Shown: in pieces, positions 1-64,000 of the stretch
Layout of the letters: every line of letters begins with the position of its first letter
Position numbering within the stretch: position 1 is the stretch's first letter
DNA from: an uncultured virus (IMG/VR IMGVR_UViG_3300032462_001943)
Taxonomy: Duplodnaviria; Heunggongvirae; Uroviricota; Caudoviricetes
DNA: 64,000 bases
Virus record (IMG/VR): IMGVR_UViG_3300032462_001943
Reading direction: 5' to 3' (one strand)
Translations under genes and position numbers: made by a program
The notes under the pieces: generated by a model
Databases searched by the model: none
Seen by the model: the letters and a program-made list of their open reading frames with translations, nothing else
Told to the model about the DNA's origin: nothing

Positions 1-126
1 CGGCAGTAGCAATTGAACCGGCAGTAGCAATTGAACCGGCAGTAGCAATTGAACTGGCAGTAGCAATTGAACTGGCAGTAGCAATTGAACCGGCAGTAGC
101 AATTGAACTGGCACTAGCAATTGAAC
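1..126 (+). repeat. 7 x 18-bp tandem repeat (YGGCASTAGCAATTGAAC) encoding AVAIE(P/L); truncated by the window edge
   Basis: Directly visible; in frame with the downstream methyltransferase ORF. Confidence 0.95.
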
Positions 127-872
127 TATTAAAAAGTGAAGAGTGGCCTGAAGCTGTTCCAGATTTTTTGATTTGTGAAGACACAGAATTAGATAAAATG
201 GAAAGAGGCGAAGGAATTCTGAGTTACATCAGTGAAAATTTGGAGAATAAAACATTTTTAGATTTCGGATGTGGCGAAGGGCATGTTTCGCACCTAGCAT
301 CCAGCATGACATCTAAAAGTGTAGGATACGATTTATCTCAGTTGGGTTCATTGGGTTGGGAAAAGGAAACGGAATCAAAATTTTTATTGACTACAGATTT
401 CAATAAAGTTCTAAACTATGCGCCCTATGATTTAATTCTTTTATATGACGTTTTAGATCATTGTCAAGATGTTTTAATTTTGCTTAACCAACTCAAATCT
501 ATATGTGGACCAAAAACTAAGGTTTACGTGCGATGCCATAGCTGGATGAGTCGTCACGGCACTCACTTGTACAGAAAATTAAATAAGGCTTGGGTACATT
601 TGTTCTTCACAGATGAAGAACTTAGTGCAATGGGATTGAAACCAGAATATACTAGGAAGTATTTTTTTCCAATAAATACTCAAAAAAAATGGTTTTCTGA
701 TTCTGGGTTTGAAATAATTCATTCAAGCATAGTTAAAACTGAAGTCGAGTCGTTTTTTTCCAAACCGGAGTTAATTTCAAGACTTCCAATTGAGTTCAAA
801 GATTGTACATACTTACCACCAGAATTTCAAATGAGTCAAGTTTTTAATGATTATGTATTAAAGGTAATTTAA
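3..872 (+). CDS. Class I SAM-dependent methyltransferase with N-terminal repeat (5' partial)
   Basis: Frame open from nt 3; motif I FLDFGCGEG, YDLILLYDVLDH. Confidence 0.8.
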   Translation, partial: AVAIEPAVAIEPAVAIELAVAIELAVAIEPAVAIELALAIELLKSEEWPEAVPDFLICEDTELDKMERGEGILSYISENLENKTFLDFGCGEGHVSHLASSMTSKSVGYDLSQLGSLGWEKETESKFLLTTDFNKVLNYAPYDLILLYDVLDHCQDVLILLNQLKSICGPKTKVYVRCHSWMSRHGTHLYRKLNKAWVHLFFTDEELSAMGLKPEYTRKYFFPINTQKKWFSDSGFEIIHSSIVKTEVESFFSKPELISRLPIEFKDCTYLPPEFQMSQVFNDYVLKVI

Positions 873-1771
873 TGAAATTGATATATGGTATGACGTGGGA
901 TCATCATTATAGTGGCTGGGCAGGTTGCTTGAATTCTCTTCAACAACATTTTGAATGCCTTCCAAATATAGATTTGGTTGGATGTTTAGACCATGCAATG
1001 GCTCACAATAATTATTTTATTAGTCCGTGGGTTGGTTTTTTACACAATGTTCCAAAGCACCCTCTGCACATGAAAGATATTTATGGAATTTTCGATTTAG
1101 ATTTAGAAAGAATGGTTGAGTCTGATTCTTGGAAAGAAAGCATAATTCATTGTAAAAAAATATTCGTATTGTCTCAGTATTCTAAGAATTTTTTAATTGA
1201 TAAAACAAATGTTCCAATTTGCGTTTTGAAACATCCTACTTTTTTCCCCGATGTGAAATTTGATATTGATGGATTTACAAATAGTGACGAAAAGTGTTTG
1301 ATTTTAGTAGGGCAATGGCTGAGGGATTTTCAGGCAATTTTCGATATAGAAACTCCATACAAGAAAAAAATTCTTGTTGCAGAGTCATTTCTAAATGAAG
1401 CTATTCATAGAGTTTTCAGAGTTAATGACGATGTCGAGTTTGTAAATTGGTTGCCGAAGGAAGAGTACGATAGACTACTTTCTTCTAATTTGGTTTTTTG
1501 TCCTTTGTTTGACTGTAGTGCTTGCAATACACTCGTCGAGTGTATTGCAAGGAATACTCCAATTGTGTTGCCAAGATTGCCAGCAGCAGAAGAATATCTA
1601 GGTTCAGACTATCCCTTGTTTTATGATTCTCTTCAAGATGCTTCTGCGTTGATAGAAAATCATGAAAACGTAGTAAAGGCACATTTGTATTTGGTCGCTA
1701 TGAATAAACAGGATTTAACATTTGATTATTTTTCTAATTCTTTTTTGAAAAAATTCGTACGCTTCATTTAG
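872..1771 (+). CDS. Glycosyltransferase-like protein (GT-B-like C-terminus)
   Basis: NTLVECIARNTPIV...EEYLG-type C-terminal motif; glycan gene context. Confidence 0.5.
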   Translation: MKLIYGMTWDHHYSGWAGCLNSLQQHFECLPNIDLVGCLDHAMAHNNYFISPWVGFLHNVPKHPLHMKDIYGIFDLDLERMVESDSWKESIIHCKKIFVLSQYSKNFLIDKTNVPICVLKHPTFFPDVKFDIDGFTNSDEKCLILVGQWLRDFQAIFDIETPYKKKILVAESFLNEAIHRVFRVNDDVEFVNWLPKEEYDRLLSSNLVFCPLFDCSACNTLVECIARNTPIVLPRLPAAEEYLGSDYPLFYDSLQDASALIENHENVVKAHLYLVAMNKQDLTFDYFSNSFLKKFVRFI

Positions 1772-1777
1772 GTTTTT

Positions 1778-2500
1778 ATGTTGCACAATTTCAATCCTTA
1801 CAAACTAAATCCTAGTTGGATTCTATGCACTCCAAGAACGGGATCGACTTATCTTTGTAGTCTGCTCAATAACTTAAATGTTTTTCCTTCTTATGAAATT
1901 CTTCATCCTTCTATGCGAGAAATTCAAATTGAGCATATGGGCATCATGAGTAAAAATCATACATTTGGAGAATGGTTGCGGTTTTATACTTCTGAACAAA
2001 TAGTGGAATCTCCACCACGTTTTACCAAAGCTCTTTTTTATCAATTTTCAAACATTGCTCCCAAGCACTTTAGCTTTCAGACTGTATTGCCTAATATTAG
2101 GCTTATCGTACTTAAACGATCGAATTTGTTAGATCATACTTCATCTTTGTATTTGGCAAAAAAACTTCAAAGATGGCATTTGCGAAATGAAGAAGATTTA
2201 CGAAATTACGTGAATACAAAAGTTGAAGTTGATGAATCAGAACTTATAAAAACTTATGAAGAAACTATTTCACATTTTAATGTTTGGGATAGTCATCTAA
2301 AAAATGTTACTTATTTAGAAGTGTACTATGAAGACCTATTATCTGATCCGTTCGGTTTCATGAAAAAAATATTGATATTTTTAGAAGTATATGCTTCTAC
2401 TAAATTGATTGAAGAAAGTATATTAAATACAAATTTGGAGTTGGTTCCAACCAATCATCCCGCCAAGTACAAAATTATTTCATTTCTTGAAAATCTATGA
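1778..2500 (+). CDS. Sulfotransferase (Stf0-like)
   Basis: PAPS-binding-like loop TPRTGSTYL, LKRSN..S, VYYEDL. Confidence 0.75.
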   Translation: MLHNFNPYKLNPSWILCTPRTGSTYLCSLLNNLNVFPSYEILHPSMREIQIEHMGIMSKNHTFGEWLRFYTSEQIVESPPRFTKALFYQFSNIAPKHFSFQTVLPNIRLIVLKRSNLLDHTSSLYLAKKLQRWHLRNEEDLRNYVNTKVEVDESELIKTYEETISHFNVWDSHLKNVTYLEVYYEDLLSDPFGFMKKILIFLEVYASTKLIEESILNTNLELVPTNHPAKYKIISFLENL

Positions 2501-3225
2501 TTAGAAATAAAAAATTCAACACAAGTCCAATGATAGTACACGCCCCAGGCGATATTGACTTCAATTTTCATTGGCACAAAATCAAAGACGCACTCCCCAA
2601 AAAATCATCAGTTGAATGCAACTGCGTACCTCGACTTGAAATTATAACTTGGAATTCCAGTGAAAATTCAACCGTTAAAAAAAATGGATGCTTTGAAGCA
2701 TCGCTTCAAATATTTGGGCATTCATGTAATTCTTTAGAATCTCAAACTTGGTCGTCGAATAGAGAAAAAATCAGATTAAGTGTTGATTTCTTAAATCACT
2801 CAACTGCTGATTTCATATTGGGAGTTGATTCTTCAGATGCGATTGTCGTTGCTCCATTGAATTCTATTGTTTCGCAGTTTTTAGAAATAGATTGTGATTT
2901 ACTTTTCAATGCTGAAATTAGATTCTCTCCGCCTCGTGGGCTAAATGAAATAAAATCATACGAAAATTCTTTGCCTACTGCTCCGTACTTTTTGAATGCT
3001 GGAGCATGGATTGGTAAGAAAAATTTTTGTTTACATTTTTTTCAAAAGGCTTTAGATATATCTGAGTCGTATTTTGAATTTTTACATTCAGAGCAAGTTT
3101 GCATCAAGAAAGCGTATAAAAATATGTATCCTAAAGTAAAAATTGATGATAAGTGTCTAATTTTTCAAAACTTAAATTTACAAGAGCCTACCGACATAAT
3201 TATATGCGAAGCAGAGTGGTTTTAA
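2497..3225 (+). CDS. PLOD/procollagen glycosyltransferase-like domain protein
   Basis: GVDSSD, LLFNAE, FLNAGAWIG, SEQ, IDDKCLIFQNL resemble the PLOD GT domain. Confidence 0.65.
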   Translation: MIRNKKFNTSPMIVHAPGDIDFNFHWHKIKDALPKKSSVECNCVPRLEIITWNSSENSTVKKNGCFEASLQIFGHSCNSLESQTWSSNREKIRLSVDFLNHSTADFILGVDSSDAIVVAPLNSIVSQFLEIDCDLLFNAEIRFSPPRGLNEIKSYENSLPTAPYFLNAGAWIGKKNFCLHFFQKALDISESYFEFLHSEQVCIKKAYKNMYPKVKIDDKCLIFQNLNLQEPTDIIICEAEWF

Positions 3226-4135
3226 TCATGTAATCAACTCGATTTTTTGCCATATGATGCGACTTCATTATTTCCAAACATGCGGTTGCAATCAAATTTC
3301 TTTCTGCGTCATTATTTAAGAAGGTTATTGCTTTTTCTATAGCCAAACTAATTGATTTTGGCTTGCTTGAATCAAAGCAAAAAAAATGAACACCATCTTT
3401 AGGCTCATTTTTTGTTTTGATAAAAGTAACATCTCTGAAAACCAAAGCGCCAGATGCAAATGCCTCCCAAGTCCTTGAGTCTCCATCATGATTTTGAGGA
3501 AATGCTGTAAAAATGATTTTTGAATCACCTAATATTTGTAAGTAATTTTTGTAGTTTTCGTTATTGTATTTGTTTATTGAGTTTCTACCTTCAGACCCAT
3601 ATGATGTAGTTTTTCCAATAATTGAATTTTCAAAATTTGAATTTGTTAATTTTTGAACCAGAATTGACCTTCGTCCACCTGCATCTTTTTCAAACAAACA
3701 AGCTACATCTATACTTCTTTCAGAATTATTATCATTTAAGTATTCTTCGAGAACGCAATAATCTAAATGGAAAACTTTGCTAGAATACTTCATTATTGAT
3801 CTGTTTTCTGTCACTAATGATCGTTTGAAATAAGCAATGGACTTAGTCAAGCATTCGTCATCAAGAGTGGCGAGATCGCCATAGTCATACCATATGATCT
3901 TTTTCCACAAATTCGATTGATTCAAAAAATCTTTGTAAATAGGATTGCCACAAAATATCAAATCATACTGATGTATGTTTCTTAGTAAATCTAAACATCT
4001 TGGTTTAACTATTATTCCGTTTATTCTGTAGCTTTTATCTACATCAAAGTTATGTTCAAGTTGAACTAATCCTTGATTTATTATCAGAGATGATCTTGGA
4101 CCTAAGTGGGACAGGTGCGCAAATTTAATGTTCAT
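3200..4135 (-). CDS. Glycosyltransferase (group 1/CgeB-like)
   Basis: DSRTWEAFASGALV, DGVHF, C-terminal H...R motif. Confidence 0.65.
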   Translation of the reverse strand: MNIKFAHLSHLGPRSSLIINQGLVQLEHNFDVDKSYRINGIIVKPRCLDLLRNIHQYDLIFCGNPIYKDFLNQSNLWKKIIWYDYGDLATLDDECLTKSIAYFKRSLVTENRSIMKYSSKVFHLDYCVLEEYLNDNNSERSIDVACLFEKDAGGRRSILVQKLTNSNFENSIIGKTTSYGSEGRNSINKYNNENYKNYLQILGDSKIIFTAFPQNHDGDSRTWEAFASGALVFRDVTFIKTKNEPKDGVHFFCFDSSKPKSISLAIEKAITFLNNDAERNLIATACLEIMKSHHMAKNRVDYMIKTTLLRI

Positions 4136-4901
4136 ATTTTATTTTACTTTCAATCAACAGTGACTTCAAATTATAGACGGTTAAAGTTGGATACATGCTT
4201 TGATAAAAAGTTTTCAAATCTTTTGCAAAACAGTCATTCAAATTGTTTATAAAAACACAACCTTCAACTTTGGTAGTTCCAGCCAAATGCGATAATCCGC
4301 TGTCTATTCCAATAAACTTACGACACTCTGAGAGCAACTCTGCTATCTCTGCTATTGAGCGAAGTTTGAAGTCGTAATCCAAATATGAAATAGTATCCTT
4401 ACCGCCCAATCCAAAAACGATACATCCGGGCGTGTTGCGACTAGAAAACTTATCCAAAAGAAATTCCATTATCGCCACGTTGATAATTATTTTGTTTCCT
4501 TTGGTTCTGTTGTCGAATTGAAAGTATTCTACATTGCCTATTGTTGGCGTACATCCTATATCACGACGATATGATTTCAATTTAGGGAGCTTAACTGTCC
4601 CAAAAAAAGATATTTTTCGATTGATTTTAAAATGTTTACCATTCAAAAAAGGAACAGTAGTTAGGGATGGATATAAATCACAAATGCTACAATTGTTTTG
4701 AACTGGTGGTGTCACCGTGCCATCATACAATAATCCTGTGTATTCAAAACAATCAAAGAGTTCTTTGATGTATTTCGGGCCACGAACAGTAAATGCACAT
4801 TTGTTCAAAATTGCTACATTGTACAGACAGTTAAGAATTGCAATTGAGTCGCCCAAATGTCTGTTTGTGTTGATGGATACTTCAAATGTTACTTTAAGCA
4901 T
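4125..4901 (-). CDS. GT9 heptosyltransferase-like protein
   Basis: N-terminal HLGD and FIGIDSGLSHLAG motif. Confidence 0.6.
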   Translation of the reverse strand: MLKVTFEVSINTNRHLGDSIAILNCLYNVAILNKCAFTVRGPKYIKELFDCFEYTGLLYDGTVTPPVQNNCSICDLYPSLTTVPFLNGKHFKINRKISFFGTVKLPKLKSYRRDIGCTPTIGNVEYFQFDNRTKGNKIIINVAIMEFLLDKFSSRNTPGCIVFGLGGKDTISYLDYDFKLRSIAEIAELLSECRKFIGIDSGLSHLAGTTKVEGCVFINNLNDCFAKDLKTFYQSMYPTLTVYNLKSLLIESKIKYEH

Positions 4902-5563
4902 AGTTTTCTTAAAAGAACCAATGATGGTGGAATTGAATTTTCATTTCCGTAAAAATACTTTGGTTCAAGAACGCTGGGTGAAAATTCTTTTTCCCGATCT
5001 TCGCTGTTAAATGAAACATATGAAAAGTCTACTTTCATATGTTTTATAAAATAAGCGTCGAATTTTTCTTTTCCTTTACCTGAAACGTCATGTTGAAAAA
5101 TTCCTTTTAGTTCATCGATGTTAATTAACTCGTCCATCAATTGAATCCATCCGGTGTTGCCGTATAAATATCCTCCTGGCTTTGGACCATCAATAACTGC
5201 TAAAATTGAATCGGACTTAAAATCAATCTGTTTAATTACATTTTCGCCCCTGCCATCAACAATGGTTGAATTCGTAAAATGAAACGGGAACAATTGACAT
5301 TCTTCATAATCGAACCGAGCAGAAATTATTCTTCCATAAGGCTTCATGCAAGATGCTAAAATTGCTGTTGACCTGCCAGTTGCGACTCCTGATTCGAAAA
5401 GAATTTTCGGCTTAATTTTCTTGATTTCACAATAGATAAAAAAAAGCTCTACATTTGTGATGGAGCTTTTGGTACTCTTTAGTTTAAACCAATCATAAGT
5501 ACCATACAAATCAGACAAAATTTCATCGAATTCTAAATAAGATTCTAATGTATTTAATTTCAT
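4889..5563 (-). CDS. Methyltransferase-like protein
   Basis: LFESGVATGRST, IDGPK, HD. Confidence 0.55.
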   Translation of the reverse strand: MKLNTLESYLEFDEILSDLYGTYDWFKLKSTKSSITNVELFFIYCEIKKIKPKILFESGVATGRSTAILASCMKPYGRIISARFDYEECQLFPFHFTNSTIVDGRGENVIKQIDFKSDSILAVIDGPKPGGYLYGNTGWIQLMDELINIDELKGIFQHDVSGKGKEKFDAYFIKHMKVDFSYVSFNSEDREKEFSPSVLEPKYFYGNENSIPPSLVLLRKLCLK

Positions 5564-5569
5564 TTAATC

Positions 5570-6268
5570 CTAAGTATTCACAAGGTCCATTAGTATTTTT
5601 GTATTGCAACCAATCGAATCTACATAAGCTGCAAAAGTTTCTATCGTTTCTTGATCCTGTGCATCAATGTCATTGAGGTCTATATTCATTTCCGTCAACC
5701 ATAATTCACGCATTTGATAGAAATCTATGTTGCTCGCATTGCAGATGTTTTTCATTTGTTTTGTGAGCGTCTGCATAACAGTGTTGAATGTGTTTTTTGT
5801 ATGCCTGAATAATTCGCACGTCTTGGAGTCGGTCTGTAAATACCGATGATTTGAGCCACCAACACTTGCAAAAAGTTCTACGGCTTCTTTTGTGTCGCTT
5901 GGGATGCCTCCAAAAACAAACATTTTATTTTCACAGCATAAATGCACAATTCTTTGCCCTGTTTGCTGTTTGATCCGATCAACTGTTCCAGGTTCTACAT
6001 TAGATGCAACGATGAACAATCCTGCGTTGTTGCGTTGAATCGCATCTTCGATTAAAGTTGTATCGCAACGCAAATCTTTTATGTTTCGCTTTCGGGTAAG
6101 ACTTAGGCTTTTCGTTAGCGGTGATTCACAGATGATGGCGTAATTAAACCATGTGGATTCTTTGTCGTCCACTTCCCAAACACTAAACGTCGATACGTCA
6201 TGATTCTTGAAGAAGTGCCACATGCCCTCTCCGCTTAGATTGTCTCCAGCAATTAGAATTTTAGCCAT
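5570..6268 (-). CDS. Divergent UDP-glucose/GDP-mannose dehydrogenase-like protein
   Basis: SNVEPGT, FGG, CELFRHTKNTF resemble the STVxPGT and AELxKxxxNxF motifs but are degenerate. Confidence 0.5.
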   Translation of the reverse strand: MAKILIAGDNLSGEGMWHFFKNHDVSTFSVWEVDDKESTWFNYAIICESPLTKSLSLTRKRNIKDLRCDTTLIEDAIQRNNAGLFIVASNVEPGTVDRIKQQTGQRIVHLCCENKMFVFGGIPSDTKEAVELFASVGGSNHRYLQTDSKTCELFRHTKNTFNTVMQTLTKQMKNICNASNIDFYQMRELWLTEMNIDLNDIDAQDQETIETFAAYVDSIGCNTKILMDLVNT

Positions 6269-7385
6269 TGATGATTTTCTCCGCTTTGCTCATTGCTGAG
6301 GCAACTGTTTGGTCGATGTCAAGATATTTGTATTCTCCTAATCTGCCGCCAAAAGTTATGTCTATCATATCTTTCTTCAAGTCAAAATATTTAGCATACA
6401 GTCGAGAATTAGTCTCATCCCTTATGGGATAATATGGCTCCGGGTGATCTTTGAAAGAAACTGGTAAATCATATGAAACTACAGTTTGTTCGTTTGGGTC
6501 AATCAAAGGCTCATGCTTTGGCCCACGTTTGTAAAAGTGCTTGTGTTCTATCGTTCGTATGTGCGGCACGGACGAGTCAACGTGATTGAAGACTGCGTTA
6601 CCCTGAAAGTCGCCCTGATGTAACTTGTGTTCAAATCGCAGAGTGTTGTATTCAAGTTCTCCAAATTCGTAATTGAAGAACTTGTCTATAGGGCCGGTGT
6701 AAACAAGATGGTCGGCGTAATCCCGCCAACGATCCTTCATGCTGAAAAAGTCAACTCCTAAGCGAACGTCAATCCCGGACAGCATGTTCTCGATCAGCTT
6801 GGCGTATCCTTCTTTGGGTATTCCCTGGTATTTCGTGGAGAAGTAATTTTCCTCGTATGTGAAGCGAATAGGAAGTCTTTGAATTATTGAACTAGGAAGT
6901 TCCCGTGGTTCTTTCATCCATTGCTTTTTTGTATATCCATAGATAAAAAGCTCGTAGAGTTCAGTTCCAATTTTGTCCAAAGCCCACTCTTCAAAGTTTC
7001 TGGGTCTGTCGCAGACGACTCTAACTGAATTCAGTTTGCGACGGGCTTGTTCGGGCGTAACCACTCCCCAGAGTTGGTGCATGGTCATCATGTTGATCGG
7101 AAAAGAATAAACCTTATCGCCAGATAGCACCTTCGGTTTGTTCACGAAGTTTTCTATTTCAGAGAACTGACTGAGGAATGACCAAACTGCATCGCTTTGG
7201 GTGTGAAGAATGTGCGCACCATATTCGGAAACGATGATTCCATTGTCCCATTTTTTGTCGAATGCGGCTCCTGCGATATGCGGCAGTCGGTCAATGACAA
7301 GGCATGTCTTCCCCAGGTCAGTAGCTCTACGAGCAAATGTAGACCCAAAGAATCCAGCCCCGACAATTAAGAAGTCGTGTTTCAT
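6261..7385 (-). CDS. glf: UDP-galactopyranose mutase
   Basis: IVGAGFFG FAD motif, YGAHILHT, YTKKQW, EPYYP, GGRLGEYKYLD. Confidence 0.93.
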   Translation of the reverse strand: MKHDFLIVGAGFFGSTFARRATDLGKTCLVIDRLPHIAGAAFDKKWDNGIIVSEYGAHILHTQSDAVWSFLSQFSEIENFVNKPKVLSGDKVYSFPINMMTMHQLWGVVTPEQARRKLNSVRVVCDRPRNFEEWALDKIGTELYELFIYGYTKKQWMKEPRELPSSIIQRLPIRFTYEENYFSTKYQGIPKEGYAKLIENMLSGIDVRLGVDFFSMKDRWRDYADHLVYTGPIDKFFNYEFGELEYNTLRFEHKLHQGDFQGNAVFNHVDSSVPHIRTIEHKHFYKRGPKHEPLIDPNEQTVVSYDLPVSFKDHPEPYYPIRDETNSRLYAKYFDLKKDMIDITFGGRLGEYKYLDIDQTVASAMSKAEKIING

Positions 7386-8191
7386 AGTGATCCTAAATAA
7401 CTAGCAAGTAGTGCATCACAATATTCTTTTTGGGATGACCAGCCATACTTGTAGCAATCACGATTCCCCAAAAAGTTTGTAACCCAAAAGTCGATGTCGT
7501 TTTCCATGCGATAGCCCCATGCTATTGCAGTTTTCTTTCTTGCGGCAATGCCCCATAATCCTGCCCAACTATCACAGGAGACAACCACATTTGCTCTGTA
7601 TATTGTAAAAGCTATTGATTCAAGTATGGACCACTTGCCACAATGGTTTTCAATGTAAGGTATGTATTTATCTTTGACGCAGAGATGAATAGGATCATCT
7701 TCGGCACCAACCATTATGATTTTGTAGCCTTTGTTAATCAGCGTTTTGAGGCATCTATCCCATACTGGAATATAGTCGTCTAGGTGATCCTTCGGCTTCA
7801 TTCTCAAACTGATTGGTTGGAACAGTGCTATCTTGTCTCCAGGGACGTTTGGAATCAGATCGCTTAGGTCTACCCATTCACGAATATCGTTGTAGTCTCG
7901 GCCCGTCATTGGATGTTCTATCGGCACATTGTATTTATTGCTGAATTTGAAAGTATTTTCATTTCCATGTTCCACATCCATTGCCACTTCTTTGATGAAG
8001 TTGGTTCTGCGCCATATCTCATGGACAATTGGACTGCTGGGGATGTTAATCCCATTTGCAATCAAAAAGGGCGTAGTGTGAATGATTGCTTTATCATGTC
8101 CTCCAATGGACAAAGCAATGTGTTGACGACACAAATTCAAGGCTGTGTCACCAATCGCTCCAGATTCAGCGTAAATATGCAGGTTAGACAT
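7382..8191 (-). CDS. GT9-like glycosyltransferase
   Basis: GAIGDT, CGKWSILES, VSCDSW. Confidence 0.55.
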   Translation of the reverse strand: MSNLHIYAESGAIGDTALNLCRQHIALSIGGHDKAIIHTTPFLIANGINIPSSPIVHEIWRRTNFIKEVAMDVEHGNENTFKFSNKYNVPIEHPMTGRDYNDIREWVDLSDLIPNVPGDKIALFQPISLRMKPKDHLDDYIPVWDRCLKTLINKGYKIIMVGAEDDPIHLCVKDKYIPYIENHCGKWSILESIAFTIYRANVVVSCDSWAGLWGIAARKKTAIAWGYRMENDIDFWVTNFLGNRDCYKYGWSSQKEYCDALLASYLGSL

Positions 8192-8205
8192 CACTCTACT
8201 AGAGT

Positions 8206-8835
8206 ATGAAAAAGACCGATCTTCAGTGGCTTGCTGCCATTATGAACTCCGAATTAGATGCTGGCATGATTAGCGGTCGAACTATATTGGATCGTTTGCG
8301 ACTGATTGATGAAGATTCACGCAAGACGGCTCCGTATCTCGATCACCGATATGCACCGTTCTATTATCACCTTGGCAAGCATATCGAGCCTCTATCTGTA
8401 ATGGAAATAGGCTTCAGTCTCGGCTTGTTGAGTGCCAGTTTCCTTACATCTTGTAAATCAGCCAAGACATTTTTTGGCTACAAAGAAAATAGTCCAGATT
8501 TCACGCCTACACGAATTGGCAAAGCAAATATCAACCTCAGATTCAAAGGTGAAGCAAAATTTTACATCGGAAGACTTTACGATCAGGAATTTATCGACAT
8601 ATTTTCACCAAATCCGTGGGATTTAGTCATACTTAATGATGAGACAGTCTACGACAAACATTTGGAATATTTGGATGCCGTCTGGCCACAAGTCAGCGAA
8701 AACGGTTTTATAGTTGCCGAATATATTGACCGACACATCCCAGCCAAGGACGCCTTTTTTGCTTTCTGCGAAAGTAAGAATCGAAAGCCAGTGGTTTTTG
8801 AAACAAGGTATGGGACTGGCTTACTTCAAAAATGA
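8206..8835 (+). CDS. Methyltransferase-fold hypothetical protein
   Basis: VMEIGFSLG motif-I-like. Confidence 0.45.
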   Translation: MKKTDLQWLAAIMNSELDAGMISGRTILDRLRLIDEDSRKTAPYLDHRYAPFYYHLGKHIEPLSVMEIGFSLGLLSASFLTSCKSAKTFFGYKENSPDFTPTRIGKANINLRFKGEAKFYIGRLYDQEFIDIFSPNPWDLVILNDETVYDKHLEYLDAVWPQVSENGFIVAEYIDRHIPAKDAFFAFCESKNRKPVVFETRYGTGLLQK

Positions 8836-8846
8836 AAGGTGATTAA

Positions 8847-10010
8847 ATGAAAATGAATAAGGATGAGTTAAGAGAATATTTGAATAAGGACATCGAAAGT
8901 CTTCGTTCCCTGAATTTCAGTGAGCCGTATATCAAGTCGGTTTCTGAAAATACAAGCAAATGGGCCAATACGGGCCTGTTGGGAGGCATTGGCGATCCAC
9001 ATATTGGTCGCAATGTGGCGACCTTGCTGGAAAACCAGAGGCTGTTTAATGAACAGTGGCCGGGAAATGGGGCAACCCTGATTCCAGAGGGAGCAGAAAC
9101 CGATATTCCAATGGAACATTGGGCTTCTCAATGGAAAAGGGTTAGTATCCCTGTAATGAGGCGTGTATTTGGTGAGAATTTCATTGGACACCACATAGTG
9201 TCTGTGCAGGCCATGAAAAGTGGTCAAGAGAATACTTACTTGATTGGCTTTGATGGTCGCACAATGTCTGGAATGACAGATGCCAACACTCGCCGGTTAT
9301 CAGTTCAGTGGGATCATCCGATTTGGAAGCAGACTGAAGACGGTGCTAAATACGCTGAATTTAGAGGACAACAATATCACACGGGACTGGACGCAGAAGC
9401 CGAAGCGACCTCAGTATTTTCTGAGGCTATTTGTGCTGATTTCAGTCGAGAGATTATTCGAGATTTATCCATAAACGCTGGCAAGTCGGCTGTTGTTGAA
9501 TACAAGGACGAATCTCATCTTTTATCCATGGTTGAAGGAATGAGTGCATATATTGCTGCCAAATGTTACAACAAAGAGGCAACCTGGGTTGTTACGAGTC
9601 CAACGATTGTGAAGCTGTTGGGAGAATATATCGAACCAGCTACAAATCAGTGGGGCAACATCGTAAATATCATTGCCCAAAGAGAAGGCGTCAACAAGAT
9701 CGGGGTGTTGAATAAAAAGTGGCAATTGTTCGAGGACTCTACAGCACCAGCGGGGAATATACTGTTGGGGCTTAAAGATCATCGAAATCATTATTTTTCG
9801 GGATATGTGTTTGCCCCGTTCTTGCCAGTGAAGCCGATTCCTTCGTGGAAGACCGACGAACAAGAACAAGCTGGACACGTTTTGGCCCGCTACGGGAAGC
9901 GGCTCACCAATCCTGGCTTTTATGGCACGATAAAGATTGAGAACTTGCCAGAAGCCACTCCCTTAGAGAAATCGGAAGAGGCCGAAAGCGAGGAACAACA
10001 TGGGATATGA
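8847..10010 (+). CDS. T4 gp23-family major-capsid-like protein (probable divergent paralog)
   Basis: KWANTGLL...ATLLENQ, IPVMRRVF, IVSVQAM, ATWVVTSP, GYVFAPFLP...ARYG..NP. Confidence 0.75.
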   Translation: MKMNKDELREYLNKDIESLRSLNFSEPYIKSVSENTSKWANTGLLGGIGDPHIGRNVATLLENQRLFNEQWPGNGATLIPEGAETDIPMEHWASQWKRVSIPVMRRVFGENFIGHHIVSVQAMKSGQENTYLIGFDGRTMSGMTDANTRRLSVQWDHPIWKQTEDGAKYAEFRGQQYHTGLDAEAEATSVFSEAICADFSREIIRDLSINAGKSAVVEYKDESHLLSMVEGMSAYIAAKCYNKEATWVVTSPTIVKLLGEYIEPATNQWGNIVNIIAQREGVNKIGVLNKKWQLFEDSTAPAGNILLGLKDHRNHYFSGYVFAPFLPVKPIPSWKTDEQEQAGHVLARYGKRLTNPGFYGTIKIENLPEATPLEKSEEAESEEQHGI

Positions 10011-10761
10011 AGTAAATTACAAATATCACGAACGAATCGAAGGCGATTACAACAAGGAGGAAACCAAGTCCTTCAAGAAGAAAGTCGGCGATCCATTCGA
10101 GGATGTTTCATTAGAGAAGTTGGCTGGTGCTGTTATGGCCCAGCTTGCTCGACGTGACGTTTGGATTGTCGATGTGGAAGTCTTTGAGTTGTCTAAGAAG
10201 CCAGTGAGCTTCAAAGAGGCCAAAGGCGGGATCATCTTGAAAAACAAGAAGTTCAATTTTGATGGTGGCGGTGAAGACGCATCTACCATCATTGTTCAGG
10301 ACATGATCCAAGCACCACCGCCAGTTCAATTGCCTCATCAATATGTACAGCTTGCCAATAATGGTCAGCATATGAATATTCAGGGGCAGGCAGCAAACCC
10401 CTCTAGGGGAGTGATGCCGCACGAACAGGGGCAACCTCGTCGCCCCATAGACTGGATGGTATTCTCGCCGGAGCTTCCTCAGATGGCGGAAGTGAAGCAG
10501 AAGAACCTCCGATTCACTCCCGAAAAAAAATATCCAGTGTTCGAGAAGCGAGAAGGCGTTGGTGGGGAAGTGTTTGTGATGATCGACGATACCGGACGGG
10601 AACAACTGGTTTCCGACAAATATTTTGTCCCCGGAAACGTCCAGTTGTTGGCCGATAGAGAGCTTGGTTTCTCTCAAAACCAACAAGAGCGAGAAGGCGG
10701 CAAATTATATTGGGGTGGTGCAAACCAAGAACCCAATATGCCAGAAATCAGACGCCGATAA
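10000..10761 (+). CDS. Hypothetical protein
   Basis: Long ORF with RBS, overlapping the upstream gene. Confidence 0.7.
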   Translation: MGYEVNYKYHERIEGDYNKEETKSFKKKVGDPFEDVSLEKLAGAVMAQLARRDVWIVDVEVFELSKKPVSFKEAKGGIILKNKKFNFDGGGEDASTIIVQDMIQAPPPVQLPHQYVQLANNGQHMNIQGQAANPSRGVMPHEQGQPRRPIDWMVFSPELPQMAEVKQKNLRFTPEKKYPVFEKREGVGGEVFVMIDDTGREQLVSDKYFVPGNVQLLADRELGFSQNQQEREGGKLYWGGANQEPNMPEIRRR

Positions 10762-10769
10762 ACAAAAAT

Positions 10770-10797
10770 AAAAGCCCGGAGCAATCCGGGCTTTTTC
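10770..10797 (+). terminator. Intrinsic terminator (probably bidirectional)
   Basis: AAAAGCCCGGA-gcaa-TCCGGGCTTTT. Confidence 0.85.
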
Positions 10798-10849
10798 TAT
10801 TTATCGAACTCCATTATCCTCGTATACTTCAAATACCTCGGAGGAAAAT

Positions 10850-11359
10850 ATGGCTAATCAAAAGCAAAAAGAAAAGAAGAAGAAGAATCGTGAACGAATT
10901 GCCAAGGTACGGGTCATGTATCGACGTGAAGTCTTGCGCAAAGAACGTAAGGTCGAAAAAGAAGAACAGCGTAAGTTTGAAGAAGCTCAAACAATTATGC
11001 ACGGCAAACTGATGCCTGTTATCAGCGATCCAGCATTGCTTGCCCAGCGAGAAGCCGCTCATGCTAAAGCCGTTTCAGACAAGCTGAAACAAAATCTTCA
11101 GATATTGGAGGCGCTTGAGCAGGAATACGAGGCTGAACAAGCTACTCGTGCTGCGATGAATGACAAGCTCGAATCCGAAGGGCATAAGACAATGCGTGAA
11201 AAAATGGACGCATTGCACCAGAAGGCTTTGCACATGACTGGCAAGGCCGAAGCATTGGCTCAAGCGGAGGAAGACTATGCTGCACAGCATACTACATTAG
11301 AAGAATCTGCTGCACATCAAAATATTGAAGAAGAAATTGTTGTAGAGCCGATTATTTAG
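10850..11359 (+). CDS. Coiled-coil hypothetical protein
   Basis: GGAGG RBS; helical K/E/A-rich sequence. Confidence 0.7.
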   Translation: MANQKQKEKKKKNRERIAKVRVMYRREVLRKERKVEKEEQRKFEEAQTIMHGKLMPVISDPALLAQREAAHAKAVSDKLKQNLQILEALEQEYEAEQATRAAMNDKLESEGHKTMREKMDALHQKALHMTGKAEALAQAEEDYAAQHTTLEESAAHQNIEEEIVVEPII

Positions 11360-11506
11360 AAATCTTTTCAGCAAACATAAAAAAAAAACTAAAGCTATTG
11401 AGTCTTCCGCCGATATAGCTTACAACATCACTCAACGAACGACGAAGACTGTTAACTGTAACTTTCCAAGACGTTCACAACTATCAAAACGACTAAGGAG
11501 CTAACT

Positions 11507-12502
11507 GTGGCAACTGAATTTGAAGGACTTGATTTATCGGAGATGCAACACGAGTACGAGCGGGTCAATGCCGAGCCGGGCGCTTTCGGCGGCGATGACT
11601 TCCTCGAAAAGTTCGTGCGTCTTCCAGAGCGTGACGGATATACGATCATGCGTATTCTGCCCCGTAAAAAGGGTGGCGGTAAGCATTATTGTGCAACCCG
11701 TGTTCACACGCTTTCTAACCCTACCACCAAGAAGAAGAGAACCTATCACTGCCCGAAGGTTCTTGTGAAAACGGACAAGGGTGATCGTTGGCAGGGCGAG
11801 TGCATCATCTGTAAGTATTACAGTGATCTCTGGCAGAAGTCCGAGAACCTGAGCGGCAAGGCTCAAGAAGACTTGCAGAATCAGGCACGGGCCATCAAGC
11901 CGGTCGAACGATACTACTACAACGTGATCGTTCGTTCTGATAAAGACTTCAAGACTGGTGAAGTCAAGAAGAATGTCGGACCCAAGATTTACTCTTGCGG
12001 TAAGACAGTTCACGCCAAGATCATGCGGGCTATTGTTGGCGATAAGACCGCTGGCGAAGCAGGTCTTGGTGACATCACTCATCCGATGACTGGTCGTGAC
12101 TTCCGAGTTGTGAAAAAGGTCGTCAAGGGTGGTGGCGGTGCTGAATATCCAAACTACGATAACTCGAAGTTTGAAGACGTGGCTCCCGCTGGTTCGCTGG
12201 ATGAATTGTCAACTTGGATTGAAAACCTTCATGACGTTCACGCACTTCGGGCGTTGAAGAGTGAAGACGAATTGAAGCACGCTCTCCGTGTCCACTTGGG
12301 CATGGTTAAAGAGGGCGAGTCTCAAGACGACGACTTGAACGAGTTCCGTAACGCTGGTCACACGGCATCTGCCCCTTCGACCGCATCGGAGTCTGTTCGT
12401 GAAGAATTGACCGTTAGCAGCAGCCCCGCCGCTTCTGAAAGCAAGGGTGGAGAAGAAATTCTCGCTGACGACGATTTCATGAAAGAACTCGAAGGTATGT
12501 AA
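11507..12502 (+). CDS. T4 gp32-like single-stranded DNA-binding protein
   Basis: MRILP, H/C Zn ligands (HCP...CIIC), RYYYNVIV, GRDFRV, YPNYDNSKF, acidic tail. Confidence 0.85.
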   Translation: MATEFEGLDLSEMQHEYERVNAEPGAFGGDDFLEKFVRLPERDGYTIMRILPRKKGGGKHYCATRVHTLSNPTTKKKRTYHCPKVLVKTDKGDRWQGECIICKYYSDLWQKSENLSGKAQEDLQNQARAIKPVERYYYNVIVRSDKDFKTGEVKKNVGPKIYSCGKTVHAKIMRAIVGDKTAGEAGLGDITHPMTGRDFRVVKKVVKGGGGAEYPNYDNSKFEDVAPAGSLDELSTWIENLHDVHALRALKSEDELKHALRVHLGMVKEGESQDDDLNEFRNAGHTASAPSTASESVREELTVSSSPAASESKGGEEILADDDFMKELEGM

Positions 12503-12518
12503 CCTTCCGTTCCACTGG

Positions 12519-12553
12519 ACCATCCAGGGCGTAAAAACCCTGGATGGTTTTTT
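12519..12553 (+). terminator. Intrinsic terminator
   Basis: ACCATCCAGGG...CCCTGGATGGT followed by T-run. Confidence 0.85.
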
Positions 12554-12604
12554 CTTGAGTTTTCAATTTTAAGAATAGTGCCTTCCACTGGCACAGAGGT
12601 TCAA

Positions 12605-13846
12605 ATGGCAAAGAAGAAAGCTGCTGCGAGCGGTGGTGGTGTTGACGATGATTTTTTCGAGACACTAGCCGAAGAAACAGGCGGTGATGTTCTCGATACA
12701 ATCGACAGTGTGAAATATTTTGTCGATACCGGCTCACTCGCTATCAATTATATTTGTTCTGGTCAGTTCATTACAGGAGGCATCCCTGGTGGCAAACTGA
12801 CAGAAATTTACGGTCCCAATTCATCTTCCAAGTCATTGCTTGGTGCGAACATATTGTTTGGCACACAACGAGCGAAGGGCATTGCGGTTTTGATGGACTG
12901 TGAGAACTCTGCAAATAAAGAGTTCATTCAACAAGCCTCTCACTGTAACCTCAAGCGTATTGTGCGTCATACTCCACAATCGTTAGAACAGGTTTTCACC
13001 AAAATGTACAAGGTGATTGAGAAGGCTCGTGAAAAGATTCCGATGGAAGTTCCCATCGTGATTGTTTACGATTCAATTGGTGTGTCGCCCTCTGAGCGTG
13101 AGTTGAGGGAAGTGGCATTGCCAGAAGAGTATACTGCTGCTGACTTCAAGCGAATTGTTGGTGGGCATGAACAGCCGGGCGAACGTGCTAAGATTTGTTC
13201 TCGTGAGTTCCGCAAACTGAACACCGTGATGGAGAAGAACAACGCTACGGTTGTCATCCTGAACCAGACTCGTGCCAAGATCGGCGGCTATGCCCCTATG
13301 GGACAGCAGGCGTTAACCACGGCTGGTGGCGGCAACGCACTTCCTTTCTATGCTTCCTGTCGTCTTGAAACGAAGACGCAGATGAAGATCGAAAAGAAGA
13401 TCACAGCCAAGAAGAAAAAGATTCTCGGCATCAATGTGAAGCTGAAGAATGTCAAGAACAAGACTCACCGGCCCTTTGTCGAGTCGGAGAACATTCAGTT
13501 GTTGTTCGACAAAGGCATCAACCCCCTCAGCGGTCTGCTAAGTTGTTTGCTGGATGCAGAACGAATTGAGATCAAAGGCGCTGGAAACTTTGTAGTCAAA
13601 GAGCCTTGGGCCGGTGGGTCTGAAATCAAGTTTAAGGCCAGCCTGGAACGCAATGACCTTCCTGCTGAAATCTTGATGCAATGTCCAGGTTTGATCGACG
13701 CCATTTCAGCGGAACAGATCAAGGATTACCTGGAGCCATTTCAAGAGTCTATCAATTTCCGACCTGAAGACAACGCCGACATTGAATTGAACGATGTATT
13801 GAGCGATGATGACGACGAGGATATTGATGGGGAACTGGAAGGTTAA
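12605..13846 (+). CDS. RecA/UvsX-like recombinase
   Basis: TGSLAINY, GGIPGGKLTEIYGPNSSSKS (Walker A), IVYDS, ILNQTR, GGNALPFYAS. Confidence 0.9.
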   Translation: MAKKKAAASGGGVDDDFFETLAEETGGDVLDTIDSVKYFVDTGSLAINYICSGQFITGGIPGGKLTEIYGPNSSSKSLLGANILFGTQRAKGIAVLMDCENSANKEFIQQASHCNLKRIVRHTPQSLEQVFTKMYKVIEKAREKIPMEVPIVIVYDSIGVSPSERELREVALPEEYTAADFKRIVGGHEQPGERAKICSREFRKLNTVMEKNNATVVILNQTRAKIGGYAPMGQQALTTAGGGNALPFYASCRLETKTQMKIEKKITAKKKKILGINVKLKNVKNKTHRPFVESENIQLLFDKGINPLSGLLSCLLDAERIEIKGAGNFVVKEPWAGGSEIKFKASLERNDLPAEILMQCPGLIDAISAEQIKDYLEPFQESINFRPEDNADIELNDVLSDDDDEDIDGELEG

Positions 13847-14895
13847 GATTCGATAAGAGCCGCCGTAAACGGGCCGGTTTTAAGCTGGTGATGTCGGTGA
13901 TTGTAGATTGTGACATCATTTGATCCACTGGTAGCTTCAAAAACTATCAGTGGATAATTTTGCGCCATGTCTTCCAAATAAAAAGTCAATTTGCCATCAC
14001 TGGTCGCAGACCATAGGCCGATTGACTTTTTATGATTGTTGTGAATGAATATTTCTTCAATGATATTATTTGGACTAAGAGTTATCCACTTTTTATGGTC
14101 TGGACAAGACCAAATTAGAGACATATCTTTGTAAGTTGATTCTTGTTCTGGAGTCATAGACTCCAGCCAGTTCATTACGCAAGGGTTTTTATCTCTAGCG
14201 ACCCAATGGATGTGATTGAAGTGTCCGTGAAGTTCTGAAAATTTAGTAAGCTCTGGACGCACAGTAAGAAACTTGACAGTTGTTGGATGGATTTTTTCCA
14301 TGCGAGCGCAGAAGCACAATCCGTGATCCCCATATCCTTCAGGTATTTGTTTTCTTAATTTGAAATACTGTTTAGCTTTTTCATTGTTTAGAATTCGTTT
14401 CATTGCCGCATTGCTTGTCACGGACATCTCGTATTCGTGTGGCGGTGTGTCTTCAGGAAAACGATACCAATGATTAAACCCTAATTTTTCCAGCATATGT
14501 CTTTCGACAGGTTGGACATCCCAATTTAATTCGCCAGTAAGATGATATTCTCTTTCGTGGTCAAAGAACAACTCAAGGTTTTTCATTAGTCCACTAATGT
14601 CATTCATGCTGTCTTCATCGACCCGATAGTACCATTTAGCTGTATCAGGCTTTGCTATTGCGTCGTAGTAATGGTGGATTCTTTGGGCGACGTGTTTGTA
14701 AGGTGTGAGGACAATTTCTACATCGACTCCATCTGGCCAACCACCTTCAAACACTTTTACGTCATTATTATGGGCAGCAGCCAAAACGAGTTTGACTTTG
14801 TAATTGCCAATATTTCTGATTCCCCATTTCTTGAAATCCACAAATCGTTGAACCAATTCGCTTTCAGCAGGAACGAGCATTTCGATATCGTACAT
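13843..14895 (-). CDS. Hypothetical protein, possibly GT-A glycosyltransferase-like
   Basis: WYYRVDED DxD-like motif. Confidence 0.4.
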   Translation of the reverse strand: MYDIEMLVPAESELVQRFVDFKKWGIRNIGNYKVKLVLAAAHNNDVKVFEGGWPDGVDVEIVLTPYKHVAQRIHHYYDAIAKPDTAKWYYRVDEDSMNDISGLMKNLELFFDHEREYHLTGELNWDVQPVERHMLEKLGFNHWYRFPEDTPPHEYEMSVTSNAAMKRILNNEKAKQYFKLRKQIPEGYGDHGLCFCARMEKIHPTTVKFLTVRPELTKFSELHGHFNHIHWVARDKNPCVMNWLESMTPEQESTYKDMSLIWSCPDHKKWITLSPNNIIEEIFIHNNHKKSIGLWSATSDGKLTFYLEDMAQNYPLIVFEATSGSNDVTIYNHRHHQLKTGPFTAALIES

Positions 14896-15357
14896 TTAAT
14901 TTACCTTATATTGTCCTGCGCCTAATTTCAAGAATTTGAACCCTTCTTTTTCGAGTTCAGATTTCACACGACGCACATGATTACAGAGTGCAGCGTCGGT
15001 CAATTTATATCGTTTGAATTTCTTTTTCAATTCTTTGAGCGACACGGTGTTCCGATTTTGGAATTGCTCATTAACGTACTTCTTTACCTTGTCGGCAACA
15101 CGCAGTATTTCAGCACGAGATCGTCCTTCTGTGGACATTTTCGTTTCGATTATTTCGTATTGTACGTTTGATTTTTTGTAGCCCGGATCGCAGATCGCCG
15201 GGGCAAGTTCTTCAAGCTCTAAAACAGAGCCTTCTTCCAATTTGACTATTGAGATTTCGGCACTGAATGCTTTGGAAAACTCAATGAGTTGAATGAAATT
15301 CTTTTCGTGGGTGAAGAACTTTCGTTTGTCCTTCGTTTCGATGAGTAGGCACTTCAT
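14896..15357 (-). CDS. Hypothetical protein (possible C-terminal winged helix)
   Basis: AGGAG RBS; basic helical C-terminus. Confidence 0.6.
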   Translation of the reverse strand: MKCLLIETKDKRKFFTHEKNFIQLIEFSKAFSAEISIVKLEEGSVLELEELAPAICDPGYKKSNVQYEIIETKMSTEGRSRAEILRVADKVKKYVNEQFQNRNTVSLKELKKKFKRYKLTDAALCNHVRRVKSELEKEGFKFLKLGAGQYKVN

Positions 15358-15446
15358 AAAAAACTCCTTGTAGTTAAATTATATCTCCGACTCAGCAATC
15401 CTGGTGTTTGGATAATATAATTATCGTATAATTGAGGATAAAGCGC

Positions 15447-16478
15447 ATGAACTCACCCAAAGAAACATTGAATTTGAACTACTTTCGCAGGTTCGGCGTC
15501 GAGATTGAGATTAACTCTTTCGATGGCCGCAACCGACCCATTGGTCACGAGGACGGTATTCTGCCAGAAGGCATTCAATACATAGGAAACCTTGTTCAGA
15601 AGCTCTCTGAAGAGAAGGTTTTAATCCGCAAGTGGGGTAACGACCACCATAATGATGTGTGGATAGTTAAGCCAGATGGAAGTTGTGGTATAGAGGTCTG
15701 TACGCCCGTAATGAAGGGATGGAATGGGGTGGTGCGTACTTGCAAGGTCATTGATGGCTTTAGCAAAGACCTAAAAATAGTATCAGATACCCGTTGTTCA
15801 TTTCATATCCACGTTGATGTTTCGGACCTAACAGAACCTCAGTTGGCCAGTGTCATTTCCTGGTGGATCAAATGCGAACCCGTTTTTTTAGACTCGGTTC
15901 CTGCCCGCAGAAAGAAAAATCAATATTGCCAGTTCCTTGGTGAAATGGATATATTTGATGATATTGAAGATGGTCTGATGCCTGCCGAACTTTTGCTGAA
16001 AAAGGTGGGGCATTGCAAGTATTACACCATCAACACTTTCCACTATCAGAACAAAAAGAGAAAGACCATTGAATTCCGCATCATGGACAATGCGTGTTGT
16101 TTGGACCCGTGGATGGCAAAGAATTGGATCAGGATGGTTTTGCACTTTGTTGAGCGGGCTGCGTCACGAGGGTTGCCAGCCCCATTTGAGATGGGCAATA
16201 AATGGTCAGGCTATTGTTGGCTCGATCCTTTTGATGTGTTTGATTTTCTGGGATTCACACCCGGTCAATATGAAATATCTCCAGGTTTGCGACAAGTTCG
16301 ATCCTGGTTTGTTTCCAGATTACATTCTCAATCAAAAAACACGGGGTTGAGGGGAGTGATGAGCGATAAAGGTCGCAGAGTATCTCATGGTCAAATTGAC
16401 CAATTGTATGCTCTTTTTGCTCCACAAGAATCGGCTGTTTCGGAAGATGAGATATACAGTGAGAACTTTCGTATTTAG
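15447..16478 (+). CDS. Putative amidoligase (COOH-NH2 ligase family)
   Basis: RFGVEIE, W..K.DGS, EVCTP, CSFHIHV, TIEFR. Confidence 0.8.
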   Translation: MNSPKETLNLNYFRRFGVEIEINSFDGRNRPIGHEDGILPEGIQYIGNLVQKLSEEKVLIRKWGNDHHNDVWIVKPDGSCGIEVCTPVMKGWNGVVRTCKVIDGFSKDLKIVSDTRCSFHIHVDVSDLTEPQLASVISWWIKCEPVFLDSVPARRKKNQYCQFLGEMDIFDDIEDGLMPAELLLKKVGHCKYYTINTFHYQNKKRKTIEFRIMDNACCLDPWMAKNWIRMVLHFVERAASRGLPAPFEMGNKWSGYCWLDPFDVFDFLGFTPGQYEISPGLRQVRSWFVSRLHSQSKNTGLRGVMSDKGRRVSHGQIDQLYALFAPQESAVSEDEIYSENFRI

Positions 16479-16521
16479 CGAATATATAAGGCAGGGAATT
16501 CCCTGAACGAAGGTTTGCTAT

Positions 16522-16986
16522 ATGTTCTACAAGGAATCAAAACTCGAAGATATTATCGAAGGCATGAGGGCCTTGGGCGATATGTTAATTCCATATAACT
16601 TCCCGAAAGCACCGCCGCCCACAATGGAGGATGATTTGGCCATTTTCAAACAACGAGAAGCCATTATTGACGGTTATCCCATCATGCTTCACTATCAAAA
16701 AGCTGATTACGATAAACATCTAATGGAAACTCTCCAGATTTACGGCAAGAGCAGTCCCTTTTTACCCTTCAACTTGATCTGCAATTTGGCGAAGAGGTTT
16801 TTGGGTCCGCATCATTTATCGTTGGTGGAGATATTCAAGGACAATCGAAAAATATATATTTGGTCTGCATGTGTTGATCGTCGAGGTCGTCCGATTCCTA
16901 CTCCATTTGAAATGGAAACTGAGGAGTGTGAATTTGAAGGCTTGGATTATTTGTATATGCAACCTAGTCAGGTGAACTTTTACTAA
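16522..16986 (+). CDS. Hypothetical protein
   Basis: ORF in tandem with the next gene. Confidence 0.6.
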   Translation: MFYKESKLEDIIEGMRALGDMLIPYNFPKAPPPTMEDDLAIFKQREAIIDGYPIMLHYQKADYDKHLMETLQIYGKSSPFLPFNLICNLAKRFLGPHHLSLVEIFKDNRKIYIWSACVDRRGRPIPTPFEMETEECEFEGLDYLYMQPSQVNFY

Positions 16987-17892
16987 ATGTATAAACTATT
17001 GCTGATCGGTTGTTTCACCCCTTGGCGAACATACACGAGTTGCGAATTTTTTAGTAAAGAATTGTCCGATAGATTTTCTAAATTGCCCCATGTGCAGTTT
17101 TTCACTCAGCATTTTACTGAGACGACTTGTCCAGAAGTAGATGTTGTTTTAGTTCATTCTTACACTGGTTTTCCGCCAGTGGCAAACATCCCTCACTTCA
17201 AGAAAAATGCCAAGAAGGTTGTTTACTTCATGGAGCAAGGGATCGAAGCTCCAGGCTTCGATCATTACTACTATTACGACCGATATTTTAAGACTAAGAA
17301 TAAGGCTCCAGGAACCTTCATTAAGATTCCATTGGTCAAGAAATACTATGGTGATAGTTTTTTACCAAAAGAGCCAGGGTCAATTCTTTTAGATCATGAC
17401 TACCAGCAATTTAGAGACTACAAACATCCGGGTTGGGATTGGAATGAAAGGTTGTGGGATTTTTTCTTGAAGCATCAAGATCGCTACGGTCAAATATATC
17501 AACTGGAGCGTGGCGACGTGGTTCGACCTAGCTTCATTAAAACAATTCCCATGAAGGATGCTCAAGAATATTTGGATTCAACAGCTAAGTTTGAAACTTT
17601 CATCTCAACTCATGCGGGAAGTTACAATCACACATTGGTTGATATGGCAGTCAGAGGTTCCCGCATCATTGTCCCTTGGAGTCCACTCACACATCAAAAA
17701 TATTTCGTTCCAGAATGTTTAATTTCTGATTTAGATATGACTGTCATTCGTGACGTGGATGAATTAACTACAGCGTTAAACGTCAAGTCGGTCTGCGAGT
17801 CTAAATTGGATAGAGCCACTGACTTAGATGAAGTGGTCACTCTCATGGATAGGGACTTCAAATCGTGGACCAAGAGAATCATCTTGTCTTAA
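16987..17892 (+). CDS. Glycosyltransferase-like hypothetical protein
   Basis: GSYNHTLVDMAVRG resembles a GT-B C-terminal motif. Confidence 0.4.
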   Translation: MYKLLLIGCFTPWRTYTSCEFFSKELSDRFSKLPHVQFFTQHFTETTCPEVDVVLVHSYTGFPPVANIPHFKKNAKKVVYFMEQGIEAPGFDHYYYYDRYFKTKNKAPGTFIKIPLVKKYYGDSFLPKEPGSILLDHDYQQFRDYKHPGWDWNERLWDFFLKHQDRYGQIYQLERGDVVRPSFIKTIPMKDAQEYLDSTAKFETFISTHAGSYNHTLVDMAVRGSRIIVPWSPLTHQKYFVPECLISDLDMTVIRDVDELTTALNVKSVCESKLDRATDLDEVVTLMDRDFKSWTKRIILS

Positions 17893-18296
17893 ATGGTTTT
17901 GGTGTTTCCCAAAGTAATGTGGAATACTTTTTGGTAGGAATTCGGGGGCCTCGTATATTCGCTTGACACTGGCAGACCTAGTTCAACTCTGATTTCTTCC
18001 AGGCGAGTGCTGAAGGCGTTGATCCACCAATACACCCGACCATTATGGATGTAATTGTTGTATTCAAACTCGACCTGTTCACCCTCGTATTTGCCCCAAT
18101 GTTCCATCTTGATTGAATGCTCGTAACGCACAACAGAGATGTGCGGAGCATATCGTTGGGGATTGAGAATGATGTACTTTGGGATCATCTCACGACAAAA
18201 AGAGGCGATGCCAGGATCAACCTCAAGGATGAGCTTGAATCCAACATCGCCTGCATGACTGTATCGAAGTGTTCCGTTACTCTTGTGTAGCAGCAT
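17889..18296 (-). CDS. 2H phosphoesterase (2',3'-cyclic phosphodiesterase-like)
   Basis: Two HxS/T motifs: PHISV and FHITLG. Confidence 0.8.
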   Translation of the reverse strand: MLLHKSNGTLRYSHAGDVGFKLILEVDPGIASFCREMIPKYIILNPQRYAPHISVVRYEHSIKMEHWGKYEGEQVEFEYNNYIHNGRVYWWINAFSTRLEEIRVELGLPVSSEYTRPPNSYQKVFHITLGNTKTI

Positions 18297-18615
18297 CCCA
18301 AAACTCTTCGGCTTTTGACAACGATCTCATCATGTTTTTTGCGCCCACAGGATTCTTAGAATGCACTGCCCAAGTCAGTCGTGGCAGCGTTCCATGAAAC
18401 GCTTGTTCTTCAATCCAATTGGCAACATCCATGCCTGTGCCAGCGCTTGGCGGTCCAAGATCATGATCCAGAGAGATAAACGTAACTCGACCCTGCTTCA
18501 GATGGTAAATTGCCACATCAGCGGTTTTTACCCACGTTTCGTCACCCTCGGACCCAAAAAGGCTTTGAATTTTTGGGTCACGAGGATCACGTTCATCGTC
18601 CAGCCACAACTTCAT
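18277..18615 (-). CDS. Cyclic-phosphate-processing receiver domain protein
   Basis: KLWLDDER, SLDHDLG, TGMD, VHSKNPVG. Confidence 0.8.
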   Translation of the reverse strand: MKLWLDDERDPRDPKIQSLFGSEGDETWVKTADVAIYHLKQGRVTFISLDHDLGPPSAGTGMDVANWIEEQAFHGTLPRLTWAVHSKNPVGAKNMMRSLSKAEEFWDAATQE

Positions 18616-19885
18616 CACTAGACCTCCGATAAGCATCAGCTTCAGCCCCACTCATGGCGTCACTGATGGCTTTTCCTTTCAGGTGCATGAAGTCTTGCGA
18701 CTTCACAGTTGGTTGGTAGTTCAAGAATCGTTGAAGCTCTGCTTCCTTGCCAGAAATTCTAGCGAAATCCAACACGTCTGTCGTTAGAACTTTTTGTCCT
18801 GCCGCCTGAAGTTCTGGATTCTCCAATTGCTTGTACAAGTCTCGATGTTTCAATAGCTGTGCTACCTGAGCCACGTCAAATCGGTACAACCTGACAAGGA
18901 AAGAAGTAGCGTCAGAAACATCATTGGCGTACTTGAGGCGATTGAGTTGAATTCGGACGGCTTTAGGGTCGTCTTGCTTCAATAGCCAAGCAAGCACAGC
19001 TTTGATGTTCTTGACGTTTCCAATGCGATCTACATCGTGCATATCGACTTGAAGTCCTGGAAATACTGCGGGCAGCAATCCGGTGGCTTCGTAATTCTTC
19101 AGGTAGTTGACTGGACTAGCCGCCTTCTGAAGACCGCCAGTGAATTCGGCGGCGATACGTTCTGGTGAAACTCCAGCTAAGTCTTTGAATTCTTCAATGG
19201 CCGATAGGGTTTCTTTATCCAGATGTTGCATGATGTATCCAGGATTGAAGCGTGAGAAGAACCGAACAAGTCGGGGGATTCTCAGCTTGTCTTCTCGGAA
19301 GCGATCACGAGCGTTTCCAACAGGACGGGCAACAAGATTCTTAATGTCGTGCAGCCCTTGTCCTTCTCCTTCATCGTTTAGGTTGTAGTCTCTGACTTCC
19401 TTCTTGTGAATGTCATAGAACAAAGCGTTGTAAGTTAGGTCACGACGTTGAGCATCTTTGGCTGGAGTGCTGAAGCTCACAGAGTCAGGACGCCTCCCAT
19501 CGGTGTATTGTCCATCTTCCCGGAATGTTGCGATCTCGTATTCCTCTCCATCGACAACAGCGGAAATGACACCGAATGCTTCGCCTTTTGGAAAGGTTTT
19601 GATGCCTTGTGATTGAGCAGCCGGACTGCTCAAGATCGCCATCACCTTGTCGGGCGGCGCTTCGGTTGCAAGGTCTACGTCTTTTGGAGAAAATTTCCCG
19701 CCGTGGTGTTGGGAATATAGAAAATCCCGAATTACCCCACCTACGGCAAACAACGAGGCTCCCTGGCGGGCAAAAAGCTCGCTGAGGGTATACACCGCTG
19801 CGGGAAGCGGAATATCTGCCTTGATGCTGTGAAATTTTTCTTCCACGGTTTCTAAAAACCCCCGGAATTTAAGTTGTGCGACCAT
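18593..19885 (-). CDS. cca: CCA-adding tRNA nucleotidyltransferase (class II)
   Basis: VGGVIRD, DVDLAT, EIATFR, DAQRRDLTYNA, FREDKLRIPR, SPERI. Confidence 0.88.
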   Translation of the reverse strand: MVAQLKFRGFLETVEEKFHSIKADIPLPAAVYTLSELFARQGASLFAVGGVIRDFLYSQHHGGKFSPKDVDLATEAPPDKVMAILSSPAAQSQGIKTFPKGEAFGVISAVVDGEEYEIATFREDGQYTDGRRPDSVSFSTPAKDAQRRDLTYNALFYDIHKKEVRDYNLNDEGEGQGLHDIKNLVARPVGNARDRFREDKLRIPRLVRFFSRFNPGYIMQHLDKETLSAIEEFKDLAGVSPERIAAEFTGGLQKAASPVNYLKNYEATGLLPAVFPGLQVDMHDVDRIGNVKNIKAVLAWLLKQDDPKAVRIQLNRLKYANDVSDATSFLVRLYRFDVAQVAQLLKHRDLYKQLENPELQAAGQKVLTTDVLDFARISGKEAELQRFLNYQPTVKSQDFMHLKGKAISDAMSGAEADAYRRSSDEVVAGR

Positions 19886-20014
19886 GTTTTCTCCCAGAGT
19901 ATACCATATTTTGATGTTCTTGTAAAGCGTTGGATATTCCTTTCGTCATGGGAATATATACCTTCGTAGCGTTGGTCTATTCGACGCAATCACCTTTCAA
20001 ACGAGGGTCCACAT

Positions 20015-20314
20015 ATGACAAAGAACAAAATTCAGTCGCTTATTGTCGAGCATCTTCTCAAGCACGGTCAGATCGAGCTTGTTCTCCCGGACGGCGTAAC
20101 ACTCGAAATCGGACTTACCCAGGAAAACCAGGACGGTAAATTGACAATTCAGGATGATTATTGCTGGGTTATTGCATCCCAAGGTGGACGAGCCACCAGT
20201 ATCGACTCATACAATATGGGCCTTCGTTTCACAGACAAAGAAAATATCTTGGTATTTGAAGATAAATTCGTTGACCAAGACGGAGAGCAAGTTCGTCGGC
20301 TAGATGTTGTTTAA
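20015..20314 (+). CDS. Hypothetical protein
   Basis: GAGG RBS; plausible ORF. Confidence 0.6.
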   Translation: MTKNKIQSLIVEHLLKHGQIELVLPDGVTLEIGLTQENQDGKLTIQDDYCWVIASQGGRATSIDSYNMGLRFTDKENILVFEDKFVDQDGEQVRRLDVV

Positions 20315-20336
20315 GATAATCAAAAAATATTTCGCC

Positions 20337-20690
20337 TTAAACACAATGGAGATTGCCCAGCGTATTGATGTGCGTTATACTTCCATTGTTGGATAGGTGA
20401 AGCTCCATAGTTCCTTCGGCCATTTTATTCGTGGCCATAGGAACATTGAACTCAACCCACAGGGTAAAACCTGTGGGAGTCCAGTAACATCGGGAGAGCG
20501 TAATTGATACGCCTTTGGGTTTTATTTCGCTCGATGATATAATTGCAAGGCGGTTGATATTTGCCTTTACGGTCTGTAATACGAAGGCCAACAGCCTTGA
20601 ACTATCCAAGAAGTGTGTCCAGTTTGCGACCAGGAGTTCTTCCAGTTTGTCTTCTCTGAAGATGTTCTTCAGCACACTTACCAATTCCAT
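20337..20690 (-). CDS. Hypothetical protein
   Basis: ORF filling the gap between genes. Confidence 0.55.
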   Translation of the reverse strand: MELVSVLKNIFREDKLEELLVANWTHFLDSSRLLAFVLQTVKANINRLAIISSSEIKPKGVSITLSRCYWTPTGFTLWVEFNVPMATNKMAEGTMELHLSNNGSITHINTLGNLHCV

Positions 20691-20692
20691 GT

Positions 20693-20962
20693 TTGGAGTT
20701 TCCCGTGAAAAAGCCAGATTTTTATTTAAAAGAGTATTGCCAGCGTCTTTCGGACGACAACCTCAAGTTCCTTACCGGACGGTTGAACCAAAGATTGGGT
20801 GGCGATGTGGCAGAAGTTCTTGATTTCTTGAGCAATGTGCGAGAGATTGACCGATGGCTTGCATCGGCAGAAACCAGTAACGATCTTTACGATATGATCG
20901 ACCTTGTGAAAGCATCAACGGTGAAAGAATATGATCGACGTTGCAACGGCCACGCAGCCTGA
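20693..20962 (+). CDS. Hypothetical protein (start possibly GTG at 20705)
   Basis: Helical ORF; GGAG upstream of the GTG. Confidence 0.5.
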   Translation: MEFPVKKPDFYLKEYCQRLSDDNLKFLTGRLNQRLGGDVAEVLDFLSNVREIDRWLASAETSNDLYDMIDLVKASTVKEYDRRCNGHAA

Positions 20963-21154
20963 GCCTCGGCTCAAATACTGCGAACAAATTCCCCCAAAAA
21001 AATCTCGATTCTGGTTAGGGTTCCTATTTGGAGTCCCGTTGTATCCATTGGTTATTCCGTGGGTGCTATTCGGTCTACCGGATAAGTACGCTGAAGCGTA
21101 TCTTCGGTTGTATGCGGAATACATCAGATTCGTGATGCACACTTTAGGTGTTTC

Positions 21155-21703
21155 ATGAAAAAATTGTTTATGGCAATTACGATATTGTTGATTTCGGCAA
21201 TAGCGGTCATTGCCGCTGATATTCCCAAAGATTGTCGAGTTGCAAATATTCCACCAGGATATTGTTGCTGGGCAAGTCTTGAAACTTTGGGAAAAGTCCA
21301 CAAAATTTCCAGCTTAGATGGACTGCTGGACGCCAGGACCAGAGAGGACGATACGATCATTATCGTTCAAGGTTCCGGCGTTTCATTTCGACAAGTTGAG
21401 CCGAAAAATTACGGCTACGATCACGCTATTCGCAAAAAGCTCACTGATCTCAAGGTGAAGTTTTGGATGAATACCACTGGTAATGCCGACCGCTCTCTGT
21501 TAAAGTATGCGAACTCGCATGGATGCTTGGTGGGACTCAAGGCAGGCGCTAGAGGTCAACTTGGCCACGGCATTGTTTTGACTCATTACGATGATAAGAT
21601 CATTCGGTTTTATGACTCCAACCAACCGGATGATACTTGGGAAGGATCGAGAGAGTGGTTCGATTTTTGGTGGAGTGGCCTAATCGTTGTAGTTGAGAAA
21701 TGA
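21155..21703 (+). CDS. Secreted papain-fold (C39-like) peptidase
   Basis: Signal peptide; GYCCWAS Cys, GHGIVL His, FYDSN. Confidence 0.6.
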   Translation: MKKLFMAITILLISAIAVIAADIPKDCRVANIPPGYCCWASLETLGKVHKISSLDGLLDARTREDDTIIIVQGSGVSFRQVEPKNYGYDHAIRKKLTDLKVKFWMNTTGNADRSLLKYANSHGCLVGLKAGARGQLGHGIVLTHYDDKIIRFYDSNQPDDTWEGSREWFDFWWSGLIVVVEK

Positions 21704-22092
21704 AATTTCACATCAAGAAGAATGCCCACTTTGAGGCTCGTATATACATTGGCAATCGTGTCAAGTATAACGGGCCTCAATTTTCTTTTGCCGAGCTTAG
21801 AGAAGCCATTGGATATTTCCAATCAAACAATGGAATTGAGGCGTCCAATCCCGTTCGTATAACCCCCACAACATTTGTTTGGGAAAAGTACGATGAAGAG
21901 GGATGGGAAATCGCTGTAATTGATTACCCAAGGGTCAGCAAGCCGCATAGTGTTTTGCGTGAGTTTGCATACAACTTGGCAGTTCATTTGTTTGAGAGGT
22001 TTGAACAGAACCGAATGTCTATTGTTTTTCCCGACGAGATAGTTATGCTGGAGGCCGATGACGCAGAAGAAAACAAGTACAACCAAAAGTAA
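21700..22092 (+). CDS. Hypothetical protein
   Basis: ATGA overlap with the upstream gene. Confidence 0.6.
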   Translation: MKFHIKKNAHFEARIYIGNRVKYNGPQFSFAELREAIGYFQSNNGIEASNPVRITPTTFVWEKYDEEGWEIAVIDYPRVSKPHSVLREFAYNLAVHLFERFEQNRMSIVFPDEIVMLEADDAEENKYNQK

Positions 22093-22108
22093 TCGCAAGG
22101 AGAAAAAA

Positions 22109-25100
22109 GTGCCTGTAGTAATCAAAGCTGAGGATCAGCCTGTTGTTGTAGCTACATCTGATTATCCTTACGCCAAATGGAAGTTTGAGACGTTCAATCC
22201 GGTTCAAAGTCGGATTATGGATTTTTATGACAAGGATGTAAACGGTCTTATCGCCGCTATGACTTCAGCAGGCAAGACAGTCGTAGCTGAAATGTTTCTT
22301 GCGCAAGAAATTCGTAAACGTGGTGGCAAGGGCATGTTCCTTGCTCCTTTGCGTGCATTGGCTCGTGAGAAAATCACCGATTGGAAAAACGAGAATTATC
22401 ACTTCGCCGACCAGAAAATTTCTATCTGCACAGGTGATTATAGGCTCACAAAAGAGCGTGCCAAAGAATTGAATGATGCCAATCTCATCATCATGACTTC
22501 GGAAATGTTAAATCACCGCAGTCGCAATCATAAGGCCGAACAAAATAATTGGCTTCTTGATGTTGGCACGTTAATTATTGATGAATGTTTGTCTCCAAAT
22601 GCAATAATTGAAACAGATCAAGGTCCAATTTCTATTGGAGACATCATTGACAAAAATCTGGATGTTAAAGTTGCATCCATGAATCACTCAACCAAACAAA
22701 TTGTATTCAAAAAAATAGTTGCTCGTCAGAAAAAGTTGTTAAAAAGAAGATGGCACACCATATATTATGACGGTGGGCATATTTCTGCGACATCAAATCA
22801 TTTGGTGTGGTGTGAAAATCGTGGTTATATTCCCTCTAAAGACATTCAAGAGGGAGATGTTATTTATGTACGAGGAATTAACGAAGAGAGAAAAACAAGT
22901 AATATTGGGAACTTTACTGGGAGACGGTTCGATAGCTCGACTTCCGCACGGAAAGTCAGCAAGATTGAGGGTTCAACAGTGTTCGGCTCAAAAGGCTTTA
23001 GTCGAATGGAAGTACAACGAGTTGAAGCGATTGGTTGGCACCCCTCCACAAATCAAACCGAACCAAGGGTACGGAAAGGAAGTGTGCAGATTCAACACAT
23101 TGTCAAGCAAAATGTTGTTGGCAATACATTCGATGTGTTATCCACGAGGGAAGAAAATAGTAAATTCTCAGTGGTTGGACGAGATCACCGATCCGGTGGC
23201 ATTGGCGGTGTGGTACATGGACGACGGAAGCCAGGGTCCAAGTATGATGGCAATTCACACCGAGGGCTTTCCCAAATCAGAAGTGGAATTGTTAGCGCAT
23301 TGGTTGGAAACGAAATGGTCGGTGGCTTGCGAAGCCTATCCGACAAAACAATATTGGCAACTCAGATTTCCAGCGAAGGGTCGGGATCGTTTTCAAGAAC
23401 TGGTTCGTCACGAAATAATTTCAGACATGAATTACAAGGTGCTGCCAAAAATGGAGCAGATATTTTGTTCGATGTGTGGTCAGAAATTCATCGCAGATCG
23501 CCGCAGTCTTCATCAAGTCAGGAAGGTCATGCTTTGTGGGGCCAAGGAGTGTCGGTTGAATTGGGACAGGATGTACAGCCGGACGGAGACATGGATTCAG
23601 AGGAATCTTGGTGTTGCGACTTAGAAGTTGAATCTGATTGTTTTGAAGATTGCAATTTTTTTGCAGATGGAGTTCTTGTCCATAATAGTCACTTGTTGAC
23701 TGTTCCAGGTCGTGGAGATCACCTGGAAGTTGGACTCATGAAGTTCACAGAGATCAATCCCAAGGCTCGTCTCGTGTTGCTTTCAGCAACGATGCCTAAT
23801 GTAGAAGAGATTGCCGACTGGATTAGTTATTCTTTGACCAAGCGTGAAACTTTCATGTTGCGGTCCAAGTATCGACCAGTGCCTTTGACTCTTCACTATG
23901 AGTCTTATTACGACGTAGGCAGATACGATCAAGTCGAAGAAGAGAAGGTCAATAAAGCCCTTGAAATTATTGAATGGTATCCAGACGACAAGTTCCTTGT
24001 CTTCGCCCATACAAAGCGTACTGGCGAATTGATGAAGCAAAATTTGCGATCATTGGGCATTGAAGCTCAATTTCACAATGCTGATTTGCAAGCTGATGAG
24101 CGTGCTAAGGTGGAAGATCGTTTCAAAACTGATCCTAAGCTACGGGTCATTGTGGCTACATCGACTTTGGCATGGGGCTTAAACCTTCCTGCTCGACGTG
24201 TGATTATTTTGGGCGTCAATCGAGGAATTGGCGAGGTTGAAACTCACGATATTCTTCAGATGGTCGGTCGATCTGGTCGGCTGGGAATTGATCCGATGGG
24301 TGATGCGTACATCCTCGTTCCTGAAAGTGAAGAGGCAAAATATCGTCAGAAATTCAGCAAGCCGAATCGTATTGAATCCCAGCTTTTAGAAAAAGTTGGT
24401 GACAAATACAAGGTGTTAGCTTTCCATCTTGTTAGTGAAATTCATCACGGCACTGTGTCAACAACCGATGATGTTCATGCTTGGTATAAGCGGTCGTTGG
24501 CTTATTTCCAAAACAAGGCTCTGGATGAAACTGTTGTAGACCAGACTTTAGACTTACTGCGGAAATGCAGTGCGGTTTGGAAAGAAGATGCTGTTGAAGG
24601 TGAGACGGATGAAAAATGGATTTGCCGACCTATTGGGAAAGTTTCCAGCATGTTTTACTTCAGTCCATTTGATGTCTCGGACTTGTATTTTAACTTCAAG
24701 AATTTATTCCAAGACAATAAAGAGGACGACGATTACTTCGTGTCAACGGCTCTGGGAAATATTGATGGTCAGAGAATGAATATAGTTTCTCGTATTGAGA
24801 AAGAAGAGATGAGTCTTTATGCCGCAAAGGTGCGGACCTTGATGCCAGGGAAGTTCTTCAATGATGCCTCTTTGAAGGCTAGTTTTTGCTACTTCAATTT
24901 GTTAAATGGCGTGAACAGCCAAGCCTGTGCCACAACGCAAAGGAATCTTCAGTTCGATTTCAATCGGCTGTCACAGGTTCTTCAGTCGCTCGATACATTT
25001 GGCGGCAATTGGCAACGTGAAAGTTACTTCAAGATTCTTGAGGGGCGTATTACCAATGGGGTTCCAGTTCACTTAGTTGATCTTTGTCGTTTGGCAAACA

Positions 25101-25273
25101 TTGGCAAAGCACGAGCTACGAAGCTCTATGAAGCTGGATTTAAGACTGTTGAATCGGTTGCTGATATGGACTTTGAGAACTTCAAGAAGATTGTCAACAG
25201 TACGGGTAAATCCATGAAGGTAGACGCAGCTAAGGAAGTGTTTGAATCTGCCAAGGTGTTCGCTTTGCTTTAA
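22109..25273 (+). CDS. Ski2/Hel308-like SF2 DExH helicase containing an intein
   Basis: FNPVQ, TSAGKT, IIDE|SH after splicing, LSAT, ATSTLAWGLNLPA, QMVGRSGR, C-terminal HhH; AAGGAG RBS before GTG. Confidence 0.9.
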   Translation: MPVVIKAEDQPVVVATSDYPYAKWKFETFNPVQSRIMDFYDKDVNGLIAAMTSAGKTVVAEMFLAQEIRKRGGKGMFLAPLRALAREKITDWKNENYHFADQKISICTGDYRLTKERAKELNDANLIIMTSEMLNHRSRNHKAEQNNWLLDVGTLIIDECLSPNAIIETDQGPISIGDIIDKNLDVKVASMNHSTKQIVFKKIVARQKKLLKRRWHTIYYDGGHISATSNHLVWCENRGYIPSKDIQEGDVIYVRGINEERKTSNIGNFTGRRFDSSTSARKVSKIEGSTVFGSKGFSRMEVQRVEAIGWHPSTNQTEPRVRKGSVQIQHIVKQNVVGNTFDVLSTREENSKFSVVGRDHRSGGIGGVVHGRRKPGSKYDGNSHRGLSQIRSGIVSALVGNEMVGGLRSLSDKTILATQISSEGSGSFSRTGSSRNNFRHELQGAAKNGADILFDVWSEIHRRSPQSSSSQEGHALWGQGVSVELGQDVQPDGDMDSEESWCCDLEVESDCFEDCNFFADGVLVHNSHLLTVPGRGDHLEVGLMKFTEINPKARLVLLSATMPNVEEIADWISYSLTKRETFMLRSKYRPVPLTLHYESYYDVGRYDQVEEEKVNKALEIIEWYPDDKFLVFAHTKRTGELMKQNLRSLGIEAQFHNADLQADERAKVEDRFKTDPKLRVIVATSTLAWGLNLPARRVIILGVNRGIGEVETHDILQMVGRSGRLGIDPMGDAYILVPESEEAKYRQKFSKPNRIESQLLEKVGDKYKVLAFHLVSEIHHGTVSTTDDVHAWYKRSLAYFQNKALDETVVDQTLDLLRKCSAVWKEDAVEGETDEKWICRPIGKVSSMFYFSPFDVSDLYFNFKNLFQDNKEDDDYFVSTALGNIDGQRMNIVSRIEKEEMSLYAAKVRTLMPGKFFNDASLKASFCYFNLLNGVNSQACATTQRNLQFDFNRLSQVLQSLDTFGGNWQRESYFKILEGRITNGVPVHLVDLCRLANIGKARATKLYEAGFKTVESVADMDFENFKKIVNSTGKSMKVDAAKEVFESAKVFALL
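22586..23686 (+). mobile_element. Intein (367 aa) inserted in the helicase DExH motif
   Basis: DE|CLSPNAIIET...ATSNHLV...DLEVE...NFFADGVLVHN|SH. Confidence 0.92.
22866..23624 (+). CDS. LAGLIDADG homing endonuclease encoded in the +1 frame inside the helicase intein
   Basis: ILGTLLGDGS and LAVWYMDDGS motifs; own GGAG RBS at 22853; C-terminal CxxC...C...C. Confidence 0.85.
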   Translation: MYEELTKREKQVILGTLLGDGSIARLPHGKSARLRVQQCSAQKALVEWKYNELKRLVGTPPQIKPNQGYGKEVCRFNTLSSKMLLAIHSMCYPRGKKIVNSQWLDEITDPVALAVWYMDDGSQGPSMMAIHTEGFPKSEVELLAHWLETKWSVACEAYPTKQYWQLRFPAKGRDRFQELVRHEIISDMNYKVLPKMEQIFCSMCGQKFIADRRSLHQVRKVMLCGAKECRLNWDRMYSRTETWIQRNLGVAT

Positions 25274-25980
25274 CGGCGAATTTTGCGAGTCTTGGTGATT
25301 CTTTCTAATAGCTTCTGTTTGCTGATGTAGGTTTTCTGGACGCCAGTTCTCACTGAGCGTTGCTTGAACGCAGCAAATGAAGCCGAGCCACTGCACTCAC
25401 CTAATAGACTTCCAGTGCTGCTCACCAAACAGCATGAGCAGCAATGCGCAGATGGCGGTGTAATAGACACTCCTACGCCACCACAATCTCCCACAGATAC
25501 GCTGGTTCCTCCTCCGTTTATGGAGCAACCGAAGGGAGCGCCGCAAGCATCGCTGCATCCTGACAGTGACACTGTTCCAGCACCAATTGCCGTAAAAGAA
25601 AATCCTGATCCATACAGACAGCAGCCTGATGTTGACAGGGTGATAGTAATAGTTGAGCATGGAATAGAGCAAGTCGGGACTGAAGTGTCTGGCACTGATC
25701 CAGTGGTTGCTTGCGCATAAACATATCCATCACTGTCTTCTATATCAAACAGATATGCTTGATAATCAAAGTCTGGAAAATCAACATCTAATTCAGGCGC
25801 ACGAAGGGGAGCAGGCACAGCAATAGGCGCACAATCACATCCGGGCGGATAAACACTTGAGCTTGTTCCACACAAATACACATAGGTCCAGCTTGTGTAG
25901 CATGGACATGGTGGGCAACACTTGCAGTTGCAGCCGCAATAGCTGCCAGTTCCCAAGCAATATGGAGGATTACATGCCAT
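25270..25980 (-). CDS. Cys/Ser/Gly-rich hypothetical protein
   Basis: Dense CxC/CC clusters and basic C-terminus; directly follows the upstream minus-strand gene. Confidence 0.6.
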   Translation of the reverse strand: MACNPPYCLGTGSYCGCNCKCCPPCPCYTSWTYVYLCGTSSSVYPPGCDCAPIAVPAPLRAPELDVDFPDFDYQAYLFDIEDSDGYVYAQATTGSVPDTSVPTCSIPCSTITITLSTSGCCLYGSGFSFTAIGAGTVSLSGCSDACGAPFGCSINGGGTSVSVGDCGGVGVSITPPSAHCCSCCLVSSTGSLLGECSGSASFAAFKQRSVRTGVQKTYISKQKLLERITKTRKIRR

Positions 25981-26250
25981 TTATTCTTTGCCAAAAAATC
26001 CCGTAGGATATTCCATTTTTACAGTGCCATTGCCTTTTGTTGGTTTGCCATCGTCATCCTCGACCCACCAACGCACCTGTTCGACAGGTATGTTGAGTTC
26101 ATCCATGTGGCACTTATCTTTTGGAAACACTGGCATGTGATATTCCGTGCCTTCTACTAGAATCGCTACTTTACATTCGCCTTTTTGGTTATTGTATAGC
26201 ATACAATTTCTGCATATCGGTTCCACTTGTTTTTTCTTTGCCATTTTCAT
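25981..26250 (-). CDS. Small Cys-containing hypothetical protein
   Basis: CxxC...C...C; AAGG RBS. Confidence 0.6.
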   Translation of the reverse strand: MKMAKKKQVEPICRNCMLYNNQKGECKVAILVEGTEYHMPVFPKDKCHMDELNIPVEQVRWWVEDDDGKPTKGNGTVKMEYPTGFFGKE

Positions 26251-26327
26251 ATTCCTTGATGAAGGGCCTTGAGATATAATTCGGCTTACCTTATTACAGT
26301 AACAACTGCTCTAAATGGAGGCCGACT

Positions 26328-27017
26328 ATGCAGGTATTAGGTGTCGCTGCTCAACTTGCCAACGGCAAAGACGTTCTTTGTGACTATTTGGTGAAGGTTC
26401 TCAATAGATCATATGCCGAGAATGATCCCAATCGTTGGCATCGTAGTGCATTTGCAAATGCCGTTAAGGATGTCTTTGAAAGTAGTTTCGGCGTTGATCG
26501 GGATTTCACTGAAAAATGGAAGAGAAACCCTGAATCTCCTCCAGACATGCTACAGAGCGTGAGAAAAAGTCTCCAATTTATTGGAGATGGATTTCGCAAG
26601 ATTAGAGACGGCATCTGGATTGAAATTGCCCTACGAGACGAGAGTAAGAAACTGGTTATTTCCGACAGCCGGTACATAAATGAAGCTAAGGCTGTAAAAA
26701 CCAAAGACGGATTTATGGTTGTTTTGTATCGTCCTGGCTTCTTGAATGATGATCCTAATCCTTCTGAGGCTCAGATTAAACCTATCGTAGAGTTCTGTGC
26801 CAATCACTTGGAAGAAGGCCCCATTCCATCCTATCAAACTCTGGTTCTTGCTTTCGGAGAAAAGGCAGTTCCCGAAGGAATGAAGTATTACGATTACTAT
26901 CTTATCAATGACGGGGCTTTGGAAGATTTGTATTCCAAAGTGGACCGATTACTGGTTCCAATCATTGAGAGAAAATATGAACAGAGTCACAAGTCCGGGC
27001 GACCGGGTGAATGTTAA
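26328..27017 (+). CDS. Deoxynucleoside monophosphate kinase (T4 gp1-like)
   Basis: N-terminal GKD P-loop, AFANAVK, R..LQ.IG...R, ISDSRYINE. Confidence 0.75.
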   Translation: MQVLGVAAQLANGKDVLCDYLVKVLNRSYAENDPNRWHRSAFANAVKDVFESSFGVDRDFTEKWKRNPESPPDMLQSVRKSLQFIGDGFRKIRDGIWIEIALRDESKKLVISDSRYINEAKAVKTKDGFMVVLYRPGFLNDDPNPSEAQIKPIVEFCANHLEEGPIPSYQTLVLAFGEKAVPEGMKYYDYYLINDGALEDLYSKVDRLLVPIIERKYEQSHKSGRPGEC

Positions 27018-27345
27018 AAAAGGTTGGGGTTCCGAAGATTGGATTTGGAACGATGACAATTATTGTGGGAAAATTCTAGCCTTTGAAAAAGGCAAGAAAT
27101 GTTCTTACCACTATCACAAAATTAAGGATGAAGTCCTTTTTTTATATAGTGGTAAGATCATTATGAAGTATGGCGATGACGATGATTTTGATGCTGCAAC
27201 GGTCCTGGTTATGGAACCAGGAATGGCATTCCACGTCACACCTGGGCTTCGCCATCAGATGATTGCTGAAGAGGATTCTCTAATGTATGAGTTCTCGACT
27301 CATCATGAGGATTCGGATTCATACAGGATCGTGGTCGGCGACTAG
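26977..27345 (+). CDS. Cupin (sugar isomerase-like)
   Basis: KGWGSE, SYHYHKIKDE, PGLRHQ, EFSTHH. Confidence 0.75.
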   Translation: MNRVTSPGDRVNVKKGWGSEDWIWNDDNYCGKILAFEKGKKCSYHYHKIKDEVLFLYSGKIIMKYGDDDDFDAATVLVMEPGMAFHVTPGLRHQMIAEEDSLMYEFSTHHEDSDSYRIVVGD

Positions 27346-27350
27346 GACTT

Positions 27351-28040
27351 CTATTCGCTCAAGGGTTTTTGGTTTTGGTTCTTGATCTTTTGTTTGAGTT
27401 TGCCCATTCCCACTTCTGTTAACACCATAAACGTGTATCCCCTCGATTGGCAGTGTTGGTTGCAGGCTGTCCATTTTGCAGTATTCCTCGGCAAATGAGT
27501 TTGATTTGCAGGCTTGATTTCCCATATTTCGATATGTCCATCATCGAAAAGAATACTCAAGTCCGGGTTGTAATCGTGAACGTCGCCTTCAAAGCTATAT
27601 TGAACTTTGAATGGTTCTACGGCGTATGAAATAACTTCGGGCATGGCTTCAAGGTATTCGTACACATCGCATTCCATGCCGCTGCGATAGTGCATTTCTT
27701 TTCCACCATTCTTAGTGGAAATCAGATAGCCTTCTCTGAATTTAGGCTTTCTTTGCTTTAGCTTGCCGTCTTTCTTATTGCTTTGATCTTTCCAGATCAT
27801 TGCTTTCATTTGGCCAACCTTGGGTATTTGTGCTTCAGATGGGTGTTTGGCCTTAAAGTGGCTTCTCAAATCCCTAACAGGCGCACCGCAACGACCAAGA
27901 GGGCAAATTACAAACTCACGACCTTCTTCGTGCGACTCTATAATGTGCTTCTTGTATTCTTCAAAGTCGGTATAGCCTTTGCCACACACGAAACATTGAA
28001 ATTTTCTCTTATGATCGTCTTTTGGAAACGGCAGTGGCAT
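27351..28040 (-). CDS. TnsA-like / T4 gp4-like PD-(D/E)xK endonuclease with N-terminal zinc fingers
   Basis: CxxC...H...H, YRSGME, EPFKVQY, YNPD, EIKP. Confidence 0.7.
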   Translation of the reverse strand: MPLPFPKDDHKRKFQCFVCGKGYTDFEEYKKHIIESHEEGREFVICPLGRCGAPVRDLRSHFKAKHPSEAQIPKVGQMKAMIWKDQSNKKDGKLKQRKPKFREGYLISTKNGGKEMHYRSGMECDVYEYLEAMPEVISYAVEPFKVQYSFEGDVHDYNPDLSILFDDGHIEIWEIKPANQTHLPRNTAKWTACNQHCQSRGYTFMVLTEVGMGKLKQKIKNQNQKPLSE

Positions 28041-28473
28041 TTTTTTCCTTTTTCTTCGGCTGCTTAGGATTATGGTGCATGATTATTTTTACTACGTCGT
28101 CTCTGTCGCACACATGAATATTGGGAATATCCGCATTGCCAAACATATTTTCAACTGAGTCTTCGGGGGAACCGAACATGGATTTCAATAGATTGATGCC
28201 GATAAATTTGGCCTCATCCCGAAATCCAGGCATCATTGGATCATCATCTTCGGGTTCGTCGTTTTTGAGCTTGGCGAAAACCAAGCGACTTTCTTCTGGT
28301 GCGCCGAATAAATCGTCGCCTTTTTTGAAGAATAGAATCATTCCGTGGCGATCCATTAGATCATGAATTGATTTCTCAGCTTCTTGTAAAACTAAGTTTT
28401 TGTCCCATAAATCCATAAGCTCCCGGAATTGTGAAAAGCCCGGTGATGGAGTATTGAAATAGTTATTGCTCAT
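28009..28473 (-). CDS. Hypothetical protein
   Basis: GGGG RBS-like sequence; plausible ORF. Confidence 0.6.
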   Translation of the reverse strand: MSNNYFNTPSPGFSQFRELMDLWDKNLVLQEAEKSIHDLMDRHGMILFFKKGDDLFGAPEESRLVFAKLKNDEPEDDDPMMPGFRDEAKFIGINLLKSMFGSPEDSVENMFGNADIPNIHVCDRDDVVKIIMHHNPKQPKKKEKNATAVSKRRS

Positions 28474-28501
28474 TTAGTTCCCCCGGTTGATATATACGAA
28501 T

Positions 28502-29023
28502 ATGACACGCACTTTACACGGCTTCCGAAAGTTTGTACTTGAAGACATGGACCCAACTCCAGATAAGTCTCGTAGTGTTGCTATGGGTTCAGGGGATGAA
28601 GATAAAGGAACTGAAGATTATTTCGGTGCCTTGGGCGACGAACAGGGAATTGAATGGAAAGACCTGACAAGGATATTCGAGGACGAACCTTGGGTTTCAT
28701 CCCACTTTGGATTGGGAACTCCCAATAAAGAAGTTCTGTACAAGCTGTCGGCATGGGAAATAGTCAAGGGATCGCTCACGCCAAGAGGAGCAGACATACG
28801 ATTGAAACCCCAGAAGGGAAATCGTAGTTATCTCTCAGGGAATAAGTTGAATAAATCTAAATACGAAGACACCAACCGTTATCACCTGGGTCGTCAAGAA
28901 CTCATTAAGTTTCTGACCACAGGTTGGACGCCAGCAGCCCAAGGAGCGGGCGGTGGCATGGGAGCCGACCCAATGGGCGGCATGGGTGGTGGAATGCCAG
29001 GAGCAGCACCAGCCCCAATGTAA
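28502..29023 (+). CDS. Hypothetical (possible virion internal) protein
   Basis: FRKFVLE near the N-terminus; Gly/Met-rich tail. Confidence 0.6.
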   Translation: MTRTLHGFRKFVLEDMDPTPDKSRSVAMGSGDEDKGTEDYFGALGDEQGIEWKDLTRIFEDEPWVSSHFGLGTPNKEVLYKLSAWEIVKGSLTPRGADIRLKPQKGNRSYLSGNKLNKSKYEDTNRYHLGRQELIKFLTTGWTPAAQGAGGGMGADPMGGMGGGMPGAAPAPM

Positions 29024-29034
29024 AAAGGAGAAAT

Positions 29035-29223
29035 ATGAAATTCAGAGATTGGTTGCAATTACAAGAAGTCGGGACTGGCAGTAACGCCGTCGCCGTATTT
29101 TCCCGCCCTGTTGGTATTGGCATGGTTCAAAGAGAACCAGTAGATATGATCGGCTTCCGTGACGAAGATCACAAGAAAAAACACAAGAAACACAAAAAAC
29201 AGGACGATCTTGACCACAAATAA
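29035..29223 (+). CDS. Small hypothetical (possible virion internal) protein
   Basis: AAGGAG RBS; MKFRDWLQLQE. Confidence 0.6.
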   Translation: MKFRDWLQLQEVGTGSNAVAVFSRPVGIGMVQREPVDMIGFRDEDHKKKHKKHKKQDDLDHK

Positions 29224-29238
29224 TGGTCTAGGTATGAT
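29210..29238 (+). promoter_or_regulatory. Sigma70-type promoter
   Basis: TTGACC-17 bp-TATGAT. Confidence 0.7.
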
Positions 29239-29242
29239 GCTG

Positions 29243-29366
29243 TCTCGATTCGATATTATGCAGAGCAGAAATCGGCGATTCAGTGATCTAACTTGGTGAC
29301 ACACCACCAGCGGCCCCTGGAACGCCGAATGAAGTCTACACAGTAAGTCGATGGCTTCGAGGAGAT
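29243..29366 (+). ncRNA. Candidate rod-shaped (6S-like) small RNA
   Basis: Nested complementary segments around an 18/19-nt central bubble; lies between a promoter and a terminator. Confidence 0.5.
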
Positions 29367-29381
29367 TACCAGAAAAACACC

Positions 29382-29408
29382 ACAGCTTCCTTTCTAGGGG
29401 CTGTTTTC
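29382..29408 (+). terminator. Intrinsic terminator
   Basis: ACAGCTTC...GGGGCTGT-TTTC. Confidence 0.65.
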
Positions 29409-29422
29409 ATTTGGAGATGAGT

Positions 29423-30034
29423 ATGAAGTTCGCAGTGGTCACAGCTTGCGACGAAGGCTATGCCGACCTCCAGGAGCTTACCAGTCCTACCATCACTGCT
29501 TATTGTGACTTACACGGCTATGATTGTTATGTCCATCGAATTGTTGAAAAAGAACGACCAGCAGCTTGGTATAAGATCAAAGAAGTTTTGAAGGCATTTG
29601 AAACCGGCGTGGAATTCGTACTTTGGATTGACACCGACGCCATAGTTGTCAATAATAAATTCAGGCTAGAAGACATTGCGGAAGATGGGAAGGACTTCTA
29701 TTTCGCCTGCAATTGGGCCGCAATGAACAGTGGCGTATTCATGATGCGAAACACGCAATTGAATAAGGATTTCCTCAACCTCGTTTGGCAGCACGATCAA
29801 TTCATCAATGATGGTTGGTGGGAGCAACGAGCCATCATTCACTTGCTGGAACTGCAAGTTTATCCCGAAGAAAAGATCAAAGAAATTCCTGCTGTCGATT
29901 TTAATTCGGAAGAATATTTCAGCTTTTCTTTCATTCATCACCTGCCGCAAGTCTCTAAAGTTGAACGCATGAAGATATTTCGCAAAATACTATCAAAGGG
30001 CATAAATGGCAAAATCAAACAAGACAAAACATGA
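29423..30034 (+). CDS. GT34 (GMA12/MNN10-like) glycosyltransferase
   Basis: W.KI, LWIDTDA, NSGVFMMRN, WWEQRA; GGAG RBS. Confidence 0.8.
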   Translation: MKFAVVTACDEGYADLQELTSPTITAYCDLHGYDCYVHRIVEKERPAAWYKIKEVLKAFETGVEFVLWIDTDAIVVNNKFRLEDIAEDGKDFYFACNWAAMNSGVFMMRNTQLNKDFLNLVWQHDQFINDGWWEQRAIIHLLELQVYPEEKIKEIPAVDFNSEEYFSFSFIHHLPQVSKVERMKIFRKILSKGINGKIKQDKT

Positions 30035-30131
30035 AGACATAGTTTTGGCAAATTTAGATTTGTTGAAGACGCTGCCTAATTTAGATTTTTATGGATTTTC
30101 ACTGGTCAATACTACTTGAAAGATAATACAG

Positions 30132-31043
30132 ATGTATGATGTGATGAACAATATTCCTGACCGAATGATTAAGTGTCTGGATAAAGGTTTTGTTGAACTT
30201 GTGGATGTAATGCCCCGTCTAGTTCCAGAAGAAACTAAAACGGCAGATTTTGCCATTGTTCAGGCGGCAAGAGTCTCCTATGGAAACGGCACAAAAACCG
30301 TCAATGAAGATCGTGGGCTTATTAGATATTTACTTCGCCACTCTCACACGACGCCAATAGAAATGGTGGAATTCAAGTTCCATGCAAAGATGCCAATTTT
30401 TGTTGCCAGACAGTGGATTCGACATCGGATGAGTTCAACCAACGAATATAGTGGTAGATATTCGGTCATGAAGGATGAATTTTACATTCCTGATATAGAC
30501 AATATCCGGCAGCAGTCCAAGACGAATAAGCAGGGCGGCGATCAGCAAATGTCTACGATGGATGCCCAGGGTTTCCTGGATGTTCTTAATGAAACGTGTG
30601 ACAATGCCTATGCTACTTATCAGGAGTACATCGAAAAAGGCGTGGCTCGTGAGGAAGCAAGAATGATTTTGCCAGTTAACAACTATACCGAGTGGTATTG
30701 GAAAATTGACCTTCACAATCTGTTTCATTTCCTTGCTTTGCGATGCGATAAGCACGCTCAGATGGAAATTCGAGTATTCGCTGATGCAATGCTCGAATTG
30801 ATCGAGCCAATAGTTCCTGTTACGGTAGAAGCCTGGAATGACTATCACGATCATCGTGGTGCGATTAAGCTCACCAGATTAGAAATCGAAGCATTGAAAA
30901 AATCACTTTCTGTTCAACCTGCGGAAGTTGCTGCTGAAGGATGTGTTCAATTTTTTCAAATTGACTCAGATAACAAACGTGAACAAGCAGAATGGATGGA
31001 TAAGGCAATTAAATTGGGATTTATTGAAGTCTTGAAACCTTGA
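30132..31043 (+). CDS. thyX: Flavin-dependent thymidylate synthase
   Basis: AARVSY, HTTPIE, RHRMSSTNEYSGRY, LRCDKHAQMEIR. Confidence 0.95.
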   Translation: MYDVMNNIPDRMIKCLDKGFVELVDVMPRLVPEETKTADFAIVQAARVSYGNGTKTVNEDRGLIRYLLRHSHTTPIEMVEFKFHAKMPIFVARQWIRHRMSSTNEYSGRYSVMKDEFYIPDIDNIRQQSKTNKQGGDQQMSTMDAQGFLDVLNETCDNAYATYQEYIEKGVAREEARMILPVNNYTEWYWKIDLHNLFHFLALRCDKHAQMEIRVFADAMLELIEPIVPVTVEAWNDYHDHRGAIKLTRLEIEALKKSLSVQPAEVAAEGCVQFFQIDSDNKREQAEWMDKAIKLGFIEVLKP

Positions 31044-31058
31044 TTTTTTGAAGCCTTG

Positions 31059-31089
31059 AAAGCCCACAACAAAGTTGTGGGCTTTTTTT
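31059..31089 (+). terminator. Intrinsic terminator
   Basis: AAAGCCCACAAC-aaa-GTTGTGGGCTTTTTTT. Confidence 0.85.
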
Positions 31090-31110
31090 GTTGACATACT
31101 TACTTATGTT

Positions 31111-32538
31111 ATGAGCATATTAGAAAAATTCTTGAAGTTAGAAGCGATTAGTCCAGCAGTGAAAGTTGGCGTTATTGGGGACGCCATGATCGATGAGTAT
31201 TTCAATGTACGAGTCAAAAAGATTTCCCCGGAATTTCCCATTCCCGTCATGCACTCCAACACGGATAAATCCCAGGACTTTCCAGGTGGTGCAGCAAACG
31301 TCGTTTATCAATTCAAAAACTTTAATGCCAATGTCAATTTGATTTCCTTTACTGATGAGTCGGCAGATACAGCTTTGAGGATAAAAGGAATCAATACTGC
31401 CATGTGCGTGAATATACTCACTCGTATTCCTCGAAAACGTAGATTTTATAGTGATGATTTTCCCACCTATAGGTGGGACGTAGAGGAGCCACACTATGGG
31501 TTGGGGTCTGATTTAGATAAGAAATGCTTTGAGCTTTACGAGAAGGCGCAACAGACAGCGGATCATTTTGATGTTCTAATATTTTCAGATTATGACAAAG
31601 GTGTATTTTCTAAATATACAGATTTATTGATTCCTGAGTGTCCAATCACCATTGTTGATCCTAAATCTGGAGATTTGGATCGTTGGCGAGGTTGTACTAT
31701 TTTCAAGCCAAATAAAGAAGAAGCACTTTCATTGTCCGGTTGCAGCAACGTCAATGAGGCTGGAGCCTATTTATTGAATAGGCTTAATTGTAAGGCTGTA
31801 ATAATCACTCAAGCAGGACAGGGCGTTACTGTATTTGATGATCTTGGCACCTACGAGATTCGTCCAACTCAAGCACTCCTACCAGCCGAATCGGTAATTG
31901 GTGCTGGCGATTGCTTTACTGCATTTTTGGCCATGTCATTAGGCTACAAGATAAAAATTCGAGAAGCTGCGGAGATTGCTTGGCGTGCAGGATCGTTGTA
32001 CGTTAAGAATAGACACAACAAGCCATTATATCGAAGCGATATTTTGCATATATTTGACCCGACCGCAGGTAAAATTATTGACACACATCCAGAATTGGTA
32101 TTTCAAAATAGAAAATACAAACTGGTATTCACGAATGGCTGTTTCGATATTCTTCATGCGGGTCATTTGGAAACGCTTCGATATGCACGAAGTCTGGGCG
32201 ATAAGTTGGTTGTTGCTGTGAACACAGATGAAAGTGTCGCCAAGTTCAAGCCAGGACGCCCATTTGTTTCTCTCGATGATCGTATGCGACTTTTAGCTGG
32301 ATTGGAATTTGTAGATTTTGTCATCCCATTTGGTGAACCAACGCCTTTGGAAATTATCAAGCGAATTAAGCCAGATGTATTGGTAAAAGGCGGTGAATAT
32401 AAAAAAGAAGATATTGTTGGTTACGGAATAGTGAACGAAGTAGTGACTGTTCCAATGATTGCTGGCCTATCCACAACCAATCTATTTAAAAAAATAAAGA
32501 CCCAGATTGAATCTGAGTCTTTAACAAAAGATGATTAG
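31111..32538 (+). CDS. hldE: Bifunctional heptose-7-phosphate kinase / heptose-1-phosphate adenylyltransferase
   Basis: GDAMIDEY, PGGAANV, SDYDKG, KPNKEEA, GAGD; FTNGCFDILHAGH, LVKGGEY. Confidence 0.92.
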   Translation: MSILEKFLKLEAISPAVKVGVIGDAMIDEYFNVRVKKISPEFPIPVMHSNTDKSQDFPGGAANVVYQFKNFNANVNLISFTDESADTALRIKGINTAMCVNILTRIPRKRRFYSDDFPTYRWDVEEPHYGLGSDLDKKCFELYEKAQQTADHFDVLIFSDYDKGVFSKYTDLLIPECPITIVDPKSGDLDRWRGCTIFKPNKEEALSLSGCSNVNEAGAYLLNRLNCKAVIITQAGQGVTVFDDLGTYEIRPTQALLPAESVIGAGDCFTAFLAMSLGYKIKIREAAEIAWRAGSLYVKNRHNKPLYRSDILHIFDPTAGKIIDTHPELVFQNRKYKLVFTNGCFDILHAGHLETLRYARSLGDKLVVAVNTDESVAKFKPGRPFVSLDDRMRLLAGLEFVDFVIPFGEPTPLEIIKRIKPDVLVKGGEYKKEDIVGYGIVNEVVTVPMIAGLSTTNLFKKIKTQIESESLTKDD

Positions 32539-32554
32539 CCGAGTAAGTGCAAAG

Positions 32555-32872
32555 TTACTTATCACATTTTGCACAGGTGCGGGCATCGCAGCACTTTTTA
32601 TCGGGACCACAGTTGCATTCAAGACAATTGCAACCTTCGGCTCCGCAGGCACATCTGACGCCGCACTTGCATTTATCACAGCACTTGCCATCACATTTGC
32701 AGCAGCAGTCCTTGCAACAAAGACACCCGCAATCACAAGATGTGCAGGCACGCCCGCAATCACAAGACTTGCATTCGTGCTTTTTACAAGGGAAACCAAG
32801 ACCAAGACAGATCAAGCCAGCGGCTAATATACCAGCCAGCGATCCAAGAAACGCTCCAATAAAACACTTCAT
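32555..32872 (-). CDS. Membrane-anchored metallothionein-like Cys-rich protein
   Basis: AGGAG RBS; hydrophobic N-terminus; about 30 Cys in 105 aa. Confidence 0.65.
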   Translation of the reverse strand: MKCFIGAFLGSLAGILAAGLICLGLGFPCKKHECKSCDCGRACTSCDCGCLCCKDCCCKCDGKCCDKCKCGVRCACGAEGCNCLECNCGPDKKCCDARTCAKCDK

Positions 32873-32930
32873 GGGTAATACTCCTAAGTTGATGTTTATC
32901 CTTCAGTAGATATGATTCTATGGAGGAAAT

Positions 32931-33209
32931 ATGGCACGGCGAAAACTGACGATAAACAAGATTGCAAAGAAACATTGCGACGGCAAGTGTTACTTTTGTC
33001 CGTGTGATACTTACGACCTCTTAGACGTTCACCGTATCATCGAAGGATCGCAGGGCGGAAAGTATACGGACTTTAATACGATCACCGTATGTAGCTTGTG
33101 TCATCGTAAAATCCATGCTGGTTTGATTCGCATTGATCGTAAGTATTTTTCTACCGCTGGCAGGTGGATGCTTCATCATTGGATTGGCGATGAAGAAAAA
33201 TGGTCTTAA
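32931..33209 (+). CDS. Small HNH endonuclease
   Basis: CYFC, DVHRI, GGKY...N, CSLCHRKIH. Confidence 0.8.
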   Translation: MARRKLTINKIAKKHCDGKCYFCPCDTYDLLDVHRIIEGSQGGKYTDFNTITVCSLCHRKIHAGLIRIDRKYFSTAGRWMLHHWIGDEEKWS

Positions 33210-33478
33210 CGTGCGCCAAGTTGTTTTGCGGCATCTGGACCACCGAGGTAAGCACCTACAGCGCCAGCAGCAGTTGGGTCTTTCTGGACCAGTTTTTCTA
33301 CATTGGCATCTTGTGTTAGGGCTTGCTTAATCACTGGCACTGGAGTCAATCCAGGAAGAACTTTAGGGTTCTTTTTTGCAACCATATTCCCAACATCGGC
33401 TATTTTGTTGCTGATTGAGGGCGATGATTCATCAAACGCTCTATCTCGTTCTGCTGCGAATTCTTTGAATGTCTTCAT
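33206..33478 (-). CDS. Putative internal head protein with a T4 IP-like N-terminus
   Basis: MKTFKEFAAE; TAAATA just upstream. Confidence 0.6.
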   Translation of the reverse strand: MKTFKEFAAERDRAFDESSPSISNKIADVGNMVAKKNPKVLPGLTPVPVIKQALTQDANVEKLVQKDPTAAGAVGAYLGGPDAAKQLGAR

Positions 33479-33533
33479 ATTTCTATTTACTCCTCAGCAA
33501 TCAATTTTGGCTGAACATCATACATAGTGTAGT

Positions 33534-33728
33534 ATGATGACATTCCTTCAATATTTGAACGAGCAAGAGAAGCGTGTAAAGCTCTACGGCATGGGTACGG
33601 GACATTCTCCCGGCAAGATGTTTAGTGTTGTGAATCCAGCTAAACCAGCCAAGCCGATTTTTACGGGCCTAAATGTCAATACCATCCATCCAGTCCCAAG
33701 AAATGGAAAACCAGTTAAGGGATTGTGA
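33534..33728 (+). CDS. Small hypothetical (possible internal head) protein
   Basis: MMTFLQYLNEQE. Confidence 0.55.
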   Translation: MMTFLQYLNEQEKRVKLYGMGTGHSPGKMFSVVNPAKPAKPIFTGLNVNTIHPVPRNGKPVKGL

Positions 33729-33760
33729 TGAAGCGTGCGAGTCGTTAACTCTATTATGGC

Positions 33761-34342
33761 ATGACAATATCATCGACCGGAGACGGTCTGAATATTTTGA
33801 TCGCTTGCGATTATCTGCCGCACCATAATTGGATGTCTTTTTTGTGTTGGTATTCACTAACCAAAAATCTACCCGATGCGAAGGTTTTCGTTGCATCTCA
33901 CCGCAGGTTGATGAAGCACGATCTATTTATTTGGACCCGCAAATGTAAAATTCCCTTTATCCTTCACAAAGAATCTGACGAAGCGGGCCAAATTCAAGCC
34001 GCACTCGATTACGGTGTATCCAAACCACTGTTGGTCGTATCACCAGATTCTCTTTGTGTGAGAGATTTTGATGAGGCGGGATTTTCACCAGAATCACTCT
34101 CTGAAATAGGGAAGCTAGATGCGGAGCTATCTTGTGATTGCAAAGAGGCTCGTTCGTGTCCTTTCGTGACATATTCAAATGGCTGGGGTAAGTTTGTTAC
34201 ATCCTCATGGATAAATAAGATGAGTAGCCCCTTTTTGTTTGGTGTTAAGTATAGCCAAGGCGATTTAACGGCTAACGAACTGAGGATTGGGCGGCTTTGG
34301 AGCGCAGCAACTCCCTTATTTTTAACCGTATCAAGAGGATAA
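33761..34342 (+). CDS. Hypothetical protein
   Basis: Long ORF in an operon-like run. Confidence 0.6.
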   Translation: MTISSTGDGLNILIACDYLPHHNWMSFLCWYSLTKNLPDAKVFVASHRRLMKHDLFIWTRKCKIPFILHKESDEAGQIQAALDYGVSKPLLVVSPDSLCVRDFDEAGFSPESLSEIGKLDAELSCDCKEARSCPFVTYSNGWGKFVTSSWINKMSSPFLFGVKYSQGDLTANELRIGRLWSAATPLFLTVSRG

Positions 34343-34343
34343 T

Positions 34344-34640
34344 ATGAGAAGGTTCAATTACGACGACAACGAAGAATATCGTGAGGACGTAGACAAATTC
34401 TTTAGTGAAGAAGGCGAAGGCGACCTCAGCGATGAGCAATACAAAGCCATCATGGAAGAAGAAAGGGCAATTCAACAATTGCAAATTCGGTTTGTCCATC
34501 GTGACTTGAATCACCGTATTCTTAGAACTGCCATTCGTGCCTGTGAAAAATCAATTTGGTGGCGGTTTTGCCGACATACTACTAAATTAAAAATGATAGA
34601 TGCGACTTACAAGCAACTTAGAAAGCTAGAGGAAGAATAA
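34344..34640 (+). CDS. Hypothetical protein
   Basis: GAGG RBS. Confidence 0.6.
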   Translation: MRRFNYDDNEEYREDVDKFFSEEGEGDLSDEQYKAIMEEERAIQQLQIRFVHRDLNHRILRTAIRACEKSIWWRFCRHTTKLKMIDATYKQLRKLEEE

Positions 34641-34975
34641 TGCCACGTTACGATTTTGAATGCAAGAAGTGCAAGAAGGTGTACGAAGAGTTGGTCCCCT
34701 ACGATGAAACCAATAAATACAAAGGGGTTCAGTGTCCTGATTGTGGATGTAAGCGTAAAGAAAAGCTGGTTTCAGCTTGTAGTTTTATGTTTTCAAATCC
34801 TGAAGGTACTGACCGTTGGAATAGTTCATCGTCGGGACATGACTATCGGTTCCACCATAATTTGCCCAAGGTTATTGCTGAAAGACAAGCAGCAGAGGAA
34901 CATGGTGGCAATGCCGAACCATACAACTCAATAAACGACCTTGAAAGCAATGACTCGTGGGGCGAAGCGAAATAA
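34640..34975 (+). CDS. FmdB-family zinc-ribbon protein
   Basis: MPRYDFECKKC...CPDCG...KLVS. Confidence 0.8.
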   Translation: MPRYDFECKKCKKVYEELVPYDETNKYKGVQCPDCGCKRKEKLVSACSFMFSNPEGTDRWNSSSSGHDYRFHHNLPKVIAERQAAEEHGGNAEPYNSINDLESNDSWGEAK

Positions 34976-34980
34976 AAAGA

Positions 34981-35020
34981 AAAGAAAAAGTCCAGGATTA
35001 TCGTCCTGGACTTTTTCTTT
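34981..35020. terminator. Bidirectional intrinsic terminator
   Basis: AAAGAAAAAGTCCAGGA...TCCTGGACTTTTTCTTT. Confidence 0.85.
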
Positions 35021-35165
35021 GTCATATCCTCTCTTATAATCCAAGAAGACACCTGTTGAATATCTTGAACATTTTTCAAGATTAGTATTTTGGGTCTTGA
35101 ACGAGAAATATTCAGCGGCTATATTCCATCTTGCTCGTACCGGATATATGCTCCTTGGAGGAAAA

Positions 35166-37244
35166 ATGACAACAACCCTGAAGAAAGCAATTGGCAACTT
35201 TAACCGAAATCAATTCCGTGCGTTGCACGCCGAAATGACTTTCGGGGAGTATCTGGAGCTTTGTTACAAGCAGCCGTTTCTGCTTCGCAACGCTTGGCAG
35301 ACACTTTATGACATGATTATGGAGAAGGGTTCCGGTACGACTGAAGAGTACCGAAAAACCTATACCAACTATTACTTCTTCGATGATCCAGATTATCCAA
35401 TCATTGGTTTAACGCCAATGAAGGACGCCCTGGTCAAGTTCATCAAGGGAGCCGCTGGTGGCTACGGAACAGAACGCCGTATTCTTTTGCTGCACGGTCC
35501 TGTTGGTAGCTCGAAGTCAACGCTGTGTCGCTTGCTCAAGCGAAGCATGGAGAAGTTCTCCCGCACAGACCAAGGAGCATGGTACTCCTACAAGTGGGTC
35601 AATCTACCAACTGGTGTAGATGGTGTGTACACAGAAGCAGAATGTCCTTGCCCGATGCACGAGCAGCCTCTCAAGTTGCTTCCAGTCGAAGTTCGTCAAC
35701 CTATTATTGATGAATTGAATCGTATTTTTGAGGAGATTTCTCCTGAAGAACGGCAGCAAGACCTTTATACGCTGCGTTGTGCAGATGAGTTGAATCCGCT
35801 GTGTAATAAGTTCATGACTTATTTCTTGAAGAAGTATGATGGCGACCTGGAGCAAGTGCTTGAGAAGCACATCAGGGTTGTTCGTAAGGTCTACAGCGAA
35901 GCGGATCGTTGCGGTATTGCAACCTTCCAGCCGAAGGACGAGAAGAATCAGGACAGCACCGAACTTACTGGTGACATCAACTTCCGTCAGATCGGCAACT
36001 TTGGTTCCGACTCCGATCCACGAGCCTTCTCCTTTGATGGTGAATTCTGTGTCGGAAATCGTGGCATCATCGAGTTTATCGAAGCCCTGAAGCTCGATAC
36101 TGCGTTCTTGTACGACCTCTTGGGTGCCTCGCAAGAGCAAAGCATCAAGCCGAAGAAGTTCTCTCAGGTCAGTATTGATGAAGCGATCATAGCTCACACA
36201 AACGACCCAGAATTCCAGAAACTCAAGAGTAATCAGTACATGGAAGCATTCCGTGACCGTACCACCAAGATCGACGTTCCTTACACCCTCAAGTGGTCTG
36301 AAGAACTCCGCATTTTGGAGAAGGATTATGGTCCTGGCAAGGTGAAGCAGCATATTGCTCCTCACACATTGGAAATTGCTGCTCTGTGGAGTGTATTGAC
36401 CCGTTTGGCCGACGACAAGGATGGCAAAATTTCTTTGATCGAGAAGGCCGAACTGTATGACAACAAGCTATTGGCTGGTTGGACAGAAGATGCCGTCAAG
36501 GAAATGAAGGATAAGTATCCTGATGAGGGTATGCAGGGCGGTGTGTCCGTGCGATACCTTCAGGATAAGATTTCCAATTGCTTGGCCAATAACCATGACT
36601 ATGTGAATATGTTCATGGTGTTGAATGAACTCCGGGATGGGCTGGAACATTCTTCTCTATTGTCCAACAAGGAACAGGTCGGTCGTTACATCTCCTGCAT
36701 CGACTTGGCTCTCAAGAAGCTGACCGAAATCTTGAAGGCTGAGGTACAGAAGGCTCTTGTGGGCGACGAAGACGCAATCATTCGGCTTTGCACGAACTAT
36801 ATCGACAACGTGATGGCATTCATCAATAAGTCGAAGATGAAAGACCCAATCACGGGTCAAGACCGCAAGCCGGATGAGCGACTGATGCGACAGATTGAAG
36901 AGAAGATTCAAATCCCGGATACGGGCTGTGAAGACTTCCGCCGTCAGATCGCAGCGTTCATCGGTGATTTGGCTCACAAGGGCAAGCAGTTCCGCTGGGA
37001 CAGCAATCCTAAGCTCCGCAAGGCTCTCGAAGCCAAGCTGTTCGAGGACGTTAAGGACACCATCAAGCTGAGTGCCTTGAACGTCAGTGGTGCAACAGTT
37101 GTGGATAAGGACATTCAGGAAAAGATCGACGCTATCAAGACCCGGCTCATCAAGCAATACGGGTATAACGAGCGGTCGGCAACTGATGTTCTGGACTTCG
37201 TGGGCGGCATCTTCGCCCGTGGCGATTTGGCCGAAGATGACTAA
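35166..37244 (+). CDS. prkA: PrkA/YeaG AAA+ serine kinase family protein
   Basis: LLHGPVGSSKST, CPMHEQPL, FQPKDEKNQD, DPRAF, NRGIIEFIE, EAFRDR. Confidence 0.93.
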   Translation: MTTTLKKAIGNFNRNQFRALHAEMTFGEYLELCYKQPFLLRNAWQTLYDMIMEKGSGTTEEYRKTYTNYYFFDDPDYPIIGLTPMKDALVKFIKGAAGGYGTERRILLLHGPVGSSKSTLCRLLKRSMEKFSRTDQGAWYSYKWVNLPTGVDGVYTEAECPCPMHEQPLKLLPVEVRQPIIDELNRIFEEISPEERQQDLYTLRCADELNPLCNKFMTYFLKKYDGDLEQVLEKHIRVVRKVYSEADRCGIATFQPKDEKNQDSTELTGDINFRQIGNFGSDSDPRAFSFDGEFCVGNRGIIEFIEALKLDTAFLYDLLGASQEQSIKPKKFSQVSIDEAIIAHTNDPEFQKLKSNQYMEAFRDRTTKIDVPYTLKWSEELRILEKDYGPGKVKQHIAPHTLEIAALWSVLTRLADDKDGKISLIEKAELYDNKLLAGWTEDAVKEMKDKYPDEGMQGGVSVRYLQDKISNCLANNHDYVNMFMVLNELRDGLEHSSLLSNKEQVGRYISCIDLALKKLTEILKAEVQKALVGDEDAIIRLCTNYIDNVMAFINKSKMKDPITGQDRKPDERLMRQIEEKIQIPDTGCEDFRRQIAAFIGDLAHKGKQFRWDSNPKLRKALEAKLFEDVKDTIKLSALNVSGATVVDKDIQEKIDAIKTRLIKQYGYNERSATDVLDFVGGIFARGDLAEDD

Positions 37245-37263
37245 TCTCGTCTGAGGGTTTAAT

Positions 37264-37300
37264 GGGATGGATTCACAAGAGTCCATCCCCTTCTCTCATT
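37264..37300 (+). terminator. Probable intrinsic terminator
   Basis: GGGATGGATTC...GAGTCCATCCC hairpin with a pyrimidine tail. Confidence 0.6.
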
Positions 37301-37334
37301 TCATTTTTAACTCATTTAATTTTTAGGCAATCTC

Positions 37335-37535
37335 ATGAATAATCATTGGCTAGAATCAAAGAGAAACAAAGATAGCGACAATTTTGGTATCGCTGGCAAC
37401 ATAAAGTTTATCATCGATGGCAAAGAAATGATAGCAATGAATAAGGATGGTTTTTATATTGAAGGACGTTTGGTCAAGAACGATTTGAAAATATACGAAG
37501 CGTTTAAGAGTTTTATTGGACGATCTCATGAATAA
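37335..37535 (+). CDS. Small hypothetical protein
   Basis: ORF bounded by a 22-bp direct repeat. Confidence 0.55.
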   Translation: MNNHWLESKRNKDSDNFGIAGNIKFIIDGKEMIAMNKDGFYIEGRLVKNDLKIYEAFKSFIGRSHE

Positions 37536-37743
37536 CCATTGGCTTGATTGCGCCAAGAAAAAACAATTGTTCAAAGAGATAGACGAAATCGGTCTTGAAG
37601 TATGGGGCGAAGATGGCACCTTGGGTGACTTGTTTGCTTCTCTCAATGATGAACAAATAGACTTCTTGATGAATATGCTTGTTCGAGATTTCATGACTGA
37701 CCCAGACGATATGTCATTCGGCGTAGAACTGATCGCACCCTAA
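37528..37743 (+). CDS. Small hypothetical protein
   Basis: Starts with the same MNNHWL as the preceding ORF. Confidence 0.55.
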   Translation: MNNHWLDCAKKKQLFKEIDEIGLEVWGEDGTLGDLFASLNDEQIDFLMNMLVRDFMTDPDDMSFGVELIAP

Positions 37744-37753
37744 AGGATTCAGT

Positions 37754-37936
37754 ATGCAACAGCTTGAGATTAAAGAAATCACAGCCGAAGAGGAACGACG
37801 CTTCTTGGTTAATCGGCGGGCCAGTCGGGAAACTATCATTCGGCAGTTTTCTAATGCTGACCCGGACACGTTGTCCGAAGAACAAAAAGATGAAGTCCTG
37901 ATCCAGATCAGAGACTTCAATTACGGTAACAAATAA
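37754..37936 (+). CDS. Small hypothetical protein
   Basis: AAGGA RBS. Confidence 0.55.
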   Translation: MQQLEIKEITAEEERRFLVNRRASRETIIRQFSNADPDTLSEEQKDEVLIQIRDFNYGNK

Positions 37937-37973
37937 TTACCCGAACAAGTCTATCCGAATCTTGGAGGGATAA

Positions 37974-39197
37974 ATGCCACGCAGAATTGAAGAAGACCAC
38001 AAAGATTTCAGAGATGTAGTATCTGGCCGTATTCGGAGAGCTTTGAAGAAGTTCATCAAGAGCGGCCAGATCGTCCGAAATCGTGGTAAAAATGGCAAGA
38101 TAGCAATCACCATTCCTAAGATCGACATCCCGCATATTGTTTATGGCAGTAGCGATGATGGTGTTGGTCGTGGACCTGGAAAAGATGGTGACGTTATTGG
38201 TCGTGATCCAAAGCCAGGAAAAGGCAATGGGGCTGGAGAAGGCGAAACCGAAGGCATCACCATTAACCTGGACCTTGAAGAAGTTCTCAAGTTCATGAAG
38301 GAAGAACTTCAACTTCCGAACCTGAAGAAGAAGCCAAACGAAATCTATGACGAAATCAAGATTAAATACAACAACATTTCGTTGATTGGACCTGAATCTT
38401 TACGTCACAATAGACGCACGCTGATGCAGACTCTCAAGCGTCAGGCTGCTGAAGGCACTCTCAATAATCTCAAGTATGTTCCTGGTCTTCCTGACCCGGT
38501 GAGAGTATTGCAGCCCATCAAAGAAGACAAGCGATACCGTCAGTTCAATGAGATTAAGATTCCATCCAGCAATGCGTTGGTGATCTTTGCTCGTGACGGC
38601 TCTGGCAGCATGGACGACGCCAAGTGCGATATTATCAGTGATATGTCTTGGTGGATTGATACTTGGATTCGTCGCTTTTATGACCGAGTTGATCGTCTGT
38701 ATGTGTGGCACGACTCGATGGCTATGGAAGTCGATGAAGAAAAATTCTATAAGTATCGGTTTGGTGGCGGCACCACATGCTCCTCAGCATTGAAATTCAT
38801 CACCAAACAGTTTGAGAATCGTTACCCGCCGAACAAGTGGAACATTTATGTGTTTTACTTTACTGACGGTGAAAATTGGGGTGATGATAATGAGACTTTC
38901 ATCAAGACTCTTCAGGACGAGTTCACTCCTGAAGTGGTGAACTTCACCGGCATCACCCAGATATTGTCATATACTTATGATGGGTCGGTAAAACATCAGG
39001 TTGACGAGGCAATCAAAGCTGGTCGTCTCGACAAGGAATATGTAAGAACTGTTTCTATCGGGCCGACGACTGAAGGTAAATCGACAGCAGGATATTACAG
39101 TCCACCAACTTTGAGCGAAGACGAACGGAACGAGCAAATCATGGATGCGATCAAAAAGTTGCTCGGCAATCCAGCCACAATTAGAGAGGAAGCATAA
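37974..39197 (+). CDS. yeaH: YeaH/YhbH (DUF444, vWA-like) protein
   Basis: ELQLPNL, D.RYR, RDGSGSM, GGGTTCSSA, WNIYVFYFTDGENW. Confidence 0.9.
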   Translation: MPRRIEEDHKDFRDVVSGRIRRALKKFIKSGQIVRNRGKNGKIAITIPKIDIPHIVYGSSDDGVGRGPGKDGDVIGRDPKPGKGNGAGEGETEGITINLDLEEVLKFMKEELQLPNLKKKPNEIYDEIKIKYNNISLIGPESLRHNRRTLMQTLKRQAAEGTLNNLKYVPGLPDPVRVLQPIKEDKRYRQFNEIKIPSSNALVIFARDGSGSMDDAKCDIISDMSWWIDTWIRRFYDRVDRLYVWHDSMAMEVDEEKFYKYRFGGGTTCSSALKFITKQFENRYPPNKWNIYVFYFTDGENWGDDNETFIKTLQDEFTPEVVNFTGITQILSYTYDGSVKHQVDEAIKAGRLDKEYVRTVSIGPTTEGKSTAGYYSPPTLSEDERNEQIMDAIKKLLGNPATIREEA

Positions 39198-40789
39198 TGG
39201 GATTCATGCACGGTGCGCCAATGCTACTTGGCAACAATACGGTTCCTGGCGTGCAATTGTCGCCAGAACTGAAGATGTATATTCCAAAGATTCTTCAGGC
39301 TTGCCGAGATTGGGGTCTGGACTTCTATCCAACTGTAGTTCAGTTGTTGACTTACGACGAGATCAGTGAAATTGCCGCCTATGGTGGTTTTCCTGTGCGT
39401 TTCCCGCACTGGTCTTTCGGTATGGAATATGAAGAACTTCAGCGAGGATATGAGTTTGGGATGCACAAGATTTACGAGATGGTAATCAATACCAACCCGT
39501 GCTACATCTACAATCTCAGTTCCAATACTCTGCTCGATCACTTGACCGTTGTTGCCCACGCTACAGGACACAATGACTTTTTCAAGAACAATATTCACTT
39601 CAGCGCTACCGATACGAACATGCTGAATAAGATGGCCAATCACGGCACTCGCATTCGTAAGTACATGGCTCGTTGGGGCAAGGAACGTGTTATTGAGTTT
39701 TTGGATTGGGTTATGAGGCTTGAAACTTTGATCGACGGAGCAGAAGCCTGGACTGATCGAGTCGTTTCTGAAAAGAACATTCGGGACGAGAGAACATACC
39801 GTCATCCAAGACGATTGACGGTAAACAAAGACCGTATGTACATGGAGCCTTTCTTAAACACAAAGGATTTCCGTGATCGAGAAAACGAGCGTATCTCTAA
39901 GCAAGATGTCGCTGATGAAATTGGCGTCTTTAAGGAGCCTACCAAAAACATCCTTGCTTATTTAAGAGATAACGCACCACTGAAACCGTGGCAGGCCGAT
40001 ATTGTGTCGATGTTATATGAAGAAGCAATTTACTTCTTCCCGCAACGTCAGACCAAGACCATAAATGAAGGATGGGCGTCGATGACTGACTCGGTGATTA
40101 TGGCCGAGCAGGGTTTCGTAGCACTTGGACAGAAGAGTCACGATTGCGGCATTATCGAATACGCCGATCACAAGATGGGTGTATTGGGCGGCAAGTATTC
40201 TATGAACCCATATAAGCTGGGATATTACCTGCTTAGGGATATTCGTAGCCGCTGGGACAAGGGACAGTTCGGACCTGAATGGGATGAATGTACCGACATC
40301 CGAATCAAAGAAAAGTGGGATACGAAAGCCGGATTGGGTAAAGAGAAGATTTTCGAGGTTCGCAAATATTACGACGACTTCACTTTGCTCCATGAGTTCT
40401 TTACTGAAGACTTTTGCCGTGAACAAGAATACTTCCACTGGAAACACTTCCCGAATGGTGAATTCAAAATTGACAATCGTGAGTTCAAAGACATCAAGCG
40501 TCTTCTGCTCCGAAGGCATTTGAATGGCGGCTTGCCGGATATTCGCCTGACAGAGCCGAACTATCGTGGCAAGGGAGCTATGTTCCTTCAGCACAACTTT
40601 GATGGTCGTGATATTTACGAGCCATATGTCTTTGATGTATTGACCGCACTGCGGGCAGTGTGGGGAGAAGATGTCTATCTGGCATCTGAAGATGAAGATG
40701 GCAATGAGAAAGTTTATTGCTGTTACGGGACCGACAGCACAAAGGACGTGGAGCTTGTGTCTCGTAAGGAGCACATCAAGCGTGGATGA
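39197..40789 (+). CDS. spoVR: SpoVR/YcgB family protein
   Basis: GFPVRFPHWSFG, IYEMVINTNP, AHATGHNDFFKNN, TKTINEGWAS, NPYKLG. Confidence 0.92.
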   Translation: MGFMHGAPMLLGNNTVPGVQLSPELKMYIPKILQACRDWGLDFYPTVVQLLTYDEISEIAAYGGFPVRFPHWSFGMEYEELQRGYEFGMHKIYEMVINTNPCYIYNLSSNTLLDHLTVVAHATGHNDFFKNNIHFSATDTNMLNKMANHGTRIRKYMARWGKERVIEFLDWVMRLETLIDGAEAWTDRVVSEKNIRDERTYRHPRRLTVNKDRMYMEPFLNTKDFRDRENERISKQDVADEIGVFKEPTKNILAYLRDNAPLKPWQADIVSMLYEEAIYFFPQRQTKTINEGWASMTDSVIMAEQGFVALGQKSHDCGIIEYADHKMGVLGGKYSMNPYKLGYYLLRDIRSRWDKGQFGPEWDECTDIRIKEKWDTKAGLGKEKIFEVRKYYDDFTLLHEFFTEDFCREQEYFHWKHFPNGEFKIDNREFKDIKRLLLRRHLNGGLPDIRLTEPNYRGKGAMFLQHNFDGRDIYEPYVFDVLTALRAVWGEDVYLASEDEDGNEKVYCCYGTDSTKDVELVSRKEHIKRG

Positions 40790-40967
40790 GTCAAAAGTAT
40801 TGACTGTATATGAGGAAGAAAGTTCTTATGAATTTATGTCTAGGCTCCAATTCGTCTTGATCGAGCTTGGAATAAAGGTCAGAGTAGTCGAAGAACATCC
40901 AGATTGTGCGATATATGCACTGTCACACGCTGAGAGAATAGATGGCAAAGAAAAAGAGTTCAATTGA
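40782..40967 (+). CDS. Small hypothetical protein
   Basis: GTG start with AAGGAG upstream; bridges spoVR and clpP. Confidence 0.45.
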   Translation: MDESKVLTVYEEESSYEFMSRLQFVLIELGIKVRVVEEHPDCAIYALSHAERIDGKEKEFN

Positions 40968-41619
40968 TTTCCTGGAGTTGGTGAATCAGGTTCATAATTA
41001 TGACTTGAATCCATTCAATCGTGAAATCTATTTACACAGCCATTATTCTGGACACGATGAAGAGAGTGGCATCGAATATCGGATGGCCACTCAGTTCATC
41101 AAGAATTTGAATTTGCTGGATCAGGATGCCGAAGAAAATATCCTGATTCATCTGCATAGTCCAGGTGGTGATTGGATTCACGGCATGGCTATTTTTGACG
41201 CAATTTTAGTGGCTCGGTCTTCGGTGAATATCTTGGCTTATGGGGAAGTATCTTCGATGAGCAGTGTGCTGTTACAAGCGGCATGTAAGCGAGTCATGAT
41301 GCCATCTTGTGAGTTCATGATTCATCGTGGGTTTTTGAGTTTGGAAGGCGTGGCGACCACAGTTCAATCGAATGCGGCGTGGAACAAAAAGACCGACATG
41401 AGAATGCTTCGACTATATGCGGGCAGAGCCGTGGACGGTCCTTTTTTTCGTCAAAATGACATGAACGAAAATCAGGTGGTTAAATTTATCGACCAAAAAA
41501 TACGCAAACTTGGCGATTGGAATCTCAGTGCAGAAGAAGCTGTCTATTACGGATTAGCAGACGGCGTATTCGGACAGCCTGGATATGAATCGCTAGACAA
41601 AATAAGGAAATGTTCATGA
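40942..41619 (+). CDS. clpP: ClpP-like protease
   Basis: HSPGGD, SSMSS (catalytic Ser), FMIH, AEEAVYYGLAD. Confidence 0.85.
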   Translation: MAKKKSSIDFLELVNQVHNYDLNPFNREIYLHSHYSGHDEESGIEYRMATQFIKNLNLLDQDAEENILIHLHSPGGDWIHGMAIFDAILVARSSVNILAYGEVSSMSSVLLQAACKRVMMPSCEFMIHRGFLSLEGVATTVQSNAAWNKKTDMRMLRLYAGRAVDGPFFRQNDMNENQVVKFIDQKIRKLGDWNLSAEEAVYYGLADGVFGQPGYESLDKIRKCS

Positions 41620-42227
41620 CGACAATTGACTCCCAGGCACCCGGCGCTCGTGTAAGTTACGGTAAAGAAAAAGAAGAACAGGTCATTAGATGCCTAAATG
41701 ACAATTATGCCGATCACGGTTATAATCTCGTTCCAGGCAGCTTCTTTGAAGATTGCCAAGAGAAAACAGATTGTTGGCAAGTGACCAAGAGCGGCAAAAG
41801 ATACCGTAGTGCCATTAAAGCCAGGGTGTCGAAGAATGATATTCTTGTTGCCATGCGTGATCCTTTCTATGGCATCAATCATCCAGAAACAGTTATTGGG
41901 AGAGATGTACTGGTAGAGTATTTTCAGTATATCACATTATCCAAAGATGGTTCTGTTATTCGAGTTGCTAACGGCAAGATCATCCATCAGATGTGCAACG
42001 TCTTGTGGGAAGAGTTTTTGGAAAAAGTGGGCGATGTCGATATGACTAAACACCCATATAATAAAGCAAGGCCAGCCAAGCTCATGTCTTCGGAAACATA
42101 TCCAGGTTGCGAGCTATGGCTACACTACGACCGCTGGAAAGGCCAGCCGAAAATGCTGGGGTTTATTCCTCCAGACATTTTGAAAGTCGGCAAAGAGATC
42201 AAGTACCACAATTTTATTCAGGAATGA
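41610..42227 (+). CDS. Hypothetical protein
   Basis: Operon-like continuation. Confidence 0.6.
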   Translation: MFMTTIDSQAPGARVSYGKEKEEQVIRCLNDNYADHGYNLVPGSFFEDCQEKTDCWQVTKSGKRYRSAIKARVSKNDILVAMRDPFYGINHPETVIGRDVLVEYFQYITLSKDGSVIRVANGKIIHQMCNVLWEEFLEKVGDVDMTKHPYNKARPAKLMSSETYPGCELWLHYDRWKGQPKMLGFIPPDILKVGKEIKYHNFIQE

Positions 42228-42231
42228 TATT

Positions 42232-42456
42232 ATGGCTGACGAAATGAATTGGCTGTTAACCGACGAGTTCGTTGCGTTCTCAGCAAAGATCAAAGATATT
42301 CATGAACGCAAGAAGACAAAGAAGTCTGAACTTAAAGCGTTCTATGACAAAATTCAGGTGGACATCAAGGCTCTTGAAGAGGAAGCCAAGGATGCTGAAG
42401 ATGAATTCCAGAATTGGAAAAAAGGACAAGAAGTCGAAGACAAAACTGATGAATAA
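42232..42456 (+). CDS. Small coiled-coil protein
   Basis: Helical K/E-rich ORF. Confidence 0.6.
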   Translation: MADEMNWLLTDEFVAFSAKIKDIHERKKTKKSELKAFYDKIQVDIKALEEEAKDAEDEFQNWKKGQEVEDKTDE

Positions 42457-42525
42457 TAGGCTGGAAATAGGACTCCGGTTTGGTTATACTGTTGCTTAAC
42501 ACAAAGAACCCAACCCGGAGTTAAT

Positions 42526-45120
42526 ATGACGCTAGAAATTTGCGGATTTGAACATTTACACCTTCATACGGATTTCAGCACCCTCGATGGCTACGGCATG
42601 GTTGAGGAATATGCGACTCGTGCGCCACTCATCAATCAAAAGTTTTTGACCATCTCAGATCACGGCATGTTGGGGGCCATCCCTCGTCAAATCAAAGCCT
42701 GTGACAAGATGAATGACAAAAAGGGAAAAGATACCCTATCTCCCATCTTCGCCTGTGAATTGTACGTCAACAGGCTTCAGCCCGAATCCAACGGTCTGGG
42801 TGACATGCAGAAGTTCATGGCTGATCTAAATGAAGATGAACAAAAGGAATGCCGTGCAGGATCGCATCTTTTGGCTATTGCCTACAACGAAATAGGCTAT
42901 AAGAATCTGGTCCGTCTATCATCCTGGGCGTGGACCAAGGGATTCTATCGTCATCCTCGTGTCAACTACGAACAGCTTCAGAAGTACAAGGAAGGACTGT
43001 TCTTCACGTCTTGTTGCTACAACAGTGAAGTTGGACGGGCTTTTGACCAACACGGTGAAGACGCCGCTTTCGCTATGATCGAGCGATATATTGAGATGTT
43101 CGGCAAGGAACACTACTTGCTGGAAATCATGTTGCTCGATTTTGAAAAACAAAAACCATATGACGCCTTCATTATCAAGGCTAAAGAAAAGTATGGTTTG
43201 AAATTGATCCTCACCAATGACTGTTTAGTCGATGGAACTTTAATTTGGACACATTTAGGTTTTCAACTTATTGAAAACTTAAATGTTGGAGACATGGTTC
43301 TTACACATAATAATAGATATCGTCCTATTGAAGTTAAAGTCAGTCGTAAACTAAATCATGATGAAAGAGTTTTTGAAGTCAAAGCAACTGCTGGCACTTT
43401 TTCTTTTCAATCAACTGGAAATCACAAAATTTATGTAAAACAAGGGGTCGATTTTAATTGGATTAAAACATCGAATTTAAAAAAAGGCGATTGTTTGGTT
43501 TATCCTGATTTTTCAAAATGTTCATTTTTTTCCAATCAAGATTTAGATTACATTGATCTTAGTGAATTCATCGAAGATGAAGATTTGTATTCTGAAGTAA
43601 CATATTCTAATAGACATAATTTGCGATGTGGCTTGCGTGAGAAGGACGGATATTATTTATCCCAAAGAGGATTTAGCGGCAATTCCACAGTTAAAATCCC
43701 GAAGTTATTTCCTGTAGATAAAGAATTTTGTCGAGTATTAGGATGGTACATTGCTGAAGGTTGGAGTGACACAAATTCGTACCAAGTTGGTTTTGCTCTT
43801 TCTATTCATGAACAAGATGTTGCTGATTTTTTAATTGCTTATTTTTCCAAATTTGGCATCAAAGTGAAGCAATATTCTGTTTCTGAAAATGGGATTGCCA
43901 TTAGATTTTCTAGCAAGGTATTCAATAGGGTTTTATCTAAAATATGTGGCAAAAAGGCTCTTAACAAACATTTGCCTTATATTAGTGGAACTTGGATTGG
44001 TAAATTCAGTGAAAGTCAATTCAAGCAAATTATAGCTTGTCACCAGTTTGGTGATGGAAGTTATTTGAATGGAGTTTTTGCTTTTCACAGCACAAGCAAG
44101 AAATTGATTTTTGAGATAGCTTCTGTGTTAAACGCAATGGGATTTCCGTCAATTCCATCGGTTGATAAGAAAAAAAATGTTAATTGGAATCAATGTTGGC
44201 ATTTGAATTATTCTGGCGACGCCGGGAAAAAGCTAAGCAATTTTCTTTGTGGTGTATCACAGGATACAGGCAATTCTTCTTTGTGGACTTACGAGAATGA
44301 ACATTGGTTGATTAAAATTCAAGAGGTCAATGAAATTGTTTACCAAGGAAATGTTCATGATTTTCAAGTTAAAGAAGATCATTCATTCACGGCAAACATG
44401 GCTGTAGTTTCTAATTGTCACTACTGCCAAGCAGAAGACAGTCATTTTCAGCGGCTTATGTTGATGGTTCAAACGGGACGTACTCTGGAAGAGATCAAGA
44501 GTGCTATTGCCCAGGATCAGATGCAAGACTTCTTTGAGCTTCAGGACGCCAACCTTTGGATGAAGTCTGAAGAAGACCTGAATGCCAAGTGGGAGAAAGA
44601 CTATAAGGATATTGTGCCTTATGAGCTTTTCTGTGAAGCCAAGCGAACGACTGTCGAAATCTGCAATAAAGCCAAGGGTGTTCAGCTTGATCGCTCGCTT
44701 AAATTGCCAGTCATTCCAGATGCCGATGAAACTCTCAAAGAACTCGTCATGCGTGGCTTCAAGTGGCGTGGTTTGCCACAAACCAGAGAATATACAGATC
44801 GCATCAAAGAAGAATACAGTCTCATTACCCGCAAGGGCTTCTCCAGTTACTTCTTGATTCAAAAGATGATGACAGATGAAGCACGACGGGTGTGTGTAGA
44901 GCTTCTGGGGTTTGGTGATGGTTCACAAGCTGTCGGTCCAGGTCGAGGCTCGGCGGTGGGCGCATTGACGTGTTATTGTTTGGGCATCACGAATGTAGAC
45001 CCTATCTATGAAGGGCTGTTGTTCAGTCGATTCATGAGCGAAGCTCGTGGTGGTCGAAGTATTGTTCTTGAGTTCAGAAACATGGACCCGCTCCCTCCAG
45101 AGGATGCGTTTGCAGCTTAA
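42526..45120 (+). CDS. dnaE: DNA polymerase III alpha, N-terminal part (PHP domain through GRGS/F.RF), intein-containing
   Basis: HLHLHTDFSTLDG, SDHG, TND|CHY, GFSSYFLI, GPGRGSAVG, LLFSRF; ends before PDxD. Confidence 0.9.
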   Translation: MTLEICGFEHLHLHTDFSTLDGYGMVEEYATRAPLINQKFLTISDHGMLGAIPRQIKACDKMNDKKGKDTLSPIFACELYVNRLQPESNGLGDMQKFMADLNEDEQKECRAGSHLLAIAYNEIGYKNLVRLSSWAWTKGFYRHPRVNYEQLQKYKEGLFFTSCCYNSEVGRAFDQHGEDAAFAMIERYIEMFGKEHYLLEIMLLDFEKQKPYDAFIIKAKEKYGLKLILTNDCLVDGTLIWTHLGFQLIENLNVGDMVLTHNNRYRPIEVKVSRKLNHDERVFEVKATAGTFSFQSTGNHKIYVKQGVDFNWIKTSNLKKGDCLVYPDFSKCSFFSNQDLDYIDLSEFIEDEDLYSEVTYSNRHNLRCGLREKDGYYLSQRGFSGNSTVKIPKLFPVDKEFCRVLGWYIAEGWSDTNSYQVGFALSIHEQDVADFLIAYFSKFGIKVKQYSVSENGIAIRFSSKVFNRVLSKICGKKALNKHLPYISGTWIGKFSESQFKQIIACHQFGDGSYLNGVFAFHSTSKKLIFEIASVLNAMGFPSIPSVDKKKNVNWNQCWHLNYSGDAGKKLSNFLCGVSQDTGNSSLWTYENEHWLIKIQEVNEIVYQGNVHDFQVKEDHSFTANMAVVSNCHYCQAEDSHFQRLMLMVQTGRTLEEIKSAIAQDQMQDFFELQDANLWMKSEEDLNAKWEKDYKDIVPYELFCEAKRTTVEICNKAKGVQLDRSLKLPVIPDADETLKELVMRGFKWRGLPQTREYTDRIKEEYSLITRKGFSSYFLIQKMMTDEARRVCVELLGFGDGSQAVGPGRGSAVGALTCYCLGITNVDPIYEGLLFSRFMSEARGGRSIVLEFRNMDPLPPEDAFAA
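43222..44415 (+). mobile_element. Intein (398 aa) with in-frame LAGLIDADG endonuclease in the PHP domain
   Basis: ND|CLVDGTLI...TGNHK...LGWYIAEG...FGDGS...VHDFQV.EDHSF...VSN|CHY; AT-rich. Confidence 0.9.
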
Positions 45121-45893
45121 ATTTTGTCTATCGCATCCAGAACTTTCCTGAGCGGCACTTGGTTATTTTCGATGTAAAAGAATTGGTATTGCTTTGGATC
45201 GCAACACGGTAGCGATGAGTATTCCATTTTCAATATCTCTGGCTCATCGCATTGTTCTGCAATTACTTCTCTGTGCCAATTGTGTTTTGCTAATGGTTTT
45301 TCATCAGGCATCGCAAGTATCATTCTTGGATGCTTGATGCCTCCGGCGTAGTGAGTCGTTCCTGTGTCTGTGCCAAGAAATATCTTGCTTCTGCGGACGT
45401 AGTTGAACGTATCGTAGATATTTTTGCTGTAGATGACACCAGGATGCTCGATGTTGATAATGTGCTTTTTGCGGGCGTCGATAACCATGCAGACCTTTTC
45501 ATGGCGACCGCATAGTTCTTGGAATGTTTCAAGAGCGGACTCTGGGGATATTTCTCGTTCTATGTTATATCCAACTGCCAATACTGGAATGAACACTACA
45601 TCTAAATCGGTTTCTTCTTCTCTGTAGTGATTCTTGAGATCGGTCCAGATGCCCTTTTCTCGCAGCAACGGGTTCCAGAACCACATATTGTAAGGCTCGA
45701 AAATTGGGTATTCAAAATGATTTGCTGAGGCAAAAACCACTAGGTTGTCTGGGAATAGTTCAATTGCTGAAACAAAGGGATTTGAGTCTTTGTAATGGAC
45801 ATCGTGTCCTTTGAGATTCAAATATTTGATTAAAGCGGTAGTTTGAATTTCATCGCCAATACGATATTCTGGATGGTCGTGGTAGTAAATCAT
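45117..45893 (-). CDS. GT9-like glycosyltransferase
   Basis: RIGDEI, FLGTDTGTTHYAG. Confidence 0.6.
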   Translation of the reverse strand: MIYYHDHPEYRIGDEIQTTALIKYLNLKGHDVHYKDSNPFVSAIELFPDNLVVFASANHFEYPIFEPYNMWFWNPLLREKGIWTDLKNHYREEETDLDVVFIPVLAVGYNIEREISPESALETFQELCGRHEKVCMVIDARKKHIINIEHPGVIYSKNIYDTFNYVRRSKIFLGTDTGTTHYAGGIKHPRMILAMPDEKPLAKHNWHREVIAEQCDEPEILKMEYSSLPCCDPKQYQFFYIENNQVPLRKVLDAIDKI

Positions 45894-45905
45894 CTATTGT
45901 CCAAT

Positions 45906-45938
45906 AAAAAAGGCAGGTGAGAAATCTCACCTGCCTTT
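45906..45938 (-). terminator. Intrinsic terminator
   Basis: GGCAGGTGAGA/TCTCACCTGCC stem with a T-run on the minus strand. Confidence 0.85.
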
Positions 45939-45961
45939 AATTATAGTCTGTTATTTACAGC

Positions 45962-47044
45962 TTACATCCCGCCGCCCATTAGTGCAGGATGACCCTTCAT
46001 TGCAGCCATCAGATTGTGATGTGCGCTCTTCTTTTTTGGAGGAGCAATCTTGCCAATCTTATCGTGAGGAGGAGCCGGAGGTCCACCCATGTCATCGCCA
46101 CCCATGTCGTCATCATCGTCGAGTCCTAGATCATCGTCGCCTAGATCATCGTCTTCATCACCCATGTCGTCGCCCATGTCTTCATCATCCATGTCGTCAT
46201 CGTCGTGCATGTCATCTGGATGTGGCATTTCTTCGTCATCGCCCATTCCCATATCATCGTCGTCCATGCCCATCATTCCAGGATGAGGAATTGGCTTCTT
46301 TTTCTTCATTTTGTGCATTGGCGGTCCACCAATATCGCCGCCACCATTTTCATCTCCCATTGGAGGAGCAACCATTTCATTCATAGCCTTGGCGAGTCTT
46401 CGAGCGTACATTTCATCACGCTCCATCAGAATGGCTAGAGCCTTGAAGGTTTCAGGATGATCGACCATTTCCTTGACCAATTTGCCAAACAAGCCATTTC
46501 TCTTCATTTCACGAACCAAAGCGGAGACGTACTTCTGGTTGCATTTGCAGACAGCGATAGTTTCTTTGATTGAGTTATGAGGAGATTCTTGGCAGGCACA
46601 TTCATCAAGACCCTTGAGCGCTTCTGTCCGAACTGTTTTTGTGAATTCAGCTAGAGACATACCTTTAGTGCGATCAACCCATTCCTGAGTTTTGGTCTTA
46701 GGCCAAGTGGCTTGTTTTTTGCCACCAGGGACACCGTTTTCGTCTTTGCTGACGCCGTTTTTTCCACCATACCAACCATAGCCCGGTTCGTATTTGAGTT
46801 TAGAATCGCCCTTATGAGCAAAGCCATCGCCCAATTTGCCTTTATTGGGGTCTTTAGCGTCAGTCCCACCCTTGTAAGGTTTGACTTCGCCATCTTGACC
46901 CTTACCGCCAGCGTCTTTGTGTTTCTTCTCTTTAGCAGGTTTGGTTTCGATACTTCCCTCGAAGTCGGCAATCTGCTTGACAGTGCTGGAAGTTTTCAAC
47001 TTCTTGTTGCGATCTAAATATTCTTGAAATTTCATGTGTGCCAT
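45962..47044 (-). CDS. Hypothetical protein with a long Asp/Met-rich tract (possible head internal/scaffold protein)
   Basis: MKFQEYL N-terminus; acidic low-complexity region; GGAG RBS. Confidence 0.65.
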   Translation of the reverse strand: MAHMKFQEYLDRNKKLKTSSTVKQIADFEGSIETKPAKEKKHKDAGGKGQDGEVKPYKGGTDAKDPNKGKLGDGFAHKGDSKLKYEPGYGWYGGKNGVSKDENGVPGGKKQATWPKTKTQEWVDRTKGMSLAEFTKTVRTEALKGLDECACQESPHNSIKETIAVCKCNQKYVSALVREMKRNGLFGKLVKEMVDHPETFKALAILMERDEMYARRLAKAMNEMVAPPMGDENGGGDIGGPPMHKMKKKKPIPHPGMMGMDDDDMGMGDDEEMPHPDDMHDDDDMDDEDMGDDMGDEDDDLGDDDLGLDDDDDMGGDDMGGPPAPPHDKIGKIAPPKKKSAHHNLMAAMKGHPALMGGGM

Positions 47045-47185
47045 AAGATTGTCTCCGTTTTCTTATCTAGTGTGCTGTTGGTGTATTTAACACCAAACTT
47101 CTTTCGTTGGGTAAAGGTATTTTGCTTTCAGAGGATCATAAAAACTCAACTCGAAGGTATATATTAAGAGCAAGAGTAAAACAGG

Positions 47186-47449
47186 ATGGTGAATATGCGT
47201 TTCCGAAAGTTCGATGATTTTTTGAAAGAGCGAGAGGTCAGTGAGTCCTACAGTGGCTCGTTGAATCGCACCGCTTTGGACTACGACAAGAAACTTGCGC
47301 AGTTCAATGCTCGTTTTGATGACCCAAAGCAGGGTGATGAGATCGTCAGGGCTGCGGGATACAAAAGCGTGGGAGCCTTCGTTACTGACCCAGATCAGAA
47401 GAAATGGTCGAGACTGAAGATTCCTGGTCAGCAAAATTACGTCCGATGA
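47186..47449 (+). CDS. Small hypothetical (possible internal head) protein
   Basis: MRFRKFDDFLKERE; TATATA upstream. Confidence 0.55.
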   Translation: MVNMRFRKFDDFLKEREVSESYSGSLNRTALDYDKKLAQFNARFDDPKQGDEIVRAAGYKSVGAFVTDPDQKKWSRLKIPGQQNYVR

Positions 47450-47451
47450 GC

Positions 47452-47480
47452 TTTACAAAGGTGAATCGGAGTGGTAGAAT
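47452..47480 (+). promoter_or_regulatory. Sigma70-type promoter with extended -10
   Basis: TTTACA-17 bp-TAGAAT with TGn. Confidence 0.7.
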
Positions 47481-47482
47481 GA

Positions 47483-47626
47483 TTGTACCTGACCGAAGGA
47501 TGCTTGGTCCGAAAGGCCCTTTTCTTAGCGTACAGGCCCGCTTCCGAAGGTGAAATGATCGAAACGCTGGTTAACCAATCTCCAGATTTCGGCTTTCACT
47601 GAATTGGTTGTGAAAAATTGGTACAA
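47483..47626 (+). ncRNA. Candidate structured RNA abutting the tmRNA 5' end
   Basis: Four nested complementary segments; no ORF. Confidence 0.45.
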
Positions 47627-48002
47627 GGGGCCGTCCCGGTTTCGACGGCGGTGGATGAGGTTAGAGTGGCACGCAGACGTTGATCGAAAGGCGTCTCAAA
47701 AATTCGATCAAGCCTTAACTGGCGAAACTGTTAAGTTCCCAAGTGCTGCTCCGGCAGCACTTGCTGCCTAAGCAATTAGGCACTGACTGAGAAAGCGCCG
47801 CAAGTAGCGTTCAAAAGTCAGCCGCAAAATCTTGCTGGTCTGAAGGTGGGCGACTTACCTGAAGACGAGAAAATAGGTCGATAAGGCTGATGGACCTTTG
47901 CTCGGAGTGGTCCCGAAAGCCCGACAAATGAACAAAGAGACAAGCGTGTAGAGGCTTTAATTTTGTTATCGCCACACAGGGGTTCGACTCCCCTCGGCTC
48001 CA
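47627..48002 (+). ncRNA. ssrA: tmRNA; tag GETVKFPSAAPAALAA* (47721-47771)
   Basis: Acceptor stem GGGGCCG/CGGCTCC-A with G3:U, TTCGAC D-like loop, T-arm AGGGG-TTCGACT-CCCCT, TAACT before the resume codon, tag ending ALAA. Confidence 0.93.
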
Positions 48003-48016
48003 TTAAAATTCGCATG

Positions 48017-48050
48017 ACCTCCACTACTATAATGGTAGTGGAGGTTTTTT
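48017..48050 (+). terminator. Intrinsic terminator after the tmRNA
   Basis: ACCTCCACTAC...GTAGTGGAGGT-TTTTT. Confidence 0.85.
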
Positions 48051-48278
48051 ATGCTTGTGTATTGTTGTGTGTGCAGAAAAGAGTTTGAAAGACTCAATCT
48101 TGAAGACCTAAAGCAACAATGGGATTCCCAGAAGGGAAGAAGTTCTTCGAGAATTTGCAAAAGCCGTTATGAAACGCTGAGATGATCTTTTTTTTTGCTA
48201 ATAGCCCGCTCTTTGAGCGGGCTATTTTCATTTCATGGGCTTGTTTTTCATACATACCACTACATCAAGGAGGCATGT

Positions 48279-48932
48279 ATGTCATTTAACAATATTGATC
48301 GTGGAGGATATGTTCCACCATCTGTAAAAAAGCAACAAGACCATCAGCGGGCTAAGTTGGCGAAAGACTTCAAAAATAGAACTGTATTTTTGGAAACAAA
48401 AATAGAGTCAGGAGCCGTTAATAAAACAGTTGCCAAAAAGAATTCTTTGTTGACTCCCAAGAAGCCTGATATGGTTTGGAAAGAAGGTGCTTATTTGGCA
48501 TCTTCTGCTGTGGAACAGCAAGAGCATGATAGAAAGAAAATAGGCGACGTGCCGGTGGTCATTAAGAAACCGGCAAATATACAACCAATGATCTTTGAAG
48601 AAAAACCCGTGGTTTATTCTGATAAGGTGCAAAACTTGATCTTGCCGACCAAGGTGGCTCGCAAGATTGTCAAGTCTGTAGTTTTGTTGACTGGCAGTAA
48701 GCCAGAGTATGAAATTGGACAACAGTATCTAGCAGATTGTGGAATGGATACAAGTTGGGTTTTCAAATGCCCTCCAGAGAAGGAACTCCCAATTTGTGTT
48801 GATAATGAATCAGATGGTGCATGGGTTCCGTTTATAGTCCTGTACCGTGTTGATTATTTTGAATGTAAGTATGTGAAAGAACACGGTCTGGGCAGAGAGT
48901 TCAGTCAAGGCCACGGAGTAGCATACAACTAA
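48279..48932 (+). CDS. Hypothetical protein
   Basis: AAGGAGG RBS. Confidence 0.65.
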   Translation: MSFNNIDRGGYVPPSVKKQQDHQRAKLAKDFKNRTVFLETKIESGAVNKTVAKKNSLLTPKKPDMVWKEGAYLASSAVEQQEHDRKKIGDVPVVIKKPANIQPMIFEEKPVVYSDKVQNLILPTKVARKIVKSVVLLTGSKPEYEIGQQYLADCGMDTSWVFKCPPEKELPICVDNESDGAWVPFIVLYRVDYFECKYVKEHGLGREFSQGHGVAYN

Positions 48933-48942
48933 TGGGAAATAA

Positions 48943-51030
48943 ATGCCAAATACGATAAGAACCGAAGCTGAACTGTTAGCCCTGTTTATTGACAATAATC
49001 AGGGTCTAATTAACGCACAAGACATGCGTGACTTCGTGGTTTCTTCTCGTGTTGGACAAAACTATCCAGGACCACGAGGCCATCAAGGATCGCCTGGAAC
49101 AGTTGGTGGTCAAGGACCGCAAGGTCGAATTGGACCACAAGGCGCTCAAGGCGAAGGATCGACAGTTCAAGGGCCGACAGGAGTTCAAGGGCCGACAGGA
49201 GTTCAGGGACATCAAGGAGTTCAAGGCGCAGGTTTTCAGGGAGTTGTTGGCGAACAAGGTCCACAAGGACTAGCAGGAGTTCAAGGAGTTCAAGGAAATC
49301 AAGGAGTTCAAGGCGCAGGTTTTCAGGGAGTTGTTGGCGAACAAGGTCCACAAGGACTAGCAGGAGTTCAAGGAGTTCAAGGCGCAGGTTTTCAGGGAGT
49401 TGTTGGCGAACAAGGTCCACAAGGACTAGCAGGAGTTCAAGGAGTTCAAGGAAATCAAGGGTTCATTGGTTTTCAAGGACTGGCGGGCGTTGATGGGAAT
49501 CAAGGAAGCCAAGGACTTACTGGCTCTCAAGGTGATGTTGGTTTTCAAGGACTGGCGGGCATTGATGGAAACCAAGGAAACCAAGGACTTACTGGCTCTC
49601 AAGGTGATGTTGGTTTTCAAGGACTGGCGGGCATTGATGGAAACCAAGGAAACCAAGGACTTACTGGCTCTCAAGGCGATGTTGGTTCTCAAGGACTGGC
49701 GGGCATTGATGGAAACCAAGGAAACCAAGGAAACCAAGGACTTACTGGCTCTCAAGGCGATGTTGGTTTTCAAGGACTGGCGGGCATTGATGGAAACCAA
49801 GGAAACCAAGGAAACCAAGGACTTACTGGCTCTCAAGGTGATGTTGGTTTTCAAGGACTGGCGGGCATTGATGGAAACCAAGGACTTACCGGCTTTCAAG
49901 GCGATGTTGGTTTTCAAGGACTGGCGGGCATTGATGGAAACCAAGGACTTACCGGCTTTCAAGGCGATGTTGGTTTTCAAGGACTGGCGGGCGTTGATGG
50001 GAATCAAGGAAACCAAGGACTTACCGGCTTTCAAGGACTGGCGGGCATTGATGGAAACCAAGGAAACCAAGGACTTACCGGCTTTCAAGGCGATGTTGGT
50101 TTTCAGGGCAATCAAGGCGATGTTGGTTTTCAGGGCAATCAAGGCGATGTTGGTCTTCAGGGCAATCAAGGCGATGTTGGTCTTCAGGGCAATCAAGGCG
50201 ATGTTGGTCTTCAGGGCAATCAAGGTTTTCAAGGCAGTGATGCTTCCGTTTCTTATACAAACGCTGCGACCACCCCTTCTACGATTGGTGGCATCCCTTC
50301 AGGATCAACATTTAACTCTCGAACTATGCAACAAATGTGGGATTCTCTCTTGTATCCATATCAATCTCCTGCTTTTTCTTCATTTACGATGTCTGGTCAA
50401 ACCACCAGTGTAGAAGTCGGCGTCACTATATCAGGGACTAAAACATTTACATGGGCAACAACTAATTCCAGCAATATAAACGTCAATACAATATTGATTT
50501 CAGATGTTACAAATAGTGTGACTTTGGTGTCTGGTTCAGCAAATGATGGAACGGAAGCAATTGCTTTGCCTACGGCCATTCAAAAGACGAGTCAGGCATC
50601 TCATCAATGGAGTATTAGAGGCACCAACAGCAATTCAGTGAATTTCTTGGCGACATTCACTGTGTCATGGTTCTGGCAAAGATATTATGGACCAAGTACA
50701 AACACTACTCTCACCGAGGCTGATATAGAAGCCTTGACGAATAGTGGATTGGCAAGCGGATACAGTGGAACTTTTGCATATGCCGGAGGCGGTTATAAGT
50801 TCTTTTGTTTTCCCACTTCATTCGGCTCTCCAGCATCCTTTAAAGATGCGGCTACTAACTTAAATGTGGCTATGGCAAGTAGTTCAGATGATGCTTTTTT
50901 TTCAAATACAGCCAATAGTTTGTCTTACGGTCTGGTATCTGTCACGAATGCTTTTAGTCAAACGACTAATTATCGTGTTTACCGTTCTAAGAACATTCTT
51001 GGCGGGGCCATCTCGATAATAGTGGCGTAA
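48943..51030 (+). CDS. Collagen-like (Gly-X-Gln) fibre protein with a beta-rich C-terminus
   Basis: Long G-X-Y run (QGNQG/QGLAG) followed by a Ser/Thr-rich domain. Confidence 0.85.
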   Translation: MPNTIRTEAELLALFIDNNQGLINAQDMRDFVVSSRVGQNYPGPRGHQGSPGTVGGQGPQGRIGPQGAQGEGSTVQGPTGVQGPTGVQGHQGVQGAGFQGVVGEQGPQGLAGVQGVQGNQGVQGAGFQGVVGEQGPQGLAGVQGVQGAGFQGVVGEQGPQGLAGVQGVQGNQGFIGFQGLAGVDGNQGSQGLTGSQGDVGFQGLAGIDGNQGNQGLTGSQGDVGFQGLAGIDGNQGNQGLTGSQGDVGSQGLAGIDGNQGNQGNQGLTGSQGDVGFQGLAGIDGNQGNQGNQGLTGSQGDVGFQGLAGIDGNQGLTGFQGDVGFQGLAGIDGNQGLTGFQGDVGFQGLAGVDGNQGNQGLTGFQGLAGIDGNQGNQGLTGFQGDVGFQGNQGDVGFQGNQGDVGLQGNQGDVGLQGNQGDVGLQGNQGFQGSDASVSYTNAATTPSTIGGIPSGSTFNSRTMQQMWDSLLYPYQSPAFSSFTMSGQTTSVEVGVTISGTKTFTWATTNSSNINVNTILISDVTNSVTLVSGSANDGTEAIALPTAIQKTSQASHQWSIRGTNSNSVNFLATFTVSWFWQRYYGPSTNTTLTEADIEALTNSGLASGYSGTFAYAGGGYKFFCFPTSFGSPASFKDAATNLNVAMASSSDDAFFSNTANSLSYGLVSVTNAFSQTTNYRVYRSKNILGGAISIIVA

Positions 51031-51042
51031 GGATAAAATGTA

Positions 51043-51537
51043 ATGCCAGCGATTCCAGGCTCAGTAAGCGTAACGGGCATTTTAGCCCCAACAGATACGA
51101 CTGACACATATGCTGTAACCGATCCGGGCTACGGTATTGATGGCTTACGTTCTGTTGCGGACCTAACTGCCCGAAATGCCATTCCTGATGATCGTCGCCG
51201 ATTTGGCATGTTGGTGTTCACTCAATCCGATCAGATGTATTGGACGCTGAAAGTTGGACCCTGGGCAGGAACCAATGCCGACTGGACCGCACTTACGCTT
51301 TCTGCCAGTACAACAGTCGCCTATAGACGAACATTTACAGATGTAGACTTATCGGCGGGCATTTTGTCAGTCACTCATAGTCTTAATCAAAAGTACGTCA
51401 GCGTAACAATTTACGACGATAATGATAAACAAATAATACCAAGCGAGGTATTTCTCCAAAATACAACACAGCTTCAGATTGATTTCACTGGATTTGGCAC
51501 GATTTCAGGAACCTGGAATATTGTTGTGATTGGTTGA
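51043..51537 (+). CDS. Fibre-associated protein sharing the C-terminal domain of the collagen-like genes
   Basis: FT...L..G.L.VTH.L...IYD....IIP...IDFTG...GTW. Confidence 0.7.
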   Translation: MPAIPGSVSVTGILAPTDTTDTYAVTDPGYGIDGLRSVADLTARNAIPDDRRRFGMLVFTQSDQMYWTLKVGPWAGTNADWTALTLSASTTVAYRRTFTDVDLSAGILSVTHSLNQKYVSVTIYDDNDKQIIPSEVFLQNTTQLQIDFTGFGTISGTWNIVVIG

Positions 51538-51587
51538 TGAATACAATTTTGAATTTGTGCTTTTTGAACAGTCAAGTAGTACATACG

Positions 51588-51625
51588 ACTACACAACTAC
51601 ACAACTACACACAACTACACACAAC
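51588..51625 (+). repeat. Intergenic ACTACAC(AC)A short tandem repeat
   Basis: About 4 units of 8-10 bp. Confidence 0.8.
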
Positions 51626-51679
51626 CTATGTAGATGTGAAAAGGGCGAGGCAGTCCGACAATGTTAAAGAGGTAATAGA

Positions 51680-53074
51680 ATGCCAAATATGATCCACGGT
51701 CTGATAGACGCAAAATACATTGAGTACATTCTCCACGGTTCGGACTCGACAGTTTACGACGTTGGCACTGGTGCATCCGTTGCGCTTAGTATTGCCAGCT
51801 ATTCAGTCGGCGGCAATACTCTCAAAGATGGTGTCTTCATTTATGTTGGCGGCTCTGGCGGTTCTTGCAATATCACCAGCATCACAGGTGCCGAAGCCGG
51901 TCAGTATTTGATTCTGAAAAGAGGAACAAGCTCGACCAGAACAATTACGCTCAATGAATCCGGTGGCAGCATTAAGCTAAATGGCACAGCAACCACTTAT
52001 GATCTGGCAGATGGACCAGCTTGTTTATTATACAACGGTACAAATTGGACAGAAGTTTACAGAAAGTCCGGTTCTCAGGGACCACAGGGCAACCAGGGCA
52101 ATCAAGGATCGCAAGGAAATCAGGGCAATCAAGGAAATCAGGGAAATCAAGGAAATCAGGGAAATCAAGGCGTTCAAGGTCCACAAGGTCCGAATCCGGG
52201 TGAAGTTGGAGGAGGACAACAAGGATACCAAGGGAATCAGGGTAATCAAGGAACACAGGGATTCCAAGGTAATCAGGGAAATCAAGGCAATCAAGGTCAT
52301 CAAGGTTTTGCAGGAAATCAGGGCGTACAAGGAACTCAAGGCGTACAAGGAAACCAGGGCGCACAAGGTCGTCAAGGCAACCAGGGGAACCAAGGTTTTG
52401 TAGGAAACCAGGGAAACCAAGGCGCACAAGGAAACCAGGGCAATCAAGGAAATCAAGGTTTCGTTGGTAATCAGGGAGTACAGGGCGCACAAGGTCGTCA
52501 AGGCAACCAGGGGAACCAAGGTTTTGTAGGAAACCAAGGTTTTGTAGGAAACCAGGGAAATCAGGGCAACCAAGGTACTCAGGGTTTCCAAGGCTCACAA
52601 GGCAACCAGGGCAACCAAGGTACTCAAGGCTTACAAGGCAACCAAGGAAACCAAGGCAACCAAGGTACTCAAGGCTTCCAAGGCAACCAAGGAAACCAAG
52701 GCAACCAAGGAACGCAAGGTTTCCAAGGCAACCAAGGAAACCAGGGCAACCAAGGCAATATAGGTTTCCAAGGAAGTTCGCCACAGGGGCAACAAGGCAA
52801 TCAGGGCAACCAAGGATCGCAGGGCAACCAAGGGTTCGTCGGAGCGTTTTTATCGAAGGCGACTGGCACTTTTACGAGTGCAAACTTGACAGCAAACGTA
52901 TTGACGATCACCCACAATTTATCCATATCTGTTCCTTTGATTATTCAGATTTATGACAACGGCACAAATATGGTAATTCCTACTGAATACACATATGTCA
53001 ACAGCAACTCGTGTACAGTTGATTTTACCGGCTTTACGGTAACTGGCACTTGGTCTTGGATTTTGGTGTACTAA
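51680..53074 (+). CDS. Collagen-like fibre protein
   Basis: N-terminal beta domain ending YNGTNW, QGN repeats, shared C-terminal GTW domain. Confidence 0.85.
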   Translation: MPNMIHGLIDAKYIEYILHGSDSTVYDVGTGASVALSIASYSVGGNTLKDGVFIYVGGSGGSCNITSITGAEAGQYLILKRGTSSTRTITLNESGGSIKLNGTATTYDLADGPACLLYNGTNWTEVYRKSGSQGPQGNQGNQGSQGNQGNQGNQGNQGNQGNQGVQGPQGPNPGEVGGGQQGYQGNQGNQGTQGFQGNQGNQGNQGHQGFAGNQGVQGTQGVQGNQGAQGRQGNQGNQGFVGNQGNQGAQGNQGNQGNQGFVGNQGVQGAQGRQGNQGNQGFVGNQGFVGNQGNQGNQGTQGFQGSQGNQGNQGTQGLQGNQGNQGNQGTQGFQGNQGNQGNQGTQGFQGNQGNQGNQGNIGFQGSSPQGQQGNQGNQGSQGNQGFVGAFLSKATGTFTSANLTANVLTITHNLSISVPLIIQIYDNGTNMVIPTEYTYVNSNSCTVDFTGFTVTGTWSWILVY

Positions 53075-53089
53075 GGAGCAAGATAAACA

Positions 53090-54403
53090 ATGAAAACAGG
53101 TAAAATAACATCGGCTACGTTTGTCAACCCTTCTTGGGGTACAACAACGATTGCCAGCAATATCATTAGCTCCTTGGTTGGATCGCACTATACCGTTACG
53201 CCTAGTGGTGGTGTCGGGACATCAGATACACTTACAACGATCAACTATACTTCTCTCCAAGATGGGCAGTTATTGGTTCTTCGAGCTAACGGCACATCAT
53301 CTTCGATTACTTTGACATCGGCAGGCAATATTGCCACATTGTCTCCGATAGTCATGACTGAATTTGTTAGTGTTTATTTGATTTACAATAGCACAGCAAC
53401 CAAATGGTATGTTGCAGGTCGTCAAGGTTATCAAGGAAATCAAGGCAATCAGGGCAATCAAGGATCACAAGGAAATCAGGGCAATCAAGGATCACAAGGA
53501 AATCAGGGCAATCAAGGAAATCAAGGTTTTCAAGGTTTTCAGGGCGATAGAGGTTTCCAAGGAAACCAGGGTTTAGTGGGAAATCAGGGCGTACAAGGAA
53601 CTCAAGGAGCACAAGGAAATCAGGGCAACCAAGGTGTACAAGGAAATCAAGGCAACCAAGGTTTTGTAGGAAACCAAGGAAATCAAGGTCGCCAGGGAAA
53701 TCAGGGCAACCAAGGAACACAAGGTTTCCAAGGCAACCAAGGTTTCGTTGGAAATCAAGGCAACCAGGGATCACAAGGTAATCAGGGCGTTCAAGGATCA
53801 CAAGGCAACCAAGGTTTCCAGGGAAATCAGGGCAACCAAGGTACGCAAGGCTTCCAAGGCTCACAAGGTTTCCAGGGAAACCAAGGCAATCAAGGCTTTG
53901 CAGGTAATCAAGGTGTACAAGGAACTCAGGGCAATCAAGGATTTGTCGGAAATCAGGGCGTACAAGGCACTCAAGGCGCACAAGGCTTTGCAGGCAATCA
54001 AGGTGTACAAGGAACTCAGGGCAATCAAGGATTTGTCGGAAATCAGGGCGTACAAGGCACACAGGGCGCACAAGGAAACCAGGGCGCACAAGGAACTCAA
54101 GGATTCCAAGGCAACCTGGGAAATCAGGGAAATCAAGGCTTTGTTGGAAATCAGGGTAATCAAGGCGCACAGGGTACTGCGATGACTTCAACTTCCTTTA
54201 CGTTTACCAATGCAAGTCTGTCGGTAGGAGTTTACACCGCTAATCACAACTCTGGTCGTCAGTATTGGAGCGTAGAAGTGTTCGACAACACCAGCAAGAG
54301 AATTTTGCCGGACTTTATTACTTGCACAAATACAAACAATTTGGCAATTGATTTGACGACCTACGGAGTAATCACAGGTACATGGACAGCGAGGTTATCA
54401 TAA
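53090..54403 (+). CDS. Collagen-like fibre protein
   Basis: Same three-part architecture as its neighbours. Confidence 0.85.
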   Translation: MKTGKITSATFVNPSWGTTTIASNIISSLVGSHYTVTPSGGVGTSDTLTTINYTSLQDGQLLVLRANGTSSSITLTSAGNIATLSPIVMTEFVSVYLIYNSTATKWYVAGRQGYQGNQGNQGNQGSQGNQGNQGSQGNQGNQGNQGFQGFQGDRGFQGNQGLVGNQGVQGTQGAQGNQGNQGVQGNQGNQGFVGNQGNQGRQGNQGNQGTQGFQGNQGFVGNQGNQGSQGNQGVQGSQGNQGFQGNQGNQGTQGFQGSQGFQGNQGNQGFAGNQGVQGTQGNQGFVGNQGVQGTQGAQGFAGNQGVQGTQGNQGFVGNQGVQGTQGAQGNQGAQGTQGFQGNLGNQGNQGFVGNQGNQGAQGTAMTSTSFTFTNASLSVGVYTANHNSGRQYWSVEVFDNTSKRILPDFITCTNTNNLAIDLTTYGVITGTWTARLS

Positions 54404-54404
54404 T

Positions 54405-55724
54405 ATGAAAATAGGATCATTTCAATTCGCAGGAACACGTCTAAGAGACGCCTCTACGATTAACCTTACAAATATAAGTACCAGCTTAACTATTGCTGGT
54501 TCTTATCATTTGATTACGGTGTCCACTGGTGCGTGTACTTTAACGAGTATCAATGGTCCTGCTATCGCCGGTACTACTGTTCAATTTATTTTGACTACGG
54601 GTTCACAGAACTGTACGTTCAATACTGGCGGCAACATCACAGATACCGTCACCCTTGCTGCTGGTGGTATGGTTTCTTATATGTACGACGGAACTGCATG
54701 GATCATTCTCCATACAGATGGACCACAAGGCTCTCAAGGCAATCAAGGAGTTCAAGGCTCGCAGGGCAACCAAGGTTTCATTGGAAGGCAAGGCAACCAA
54801 GGCCATCAAGGAAATCAAGGAAATCAGGGATTTCAGGGCGCACAAGGATTCCAAGGCAATCAGGGACGACAAGGCAATCAAGGCAACCAAGGTTTTACAG
54901 GAAATCAGGGCAATCAGGGACTACAAGGCAATCAGGGAAATCAAGGAACTCAAGGTTTTCAAGGTAATCAAGGAAATCAGGGCAACCAAGGCAACCAAGG
55001 TTTTGCAGGAAATCAAGGCGTCCAAGGAACTCAGGGCGCACAAGGAAACCAAGGATTTGTTGGCAACCAAGGAAATCAGGGCAACCAAGGAAACCAAGGC
55101 ACTCAAGGATTCCAAGGCAATCAAGGCTTTGCAGGAAACCAAGGCGTACAAGGAACTCAGGGCGCACAAGGAACTCAGGGCGCACAAGGCGTACAAGGAA
55201 ACCAGGGCAATCAAGGGTTTGTTGGAAACCAGGGCAACCAAGGAAACCAGGGAAATCAAGGATTTGTCGGAAACCAGGGTGTACAAGGAAATCAGGGCAA
55301 TCAAGGATTTGTTGGAAACCAGGGCAACCAAGGAAACCAGGGCAATCAAGGATTTGTTGGAAACCAGGGCAACCAAGGCGTTCAAGGTTCACAAGGCTTC
55401 CAAGGAAACCAAGGCGCACAAGGAAACCAGGGCAATCAAGGAAATCAAGGTTTTGTTGGCAACCAAGGCACGTTTGGTTGGAATTTAGCTGGGTCGATTA
55501 CTACGTTTACCAATGCCAGTTTATCTTCTGGTATGTTTTGGGATATACACGAAACGTTCGCTTATACACATAGCCGGTCAGCCGACTGTGCCTTCGTTGT
55601 ATATGATAACAATAGCATAGAAATCATCCCAGCAGCGATTACCCGAACTTCTACGACTCAGGTGACGATAGATTTACAGGGTTACACACCGCTAACGGGG
55701 ACATGGACATTGGTAGTATTGTAA
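54405..55724 (+). CDS. Collagen-like fibre protein
   Basis: Same three-part architecture as its neighbours. Confidence 0.85.
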   Translation: MKIGSFQFAGTRLRDASTINLTNISTSLTIAGSYHLITVSTGACTLTSINGPAIAGTTVQFILTTGSQNCTFNTGGNITDTVTLAAGGMVSYMYDGTAWIILHTDGPQGSQGNQGVQGSQGNQGFIGRQGNQGHQGNQGNQGFQGAQGFQGNQGRQGNQGNQGFTGNQGNQGLQGNQGNQGTQGFQGNQGNQGNQGNQGFAGNQGVQGTQGAQGNQGFVGNQGNQGNQGNQGTQGFQGNQGFAGNQGVQGTQGAQGTQGAQGVQGNQGNQGFVGNQGNQGNQGNQGFVGNQGVQGNQGNQGFVGNQGNQGNQGNQGFVGNQGNQGVQGSQGFQGNQGAQGNQGNQGNQGFVGNQGTFGWNLAGSITTFTNASLSSGMFWDIHETFAYTHSRSADCAFVVYDNNSIEIIPAAITRTSTTQVTIDLQGYTPLTGTWTLVVL

Positions 55725-55725
55725 A

Positions 55726-56949
55726 ATGAAAATCTCGATCTTTACACCAACGCATAAGCCGGTCTATCTCGACCGGCTTTTTCGTTCTCTTCAAGAACAG
55801 ACATATTCAAATTGGGAATGGATAATTGTTCCCAACAATGGGGCAGAGGTAGAGCCAATTGATGATGAACGTGTCAAAATATTTCCTTGCAATGATTCTG
55901 ACAATATCGGATTTCTGAAGCGATATGCCGCTGGTAAAGCCACAGGCGAAGTCGTCGTGGAAGTCGATCACGACGACGAGCTTTTCCCAACTGCTATCGA
56001 AGAGTGTGCCAAAGCCTTCGAGGACACAACTGTTGATTTTGCTTATTCAAATTGTTGCGACGTTCGAGAGAATTATGTTCCTCGGTGTTTCGGCCCAGAT
56101 TGGGGTTGGATTAACCGAGTTTGCAAGTTCAAAGAACACGATTTGATCGAAACAGTATCATTTCCTCCCAATCCGGCTTCGATCAGCAAAATATGGTATT
56201 CTCCCAATCATTTTCGAGCATGGCGTAAAGAATTTTACGACCGCATTGGTGGACATGACGCCTCGCTGGACGTGCTTGACGATCAGGATATTTTATGCCG
56301 CACATATATTCAGGGAAACATGAAGCACATCGACAAGCCTCTTTATGTTTATCATCTACACCAGGAAAACACTTGTTACGGAGAAAAGAACGCCAAGATT
56401 CAAGAAGGCACTTTGATTCTTCACGACAAGTACATCTACCAACTCGTTGAGCGATGGAGCGATTTGAATGGTTTGCGCAAAATCGACTTATGTGGTGGTC
56501 ATAGCAAGCCCGAAGGTTATGAAAGCACTGATCTTGAACGTGGCGATATTCTGGCTGACCTGGATGGTCGCTGGCCATTTGAAGATGGTTCTGTTGGCGT
56601 GTTTCGTGCGCATGACGCCATTGAGCATCTGAAGAACCCCATCAACACAATGAAGGAAGCATATCGCTGTCTGGCACCAGATGGTTGGTTCTTAACTCAA
56701 ACGCCATCTACCGATGGTCGTGGAGCTTTTCAAGACCCGACGCATGTTAGTTTCTGGAATAGCAACAGTTTTTGGTATTACACTCGTGCAGAGCAGGCGA
56801 AGTACATCAATACGCCGGTTCGTTTTCAAATGAATCGCATCAAAAACTTTTTTCCAAGTGATTGGCATCAACTTCACAACATCATTTATGTTAAAGCTGA
56901 TTTGATGAAACTCACCGACACACGGGTTCCAGGTGCGGTAGAAATCTGA
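55726..56949 (+). CDS. GT2 glycosyltransferase fused to a methyltransferase-like domain
   Basis: ISIFTPTH, QTYSNWEWII, VDHDD; IDLCGG, WPFEDGSV, DAIEHL, DPTH. Confidence 0.85.
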   Translation: MKISIFTPTHKPVYLDRLFRSLQEQTYSNWEWIIVPNNGAEVEPIDDERVKIFPCNDSDNIGFLKRYAAGKATGEVVVEVDHDDELFPTAIEECAKAFEDTTVDFAYSNCCDVRENYVPRCFGPDWGWINRVCKFKEHDLIETVSFPPNPASISKIWYSPNHFRAWRKEFYDRIGGHDASLDVLDDQDILCRTYIQGNMKHIDKPLYVYHLHQENTCYGEKNAKIQEGTLILHDKYIYQLVERWSDLNGLRKIDLCGGHSKPEGYESTDLERGDILADLDGRWPFEDGSVGVFRAHDAIEHLKNPINTMKEAYRCLAPDGWFLTQTPSTDGRGAFQDPTHVSFWNSNSFWYYTRAEQAKYINTPVRFQMNRIKNFFPSDWHQLHNIIYVKADLMKLTDTRVPGAVEI

Positions 56950-57043
56950 TTGTAAAGCAAAACAAATGCTTATTGCACGTCTTGGCCTTTATCTAATCTT
57001 TGACTTGGCCTATAATCCTTGAACCTCAGACAAGGAGTTATGA

Positions 57044-58120
57044 ATGTCACAAACCGACAGCCAAGAGTTGAACGAAATTTTGAAGAATGCTCCCGAACCT
57101 ACGTCTTACGATTCAGACGACGACGGGAGCTTTGTCATTTGCGGAGAGTCAGCCACGCCAGCCCCGCCATCATTTGATCGTGGCATGGGTGGATATTGCC
57201 AATGGTCCACATCGGACGGCAAGCGATATATCCCTTCCAGCAAGACAGCCAAGAAGCTCACACCGGGCGTTTACGATATTCTCCACAGCAACACAATCGG
57301 TCTTTATTTTGAGCAGATTCCTGTGCTTACGACCGGATTGATTCGGTTTCCAGAAACCAATTCTGACAAGGTTGTATCTGAAATTCAGAAGTTCTGGAAA
57401 AAAGAAAATATCTTCCGCAGTTACAATCTGACCTATAAGCGTGGAATCATTCTTTGGGGTCCACCAGGATCGGGCAAATCTTGTACGATTCAGTTGATTA
57501 TGCGTGACGTTGTGGAGCGTGGCGGCGTCGTCATCAAGTTTACTCATCCAACTTTATTTCTCGAAGGCATTCGCAAGTTTCGAGAAATCCAACCAGACAC
57601 ACCAGTTGTCGTGTTGATGGAGGATATTGATAGCATCTTGGAGATGTACTCTGAGAGCGAAGTCCTCAATATTCTTGATGGTGTCAATCAAATCGAGAAG
57701 GTTGTCTTTTTGGCGACCACCAACTATCCAGAGAAGTTGGGCGCTCGCATTGTCAATCGACCTTCGAGATTCGACAAGCGATTCAAGATCGGCCATCCCA
57801 ATGCCGAGAGTCGTCGTATTTATTTCGAGTACATTATTGGTAAAGACAAGGTGAAGTCCCTCAAGATCAACTTGAATAAATGGGTTGAAGATACTGCTGA
57901 GTTCAGCATCGCTCACTTGAAGGAATTGTTTACTGCCGTCGTTATTCTCGGCGATGAATATGATGACGCAATTGAATCTCTATCTTTGATGAAAGAGGGC
58001 AAGCCAGATTCATCTAAGGACGAAGCCCGAAAAGCAATGGGCTTTGGCACCAACAAGAAGTCTCGACGACATCTACCATCAGATTATAAATTCATGAAAG
58101 AATTAGAGGAGATGGAATGA
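57044..58120 (+). CDS. AAA+ ATPase
   Basis: RGIILWGPPGSGKS, LMEDID, LNILDG, TTNYPE, RPSRFD. Confidence 0.9.
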   Translation: MSQTDSQELNEILKNAPEPTSYDSDDDGSFVICGESATPAPPSFDRGMGGYCQWSTSDGKRYIPSSKTAKKLTPGVYDILHSNTIGLYFEQIPVLTTGLIRFPETNSDKVVSEIQKFWKKENIFRSYNLTYKRGIILWGPPGSGKSCTIQLIMRDVVERGGVVIKFTHPTLFLEGIRKFREIQPDTPVVVLMEDIDSILEMYSESEVLNILDGVNQIEKVVFLATTNYPEKLGARIVNRPSRFDKRFKIGHPNAESRRIYFEYIIGKDKVKSLKINLNKWVEDTAEFSIAHLKELFTAVVILGDEYDDAIESLSLMKEGKPDSSKDEARKAMGFGTNKKSRRHLPSDYKFMKELEEME

Positions 58121-58659
58121 GTGAGCCAATTCTGATCTCGACTGAATATATTCTGGTCATTGATACAGATGGATTCTCCGATGCCTTTGCCAAGAAGCTC
58201 TGTGCGTATTGCACGGGTTTTGTGGACGAAACCGAGAGCGACTTGGAATTCTCTGATCTATATTTTCTGGAAGAAGGCATTGAAGACGACGAGTCCCCAA
58301 GAGGGAAGGTTGCTGATGAAAAGAATCCATTTTATGGCTTTGTTGGTCAGCGGCTTGATGAAGATCAAATTTATTCGCCATGTTGCGTATGGTTGAATAA
58401 AGCGTATGGCTATAACGCCAATGGCGAATACGCTCTCCTGACAGAAAAGAACTTCGATGAGTACAATTTTCCTGCTCCTTTGAGTGTTGGTATTTTTTTT
58501 GATGCCGCTCCTGAATCGGAACATATATTGAAGATCAAGGAACGGTCTGTGAAATTCTTCGAGACTGTCTGGCCAAAGATCAAAGACGGCATTAAGGTCG
58601 GTGTCAAAGATTTCCGTTTGGTGATTCACACCAAATATGGAGAAGAAAAGGAAATTTAG
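58117..58659 (+). CDS. Hypothetical protein
   Basis: ATGA overlap; RBS. Confidence 0.65.
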   Translation: MSEPILISTEYILVIDTDGFSDAFAKKLCAYCTGFVDETESDLEFSDLYFLEEGIEDDESPRGKVADEKNPFYGFVGQRLDEDQIYSPCCVWLNKAYGYNANGEYALLTEKNFDEYNFPAPLSVGIFFDAAPESEHILKIKERSVKFFETVWPKIKDGIKVGVKDFRLVIHTKYGEEKEI

Positions 58660-58731
58660 CTTCCACTAATACGGTTAAGAAATGTGCCTTCCATTGGCAC
58701 GCACATACCTCACAGCGGGTAGGAAGTTGTT

Positions 58732-61700
58732 ATGTCACAAGAATTATTGTTCGATGCTTGTCAGAAAAGTCTTCAATTGCGGGGACTAGATTCTGATCCA
58801 AAATACAAGAAGCGGTTGAAGTGGGAAATAGAAGAAATTGCTGCTCGTAGCAAATCCAGTTATTTCTGGAGCCTATACAACAACCGAACTCGTTATCCTC
58901 AAAATCAAAATAACCTGTTGATCTGTTGGCTTTTGGGGATCGCTCCCGATCACAACATTGACCAAGAGCCAAAATGCGAATACGGTGAATATCCCGACAT
59001 TGACGTGGATTATTTGCCTATTGTGCGTGACTATCTGAAAACAGTGTGGGCCAAAGATACTTTTGGTTCTGAGTATGTCTGCAATATCGGCAATTACACT
59101 ACGTTCGGCATCAAGTCCGCTTTGATTGACATGGCTCGTGTCCACGGGGAAAGCCGAGAAGAGGTTCAGGCTCTTACCAAGAATCTCGACGCCAAGGACG
59201 ATGAAGGCAAAGTTATGACATGGGACGCAGCGATGAAGCTGTATCCTGAGTTAAAGAAGTATTGTGAATTGGACGACAATCACAAGCGTATTGCCGACGC
59301 AGCCAAACGATTGCTTCACCGCAATAGAGGCATGGGCGTTCACGCTGGCGGTTTGATTATTGCCAATGCTCCTTTGTCCGATCTGGTGCCTTTGGTCAAG
59401 AGAAAAGACAGTCCTCAAGCGTCTGCTTGGGTAGAAGGTCTTCACGGTCAGGACTTAGGCCCTATGGGTCTGGTCAAGTTTGACTTGTTGGTTATTGCTA
59501 ATCTGCTTCAGATTGCTCGTTGTTGCGAGATGGTCAAGAAGCGTCATGGTCTGAATGGCATTTGCAATAAGCCGGGCGAACCAGACTGGACTGATGTTGC
59601 TGCTTGGCGTGACGACCCTACGTCGTTGGCTATGGCGAATATCGGTGACTTGAAGTGTATTTTCCAGTTCGATTCAGAAGGTATGCGTGGACTCGTTCGT
59701 GCGGGTGGCGTGGATCGCTTTGAAGACTTGGTGGCATATACGGCATTGTTCCGTCCAGGTCCGCTCGGCATGAAGATGCAGGAGCGATACGTTGAGCGTA
59801 AGCGTGGTCGTGAAAAATACACGTTACATCCGTTGGTACATCCTATTCTTGATAAGACTTATGGAGTTTTGACTTATCAAGAACAAATCATGCGTATTCT
59901 CAACGTGGTTGGCGAGATTCCGTTAAAGGATTGCGAGTTGGTTCGCAAGGCTATCAGCAAGAAAAAGGTTGAAGGCTTCATCAAATACAAAGAGATGTTC
60001 GTTCTCAACGGTCAGAAGAACCTGGGCTGTAATGAGACGGAAATCAATCACTTGTGGAATCAGATTGAAGCGTTTGCCGAATATGGTTTCAATCTAAGTA
60101 TGACCATTGGAACATTAGTACCTGTAAGGGTTTGCGGCGAAACTAAGACCAAGCGGATCGAGGAATTCGTTCCTGGCGACGTAGTATTGTGCGTCAATCA
60201 GGCTGGCGACACGGTGGAGACGCAAGTGGTTGCCTTGCACGATCATGGCGTGTTGCCCGGATACGAGGTCGCATTCGACGACGGATACAAAGTGACGTGT
60301 ACTCTCGACCATAAATTTTTGACTCAAAAAGGTCAGAAATCTCTTCGGGAAATTATCAGAACTAACTCTTCTATTTTGTGTGACCCAAAACACAAAATGG
60401 AGAGTGAAAATGCCGAAGAAAAATACGGATGGTTGGAAGGCTCGATGCGGGATGAGCTTGCCGTCACGGGCTGCGATGTGGACACACACGAAGGAGTGTG
60501 CGACTTGTCAAGAGAAGTCGTTTACGACGGGGGAATGGGAGGAATGGCTGCTGGACACGCTGAAATCCGTGACACCGGGCGTCTGGTGTGTCGGCGGATT
60601 GTACGGGTCATGCCCGTGGGTGAGCGACAGATGTACGATCTTGAAGTCGCCAATTCCACTCACAACTTCCTCTTGCCCAATGGCGTTGTGACGAGTAACA
60701 GCCACGCTGTTGCTTACACCTATATTTCGGCGTGGCTGTTGTATCTGAAGGCTCATTTTCCACATGAGTTTTATGTTTCGATGCTGAGTTGCGAAACTCT
60801 CAGTGAGAAGATCAAAGAATACAAGATGGAAGCCAAGATTCACGGTGTCGATATGAACCGCCTGGACATCAACAAGTCGGATGTAAACTTTGACCTTCAA
60901 GGCGATATTGTTTATTTCGGACTCAGCAACATCAAAGGTTTAGGTGAGGCTCCAGCCAAGCGGATTGTTGCTTCTCAACCATACAAGTCTTTTGAGGATT
61001 TTGTGACTCGGTTCGGCACAGACGCCAGTGTGTTGAAGCCCATCTTGGGGCTGAGATGTTTCCGTGATCGTGACCCTGTGTCTTTGTGGAAGTTCGCTGA
61101 ACATTTCAAGGACTGCGCCAGTAAGATCGAAGAGAAGAAGAAACGTTATCATGTGGCAATGATTAAGTACGATGCAGAGTTCAAGAAACTCTTGCCGTTG
61201 GAGATTCGCACGCTGTCTCAATTGGAAAATGGATTGGAAAATGGATTGGAAAACGTATTCGACAGTGAAGGATGGAAACTTCAGTGCTACAAGGACGAAC
61301 AGATTGAAGTCGATAAGGAAATTCAATGCAAAAAGGACTCTCCAGGTGCTACTGAGCGAATAGTGGTCGAGGATATTGAGGTCGAAGGAACCGGATTGTA
61401 TCTCCAACGTGAAATCATTCAGTATTATCATATCGGCAAAGTCAAAAAGACGTGGAATTTATGGAAAGAATTGAGGAAGTTGTGGCAGCGTAGAAAAAAG
61501 AGCATCGAGCGATATAAGAATATCGAGCGAAGTAGTTTGCCTACGTTGCTCGATTTTGACGCCAATGCTTGGGATATTAACGAAGAATTGATGAAAGAAT
61601 TCCGTGATTCTGTTGCTTGTGAAGAAAAGTATTACGGATTTGCTTGGATTCACGATCTGGAACGTAGCCCGGATTACAAGGGAAATCTTACTTTTACTGA

Positions 61701-62148
61701 TCTAAAGAACAGCATGGACGCAGTTTGTGGGCCGGTGGAGCTTCGTGTCAAGAAGGTGATTAAAACAGCAAGTAAAAAACGGAAAGAATTCATTTACTAC
61801 CAAGTTTTAGCAGAAGATGTGACTGGACAGGAAAACAGGATCAACGTCTGGCCCGATGATTGGGAGTGGTGGCACAGGGAGTTCGGCTGGGAAGAAGTCG
61901 GTGAGAAATCGAAATTCACTGCCGGTAACTTACTTAGAGTACGGCTCCAGCCTCCAACTGGCGGCTTCAATACTTTTACTCTGGAAAGCAATCAGGTTGG
62001 AAAGTGGCGAAGTCAAAAGCGTTATCACGATAAAGCTGACGATCCACGAGTGATGGTTATGCAGAAGGGTCAGAAAGAAGAGGAAAAATTTCTGAGTGAT
62101 GACGAGGCGATGGAGCAGTTCACCAACTGCATTATGGGACAACAATGA
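58732..62148 (+). CDS. dnaE: DNA polymerase III alpha, C-terminal part (palm, fingers, HhH, OB), intein-containing
   Basis: PDIDVD, HAGGLII, GLVKFDLL, IFQF, FRPGP, TYGVLTYQEQ, YGFN|SHAVAY, GLSNIKGLG. Confidence 0.92.
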   Translation: MSQELLFDACQKSLQLRGLDSDPKYKKRLKWEIEEIAARSKSSYFWSLYNNRTRYPQNQNNLLICWLLGIAPDHNIDQEPKCEYGEYPDIDVDYLPIVRDYLKTVWAKDTFGSEYVCNIGNYTTFGIKSALIDMARVHGESREEVQALTKNLDAKDDEGKVMTWDAAMKLYPELKKYCELDDNHKRIADAAKRLLHRNRGMGVHAGGLIIANAPLSDLVPLVKRKDSPQASAWVEGLHGQDLGPMGLVKFDLLVIANLLQIARCCEMVKKRHGLNGICNKPGEPDWTDVAAWRDDPTSLAMANIGDLKCIFQFDSEGMRGLVRAGGVDRFEDLVAYTALFRPGPLGMKMQERYVERKRGREKYTLHPLVHPILDKTYGVLTYQEQIMRILNVVGEIPLKDCELVRKAISKKKVEGFIKYKEMFVLNGQKNLGCNETEINHLWNQIEAFAEYGFNLSMTIGTLVPVRVCGETKTKRIEEFVPGDVVLCVNQAGDTVETQVVALHDHGVLPGYEVAFDDGYKVTCTLDHKFLTQKGQKSLREIIRTNSSILCDPKHKMESENAEEKYGWLEGSMRDELAVTGCDVDTHEGVCDLSREVVYDGGMGGMAAGHAEIRDTGRLVCRRIVRVMPVGERQMYDLEVANSTHNFLLPNGVVTSNSHAVAYTYISAWLLYLKAHFPHEFYVSMLSCETLSEKIKEYKMEAKIHGVDMNRLDINKSDVNFDLQGDIVYFGLSNIKGLGEAPAKRIVASQPYKSFEDFVTRFGTDASVLKPILGLRCFRDRDPVSLWKFAEHFKDCASKIEEKKKRYHVAMIKYDAEFKKLLPLEIRTLSQLENGLENGLENVFDSEGWKLQCYKDEQIEVDKEIQCKKDSPGATERIVVEDIEVEGTGLYLQREIIQYYHIGKVKKTWNLWKELRKLWQRRKKSIERYKNIERSSLPTLLDFDANAWDINEELMKEFRDSVACEEKYYGFAWIHDLERSPDYKGNLTFTDLKNSMDAVCGPVELRVKKVIKTASKKRKEFIYYQVLAEDVTGQENRINVWPDDWEWWHREFGWEEVGEKSKFTAGNLLRVRLQPPTGGFNTFTLESNQVGKWRSQKRYHDKADDPRVMVMQKGQKEEEKFLSDDEAMEQFTNCIMGQQ
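60097..60699 (+). mobile_element. Short intein (201 aa, Ser1) at YGFNL|SHA
   Basis: SMTIGTLV...CTLDHKF...MYDLEV...HNFLLPNGVVTSN|S. Confidence 0.85.
60410..60691 (+). CDS. Small Cys/His ORF in the +1 frame inside the dnaE-C intein (possible endonuclease remnant)
   Basis: GGAG RBS at 60399; CGMSLPSRAAMWTHTKECATC zinc-finger-like motif. Confidence 0.45.
   Translation: MPKKNTDGWKARCGMSLPSRAAMWTHTKECATCQEKSFTTGEWEEWLLDTLKSVTPGVWCVGGLYGSCPWVSDRCTILKSPIPLTTSSCPMAL
61222..61254 (+). repeat. 12-bp in-frame tandem repeat (LENG LENG LEN) in dnaE-C
   Basis: TTGGAAAATGGA, about 2.75 copies. Confidence 0.85.
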
Positions 62149-62654
62149 ACGATACAAACGCAGAGTTAATTATTGATGAGTCTAATTTCTCGCAATACTT
62201 TAGGGATTGTCGAATCTCCAAGCCTGAGCGTGGAGATATTATGGCTCGGTATTCTGCACGAGCGGAATTCCTTGATGGCCAAATGAAGCGAGATATTATT
62301 GACTTGGTACATAACCGGGACAAGGCTTTTGCTGCGACCCAGGTTATGAAGAAATTGGGTTGCGCCACCCAATTAGATTCAGTCAGAATTTGCAAAGAGA
62401 TTTGCAGAGACTTGGCTGCTGGAATGACCCTGAAAGAAGTGGAACAGAAAGTCTATACATATGACATTGAACTGTTCTACTATACCAAGAAAGAATACAT
62501 CCCTATTGACGATCCGCATTGGATGCCTATCGGCATAGCTAATCTGGATCAATTCTTGGATAAATCAGGCGCTCGGCTTACTATCAAATCGAAAATCATC
62601 GATAAAGAAAAGGAGCCGGAAACAGAGGAAATTGATGACGAGCAAATTCGGTGA
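62145..62654 (+). CDS. Hypothetical protein
   Basis: ATGA overlap with dnaE-C. Confidence 0.65.
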   Translation: MNDTNAELIIDESNFSQYFRDCRISKPERGDIMARYSARAEFLDGQMKRDIIDLVHNRDKAFAATQVMKKLGCATQLDSVRICKEICRDLAAGMTLKEVEQKVYTYDIELFYYTKKEYIPIDDPHWMPIGIANLDQFLDKSGARLTIKSKIIDKEKEPETEEIDDEQIR

Positions 62655-63195
62655 TGTTGTATATATCGACACGCCATATAGACCCGAAGCTGGCAGCTTT
62701 TGCAAGCCCAAGGATATTGTTGGTGATAGATATAAAGTTGGACAGTGGTATTATTGTCGAGACTTATTTCACCGCCAACTATACAATCTGAGTTTGTTTT
62801 TCTTTTCTCATGATTCAGCCAAGGGGCATTGCGTTGCCGACTTTATGCGTAAAGTCGAAGAGAAGTTGAATGTCGAGCCACGTTCGACATTTGGACCAAC
62901 TCAGAGAAAGACAATTATGTGGATAGAACCGTCTCGATGGTGGACGGTTCGAGCAATGAGGCGATCATTGTTCACTATATTGTTGCGGGCTGGATGTCAA
63001 TATTCACCCAATAAGGACAATTTTGAAGAGGCACTTTTCAGTGATCCTTATACTATGAGTACCAAATATGCTGTGAAAAGATTTTTTGCAGGCAATACAG
63101 CATACACTGGAAGAAAGCGTGGTTGGCACAAGCAATTTTGTGAAGGCAAGCCTACCGATCAAGAAGTGGACTCTTTGTTAGTTGCACCTTATTGA
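62632..63195 (+). CDS. Hypothetical protein
   Basis: GAGG RBS. Confidence 0.6.
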   Translation: MMTSKFGDVVYIDTPYRPEAGSFCKPKDIVGDRYKVGQWYYCRDLFHRQLYNLSLFFFSHDSAKGHCVADFMRKVEEKLNVEPRSTFGPTQRKTIMWIEPSRWWTVRAMRRSLFTILLRAGCQYSPNKDNFEEALFSDPYTMSTKYAVKRFFAGNTAYTGRKRGWHKQFCEGKPTDQEVDSLLVAPY

Positions 63196-63699
63196 TGGCT
63201 TGCGTGCGAACCATACGCCATTTTGATCTTCTTTGAATTCTTTTGCGCCTAATTTTTCGATGATTGTTCTTGTTGCTTGTGTGGCCGGGCTATATCCAGC
63301 AATGATTCCTCCTGGTTTGATTTTTGGATACCAATTATTTATGTCTTTGATTTCTCCGTTGTCTATGAACACAGCAAAAAATGCTTGATTTCCTACGTTG
63401 TAGGAAGCGATTTCTGATGTCATGGTCATTATGCTGATATATTCGACGACCCCAGCCCTGGTCGCATTCTCGATGAACTGCTGGATTCCCTTACTAAAAG
63501 TATCCACGCAAATGATTTTAACGCATTTGCCGGACATTTTTGCTCTGGACGCCAAATAACATGACGATTTTCCCAGCCAAGTTCCGATCTCGATAATCGT
63601 ATCGTTTTTGCTGGCTTCTCTTATTATTTGGTCGTAGATGCGGGAATGACCAAACCATCCCTCGATGTCCTGCCAGCCGAATTTGTTGTTTAAGTCCAT
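63178..63699 (-). CDS. Class I methyltransferase (Methyltransf_24-like)
   Basis: IEGWF, IEIGTWLGKS, CVDTF, VFID, KPGGIIAG. Confidence 0.75.
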   Translation of the reverse strand: MDLNNKFGWQDIEGWFGHSRIYDQIIREASKNDTIIEIGTWLGKSSCYLASRAKMSGKCVKIICVDTFSKGIQQFIENATRAGVVEYISIMTMTSEIASYNVGNQAFFAVFIDNGEIKDINNWYPKIKPGGIIAGYSPATQATRTIIEKLGAKEFKEDQNGVWFARKPSIRCN

Positions 63700-63775
63700 G
63701 TGTTTCTTTCATATTTTGTTGAGTAGCTCTATATAAGAGAGGGGAGATTGCCCTAAATTGGAGAGGAAACAAAAT

Positions 63776-64000
63776 ATGAGCGACATGATGGACGACATCA
63801 ACAAATACGCTGCGATATGGGATGCTGCCCAAGAAAAGGGAATTTTCAAGGATGCCCCCAAGCCACCGCAGCCTCGTAGCCAGGACGAAGAAGATTCGTT
63901 CTTTGGTGCGGATTTCTTTGGACAGAACCGATCTGCCGAATACGATATTGACGAGCCAATCAACGAAGTAGATTCAAAGTATTGGGCCAAAGTATCTCGC
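63776..64000 (+). CDS. Hypothetical protein (3' partial)
   Basis: GAGGA RBS; MSDMMDDINKYAAIW; open to the window end. Confidence 0.6.
   Translation, partial: MSDMMDDINKYAAIWDAAQEKGIFKDAPKPPQPRSQDEEDSFFGADFFGQNRSAEYDIDEPINEVDSKYWAKVSR

Follow-up and report, generated by a model that had tools for sequence, protein, structure and literature searches.

INTRODUCTION

Inteins that encode their homing endonuclease outside their own reading frame have already been published as a kind, from cyanobacterial dnaX genes and from actinophages. The cyanobacterial dnaX intein with an out-of-frame LAGLIDADG nuclease is described by Phillips, DeSimone and Gogarten (bioRxiv 10.64898/2026.09.14.751524), whose preprint traces the first proposal of this dnaX nuclease to Gorbalenya 1998 and also proposes a secondary-invasion origin for the element. 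Non-canonical inteins of actinobacteriophages are described by Gosselin, Arsenault and Gogarten (bioRxiv 10.1101/2025.01.02.630785); in that preprint's account their hosts include the terminase large subunit, and Walker-type nucleotide-binding sites are discussed as a route for switching exteins. The model presented with an earlier system (PMC2677866) holds several possible outcomes of nuclease invasion.

Here we analyse a window, that is, a whole stretch of 64,000 nucleotides from an uncultured virus of the Caudoviricetes (IMG/VR record IMGVR_UViG_3300032462_001943), in which a helicase gene carries an intein and the intein carries a nuclease in another frame. An earlier note, made from the sequence alone, had pointed out this arrangement and mentioned that alternative-frame intein nucleases are reported from a few phages. 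The element is in all probability a mobile intein in which the splicing protein and the homing nuclease have a gene each, the two genes overlapping, instead of sharing a polypeptide. New here are a +1 lineage with a Cys motif that spans four host types, and the occurrence of the same nuclease in three frames. The window thereby adds an independent, well-controlled example to a recently described class of overlapping-gene mobile elements.

RESULTS

Helicase gene and intein

On the + strand of the window lies a Ski2/Hel308-like SF2 helicase gene (22058-25273), one continuous frame encoding a precursor of 1071 aa, intein included, and unbroken by that intein. Pfam finds DEAD, Helicase_C and HHH_5 domains in the ORF, and the C-extein resembles ASCC3, Brr2 and Hel308 chains (E 1.6e-38 to 5.5e-30). 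The intein (367 aa; 22586-23686, +) sits in helicase motif II, the DExH box, between DE and SH. Its Cys1 (22586) directly follows IIDE; block B reads TSNH (22790-22801), CCDLEVE occupies 23612-23632, and the C-terminus, VLVHN, finishes at 23686, ahead of the Ser+1 of SHLL. Residues C1, T69, H72 and N367 are invariant across 7 aligned inteins. By its N-terminal Cys, TxxH, terminal HN and following Ser, the element classes as a class-1 intein, for which splicing itself is predicted.

Every element listed in the earlier note (the ORF, the intein, its splicing blocks and the +1 ORF) was found where that note had placed it. Its description of the splicing blocks as normal holds for C1, TSNH, DLEV and HN|S, but not for block F, where the window has Cys and a 4-residue insert; most relatives have His at this position and the related locus L001 has Asn. 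The block-F His, which helps Asn cyclisation, is not universal among inteins. Its loss lowers, but does not abolish, confidence in the predicted splicing; because block F has both the insert and Cys for His, the splicing competence predicted for the window's copy is not assured.

In the AlphaFold model of the host-frame intein, a HINT fold is confident over residues 1-96 and 340-367 (pLDDT about 70-89) and is interrupted by a non-homologous filler of about 240 residues. The N-terminal splicing domain (residues 1-96, blocks A and B; 22586-22873, +) is modelled at pLDDT 72-89 and has mini-intein matches in Foldseek. The C-terminal splicing domain (blocks F and G; 23600-23686, +) is modelled at pLDDT 68-80 and aligns with 10 related inteins; it shares its DNA with the final 8 codons and TAG of the nuclease gene. 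For the host-frame intein Foldseek returned 36 PDB matches at E <= 0.001, and those listed are intein, Hedgehog or BIL-type HINT domains. The best match of the splicing domain is the DnaX mini-intein 7cfv (E 2.5e-6). We rejected a special kinship to dnaX on this ground: a sequence search against PDB chains gave a single marginal match, NrdJ-1 (E 0.041), so the top Foldseek match reflects general HINT similarity. The Pfam Intein_splicing profile scores 24 bits, under its gathering cut-off of 35.8.

Between the splicing halves, intein residues 97-338 (22874-23599, +) form a filler modelled at pLDDT about 20-30. It is stop-free and rich in Gly, Ser and Arg, as had been claimed: S makes up 14.9%, G 13.2% and R 8.7%, versus 5.8%, 5.1% and 5.7% in the exteins. 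Across the intein the third frame has many stops and the host frame has none.

Nuclease in the +1 frame

The same DNA read in the +1 frame contains a homing endonuclease gene of 252 aa plus TAG (22866-23624, +), and the two-motif LAGLIDADG nuclease claimed for this frame was recognized. Its product matches LAGLIDADG_2 (PF03161) at 112 bits (cut-off 25, E 3.8e-32) over profile positions 1-164 of 168. Profile searches of both frames, a check that the earlier note had proposed, thus gave LAGLIDADG_2 in +1 and the sub-threshold Intein_splicing match in the host frame. AlphaFold models the nuclease at pLDDT 95.2 and pTM 0.88, with a predicted pseudo-dimeric alpha-beta-beta-alpha-beta-beta-alpha fold; the nearest PDB folds are I-WcaI (6x1j, E 1.2e-15) and I-SceI, at TM 0.68-0.78 and E 1e-15 to 8e-14.

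Motif 1, VILGTLLGDGS (22899-22931, + strand, +1 frame), keeps G15, L17, L18, G19, D20, G21 and S22 unchanged in 7 close relatives; in motif 2, ALAVWYMDDGS (23199-23231, + strand, +1 frame), W116, M118, D119, D120 and G121 are unchanged in 58 sequences. Both motifs therefore keep an acidic residue, D20 in LLGDGS and D119 and D120 in YMDDGS. The shadow of motif 2 in the host frame is a conserved 'VHGRW'-like filler motif. Toward the C-terminus lies a zinc-ribbon-like four-Cys motif, CxxC...CxxxxC (residues 201-229; 23466-23552, +), whose C201, C204, C224 and C229 are unchanged in 7 close relatives; the model has short strands here at 198-200 and 207-209, with helices after them. This motif may bind metal. 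By eye, a related Cys motif was recognized in 10/10 loci of the +1 type, whereas every in-frame or +2 form that was read lacks it. Most members of the nuclease family are free-standing proteins of about 190-220 aa, and matches in the phage database also include Acinetobacter, crAss-like and Salmonella entries.

The nuclease ORF starts just after the N-terminal splicing domain and finishes in block F, as the earlier note had it, and the GAGGGAG, ATG and TAG of a separate overlapping gene with its own putative ribosome-binding site are all present. GAGGGAG (22850-22856, +) lies in the Glu-Gly-Asp codons leading into the GDVIYV strand, 9 nt upstream of the ATG at 22866, and probably serves as a Shine-Dalgarno (SD) sequence; the homologous site reads GGAGA in locus L003 and, more weakly, GGTGA in L001. 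In all three sequences the start lies exactly 280 nt past C1. A search for conserved RNA structure near the start gave no convincing feature: the consensus of the three sequences is weak (-3.98 kcal/mol, with 3/16 pairs compensated).

Another route to a nuclease product would be programmed +1 ribosomal frameshifting near 22860, which would fuse the nuclease to the N-extein and N-splicing domain with no internal initiation. The window's nuclease frame is indeed already open from 22743, and an SD-like sequence ahead of the shift site can stimulate a +1 shift, as in prfB. In L001 and L003, however, stops block the nuclease frame 1-6 codons upstream of the conserved ATG; the ATG keeps an identical offset in the three loci, the 9-nt spacing fits initiation, and a conserved shift site, slippery or stop-codon, is lacking. 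We regard frameshifting as highly improbable.

Assembly

An ordinary in-frame nuclease could be masked by paired frameshift errors in sequencing or assembly, and the earlier note had suggested a check for these. Contigs from 4/4 other public runs, one of which may be the source sample, span both junctions and have no indels there. An independent viral record (G001) has a nuclease identical to the window's, and independent assemblies and divergent relatives keep the same frames. No support for such an artefact was found; its probability is vanishingly small, and the two-frame layout is real.

Two-frame loci and selection

Of 85 loci fetched with the nuclease, 10 have an open host frame along its whole length: the window's own contig, L001, L002 and L007 (these three being one sequence), L003, L008, L009, L010, L014 and L017. 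A set of 80 genome loci gave 2 further open host frames, L101 and L149. Nuclease identity to the window among two-frame loci is 32-71%. Large freshwater phages are among the carriers of such inteins, and the +1 lineage with the Cys motif is found in inteins of helicase, terminase, SNF2-like and archaeal ATPase hosts.

The presence of the intein among helicases is sporadic. It is absent from 5/5 close full-length helicases (L086-L090), in which IIDE-SHLL is uninterrupted; these share 76-90% aa identity over the C-extein, and their insertion sites hardly differ in sequence. Across the window, L001 and L003, intein and extein divergence run parallel, which suggests that within this set the intein may be vertically inherited, with no active homing.

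The openness of the host frame exceeds chance. Synonymous codons of the nuclease ORF were shuffled in 5000 trials and stops in the host frame counted. For the window, 0/5000 permutations reached zero stops (mean 13.9, observed 0); over a set of 8 loci, each gave 0/5000, and the mean number of stops was 13.3-18.8. L101 likewise gave 0/5000 and L149 gave 10/5000; in FoX3, a phage with the nuclease in the +2 frame, stop avoidance is not strongly beyond chance, as 151/5000 permutations reach zero in a segment of 53% GC. The avoidance can be read from codon use: 0/66 nuclease codons ending in T are followed by a codon starting with AA, AG or GA, versus 50/185 elsewhere. Nuclease relatives without host-ORF overlap (65 distinct other relatives, two of them in-frame intein forms) have 2.2-14.8 stops per 100 codons in the host frame, median 8.6, and the third frame of the overlapping loci has an ordinary density of 4-12 per 100 codons.

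About 760 nt had been thought to be under selection in both frames. This stands in a limited sense only. In the nuclease frame the pattern is purifying: substitutions in the overlap track nuclease codon positions in the order 3>1>2 (e.g. 0.26, 0.15 and 0.49 at positions 1, 2 and 3), and aa identity to relatives is 54-70% for the nuclease versus 31-37% for the host-frame filler. Pairwise Nei-Gojobori omega in the host frame, from the 3 sequences of the window, L001 and L003 only, is 1.0-1.8 in the overlap versus 0.18-0.34 in the N-splicing domain. The per-frame dN/dS comparison that had been suggested thus found amino acid-level selection in the nuclease frame and not in the host frame, whose unstructured filler is only held clear of stops.

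Origin of the layout

The same nuclease lineage is often found in frame. Among 45 longer proteins that carry it, 34 have Intein_splicing, and it is in frame at three loci, L004, L015 and the RNA ligase of phage KLEP7; +1 and in-frame forms share the position of their junction, which follows the GDxIYV strand. All this would suit a canonical intein in decay, in which two compensating indels have put an in-frame nuclease out of frame, so that the +1 ORF is an unexpressed relic and a mini-intein is forthcoming. A relic would gather stops over such divergence, and this disfavours the idea: the nuclease frame is unbroken in all +1 loci, down to 32% identity. Its substitution pattern is purifying, the acidic residues of both motifs are invariant, the ATG is conserved with an SD-like sequence, and the product folds at pLDDT 95. 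Decay is thus very unlikely.

Homologous inteins bear the nuclease in frame 0, +1 or +2, the last exemplified by FoX3, a cultured Xanthomonas phage. In a tree for which 45 relatives were drawn at random from 135 distinct others (another tree had 74 rows), a single clade (support 84/86) made up of 13 intein-resident nucleases takes in the in-frame, +1 and +2 forms, and relatives without an overlapping host ORF fall outside it. Frame changes occur inside the intein-resident lineage, since in-frame L004 and KLEP7 are nested among out-of-frame forms and L149 (+1) is the sister of FoX3 (+2; support 100/94). For the +1 group the best tree takes 3 changes; a single clade is not rejected by the AU test (p 0.275).

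As close relatives bear it in frame 0 or +2, the nuclease module may hop frames by junction indels. The +1 four-Cys clade would have moved as a unit among unrelated P-loop ATPases (a phage Ski2-like helicase, the terminase large subunit, an SNF2-like helicase and an archaeal ATPase), settling each time at a Walker-B (DE|x) site; the out-of-frame state would be no chance event but a stable and transmissible architecture whose module changes frame at its junctions. We put the chance of this history only a little short of even. Selection would need only to keep the host frame stop-free, and, if the history is true, such elements would be living links from free-standing nuclease genes to the in-frame nuclease domains of canonical inteins.

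The earlier note had proposed another history, one that bears on the element's past and not on its present working: a free-standing endonuclease gene entered a mini-intein. Spelled out, the invader would be a LAGLIDADG gene that brought its own start and stop and a four-Cys tail for DNA binding, and the host frame would later have been purged of stops. The nuclease does have its own SD, ATG and stop; the C-terminal Cys motif of all ten +1 loci is absent from in-frame forms, most of the family is free-standing, and a single origin of the +1 group is not rejected. Yet the non-overlapped relatives lie outside the intein-resident clade, in-frame forms are nested among out-of-frame ones, and the L149-FoX3 pair has frames shifting within that clade; and it is very unlikely, given 0/5000 permutations, that about 250 codons were open by luck after an insertion. 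With Intein_splicing in 34/45 longer relatives and all frames in one intein-resident clade, the proposal is not established as put. Because homologous inteins hold the nuclease in all three frames, invasion of a mini-intein is an unproven origin; we treat it as a serious possibility that falls somewhat below even odds, and conversion of one arrangement into another by junction indels is at least as likely.

Proposed mechanism

The overlapping-gene reading would work as follows. Ribosomes translating the helicase would pass straight through the intein, and the HINT splicing domain would be built from its first 96 and last ~28 residues, the ~240 residues between them being an unstructured S/G/R-rich tether, a by-product of the nuclease gene. 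Protein splicing would excise the whole intein and rebuild helicase motif II as DE-SH. Independently of this, translation would begin in the +1 frame at the ATG at 22866, where SD and ATG are embedded in the codons for the final strand (E-GDVIYV) of the N-splicing domain. The product would be a free, monomeric, 252-aa two-motif LAGLIDADG enzyme with a C-terminal four-Cys motif. This nuclease would cleave intein-less helicase alleles at DE|SH, and repair would copy the entire composite element into the cut allele, amounting to homing.

DISCUSSION

Annotation pipelines overlook both halves of an element like this one: the nuclease goes uncalled or is labelled 'RecA', and the host gene passes for a plain helicase. 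The stop-avoidance signature, in which no codon ending in T precedes one starting with AA, AG or GA, offers a simple general test for hidden overlaps. That one nuclease is found in three frames also bears on how inteins acquire endonuclease domains, whether by invasion or by frame conversion.

Among known systems, I-SceI and I-WcaI are, like the window's nuclease, monomeric LAGLIDADG enzymes of PF03161, but they come from group I introns of organelle rRNA genes and have neither a four-Cys tail nor an overlap with a protein-splicing gene. ShiLan-type phage methylase insertions, as presented by Arsenault et al. 2025 (PMC11855218), share with the window a hidden nuclease ORF and an insertion that is open in the host frame; that account gives them an HNH nuclease and no splicing domain, and the insert is thought to be retained as a loop. 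The 2009 system (PMC2677866) resembles the window in having a free-standing-type nuclease gene inside an intein-coding region, yet its host gene is split into two ORFs joined by trans-splicing, whereas the window's host ORF is continuous.

Canonical in-frame inteins of the same lineage are found in the RNA ligase of KLEP7 (a Pseudaeromonas phage), the L004 helicase, the terminase-like L015 and RecA (e.g. P0157). They have a homologous splicing domain and nuclease core, with AVWYMDDGS, in the same domain order; the N-splicing domains of the window and L004 align at E 3.4e-7 (in a small database). Unlike the window's, their nuclease lies within the intein polypeptide, with no separate start and no C-terminal Cys motif.

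The actinobacteriophage inteins (bioRxiv 10.1101/2025.01.02.630785) are described as having, like the window, a nuclease in another frame or strand and an open intein frame. The nuclease types named there comprise an in-frame HNH, an antisense LAGLIDADG, an antisense VSR-like and a frame-3 endonuclease VII-like enzyme, none of these being a LAGLIDADG on the sense strand in another frame.

The closest system is the dnaX intein. According to its preprint (bioRxiv 10.64898/2026.09.14.751524) it shares with the window a sense-strand overlapping ORF between the splicing halves, a host frame that is open and predicted to be disordered, a confidently modelled nuclease that is set against I-WcaI 6X1J, SD-like motifs ahead of the start, low omega for the nuclease frame but omega >1 for the host frame, and a sporadic distribution with intein-free alleles. 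Both are inserted at the Walker-B DE| of a P-loop ATPase, the dnaX side being seen in the DnaX-like relative P0133 (YLVDE|CFTED). The host is a bacterial clamp-loader subunit in one and a phage Ski2/Hel308-like helicase in the other, and the frame is +2 in dnaX, on that preprint's description, and +1 in the window. Cyanobacterial relatives of 323-331 aa (P0099 and others), which are putative dnaX nucleases, have their Cys motifs N-terminal to the core, whereas the window's is C-terminal; in a quick tree with a random sample of 25, and with weak support, these cyanobacterial relatives group with FoX3 (+2) and not with the window's clade. Since both the frame and the placement of the Cys motif differ, the window's element is a member of the dnaX kind but not of the dnaX lineage.

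The helicase intein and its overlapping nuclease

A plus-strand helicase ORF (22058-25273; 1071 aa, with DEAD, Helicase_C and HHH_5 domains), whose C-terminal part resembles the Ski2-like helicases ASCC3, Brr2 and Hel308 (E 1.6e-38 to 5.5e-30), is interrupted between the Asp-Glu and Ser-His of motif II by 367 residues (22586-23686). Judged by its sequence, this insert bears the marks of a class-1 intein: Cys1, the blocks TSNH (22790-22801) and CCDLEVE (23612-23632), and a terminal His-Asn followed by Ser, all of them recognized in the earlier note. The same strand read one base later (+1) contains a 252-codon ORF ending in TAG (22866-23624), and the LAGLIDADG nuclease proposed for it is borne out by a Pfam LAGLIDADG_2 score of 112 bits (cut-off 25). 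The ribosome-binding site suggested for this ORF corresponds to an SD-like GAGGGAG (22850-22856), 9 nt ahead of the ATG. A Pfam scan of the intein in the helicase reading frame (hereafter the host frame) gave no nuclease motif, again as noted before, and an Intein_splicing match of only 24 bits (cut-off 35.8).

Block F (23633-23653) has a four-residue insert within ESDCFEDC, and the block-F His of most relatives is Cys in the window and Asn in the related locus L001; from sequence, the window's insert and Cys could affect splicing efficiency. Directly downstream of the helicase and convergent with it lies a 236-aa Cys-rich protein (25270-25980, minus strand; MACNPPYC...CGCNCKCCPPCPC); it is conserved there in L001 and L002 as well.

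The nuclease model (58-sequence alignment; pLDDT 95.2, pTM 0.88) has I-WcaI (E 1.2e-15) and I-SceI as top PDB matches; beyond its core lie a CxxC...CxxxxC segment, with four Cys that do not vary among close relatives, and then a long helix. The host-frame model is confident only at residues 1-96 and 340-367 (pLDDT about 70-89), which match intein splicing domains. Residues 97-338 between them, the filler, are at pLDDT about 20-30 and S/G/R-rich, as the earlier note had described, with 28% hydrophobic residues versus 39% in the exteins.

Occurrence in independent assemblies and relatives

The overlapped intein and nuclease are real, conserved and statistically secure. An independent viral record (G001) encodes a nuclease 100% identical to the window's, and the frameshift errors that had been a concern did not appear: contigs of all four other public runs compared, one possibly the source sample and three from different studies, cover both junctions without inserted or deleted letters. 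Near-identical DNA to 22400-23900 (at least half of sampled words) occurs in seven of the sequencing runs X1-X13, four of the seven possibly being source samples; their labels are freshwater, estuary, soil, aquatic and glacier metagenomes. X4-X7 are 95-100% alike to the window.

With the nuclease as query, viral and metagenome collections yielded 85 loci. In 10 of them an uninterrupted host frame of 738-1077 codons spans the nuclease (the window's own contig; L001, L002 and L007, which are one sequence; L003, L008, L009, L010, L014 and L017). Two loci (L004, L015) have the nuclease in frame inside a long ORF, and in the remaining 73 no open stretch of the host-equivalent frame at the nuclease midpoint exceeds 122 codons. 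A set of 80 loci taken from prokaryotic genomes adds two overlapped ones (L101, L149).

Constraint on the two frames

Overlapped loci lack stops in the host frame, while their third frame has 4-12 per 100 codons; in 65 distinct other relatives the host-equivalent frame has 2.2-14.8 per 100 codons (median 8.6). Synonymous-codon permutation of the nuclease ORF never gave a stop-free host frame (0/5000 for each of 8 loci; mean stops 13.3-18.8), so the openness remarked on in the earlier note exceeds chance. How stops are avoided can be seen in the codon order: a host-frame stop requires a T-ending nuclease codon and then a codon starting AA, AG or GA; in the window's nuclease, T-ending codons precede 0 of 66 such codons and 50 of 185 others.

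Selection was estimated pairwise from three sequences (window, L001 and L003), which is not a formal overlapping-gene model. In the exteins and the N-splicing domain differences are highest at host codon position 3, and omega of the N-splicing domain is 0.18-0.34. Within the overlap they are highest at nuclease codon position 3 (e.g. 0.26, 0.15, 0.49), protein identity is 54-70% for the nuclease versus 31-37% for the filler, and filler omega is 1.0-1.8; the sole 'conserved' filler motif is a shadow of nuclease AVWYMDDGS. By codon-position pattern, identities and omega, ordinary purifying selection thus acts on the nuclease, and the filler is only kept stop-free. Of the selection in two frames proposed earlier, the nuclease half holds, and the host-frame half reduces to stop avoidance.

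Nuclease start

The distance from Cys1 to the nuclease ATG is exactly 280 nt in the window, L001 and L003, and in the latter two the nuclease frame opens just 1-6 codons upstream. The SD-like purines (GAGGGAG in the window, GGAGA in L003, only GGTGA in L001) fall in the Glu-Gly-Asp codons of the E-GDVIYV stretch at the end of the N-splicing domain, and the ATG is formed from its Tyr-Val codons. No convincing conserved RNA structure was found around the start. From these observations we infer independent initiation at ATG 22866, which they motivate well. The locus most likely works as a splicing intein with a separately initiated +1 nuclease, for which we infer splicing, initiation, cleavage and homing.

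Hosts, frames and phylogeny

Beyond helicases like the window's, +1 overlapped inteins lie in terminase-large-subunit-like genes (L009, L010, L014, L017; CDEAAF after the intein), a P-loop ATPase of a Thaumarchaeota MAG (L101) and an SNF2-like helicase of a Proteobacteria MAG (L149; YDE/C). All six insertions are at or beside Walker-B acidic residues. By eye, one or several C-terminal Cys motifs are present in 10 of 10 +1 loci. In Xanthomonas phage FoX3 (L092, MT161383.1), gp40 carries an intein at WDE/C...VHN/CHH (2217-3158), whose nuclease is in the +2 frame (open 2327-3085) without a Cys motif; as a cultured phage, FoX3 is a possible experimental system. GenBank labels gp40 only 'putative DNA helicase', and the RefSeq copy under the match 'head morphogenesis'.

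In-frame (frame-0) homologues are found in a helicase (L004), a terminase-like gene (L015) and the RNA ligase of phage KLEP7. Among 45 longer nuclease-containing proteins, 34 match Intein_splicing, and hosts include RecA, RecD-like, RNA-ligase and DnaX-like proteins. The N- and C-splicing domains align across frame-0, +1 and +2 inteins, in all of which the nuclease starts at an equivalent point.

In a nuclease tree of 59 rows, 13 intein-resident nucleases form one clade (84/86), containing a helicase (+1) set (100/99) and a terminase (+1) set (98/95). Since in-frame L004 and KLEP7 are nested within this clade and L149 (+1) and FoX3 (+2) are sisters (100/94), frame changes take place within the intein-resident lineage. 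A single +1 clade is not rejected by the AU test (p 0.275). The +1 state may have arisen through nuclease invasion of a mini-intein, or it may have arisen through indels in an in-frame intein.

In some predicted proteins (P0125, P0133, P0138 and P0151, relatives available as proteins only) the nuclease is in frame with one side only: P0133 joins a DnaX-like N-extein and N-splicing domain to the nuclease and then ends, and P0125 begins at the nuclease and continues via block F/G into the C-extein. Their sequences may represent split or half-shifted variants. One source calls close free nuclease relatives (P0002-P0004, P0164-P0166) 'recombination protein RecA', a misleading label presumably transferred from RecA inteins with an in-frame nuclease.

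Mobility and candidate homing site

The intein is missing from all five full-length helicases of closely related phages, which read IIDE-SHLL (C-extein 76-90% aa identity) and in which the DNA spanning the insertion point nearly matches the flanks in the window; this intein-less DNA is the obvious candidate for a homing site. In more distant helicases (L001, L003, L008) the intein occupies an identical insertion point, and among L001, L003 and the window its divergence parallels that of the extein; for these, vertical descent and homing are both possible. Besides its overlapped intein, L008 (host frame 3-2720) has a second, short one without a nuclease, after TLAWG in a later helicase motif (CYKHGSRV...VISHN/CNLPARR).

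Comparison with known systems

Inteins with an out-of-frame nuclease are a known kind, described recently. A cyanobacterial dnaX intein is reported with a LAGLIDADG nuclease encoded by an overlapping ORF in the +2 frame, and with a disordered middle, SD motifs, frame-dependent selection and sporadic distribution; its authors favour secondary invasion, partly because in-frame homologues were not seen (Phillips, DeSimone and Gogarten, bioRxiv 10.64898/2026.09.14.751524). Actinophage inteins are reported with antisense LAGLIDADG, antisense VSR-like and frame-3 endonuclease VII-like nucleases, and the authors warn that such non-canonical inteins are under-annotated (Gosselin, Arsenault and Gogarten, bioRxiv 10.1101/2025.01.02.630785). 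Also reported are out-of-frame HNH insertions without splicing domains (Arsenault et al. 2025, PMC11855218) and split inteins with free-standing nucleases (Dassa et al. 2009, PMC2677866). The window's nuclease is in the +1 frame, whereas that of dnaX is in +2; its C-terminal four-Cys motif gives an architecture unlike the dnaX case, and its host differs, being a helicase whose gene lies on a contig of 462,616 bp. What is chiefly added here is how widely the +1 lineage occurs, that homologues exist in frames 0, +1 and +2, and that a cultured phage is available for tests.

Follow-up and report, generated by a model that had tools for sequence, protein, structure and literature searches.

The window analysed here is a 64,000-nt stretch of DNA from an uncultured virus. 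It is included in a 462,616-bp metagenome contig (locus L036), in which the GT34 region is identical. The nearest virus record is 48 kb in length with a completeness rated at about 10%, and the sequencing runs listed for the stretch, all of them DNA, came from metagenomes of freshwater, estuary, glacier, soil and sediment. Encoded in the window are a T4 gp23-like capsid protein, gp32 and a RecA/UvsX-like protein, together with PrkA-DUF444-SpoVR, ClpP, a CCA-adding-enzyme-like protein, a tmRNA and a DnaE that is divided into two pieces with inteins present. This gene content therefore identifies a huge T4-like phage.

Several other features of the window were recorded. Intein-like insertions (Intein_splicing/Hint) at 22058-25273, 42526-45120 and 58732-62148 hit a DEAD-box helicase and both pieces of the split DnaE-type polymerase, which lie 13.6 kb apart. 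Positions 1-6000 form a low-G+C island (32-35% vs about 44%) with methyltransferase, sulfotransferase and glycosyltransferase genes, and cumulative GC skew reaches its lowest value near 6-8 kb. The PrkA-DUF444-SpoVR trio occupies 35097-40789, and four collagen-repeat proteins are found in a run at 48943-55724.

The element under study, referred to here as the cassette, lies between a 62-aa ORF and a gene for a GT34-family glycosyltransferase that is followed by thyX (Table 1). The final codons of the 62-aa ORF (..D L D H K stop) overlap the -35 hexamer of the cassette. The strong terminator beyond thyX probably closes the GT34-thyX transcription unit, and a gene for an HldE-like kinase/adenylyltransferase comes after it. 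A dNMP kinase-like gene, a cupin, GT34, thyX and the HldE-like sugar kinase/nucleotidyltransferase are grouped at 26328-32538 and may together form a module for nucleotide or DNA sugar modification. The region from the end of GT34 to the start of thyX (29950-30200) contains gap runs of 228, 285 and 121 columns when aligned to the relative L002; the window version of GT34 has 203 aa, and the match spans 193 aa in L002.

Table 1. Positions of the cassette and of the neighbouring genes and signals in the window
Feature	Position	Strand	Remarks
178-aa ORF	28487-29023		Upstream of the 62-aa ORF
62-aa ORF	29035-29223	+	Without family match; precedes the flagged spacer
Sigma-70-type promoter	29210-29238	+	TTGACC-17-TATGAT; 10/12 consensus matches
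-35 hexamer	29210-29215	+	TTGACC
-10 hexamer	29233-29238	+	TATGAT; spacer of 17 nt
Predicted rod RNA body	29244-29363	+	120 nt; 34 predicted pairs, internal loops, 6-nt apical loop
Linker	29364-29378	+	A-rich (GATTACCAGAAAAAC..); predicted single-stranded; joins rod to terminator
Intrinsic terminator	29382-29412	+	Hairpin 29382-29404, then T-run tail TTTTCATTT
RBS	29413-29416	+	GGAG; 6 nt 5' of the GT34 ATG at 29423
GT34-family glycosyltransferase gene	29423-30034	+	Pfam Glyco_transf_34, E 1.1e-13
thyX	30132-31043	+	3' of GT34
Strong terminator	31058-31086	+	3' of thyX

Promoter, linker and terminator of the cassette

An earlier sequence-only reading had proposed that this spacer carries a phage-encoded RNA with its own promoter and intrinsic terminator, and that the next gene has its own ribosome-binding site after the terminator. 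All three signals were found at the positions given in Table 1. The promoter match on its own is no better than chance, with 8 promoter-like sites observed in 27000-32000 compared to 10.3 +/- 3.5 in shuffles. Both hexamers were unchanged in all five sequence variants, while 3 of the 9 positions in spacer segment 29224-29232 differed among them. The terminator behaved similarly. All 8 pairs of its stem were kept in each of four variants, with three pairs alternating between C-G and U-G, while the loops varied in both sequence and size (7, 3 and about 7 nt). The T-run was kept, and the terminator as a whole showed 5-8 differences in 24-26 positions among the variants. Kept hexamers and stem next to a variable spacer and loop are what a comparison of variants would be expected to show for a transcribed gene whose promoter and terminator are under selection, and the claim that the unit has signals of its own was borne out in this respect.

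The linker between the rod and the terminator was invariant in every column among the aligned variants, and no conserved pairing partner was found for it. The terminator is 18 nt upstream of the GT34 ATG on the same strand, its tail ending at 29412, and no promoter-like site was detected between the terminator and that ATG. A -10-like hexamer, TATTAT (TAATAT in relatives), was also seen at 29254-29259, at roughly +10 to +15 relative to the predicted start, and is reminiscent of the sigma-dependent pause elements that lie close to lambdoid late promoters.

Conservation and distribution of the cassette

The case for a real unit comes from comparative conservation, not from the promoter match or the fold alone. 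Pairwise differences were counted with the window as the reference and L002 as the relative. The flanking genes differed at 15.6% of bases. Within GT34, differences were found at 21 of 58 fourfold sites (36%), 67 of 193 third codon positions and 23 of 386 first and second positions (6%); judged by these counts, GT34 is clearly under purifying selection. The phage tmRNA differed at 25 of 376 positions (6.6%). The block at 29233-29378, which begins with the -10 hexamer, showed only 3 differences in 146 positions (2.1%; binomial P = 7e-8), and the body of the cassette is by this measure more conserved than the phage's own tmRNA. Among L002, L003 and L004, whose flanks are 4-5% apart, the block had no differences in its 146 positions.

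The same block stood out when the window was aligned to the 49.8-kb record G002 over 44,861 bases at a divergence of 16.1%. Only 0.53% of 146-nt windows in these aligned bases showed three or fewer differences, and they merged into six regions (seven listed intervals, two of which overlap in an endonuclease gene). One of the six was 29231-29379. The other five lay within the tmRNA, a recA/uvsX-like gene, prkA, the gene of a TnsA-like endonuclease and one ORF. The conserved block begins 2 nt before the -10 hexamer and stops 3 nt before the terminator stem. Nearly all bases of the body, in loops and stems alike, appear from these alignments to be under purifying selection.

Some of the other conserved regions are worth describing in their own right. 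The block at 20505-20724 covers the N-terminal half of a 117-aa ORF (20337-20690, minus strand) without a Pfam family. Segment 27397-27575, about 150-180 nt in length and 1.7 kb from the cassette, is about 97% identical to G002 against a background of 84% and sits inside the TnsA-like/zinc-finger endonuclease gene (27351-28040, minus strand); a mobile endonuclease gene that was exchanged recently may account for this near-identity. The tmRNA is at 47627-48005 and has the tag peptide AAPAALAA. A promoter-like TTTACA-17-TAGAAT was found upstream of it at 47452-47480, and the leader of about 100 nt between the two is conserved in G002 and includes a GGTCCGAAAGGCC hairpin. This leader may belong to a precursor that is processed, or it may be another small RNA.

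The gene order with the cassette was found in four IMG/VR contigs and in at least two metagenome contigs (L037 and L038), one of which is cut inside the element. Scans of viral contigs with exact patterns from different parts of the RNA returned the same four related contigs; 20 other contigs from these scans were rejected by blastn as chance 16-17-mers. The DNA contigs of four sequencing runs contained known variants only, and one 125-nt run contig had 7 differences, 2 of them listed. The cassette is single-copy, as model R1 found no second copy when run on the 64-kb window and 17 other loci.

Among the matches listed, five contigs of a more distant clade kept the synteny and lacked the cassette. 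In this clade the identity is about 70% for the 178-aa gene and 51-56% for the 62-aa gene, and the amino-acid identity of GT34 is 56-58%. GT34 starts 24 nt after the 62-aa gene there, with no promoter, RNA or terminator between the two, and R1 gave no match in these cassette-free loci. Since the cassette is absent despite the kept synteny, it is a module that was added or lost and not an obligatory leader of GT34. The module is about 200 nt in length and takes in the last codons of the 62-aa gene. Homologues of the 62-aa protein form 46 clusters, and in 20 of these the protein ends in a tail with [L/I]D, the codons that spell TTGAC in the window. One homologue with this tail is from a 602,679-bp contig, and the GT34 homologue with 79% identity is from a contig of equal length. 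These tails are a hint that divergent copies of the cassette may be widespread. GT34 relatives of intermediate distance (P0003-P0006) were absent among the matches listed, and the scans for GT34 relatives also returned very distant GT34-like genes.

Searches in other collections did not extend this distribution. A gapped pattern gave no matches in 185,579 species genomes. A second gapped pattern matched one Rhodoferax MAG, which was rejected as a chance match in G+C-rich DNA that scored 15.6 bits with R1 and had no similarity outside the pattern. Nothing relevant was found by blastn and tblastn against GenBank phages plus E. coli genomes, and the phage record LR756508.1, a weak GT34-like match, was set aside as being without the 62-aa gene. 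The Rfam searches covered all 6S models, riboswitches, ribozymes and leaders. The cassette matched no family at gathering scores in the search of the window, nor at E <= 10 in segments of 801 nt and 180 nt. The best Rfam match, Phe_leader, was rejected with an E value of 0.62 and a score of 18.4 bits against a cut-off of 55, driven by the terminator.

Predicted fold of the body

The five nested pairings proposed from the sequence were all recovered in the MFE, in the centroid and in the consensus fold of four sequences. These are CTCGA 29244-48 with TCGAG 29357-61, TCGA 29250-53 with TCGA 29348-51, TCGGCG 29272-77 with CGCCGA 29323-28, TTCAG with CTGGA and TTGGTG with CACCAG. The closing stem of the rod has about 10 pairs (5 + 5). 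A central bubble of 18 and 19 nt had also been claimed. An internal loop is predicted at this place, with 17 nt (29255-29271) opposite 19 nt, but five weak pairs are predicted within it.

The MFE of the rod was -34.3 kcal/mol (z = -1.44), and 15 of 200 shuffles folded at least as well. The complementary strand of the rod folded at least as well too (z = -1.80), and the whole unit gave z = -1.10. Stability of the predicted fold alone is no better than chance. The MFE consisted of the rod plus the terminator in all four variants. The only three substitutions in the body (29256, 29278 and 29285) all fell where the consensus fold has no pairing. As 50 of the 118 rod positions are unpaired, the chance of this is an estimated 1 in 13, so the placement of the substitutions argues only weakly for the predicted rod. 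None of the 42 predicted pairs changed on both sides because the available copies are nearly identical, and none of the 34 rod pairs varied among the four near-identical sequences.

No frame in the body was conserved among the variants, and a small or leader peptide was therefore rejected. In the window, the frame from the ATG at 29351 continues into GT34; in L002 it is closed by a TGA that overlaps the start codon of GT34, and in L004 it has shifted. For the other small frame in the body, inspection showed that two of the three substitutions would alter residues. An origin of replication was also rejected, as the GC skew does not turn near 29 kb. In target prediction, duplex folding against the start regions of ORFs in the window gave long-loop duplexes that were uninterpretable, and runs of 13-15 nt of complementarity elsewhere in the window were at chance expectation.

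Candidate functions of the cassette

Taken on the comparative evidence, the cassette is very probably a real non-coding RNA. Our preferred explanation, which we put at a probability of roughly 45%, is that the cassette encodes a structured small RNA of about 165 nt, specific to one clade, and that leakage through its terminator feeds GT34-thyX. The cassette would fill, in one clade, what is otherwise a 24-nt gap between the 62-aa gene and GT34. A host-type (sigma-70) early promoter would fire with a start at about 29245, and the transcript would fold into a rod of roughly 120 nt followed by 15 nt of A-rich single strand. Intrinsic termination near 29410 would release most transcripts as a discrete non-coding species of about 165 nt, and GT34 and thyX would be supplied by polymerases that pass the terminator. 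The folded RNA may bind a protein or another factor in trans. Selection over the whole length and not on a short seed suggests that the RNA most likely acts as a folded, factor-binding molecule. A promoter and a Rho-independent terminator that appear to be under selection, together with the lack of a conserved ORF, were found as would be expected of a stand-alone small RNA gene.

The unit is also in the 5' leader of GT34, on the same strand, directly before this gene, and it ends in a terminator. Therefore, a second explanation was considered, one that the earlier reading had itself named as an alternative, in which the promoter, the conserved RNA and a conditional terminator control entry into GT34-thyX and the short RNA is a by-product. 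The nascent RNA would bind a metabolite, a phage protein or the polymerase, and this would decide whether the terminator is passed. A terminator just before GT34 without an intervening promoter is in the typical position of a cis-regulatory leader. In the cassette-free relatives, GT34 is so close to the 62-aa gene that the two must be co-transcribed, and the inserted terminator would therefore now gate GT34-thyX. Since GT34 is under purifying selection, it must be expressed through this terminator. The full-length conservation of the body is like that of aptamers or of RNAs that form RNPs. Base-pairing small RNAs usually conserve their seed only, and conservation over the whole length is just as compatible with a leader that binds a ligand or a protein. 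An alternative fold of the window sequence, 3.4 kcal/mol above the MFE, joins 29309-29322 to the terminator loop and 3' strand (29392-29405) in a 14-nt pairing. There is also a precedent in lambda, where transcription of the 6S RNA terminates after about 194 nt and Q overcomes the terminator (bioRxiv 10.1101/2024.10.31.621285). However, the 14-nt pairing shrinks to 11 pairs in L002 and 9 in L004 when the sequences are read, and with the 5' strand of the terminator blocked the best folds of L002, L003 and L004 are 7.2-11.1 kcal/mol above the MFE. The alternative pairing was thus counted only as a lead. The lack of a match to any known riboswitch or leader family in Rfam and an invariant linker that has no conserved partner also speak against a leader, and a new riboswitch class limited to one phage clade would be unusual. 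We regard a cis-acting leader as a strong rival but as somewhat less probable, even though it and the stand-alone small RNA fit the evidence about equally.

The function originally proposed for the RNA was that of a 6S-like decoy, in which a rod with a central bubble mimics an open promoter and sequesters the host sigma-70 holoenzyme. The predicted rod does have a large internal loop between G+C-rich helices, and its resemblance in shape to 6S RNA is real but generic. Conservation of the entire body is expected of a shape that is recognised by a protein. No RNA polymerase gene was found within the 64-kb window and sigma-70-type promoters are present in it, so dependence on the host polymerase is probable. 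6S RNAs are about 160-200 nt in length, and their closing stem is much longer and extends to the contact with sigma region 4. The rod of the cassette, however, is only 120 nt with a closing stem of 10 pairs, its bubble is partly paired in every fold, its stability is at chance level (z = -1.44) and none of its 34 pairs varies in the four near-identical sequences. The separate terminator hairpin and the A-rich linker are not 6S features. The covariance-model check that had been suggested for 6S gave no match to the Rfam 6S models at any threshold tried, including E <= 10 on 180 nt. Of the original proposal, the RNA unit with its promoter and terminator is retained, while the decoy role finds no backing in the Rfam result, the chance-level stability or the short closing stem. 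A 6S-like decoy is highly improbable.

Another explanation requires no RNA function. The block could be conserved as DNA because it binds a protein or serves in recombination, or it could have been homogenised recently by recombination between co-infecting phages; the promoter and terminator would then be ordinary punctuation. Nearby coding DNA is also patchily near-identical, and the segment at 27397-27575 makes local homogenisation by recombination possible for the cassette as well. T4-like phages are described as recombining intensely, with promoter/stem-loop cassettes acting as recombination points (PMC2839356; PMC4122927), which would agree with such an origin. Against this, the block runs from 2 nt upstream of the -10 hexamer to a point 3 nt short of the terminator stem, limits that match a transcribed body and not a random conversion tract. 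The block is also common to four lineages with differing spacers and terminators, it has no second match in the window or in the 17 other loci and the GC skew does not turn at the site. Conservation as DNA alone is quite unlikely.

The cassette was compared with known systems. The arrangement most alike is that of the lambda pR'-'6S RNA'-tR' unit, in which a short phage transcript is terminated and the downstream genes are reached past the terminator; the lambda '6S RNA' is itself unrelated in sequence to bacterial 6S RNA (bioRxiv 10.1101/2024.10.31.621285). The likeness is one of arrangement, and no sequence similarity is claimed. The cassette differs in preceding nucleotide/sugar metabolism genes, whereas the lambda unit precedes late genes. 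Neither a Q-like antiterminator nor a qut site was identified at the cassette, and the conservation of its body goes far beyond what a spacer would require. Bacterial 6S RNA (RF00013 and related) is likewise non-coding and a rod with an internal bubble, as is predicted for the cassette. In contrast to it, the cassette has a rod of about 120 nt with a 10-pair closing stem, its own terminator, a narrow phage clade and no covariance-model match. HK022 put (about 70 nt, two hairpins) and lambda nut are promoter-proximal structured RNAs that act in cis on the polymerase. The cassette resembles them in arrangement, with one predicted 120-nt rod in place of the two hairpins of put, and evidence for antitermination was not found at it.

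The cassette shares with stand-alone small RNA genes a promoter, an ORF-less body of 100-200 nt, an A-rich stretch and a U-tail terminator. It differs from them in being conserved over its whole body, not in a seed, and in lying 18 nt before a co-oriented gene. For phiKZ, intergenic non-coding RNAs of about 100 nt are reported (PMC8545117). The PeSL cassettes of T4-type phages are short repeated motifs in which a stem-loop adjoins the promoter (PMC2839356; PMC4122927). Like these, the cassette studied here has a sigma-70-like early promoter and a terminator stem-loop, is intergenic and is tied to indels between relatives. It was rejected as a PeSL cassette, as these are described there, because it is single-copy and has a promoter, then an ultra-conserved body of 135 nt and only then the stem-loop.

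If the cassette is only a clade-specific small RNA without a known target, it would be a modest addition to the catalogues of phage small RNAs. It is unlikely that the rod represents a new class of huge-phage RNA, made from an early host-type promoter, that gates GT34-thyX either by acting on free or transcribing host RNA polymerase (put-like or 6S-like) or by sensing a nucleotide or sugar metabolite. To our knowledge, the regulatory RNAs of huge phages are almost unexplored. The cassette is a sharply delimited candidate RNA at the entrance of a thymidylate-synthase/glycosyltransferase module. With one promoter, one RNA and one terminator, it would be a simple test system for the question of whether structured RNAs of giant phages manage the host RNA polymerase or time nucleotide and sugar metabolism.

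Follow-up and report, generated by a model that had tools for sequence, protein, structure and literature searches.

The replicase question and the content of the two genes

The window analysed here is a 64,000-nt stretch of an uncultured Caudoviricetes virus (IMG/VR record IMGVR_UViG_3300032462_001943). Its DnaE is encoded by two ORFs 13.6 kb apart, which raises the question of whether the halves are an artefact, are joined after expression, act independently or make up one enzyme as separate chains. The reading we favour, with a probability of roughly 0.8, is an old and widespread fission of a phage DnaE (C family) inside its Pol-beta-like palm, in which the unjoined chains assemble non-covalently and the split originated by overlapping duplication and reciprocal loss.

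Gene 1 (42526..45120, forward strand, 864 aa) was found to encode a PHP domain (PF02811, residues 10–202, E 1.9e-31), an internal intein and the opening portion of the palm, where the GS motif and the FSRF/Arg helix lie. The DNA_pol3_alpha profile of Pfam matched residues 736–841 over positions 2–98 of its 260, a segment that holds GPGRGS (residues 804–809, 44935–44952, forward strand) and LLFSRF (residues 831–836, 45016–45033, forward strand). Gene 2 (58732..62148, forward strand, 1138 aa), with a Shine–Dalgarno-like AGGAAG 6 nt before its ATG, encodes an N-terminal module, the catalytic strand, thumb, fingers, a mini-intein, HhH and a C-terminal region. Positions 100–259 of the same profile corresponded to gene 2 residues 86–253, and the finger domain (PF17657, E 3.8e-36) and HHH_6 (PF14579, E 9.1e-13) were also matched. 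The C-terminal 190 residues aligned to the single-chain phage relative, with no Pfam OB match found there. The first-pass annotation had placed PHP, GPGRGS and LLFSRF in gene 1 and PDIDVD with the remainder in gene 2, and the two profile halves bear out this division.

Both genes carry an ordinary internal intein. The gene 1 intein (residues 233–630, 43222..44415, forward strand; Pfam Hint_2, Intein_splicing and, weakly, LAGLIDADG_3) begins with Cys, ends with Asn and is followed by Cys at +1, at insertion site TND/CHYC of the PHP domain. Its boundaries were set by alignment to intein-free P0003, the nearest single-chain DnaE, from LR756511.1. The gene 2 mini-intein (residues 456–656, 60097..60699, forward strand), delimited by Pfam and by alignment to the single-chain DnaE, begins with Ser, ends with Asn and has Ser at +1, at insertion site GFNL/SHAVAY. 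The former is missing from several orthologs and the latter from the 94%-identical ortholog in locus L004. Once the inteins are removed, the products are approximately 465 and 937 aa.

The catalytic residues of gene 2 are fully conserved. The PDIDVD strand (D89 and D91; residues 88–93, 58993..59010, forward strand) and the third carboxylate, D251 (59482–59484, forward strand), have their aspartates invariant in 103/103 aligned gene-2 rows, and we take D89, D91 and D251 to be the equivalents of Escherichia coli D401, D403 and D555. As had been claimed from the sequence of this phage, GRGS is missing from gene 2: a GS motif was present in none of the 103 rows and in 0/115 gene-2 proteins classified by regular expression. 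In gene 1, conversely, 10/10 orthologs have GP.RGS, FSRF and the Arg that follows without variation, and 118/120 wider gene-1-type relatives retain the FSRF segment. The G[GS] loop, the DxD strand and the third carboxylate are thus all present, divided between the two genes. All domains and catalytic motifs are shared with single-chain Pol III alpha (Taq 2HPI/3E0D/4IQJ, E. coli 2HNH/5FKU, Mycobacterium tuberculosis 5LEW/7PU7). Unlike in these, there is no single catalytic polypeptide but two separate ORFs, likewise in 10 related loci.

At the other end of gene 1, the N-terminal HxHxH was missing as called in 58 of the 120 best gene-1-type proteins, and several orthologs are interrupted there, so the PHP domain may be altered or recoded in part of the clade.

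Recurrence of the split and the intervening DNA

The same arrangement was looked for in related phages, as the first-pass annotation had proposed for the split point. Both genes were found on the same strand, 3.2–9 kb apart, in 10/13 related IMG/VR loci (gene 2 identity 52–76%); the remaining three loci include less than 5.7 kb of sequence upstream of gene 2. The two genes co-occur in 10/10 loci with enough flank. The same two DNA_pol3_alpha pieces, with no third match, were present in three of four larger related contigs (G003, G004 and G005), of which one is 91% complete; in the fourth, G002, the contig starts ~5.7 kb upstream of gene 2, so that the gene-2 piece alone is seen. Many relatives carry an intein at GPGRG/S, and one ortholog a group I intron.

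Protein-level searches extended this distribution. A profile of the first 137 positions of gene 2 matched 1104 representatives at E<=1e-3, of which 95 reached E<=1e-30. Among the 150 best cluster representatives, 144 had the match within their first 60 residues, and an upstream PHP domain was found in only four. Gene-1-type proteins of 257–819 aa numbered 2231 at E<=1e-10. The split is an old and very widespread architecture and is not peculiar to the present phage.

The spacer between the genes (45117..58731, 13.6 kb) holds unrelated functions: three genes on the reverse strand (45117–47434), a tmRNA gene (47627–48005), four collagen-like fibre genes (48943–55724), a GT2/methyltransferase gene (55726–56949), a Cdc48/FtsH-like AAA ATPase gene (57044–58120) and a gene for a 180-aa protein (58117–58659). 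A clamp-loader role for the AAA ATPase encoded upstream of gene 2 was considered and rejected, since the protein is of the Cdc48/FtsH/BCS1 type. The gap between the halves behaves like a landing pad for exchangeable cargo, here collagen-like fibres, a glycosyl/methyl-transferase and tmRNA.

The first-pass annotation had allowed for an assembly chimeric between the two loci. The metagenomic origin of the record would leave room for a chimera, for a phage that is defective or for a pseudogene with a frameshift, and in all four sequencing runs searched the contigs are interrupted at the collagen repeats between the genes. Contigs from an independent estuary run nevertheless bridge the end of gene 1 (42400–48749) and the start of gene 2 (55424–58359 and 58330–62300) without differences, and a second IMG/VR record has an identical gene 1 end. 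Recurrence of the split in 10/13 loci, together with the bridging of both ends by an independent sample, shows that it is not an assembly error. With hundreds of protein clusters of the same architecture and strong conservation on both sides of the break, artefact or decay has a negligible chance of being the explanation.

The duplicated junction

The first-pass annotation had also claimed that the segment ending gene 1 recurs in degenerate form at the start of gene 2. This was confirmed by alignment and profile–profile comparison. Gene 1 residues 733–841 (44722..45048, forward strand), the functional copy of the junction module, and gene 2 residues 12–85 both align to approximately residues 325–438 of P0003, and the tblastn footprints of the two genes overlap by 291 nt in LR756511.1. 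Direct pairwise BLAST of the copies was weak (32% over 44 aa, E 0.02); profile–profile comparison with hhalign, with the DxD strand left out, gave a probability of 92% and E 5.4e-7 over 43 columns. The degenerate copy spans gene 2 residues 1–85 (58732..58986, forward strand), with helices at 2–16, 23–38, 42–50 and 63–67; its beta1/GS segment is deleted and a conserved N-x-N-N-L-L motif stands in its place.

Gene 1 stops before PDxD, as had been noted, and ends in a short tail, GGRSIVLEFRNMDPLPPEDAFAA plus the stop codon (45049..45120, forward strand). The tail had been described as unrelated, and this part of the description did not hold: alignment and motif counts showed ARGG[RK][SQ]-h-x-h-x-F within the 23-residue tail in 118/120 of the best gene-1-type proteins. 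By-eye alignment suggests that the tail is probably a second version of the catalytic beta-strand, now dead. A convergent gene overlaps the stop codon by 4 nt. A promoter and terminator scan around gene 1 found promoters at chance level (10, against 11.2 expected).

Both degenerate copies are still under purifying selection. In the gene 2 module E32 and N58 are invariant in 103/103 rows, and column entropy is 2.2–2.3, close to the 2.0 of the thumb region (94 rows). Comparison of the window with L004 gave dN 0.071 with saturated dS for codons 23–85, and weak purifying selection over the first ~22 residues (dN 0.47); for segments this short the dS values are noisy.

The homologous overlap and the reciprocal retention of motifs fit the prediction of duplication followed by reciprocal loss, the origin proposed in the first-pass annotation. 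The likely first step would be a duplication that left the two halves overlapping by ~110 residues around the break. The DxD aspartates would then have been lost from the gene 1 copy, which retained GS and Arg, and the beta1/GS segment from the gene 2 copy, which retained DxD.

Possible joining of the halves and a proposed shared active site

A covalent union of the halves was considered, whether by an unrecognised split intein, trans-splicing of a split group I intron RNA or removal of the spacer from the phage DNA during infection. This gene family is one in which inteins and group I introns are active, as the inteins of both genes here and the GPGRG/S intein and group I intron of relatives attest, and some atypical split inteins have very short N-pieces. 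The broken ends offer little for any such route. ARGG[RK] is followed by S, Q or T, and hence not by a fixed nucleophile; the residues before YPDIDVD vary (C, S, A, Y, N), and the conserved HN plus nucleophile is absent. The first 45 residues of gene 2 are homologous to DnaE itself and not to a Hint fold. Pfam intein matches were confined to the internal inteins, so that no N-intein ends gene 1 and no C-intein starts gene 2, in agreement with the earlier observation that the ends lack intein motifs. At the nucleic acid level, Rfam returned no intron piece at either junction, and the gene 1 stop lies within the convergent gene. No DNA repeat links the gene ends, all repeats in the region being those of the collagen genes, and no joint between 45.1 and 58.7 kb was found among the contigs of the four runs, which drop rare variants. 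A fused product would, moreover, contain the module twice. We regard covalent joining as very unlikely.

The cyanobacterial split dnaE is likewise encoded by two genes at separate places and, as presented by Dassa et al. 2009 (PMC2677866), is rejoined by protein trans-splicing; in the fractured genes described there, the halves are separated by a homing endonuclease gene. In the present locus, in contrast to that account, intein halves are absent, the break site differs, and 3–14 kb of unrelated genes intervene. No spacer gene matched an endonuclease family, and the fractured-gene combination of a split intein with an intervening, free-standing homing endonuclease gene was not found.

Gene 2 might instead be a polymerase by itself, with its degenerate module replacing the GS segment, and gene 1 an independent PHP exonuclease or pyrophosphatase accessory with a vestigial palm. 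AlphaFold2 folded gene 2 residues 1–454 confidently as a single chain (103 sequences, mean pLDDT 90.8; this run replaced a poor one with only 12 sequences, mean pLDDT 51.3). The model matched Taq, E. coli and M. tuberculosis Pol III alpha at Z 12.5–18, with the module, a confident helical unit, lying roughly where the homologous gene 1 helices must sit in the native palm and the matched range reaching Taq residue 355. Consistent with an independent gene 2 are also the module's own invariant residues and N-x-N-N-L-L motif, and the interruption of the gene 1 PHP N-terminus in many relatives. A vestige, however, would hardly be expected to show the invariance of GP.RGS, FSRF and Arg that is seen in gene 1. 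The G[GS] loop belongs to the catalytic core of Pol-beta-like nucleotidyltransferases, in the part named the NTP-binding subdomain by Iyer et al. 2021 (section 3.4.1), and gene 2 proteins lack this loop throughout; the constant company of the two genes also speaks against independence. This alternative appears unlikely, though less so than covalent joining.

We therefore return to the two unjoined chains. In C-family polymerases GRGS and the ERF-region arginines act with the PDxD aspartates in one active site. The gene 1 chain would contribute the PHP domain and the palm part that grips the triphosphate of the incoming dNTP (GS loop, FSRF helix and following Arg), and the gene 2 chain the three metal-binding aspartates, thumb, fingers, HhH and C-terminal region, so that one active site would be built from two chains that are never covalently joined. 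Binding of the chains and a shared active site are most likely, and the degenerate copies would probably now form the interface, or 'clasp', between the subunits.

An extension of this proposal is more tentative and, in our estimate, rather unlikely: that the fission is reversible, the single-chain DnaEs of ~590-kb phages being re-fusions inside the split clade, and that in a swapped-segment clasp each degenerate copy packs on the functional copy of the other chain. The single-chain DnaE of the ~590-kb phage LR756511.1 is 46–57% identical to the split proteins but is one polypeptide without the duplicated module. Maximum-likelihood trees of both halves place DnaEs of this type inside the split clade. 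Monophyly of the split forms was rejected marginally by the AU test for the core region (p 0.038, for a group named after seeing the tree) and was not rejected for the N-terminal part (p 0.299).

T4-related Aeromonas phages have the family B polymerase gp43 split as 43A and 43B. A chimallivirus split polymerase is also reported (PMC13648687). As far as that account and the gp43 case go, all are phage replicases made as separately encoded pieces without splicing, but the polymerase family and fold are unrelated to those of DnaE. To our knowledge, a duplicated junction is unreported for split family B polymerases.

Within the C family, Iyer et al. 2021 (Viruses 13:63, PMC7824862) described a split minimal Pol III alpha in group 2.2 (T4-like) jumbo phages, encoded by distant genes without an intein; section 3.4.1 of that paper distinguishes an N-terminal NTP-binding unit from a C-terminal Mg2+- and DNA-binding unit. 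As depicted in its text on the split enzyme, that system resembles the present one in having a C-family module in two distant genes with GS on one chain and DxD on the other, a likeness drawn at the level of subdomains. According to the same text it is minimal, lacks PHP and the remaining Pol III alpha domains and stands beside a family B replicase, whereas here DnaE is full-length (PHP, fingers, HhH and C-terminal region), both halves hold a degenerate junction copy, and PolB was found in 0/5 related records. A small PolA (430–443 aa) occurred in four of these five, the single-chain relative included. A full-text search of a limited set of papers, PMC7412058 and PMC3919608 among them, found no description of a full-length split DnaE.

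Pol III alpha is regarded as a single-chain catalytic subunit, and in the present case a full-length DnaE seems to operate with the dNTP-binding loop on one polypeptide and the metal-binding aspartates on another. In some records gene 1 is listed only as a 'PHP domain-containing protein' (P0288 and P0348), so that the polymerase can look truncated, a trap for annotation. The locus offers a clean natural case of gene fission via overlapping duplication and reciprocal degeneration with both leftovers under selection, and a natural design for split C-family polymerases. If the clasp reading is true, the active site of a C-family replicase would form only upon heterodimerisation, and the amount of the small PHP/GS subunit supplied could serve to control the replicase. 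For a very large group of aquatic large phages, a DnaE encoded by two genes is the norm.

Position of the break and the duplicated junction

The window appears to belong to a large tailed-phage genome; it encodes collagen-like fibres, a protease of the ClpP type, a SpoVR-like protein and a tmRNA. Gene 1 (42526-45120, 864 aa) carries a Pfam PHP domain at residues 10-202 and, at residues 736-841, a match to positions 2-98 of the 260-position Pfam profile DNA_pol3_alpha, with GPGRGS at residues 804-809 and LLFSRF at residues 831-836; it ends 23 residues beyond ...SEAR. Gene 2 (58732-62148, 1138 aa) matches positions 100-259 of the same profile at residues 86-253, with PDIDVD at residues 88-93, and also has a finger domain and an HhH module (Pfam). 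This places the break exactly after the G[GS] loop and before the DxD strand, two parts of a single Pol-beta-like catalytic core. The profile pieces and motif positions confirm the first-pass annotation in its claim that DnaE is cut through its active site into two genes.

The nearest single-chain relative among phage records was the 1179-aa intein-free DnaE of the 595-kb uncultured phage LR756511.1. Residues ~325-438 of this protein align to both gene 1 residues 733-841 and gene 2 residues 12-85, and the tblastn footprints of the two genes on LR756511.1 overlap by 291 nt. Direct BLAST between genes 1 and 2 was weak (32% over 44 aa, E 0.02). Comparison of a profile of 12 gene-2 N-modules (residues 1-85 in the window; DxD strand excluded) with one of 10 gene-1 C-terminal modules gave 92% probability and E 5.4e-7 over 43 columns. 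The gene 2 copy is missing the beta1/GS segment and has instead a short stretch with a conserved N-x-N-N-L-L. The shared alignment, the footprint overlap and the profile match bear out the proposal of a duplicated junction segment that is degenerate in gene 2.

The end of gene 1 had been described as a short unrelated tail, which is contradicted by the motif ARGG[RK][SQ]-h-x-h-x-F, found in the tail of 118 of the 120 best gene-1-type proteins, the shortest of which stop immediately past it. Set against single-chain relatives (ARKDMPDIDVDF and similar), the tail retains the catalytic strand's alternation of hydrophobic residues, and other residues stand in place of the aspartates. On this alignment by eye, we read the tail as a putative dead copy of the catalytic strand.

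Recurrence of the split in related phages

Relatives of gene 2 residues 1-454 were found in 13 IMG/VR loci at 52-100% identity. The same split point recurs in 10 of these: gene 2 is preceded on its own strand by an ortholog of gene 1 that ends at the same place, with a gap of 3.2-9 kb, versus 13.6 kb in the window. In the remaining three, the contig runs out less than 5.7 kb before gene 2. Of four larger related contigs, three (G003, G004 and G005) had the catalytic profile solely as two pieces, G004 being 459 kb long and 91% complete. The fourth, G002, had the gene-2 piece only, because its contig starts ~5.7 kb upstream of gene 2. PolB was found in none of the five records searched, and a small PolA in four of the five, the single-chain relative among them.

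A chimeric assembly between the two loci, named in the first-pass annotation as a finding that would refute its reading, was not borne out. Contigs from an estuary run of another study covered 42400-48749, 55424-58359 and 58330-62300 with zero differences, and both junctions are therefore bridged independently. The gene-1 end was identical in a second record containing 77% of the window's words. No joint from ~45.1 kb to ~58.7 kb was present among the contigs of four runs, a search that rare forms would escape. The sole gaps in run coverage lay in the collagen repeats.

The spacer between the dnaE genes carries the tmRNA gene (47627-48005, plus strand; full-length RF00023 match, 109.8 bits) and four consecutive tail-fibre-like genes of G-X-Y collagen repeats (48943-55724), where contigs from each of the four runs are broken or wrongly joined (joints include 49151-54960 and 52134-54870). 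Contigs of two runs match gene 2 from ~58677 on (breakpoint 58673-58677) with unrelated DNA upstream, and similar breakpoints lie at 45895-45928, past the gene adjoining gene 1. Variants that co-occur thus carry different cargo between the polymerase genes.

A profile of the first 137 positions of gene 2 was searched against 1.84 billion cluster representatives, giving 1104 matches at E<=1e-3, 208 at E<=1e-10 and 95 at E<=1e-30. The match started within the first 60 residues in 144 of the 150 best, and a PHP domain lay upstream in only four of the 150 (P0106, P0123, P0133 and P0141). The intein-free gene 1 query returned 2231 proteins of 257-819 aa at E<=1e-10; the best 120 were 66-95% identical and mostly 410-480 aa, with eight intein-bearing members of up to 811 aa. 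Over 103 gene-2 rows, D89, D91, D93 and D251 were invariant, as were E32 and N58 of the N-module; G-P-x-R-G-S, F-S-R-F and the following Arg were invariant over 10 gene-1 rows. Column entropy over 94 rows was 2.2-2.3 for the N-module, close to the 2.0 of the thumb region. Between the window and the related locus L004, codons 1-22 of gene 2 were fast-evolving, and dN was 0.071 for codons 23-85 and 0.022 for codons 86-455, both far below dS, which was saturated in the short segment.

Inteins, introns and other interruptions

No device that would join the two halves was found. The earlier view that there is no split intein holds, since intein profiles matched the internal inteins only, with no match at the broken ends, and the residues at the gene 1 end and gene 2 start vary, with no conserved nucleophile or HN motif. 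Rfam introns were absent from the window at gathering score, permissive Rfam scans of either junction gave no intron pieces, and no DNA repeat shared by the two gene ends was found. The gene 1 stop overlaps a convergent gene by 4 nt, and gene 2 has its own AGGAAG six bases 5' of the ATG.

The internal intein of gene 1 (residues 233-630, window 43222-44415) starts with Cys, ends with Asn and has Cys at +1; it matches Hint and Intein_splicing and, weakly, LAGLIDADG. That of gene 2 is a 201-residue mini-intein (residues 456-656, window 60097-60699) inserted in GFNL|SHAVAY. Both are polymorphic: the mini-intein is absent from the 94%-identical gene 2 of L004 (L004:5659-8460) and the gene 1 intein from several orthologs. 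Other relatives have inteins at different sites, such as core-profile position ~293. LAGLIDADG-type inteins lie exactly in GPGRG|S in two single-chain proteins (P0106 and P0141) and nine gene-1-type proteins (P0310, P0332, P0298, P0302, P0315, P0326, P0358, P0365 and P0373). This site is the dNTP-binding loop, centrally placed in the segment that the split clade has in duplicate and within the part deleted from the gene 2 copy; endonuclease activity there may, speculatively, have triggered the rearrangement.

The PHP motif region is itself interrupted in some relatives. Directly behind the His codon of EHLHLH, four gene-1 orthologs (L006:4555-4561, L007:479-485, L018 and L021) have a 7-nt insert in the versions TAGCTAT, TAGCTAC, TAGCCAC and TGACCAT, which follow the pattern CAY-[stop codon + C]-YAY-ACN; the flanking codons are conserved with synonymous changes. 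The insert resembles either a stop codon passed by a short hop of the His-tRNA or a +1 frameshift. Three of four IMG/VR matches to the interrupted pattern were genuine, the uninterrupted pattern had 10 matches, and HxHxH was absent as called from 58 of 120 gene-1-type proteins. The window's own gene 1 is uninterrupted at 42553-42580. G+C-rich hairpin inserts occur in the same region at L010:3643-3683 (41 nt) and L005:5381-5426 (46 nt), with an additional 8-nt insert at L005:5355-5362. The hairpin inserts break or stop the frame, which in L010 would be restored by a -1 slip at an A6 run 3' of the insert; bypass elements, scars of introns and assembly indels are candidate explanations. A group I intron (L014:2164-2389; RF00028, 98.4 bits, E 3.5e-26) interrupts another gene-1 ortholog between SDFSL and LDG, the site of the 46-nt insert in L005.

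Origin of the split and predicted fit of the two chains

The gene order in the single-chain relative is SpoVR, hyp360 (minus strand), AAA and dnaE, and in the split clade gene 1, hyp360 (minus strand), variable cargo, AAA, hyp180 and gene 2. In the split clade, a conserved block thus stands between the 5' part of dnaE and the rest of the gene. An overlapping 5' fragment of dnaE would have been moved by duplication, with reciprocal loss then following in the two copies; such a duplicative move fits the gene orders. In maximum-likelihood trees, both for the core (365 columns) and for the N-terminal part, the single-chain relatives (17-19 rows) unexpectedly grouped within the split clade, and the nesting was also obtained under LG+C20. 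The nested relatives include DnaEs of ~590-kb phages (P0003, the LR756511.1 protein, P0345, P0351, P0362 and others). Either the two genes were re-fused in the single-chain relatives, or there was a single fission and the tree root is misplaced, a possible artefact of the long basal branches. The AU test against split monophyly gave p 0.038 for the core, for a group named after a tree had been inspected, and p 0.299 for the N-terminal part.

A full-text literature search returned no description of a full-length split DnaE with a PHP domain and duplicated junction. For T4-like jumbo phages, Iyer et al. 2021 (PMC7824862, section 3.4.1) describe a 'minimal' Pol III alpha made as two proteins, one NTP-binding and one Mg2+/DNA-binding, encoded by distant genes with PolB alongside. 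The division logic is the same there; relative to that system, the DnaE of the window is full-length with PHP, occurs in phages in which no PolB was found, has a junction that is duplicated and reciprocally degenerated, and is very widespread.

AlphaFold2 modelled gene 2 residues 1-454 (103 sequences) with a mean pLDDT of 90.8 and pTM of 0.67. The N-module formed helices at residues 2-16, 23-38, 42-50 and 63-67 with pLDDT 87-98, followed by a weaker linker (pLDDT 64). Residues 84-454 aligned to 398-757 of the solved Pol III alpha 2HNH (Z 12.5, rmsd 3.9). With the N-module included, the aligned range reached Taq residue 355 and E. coli residue 287 (Z 16-18, rmsd 6.4-10), so in this monomer model the N-module is predicted to sit roughly where the better-conserved homologous helices of gene 1 must sit for the GS loop to reach the aspartates. 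Our favoured guess is that a putative swapped-segment clasp would accommodate both copies of the module in a heterodimer.
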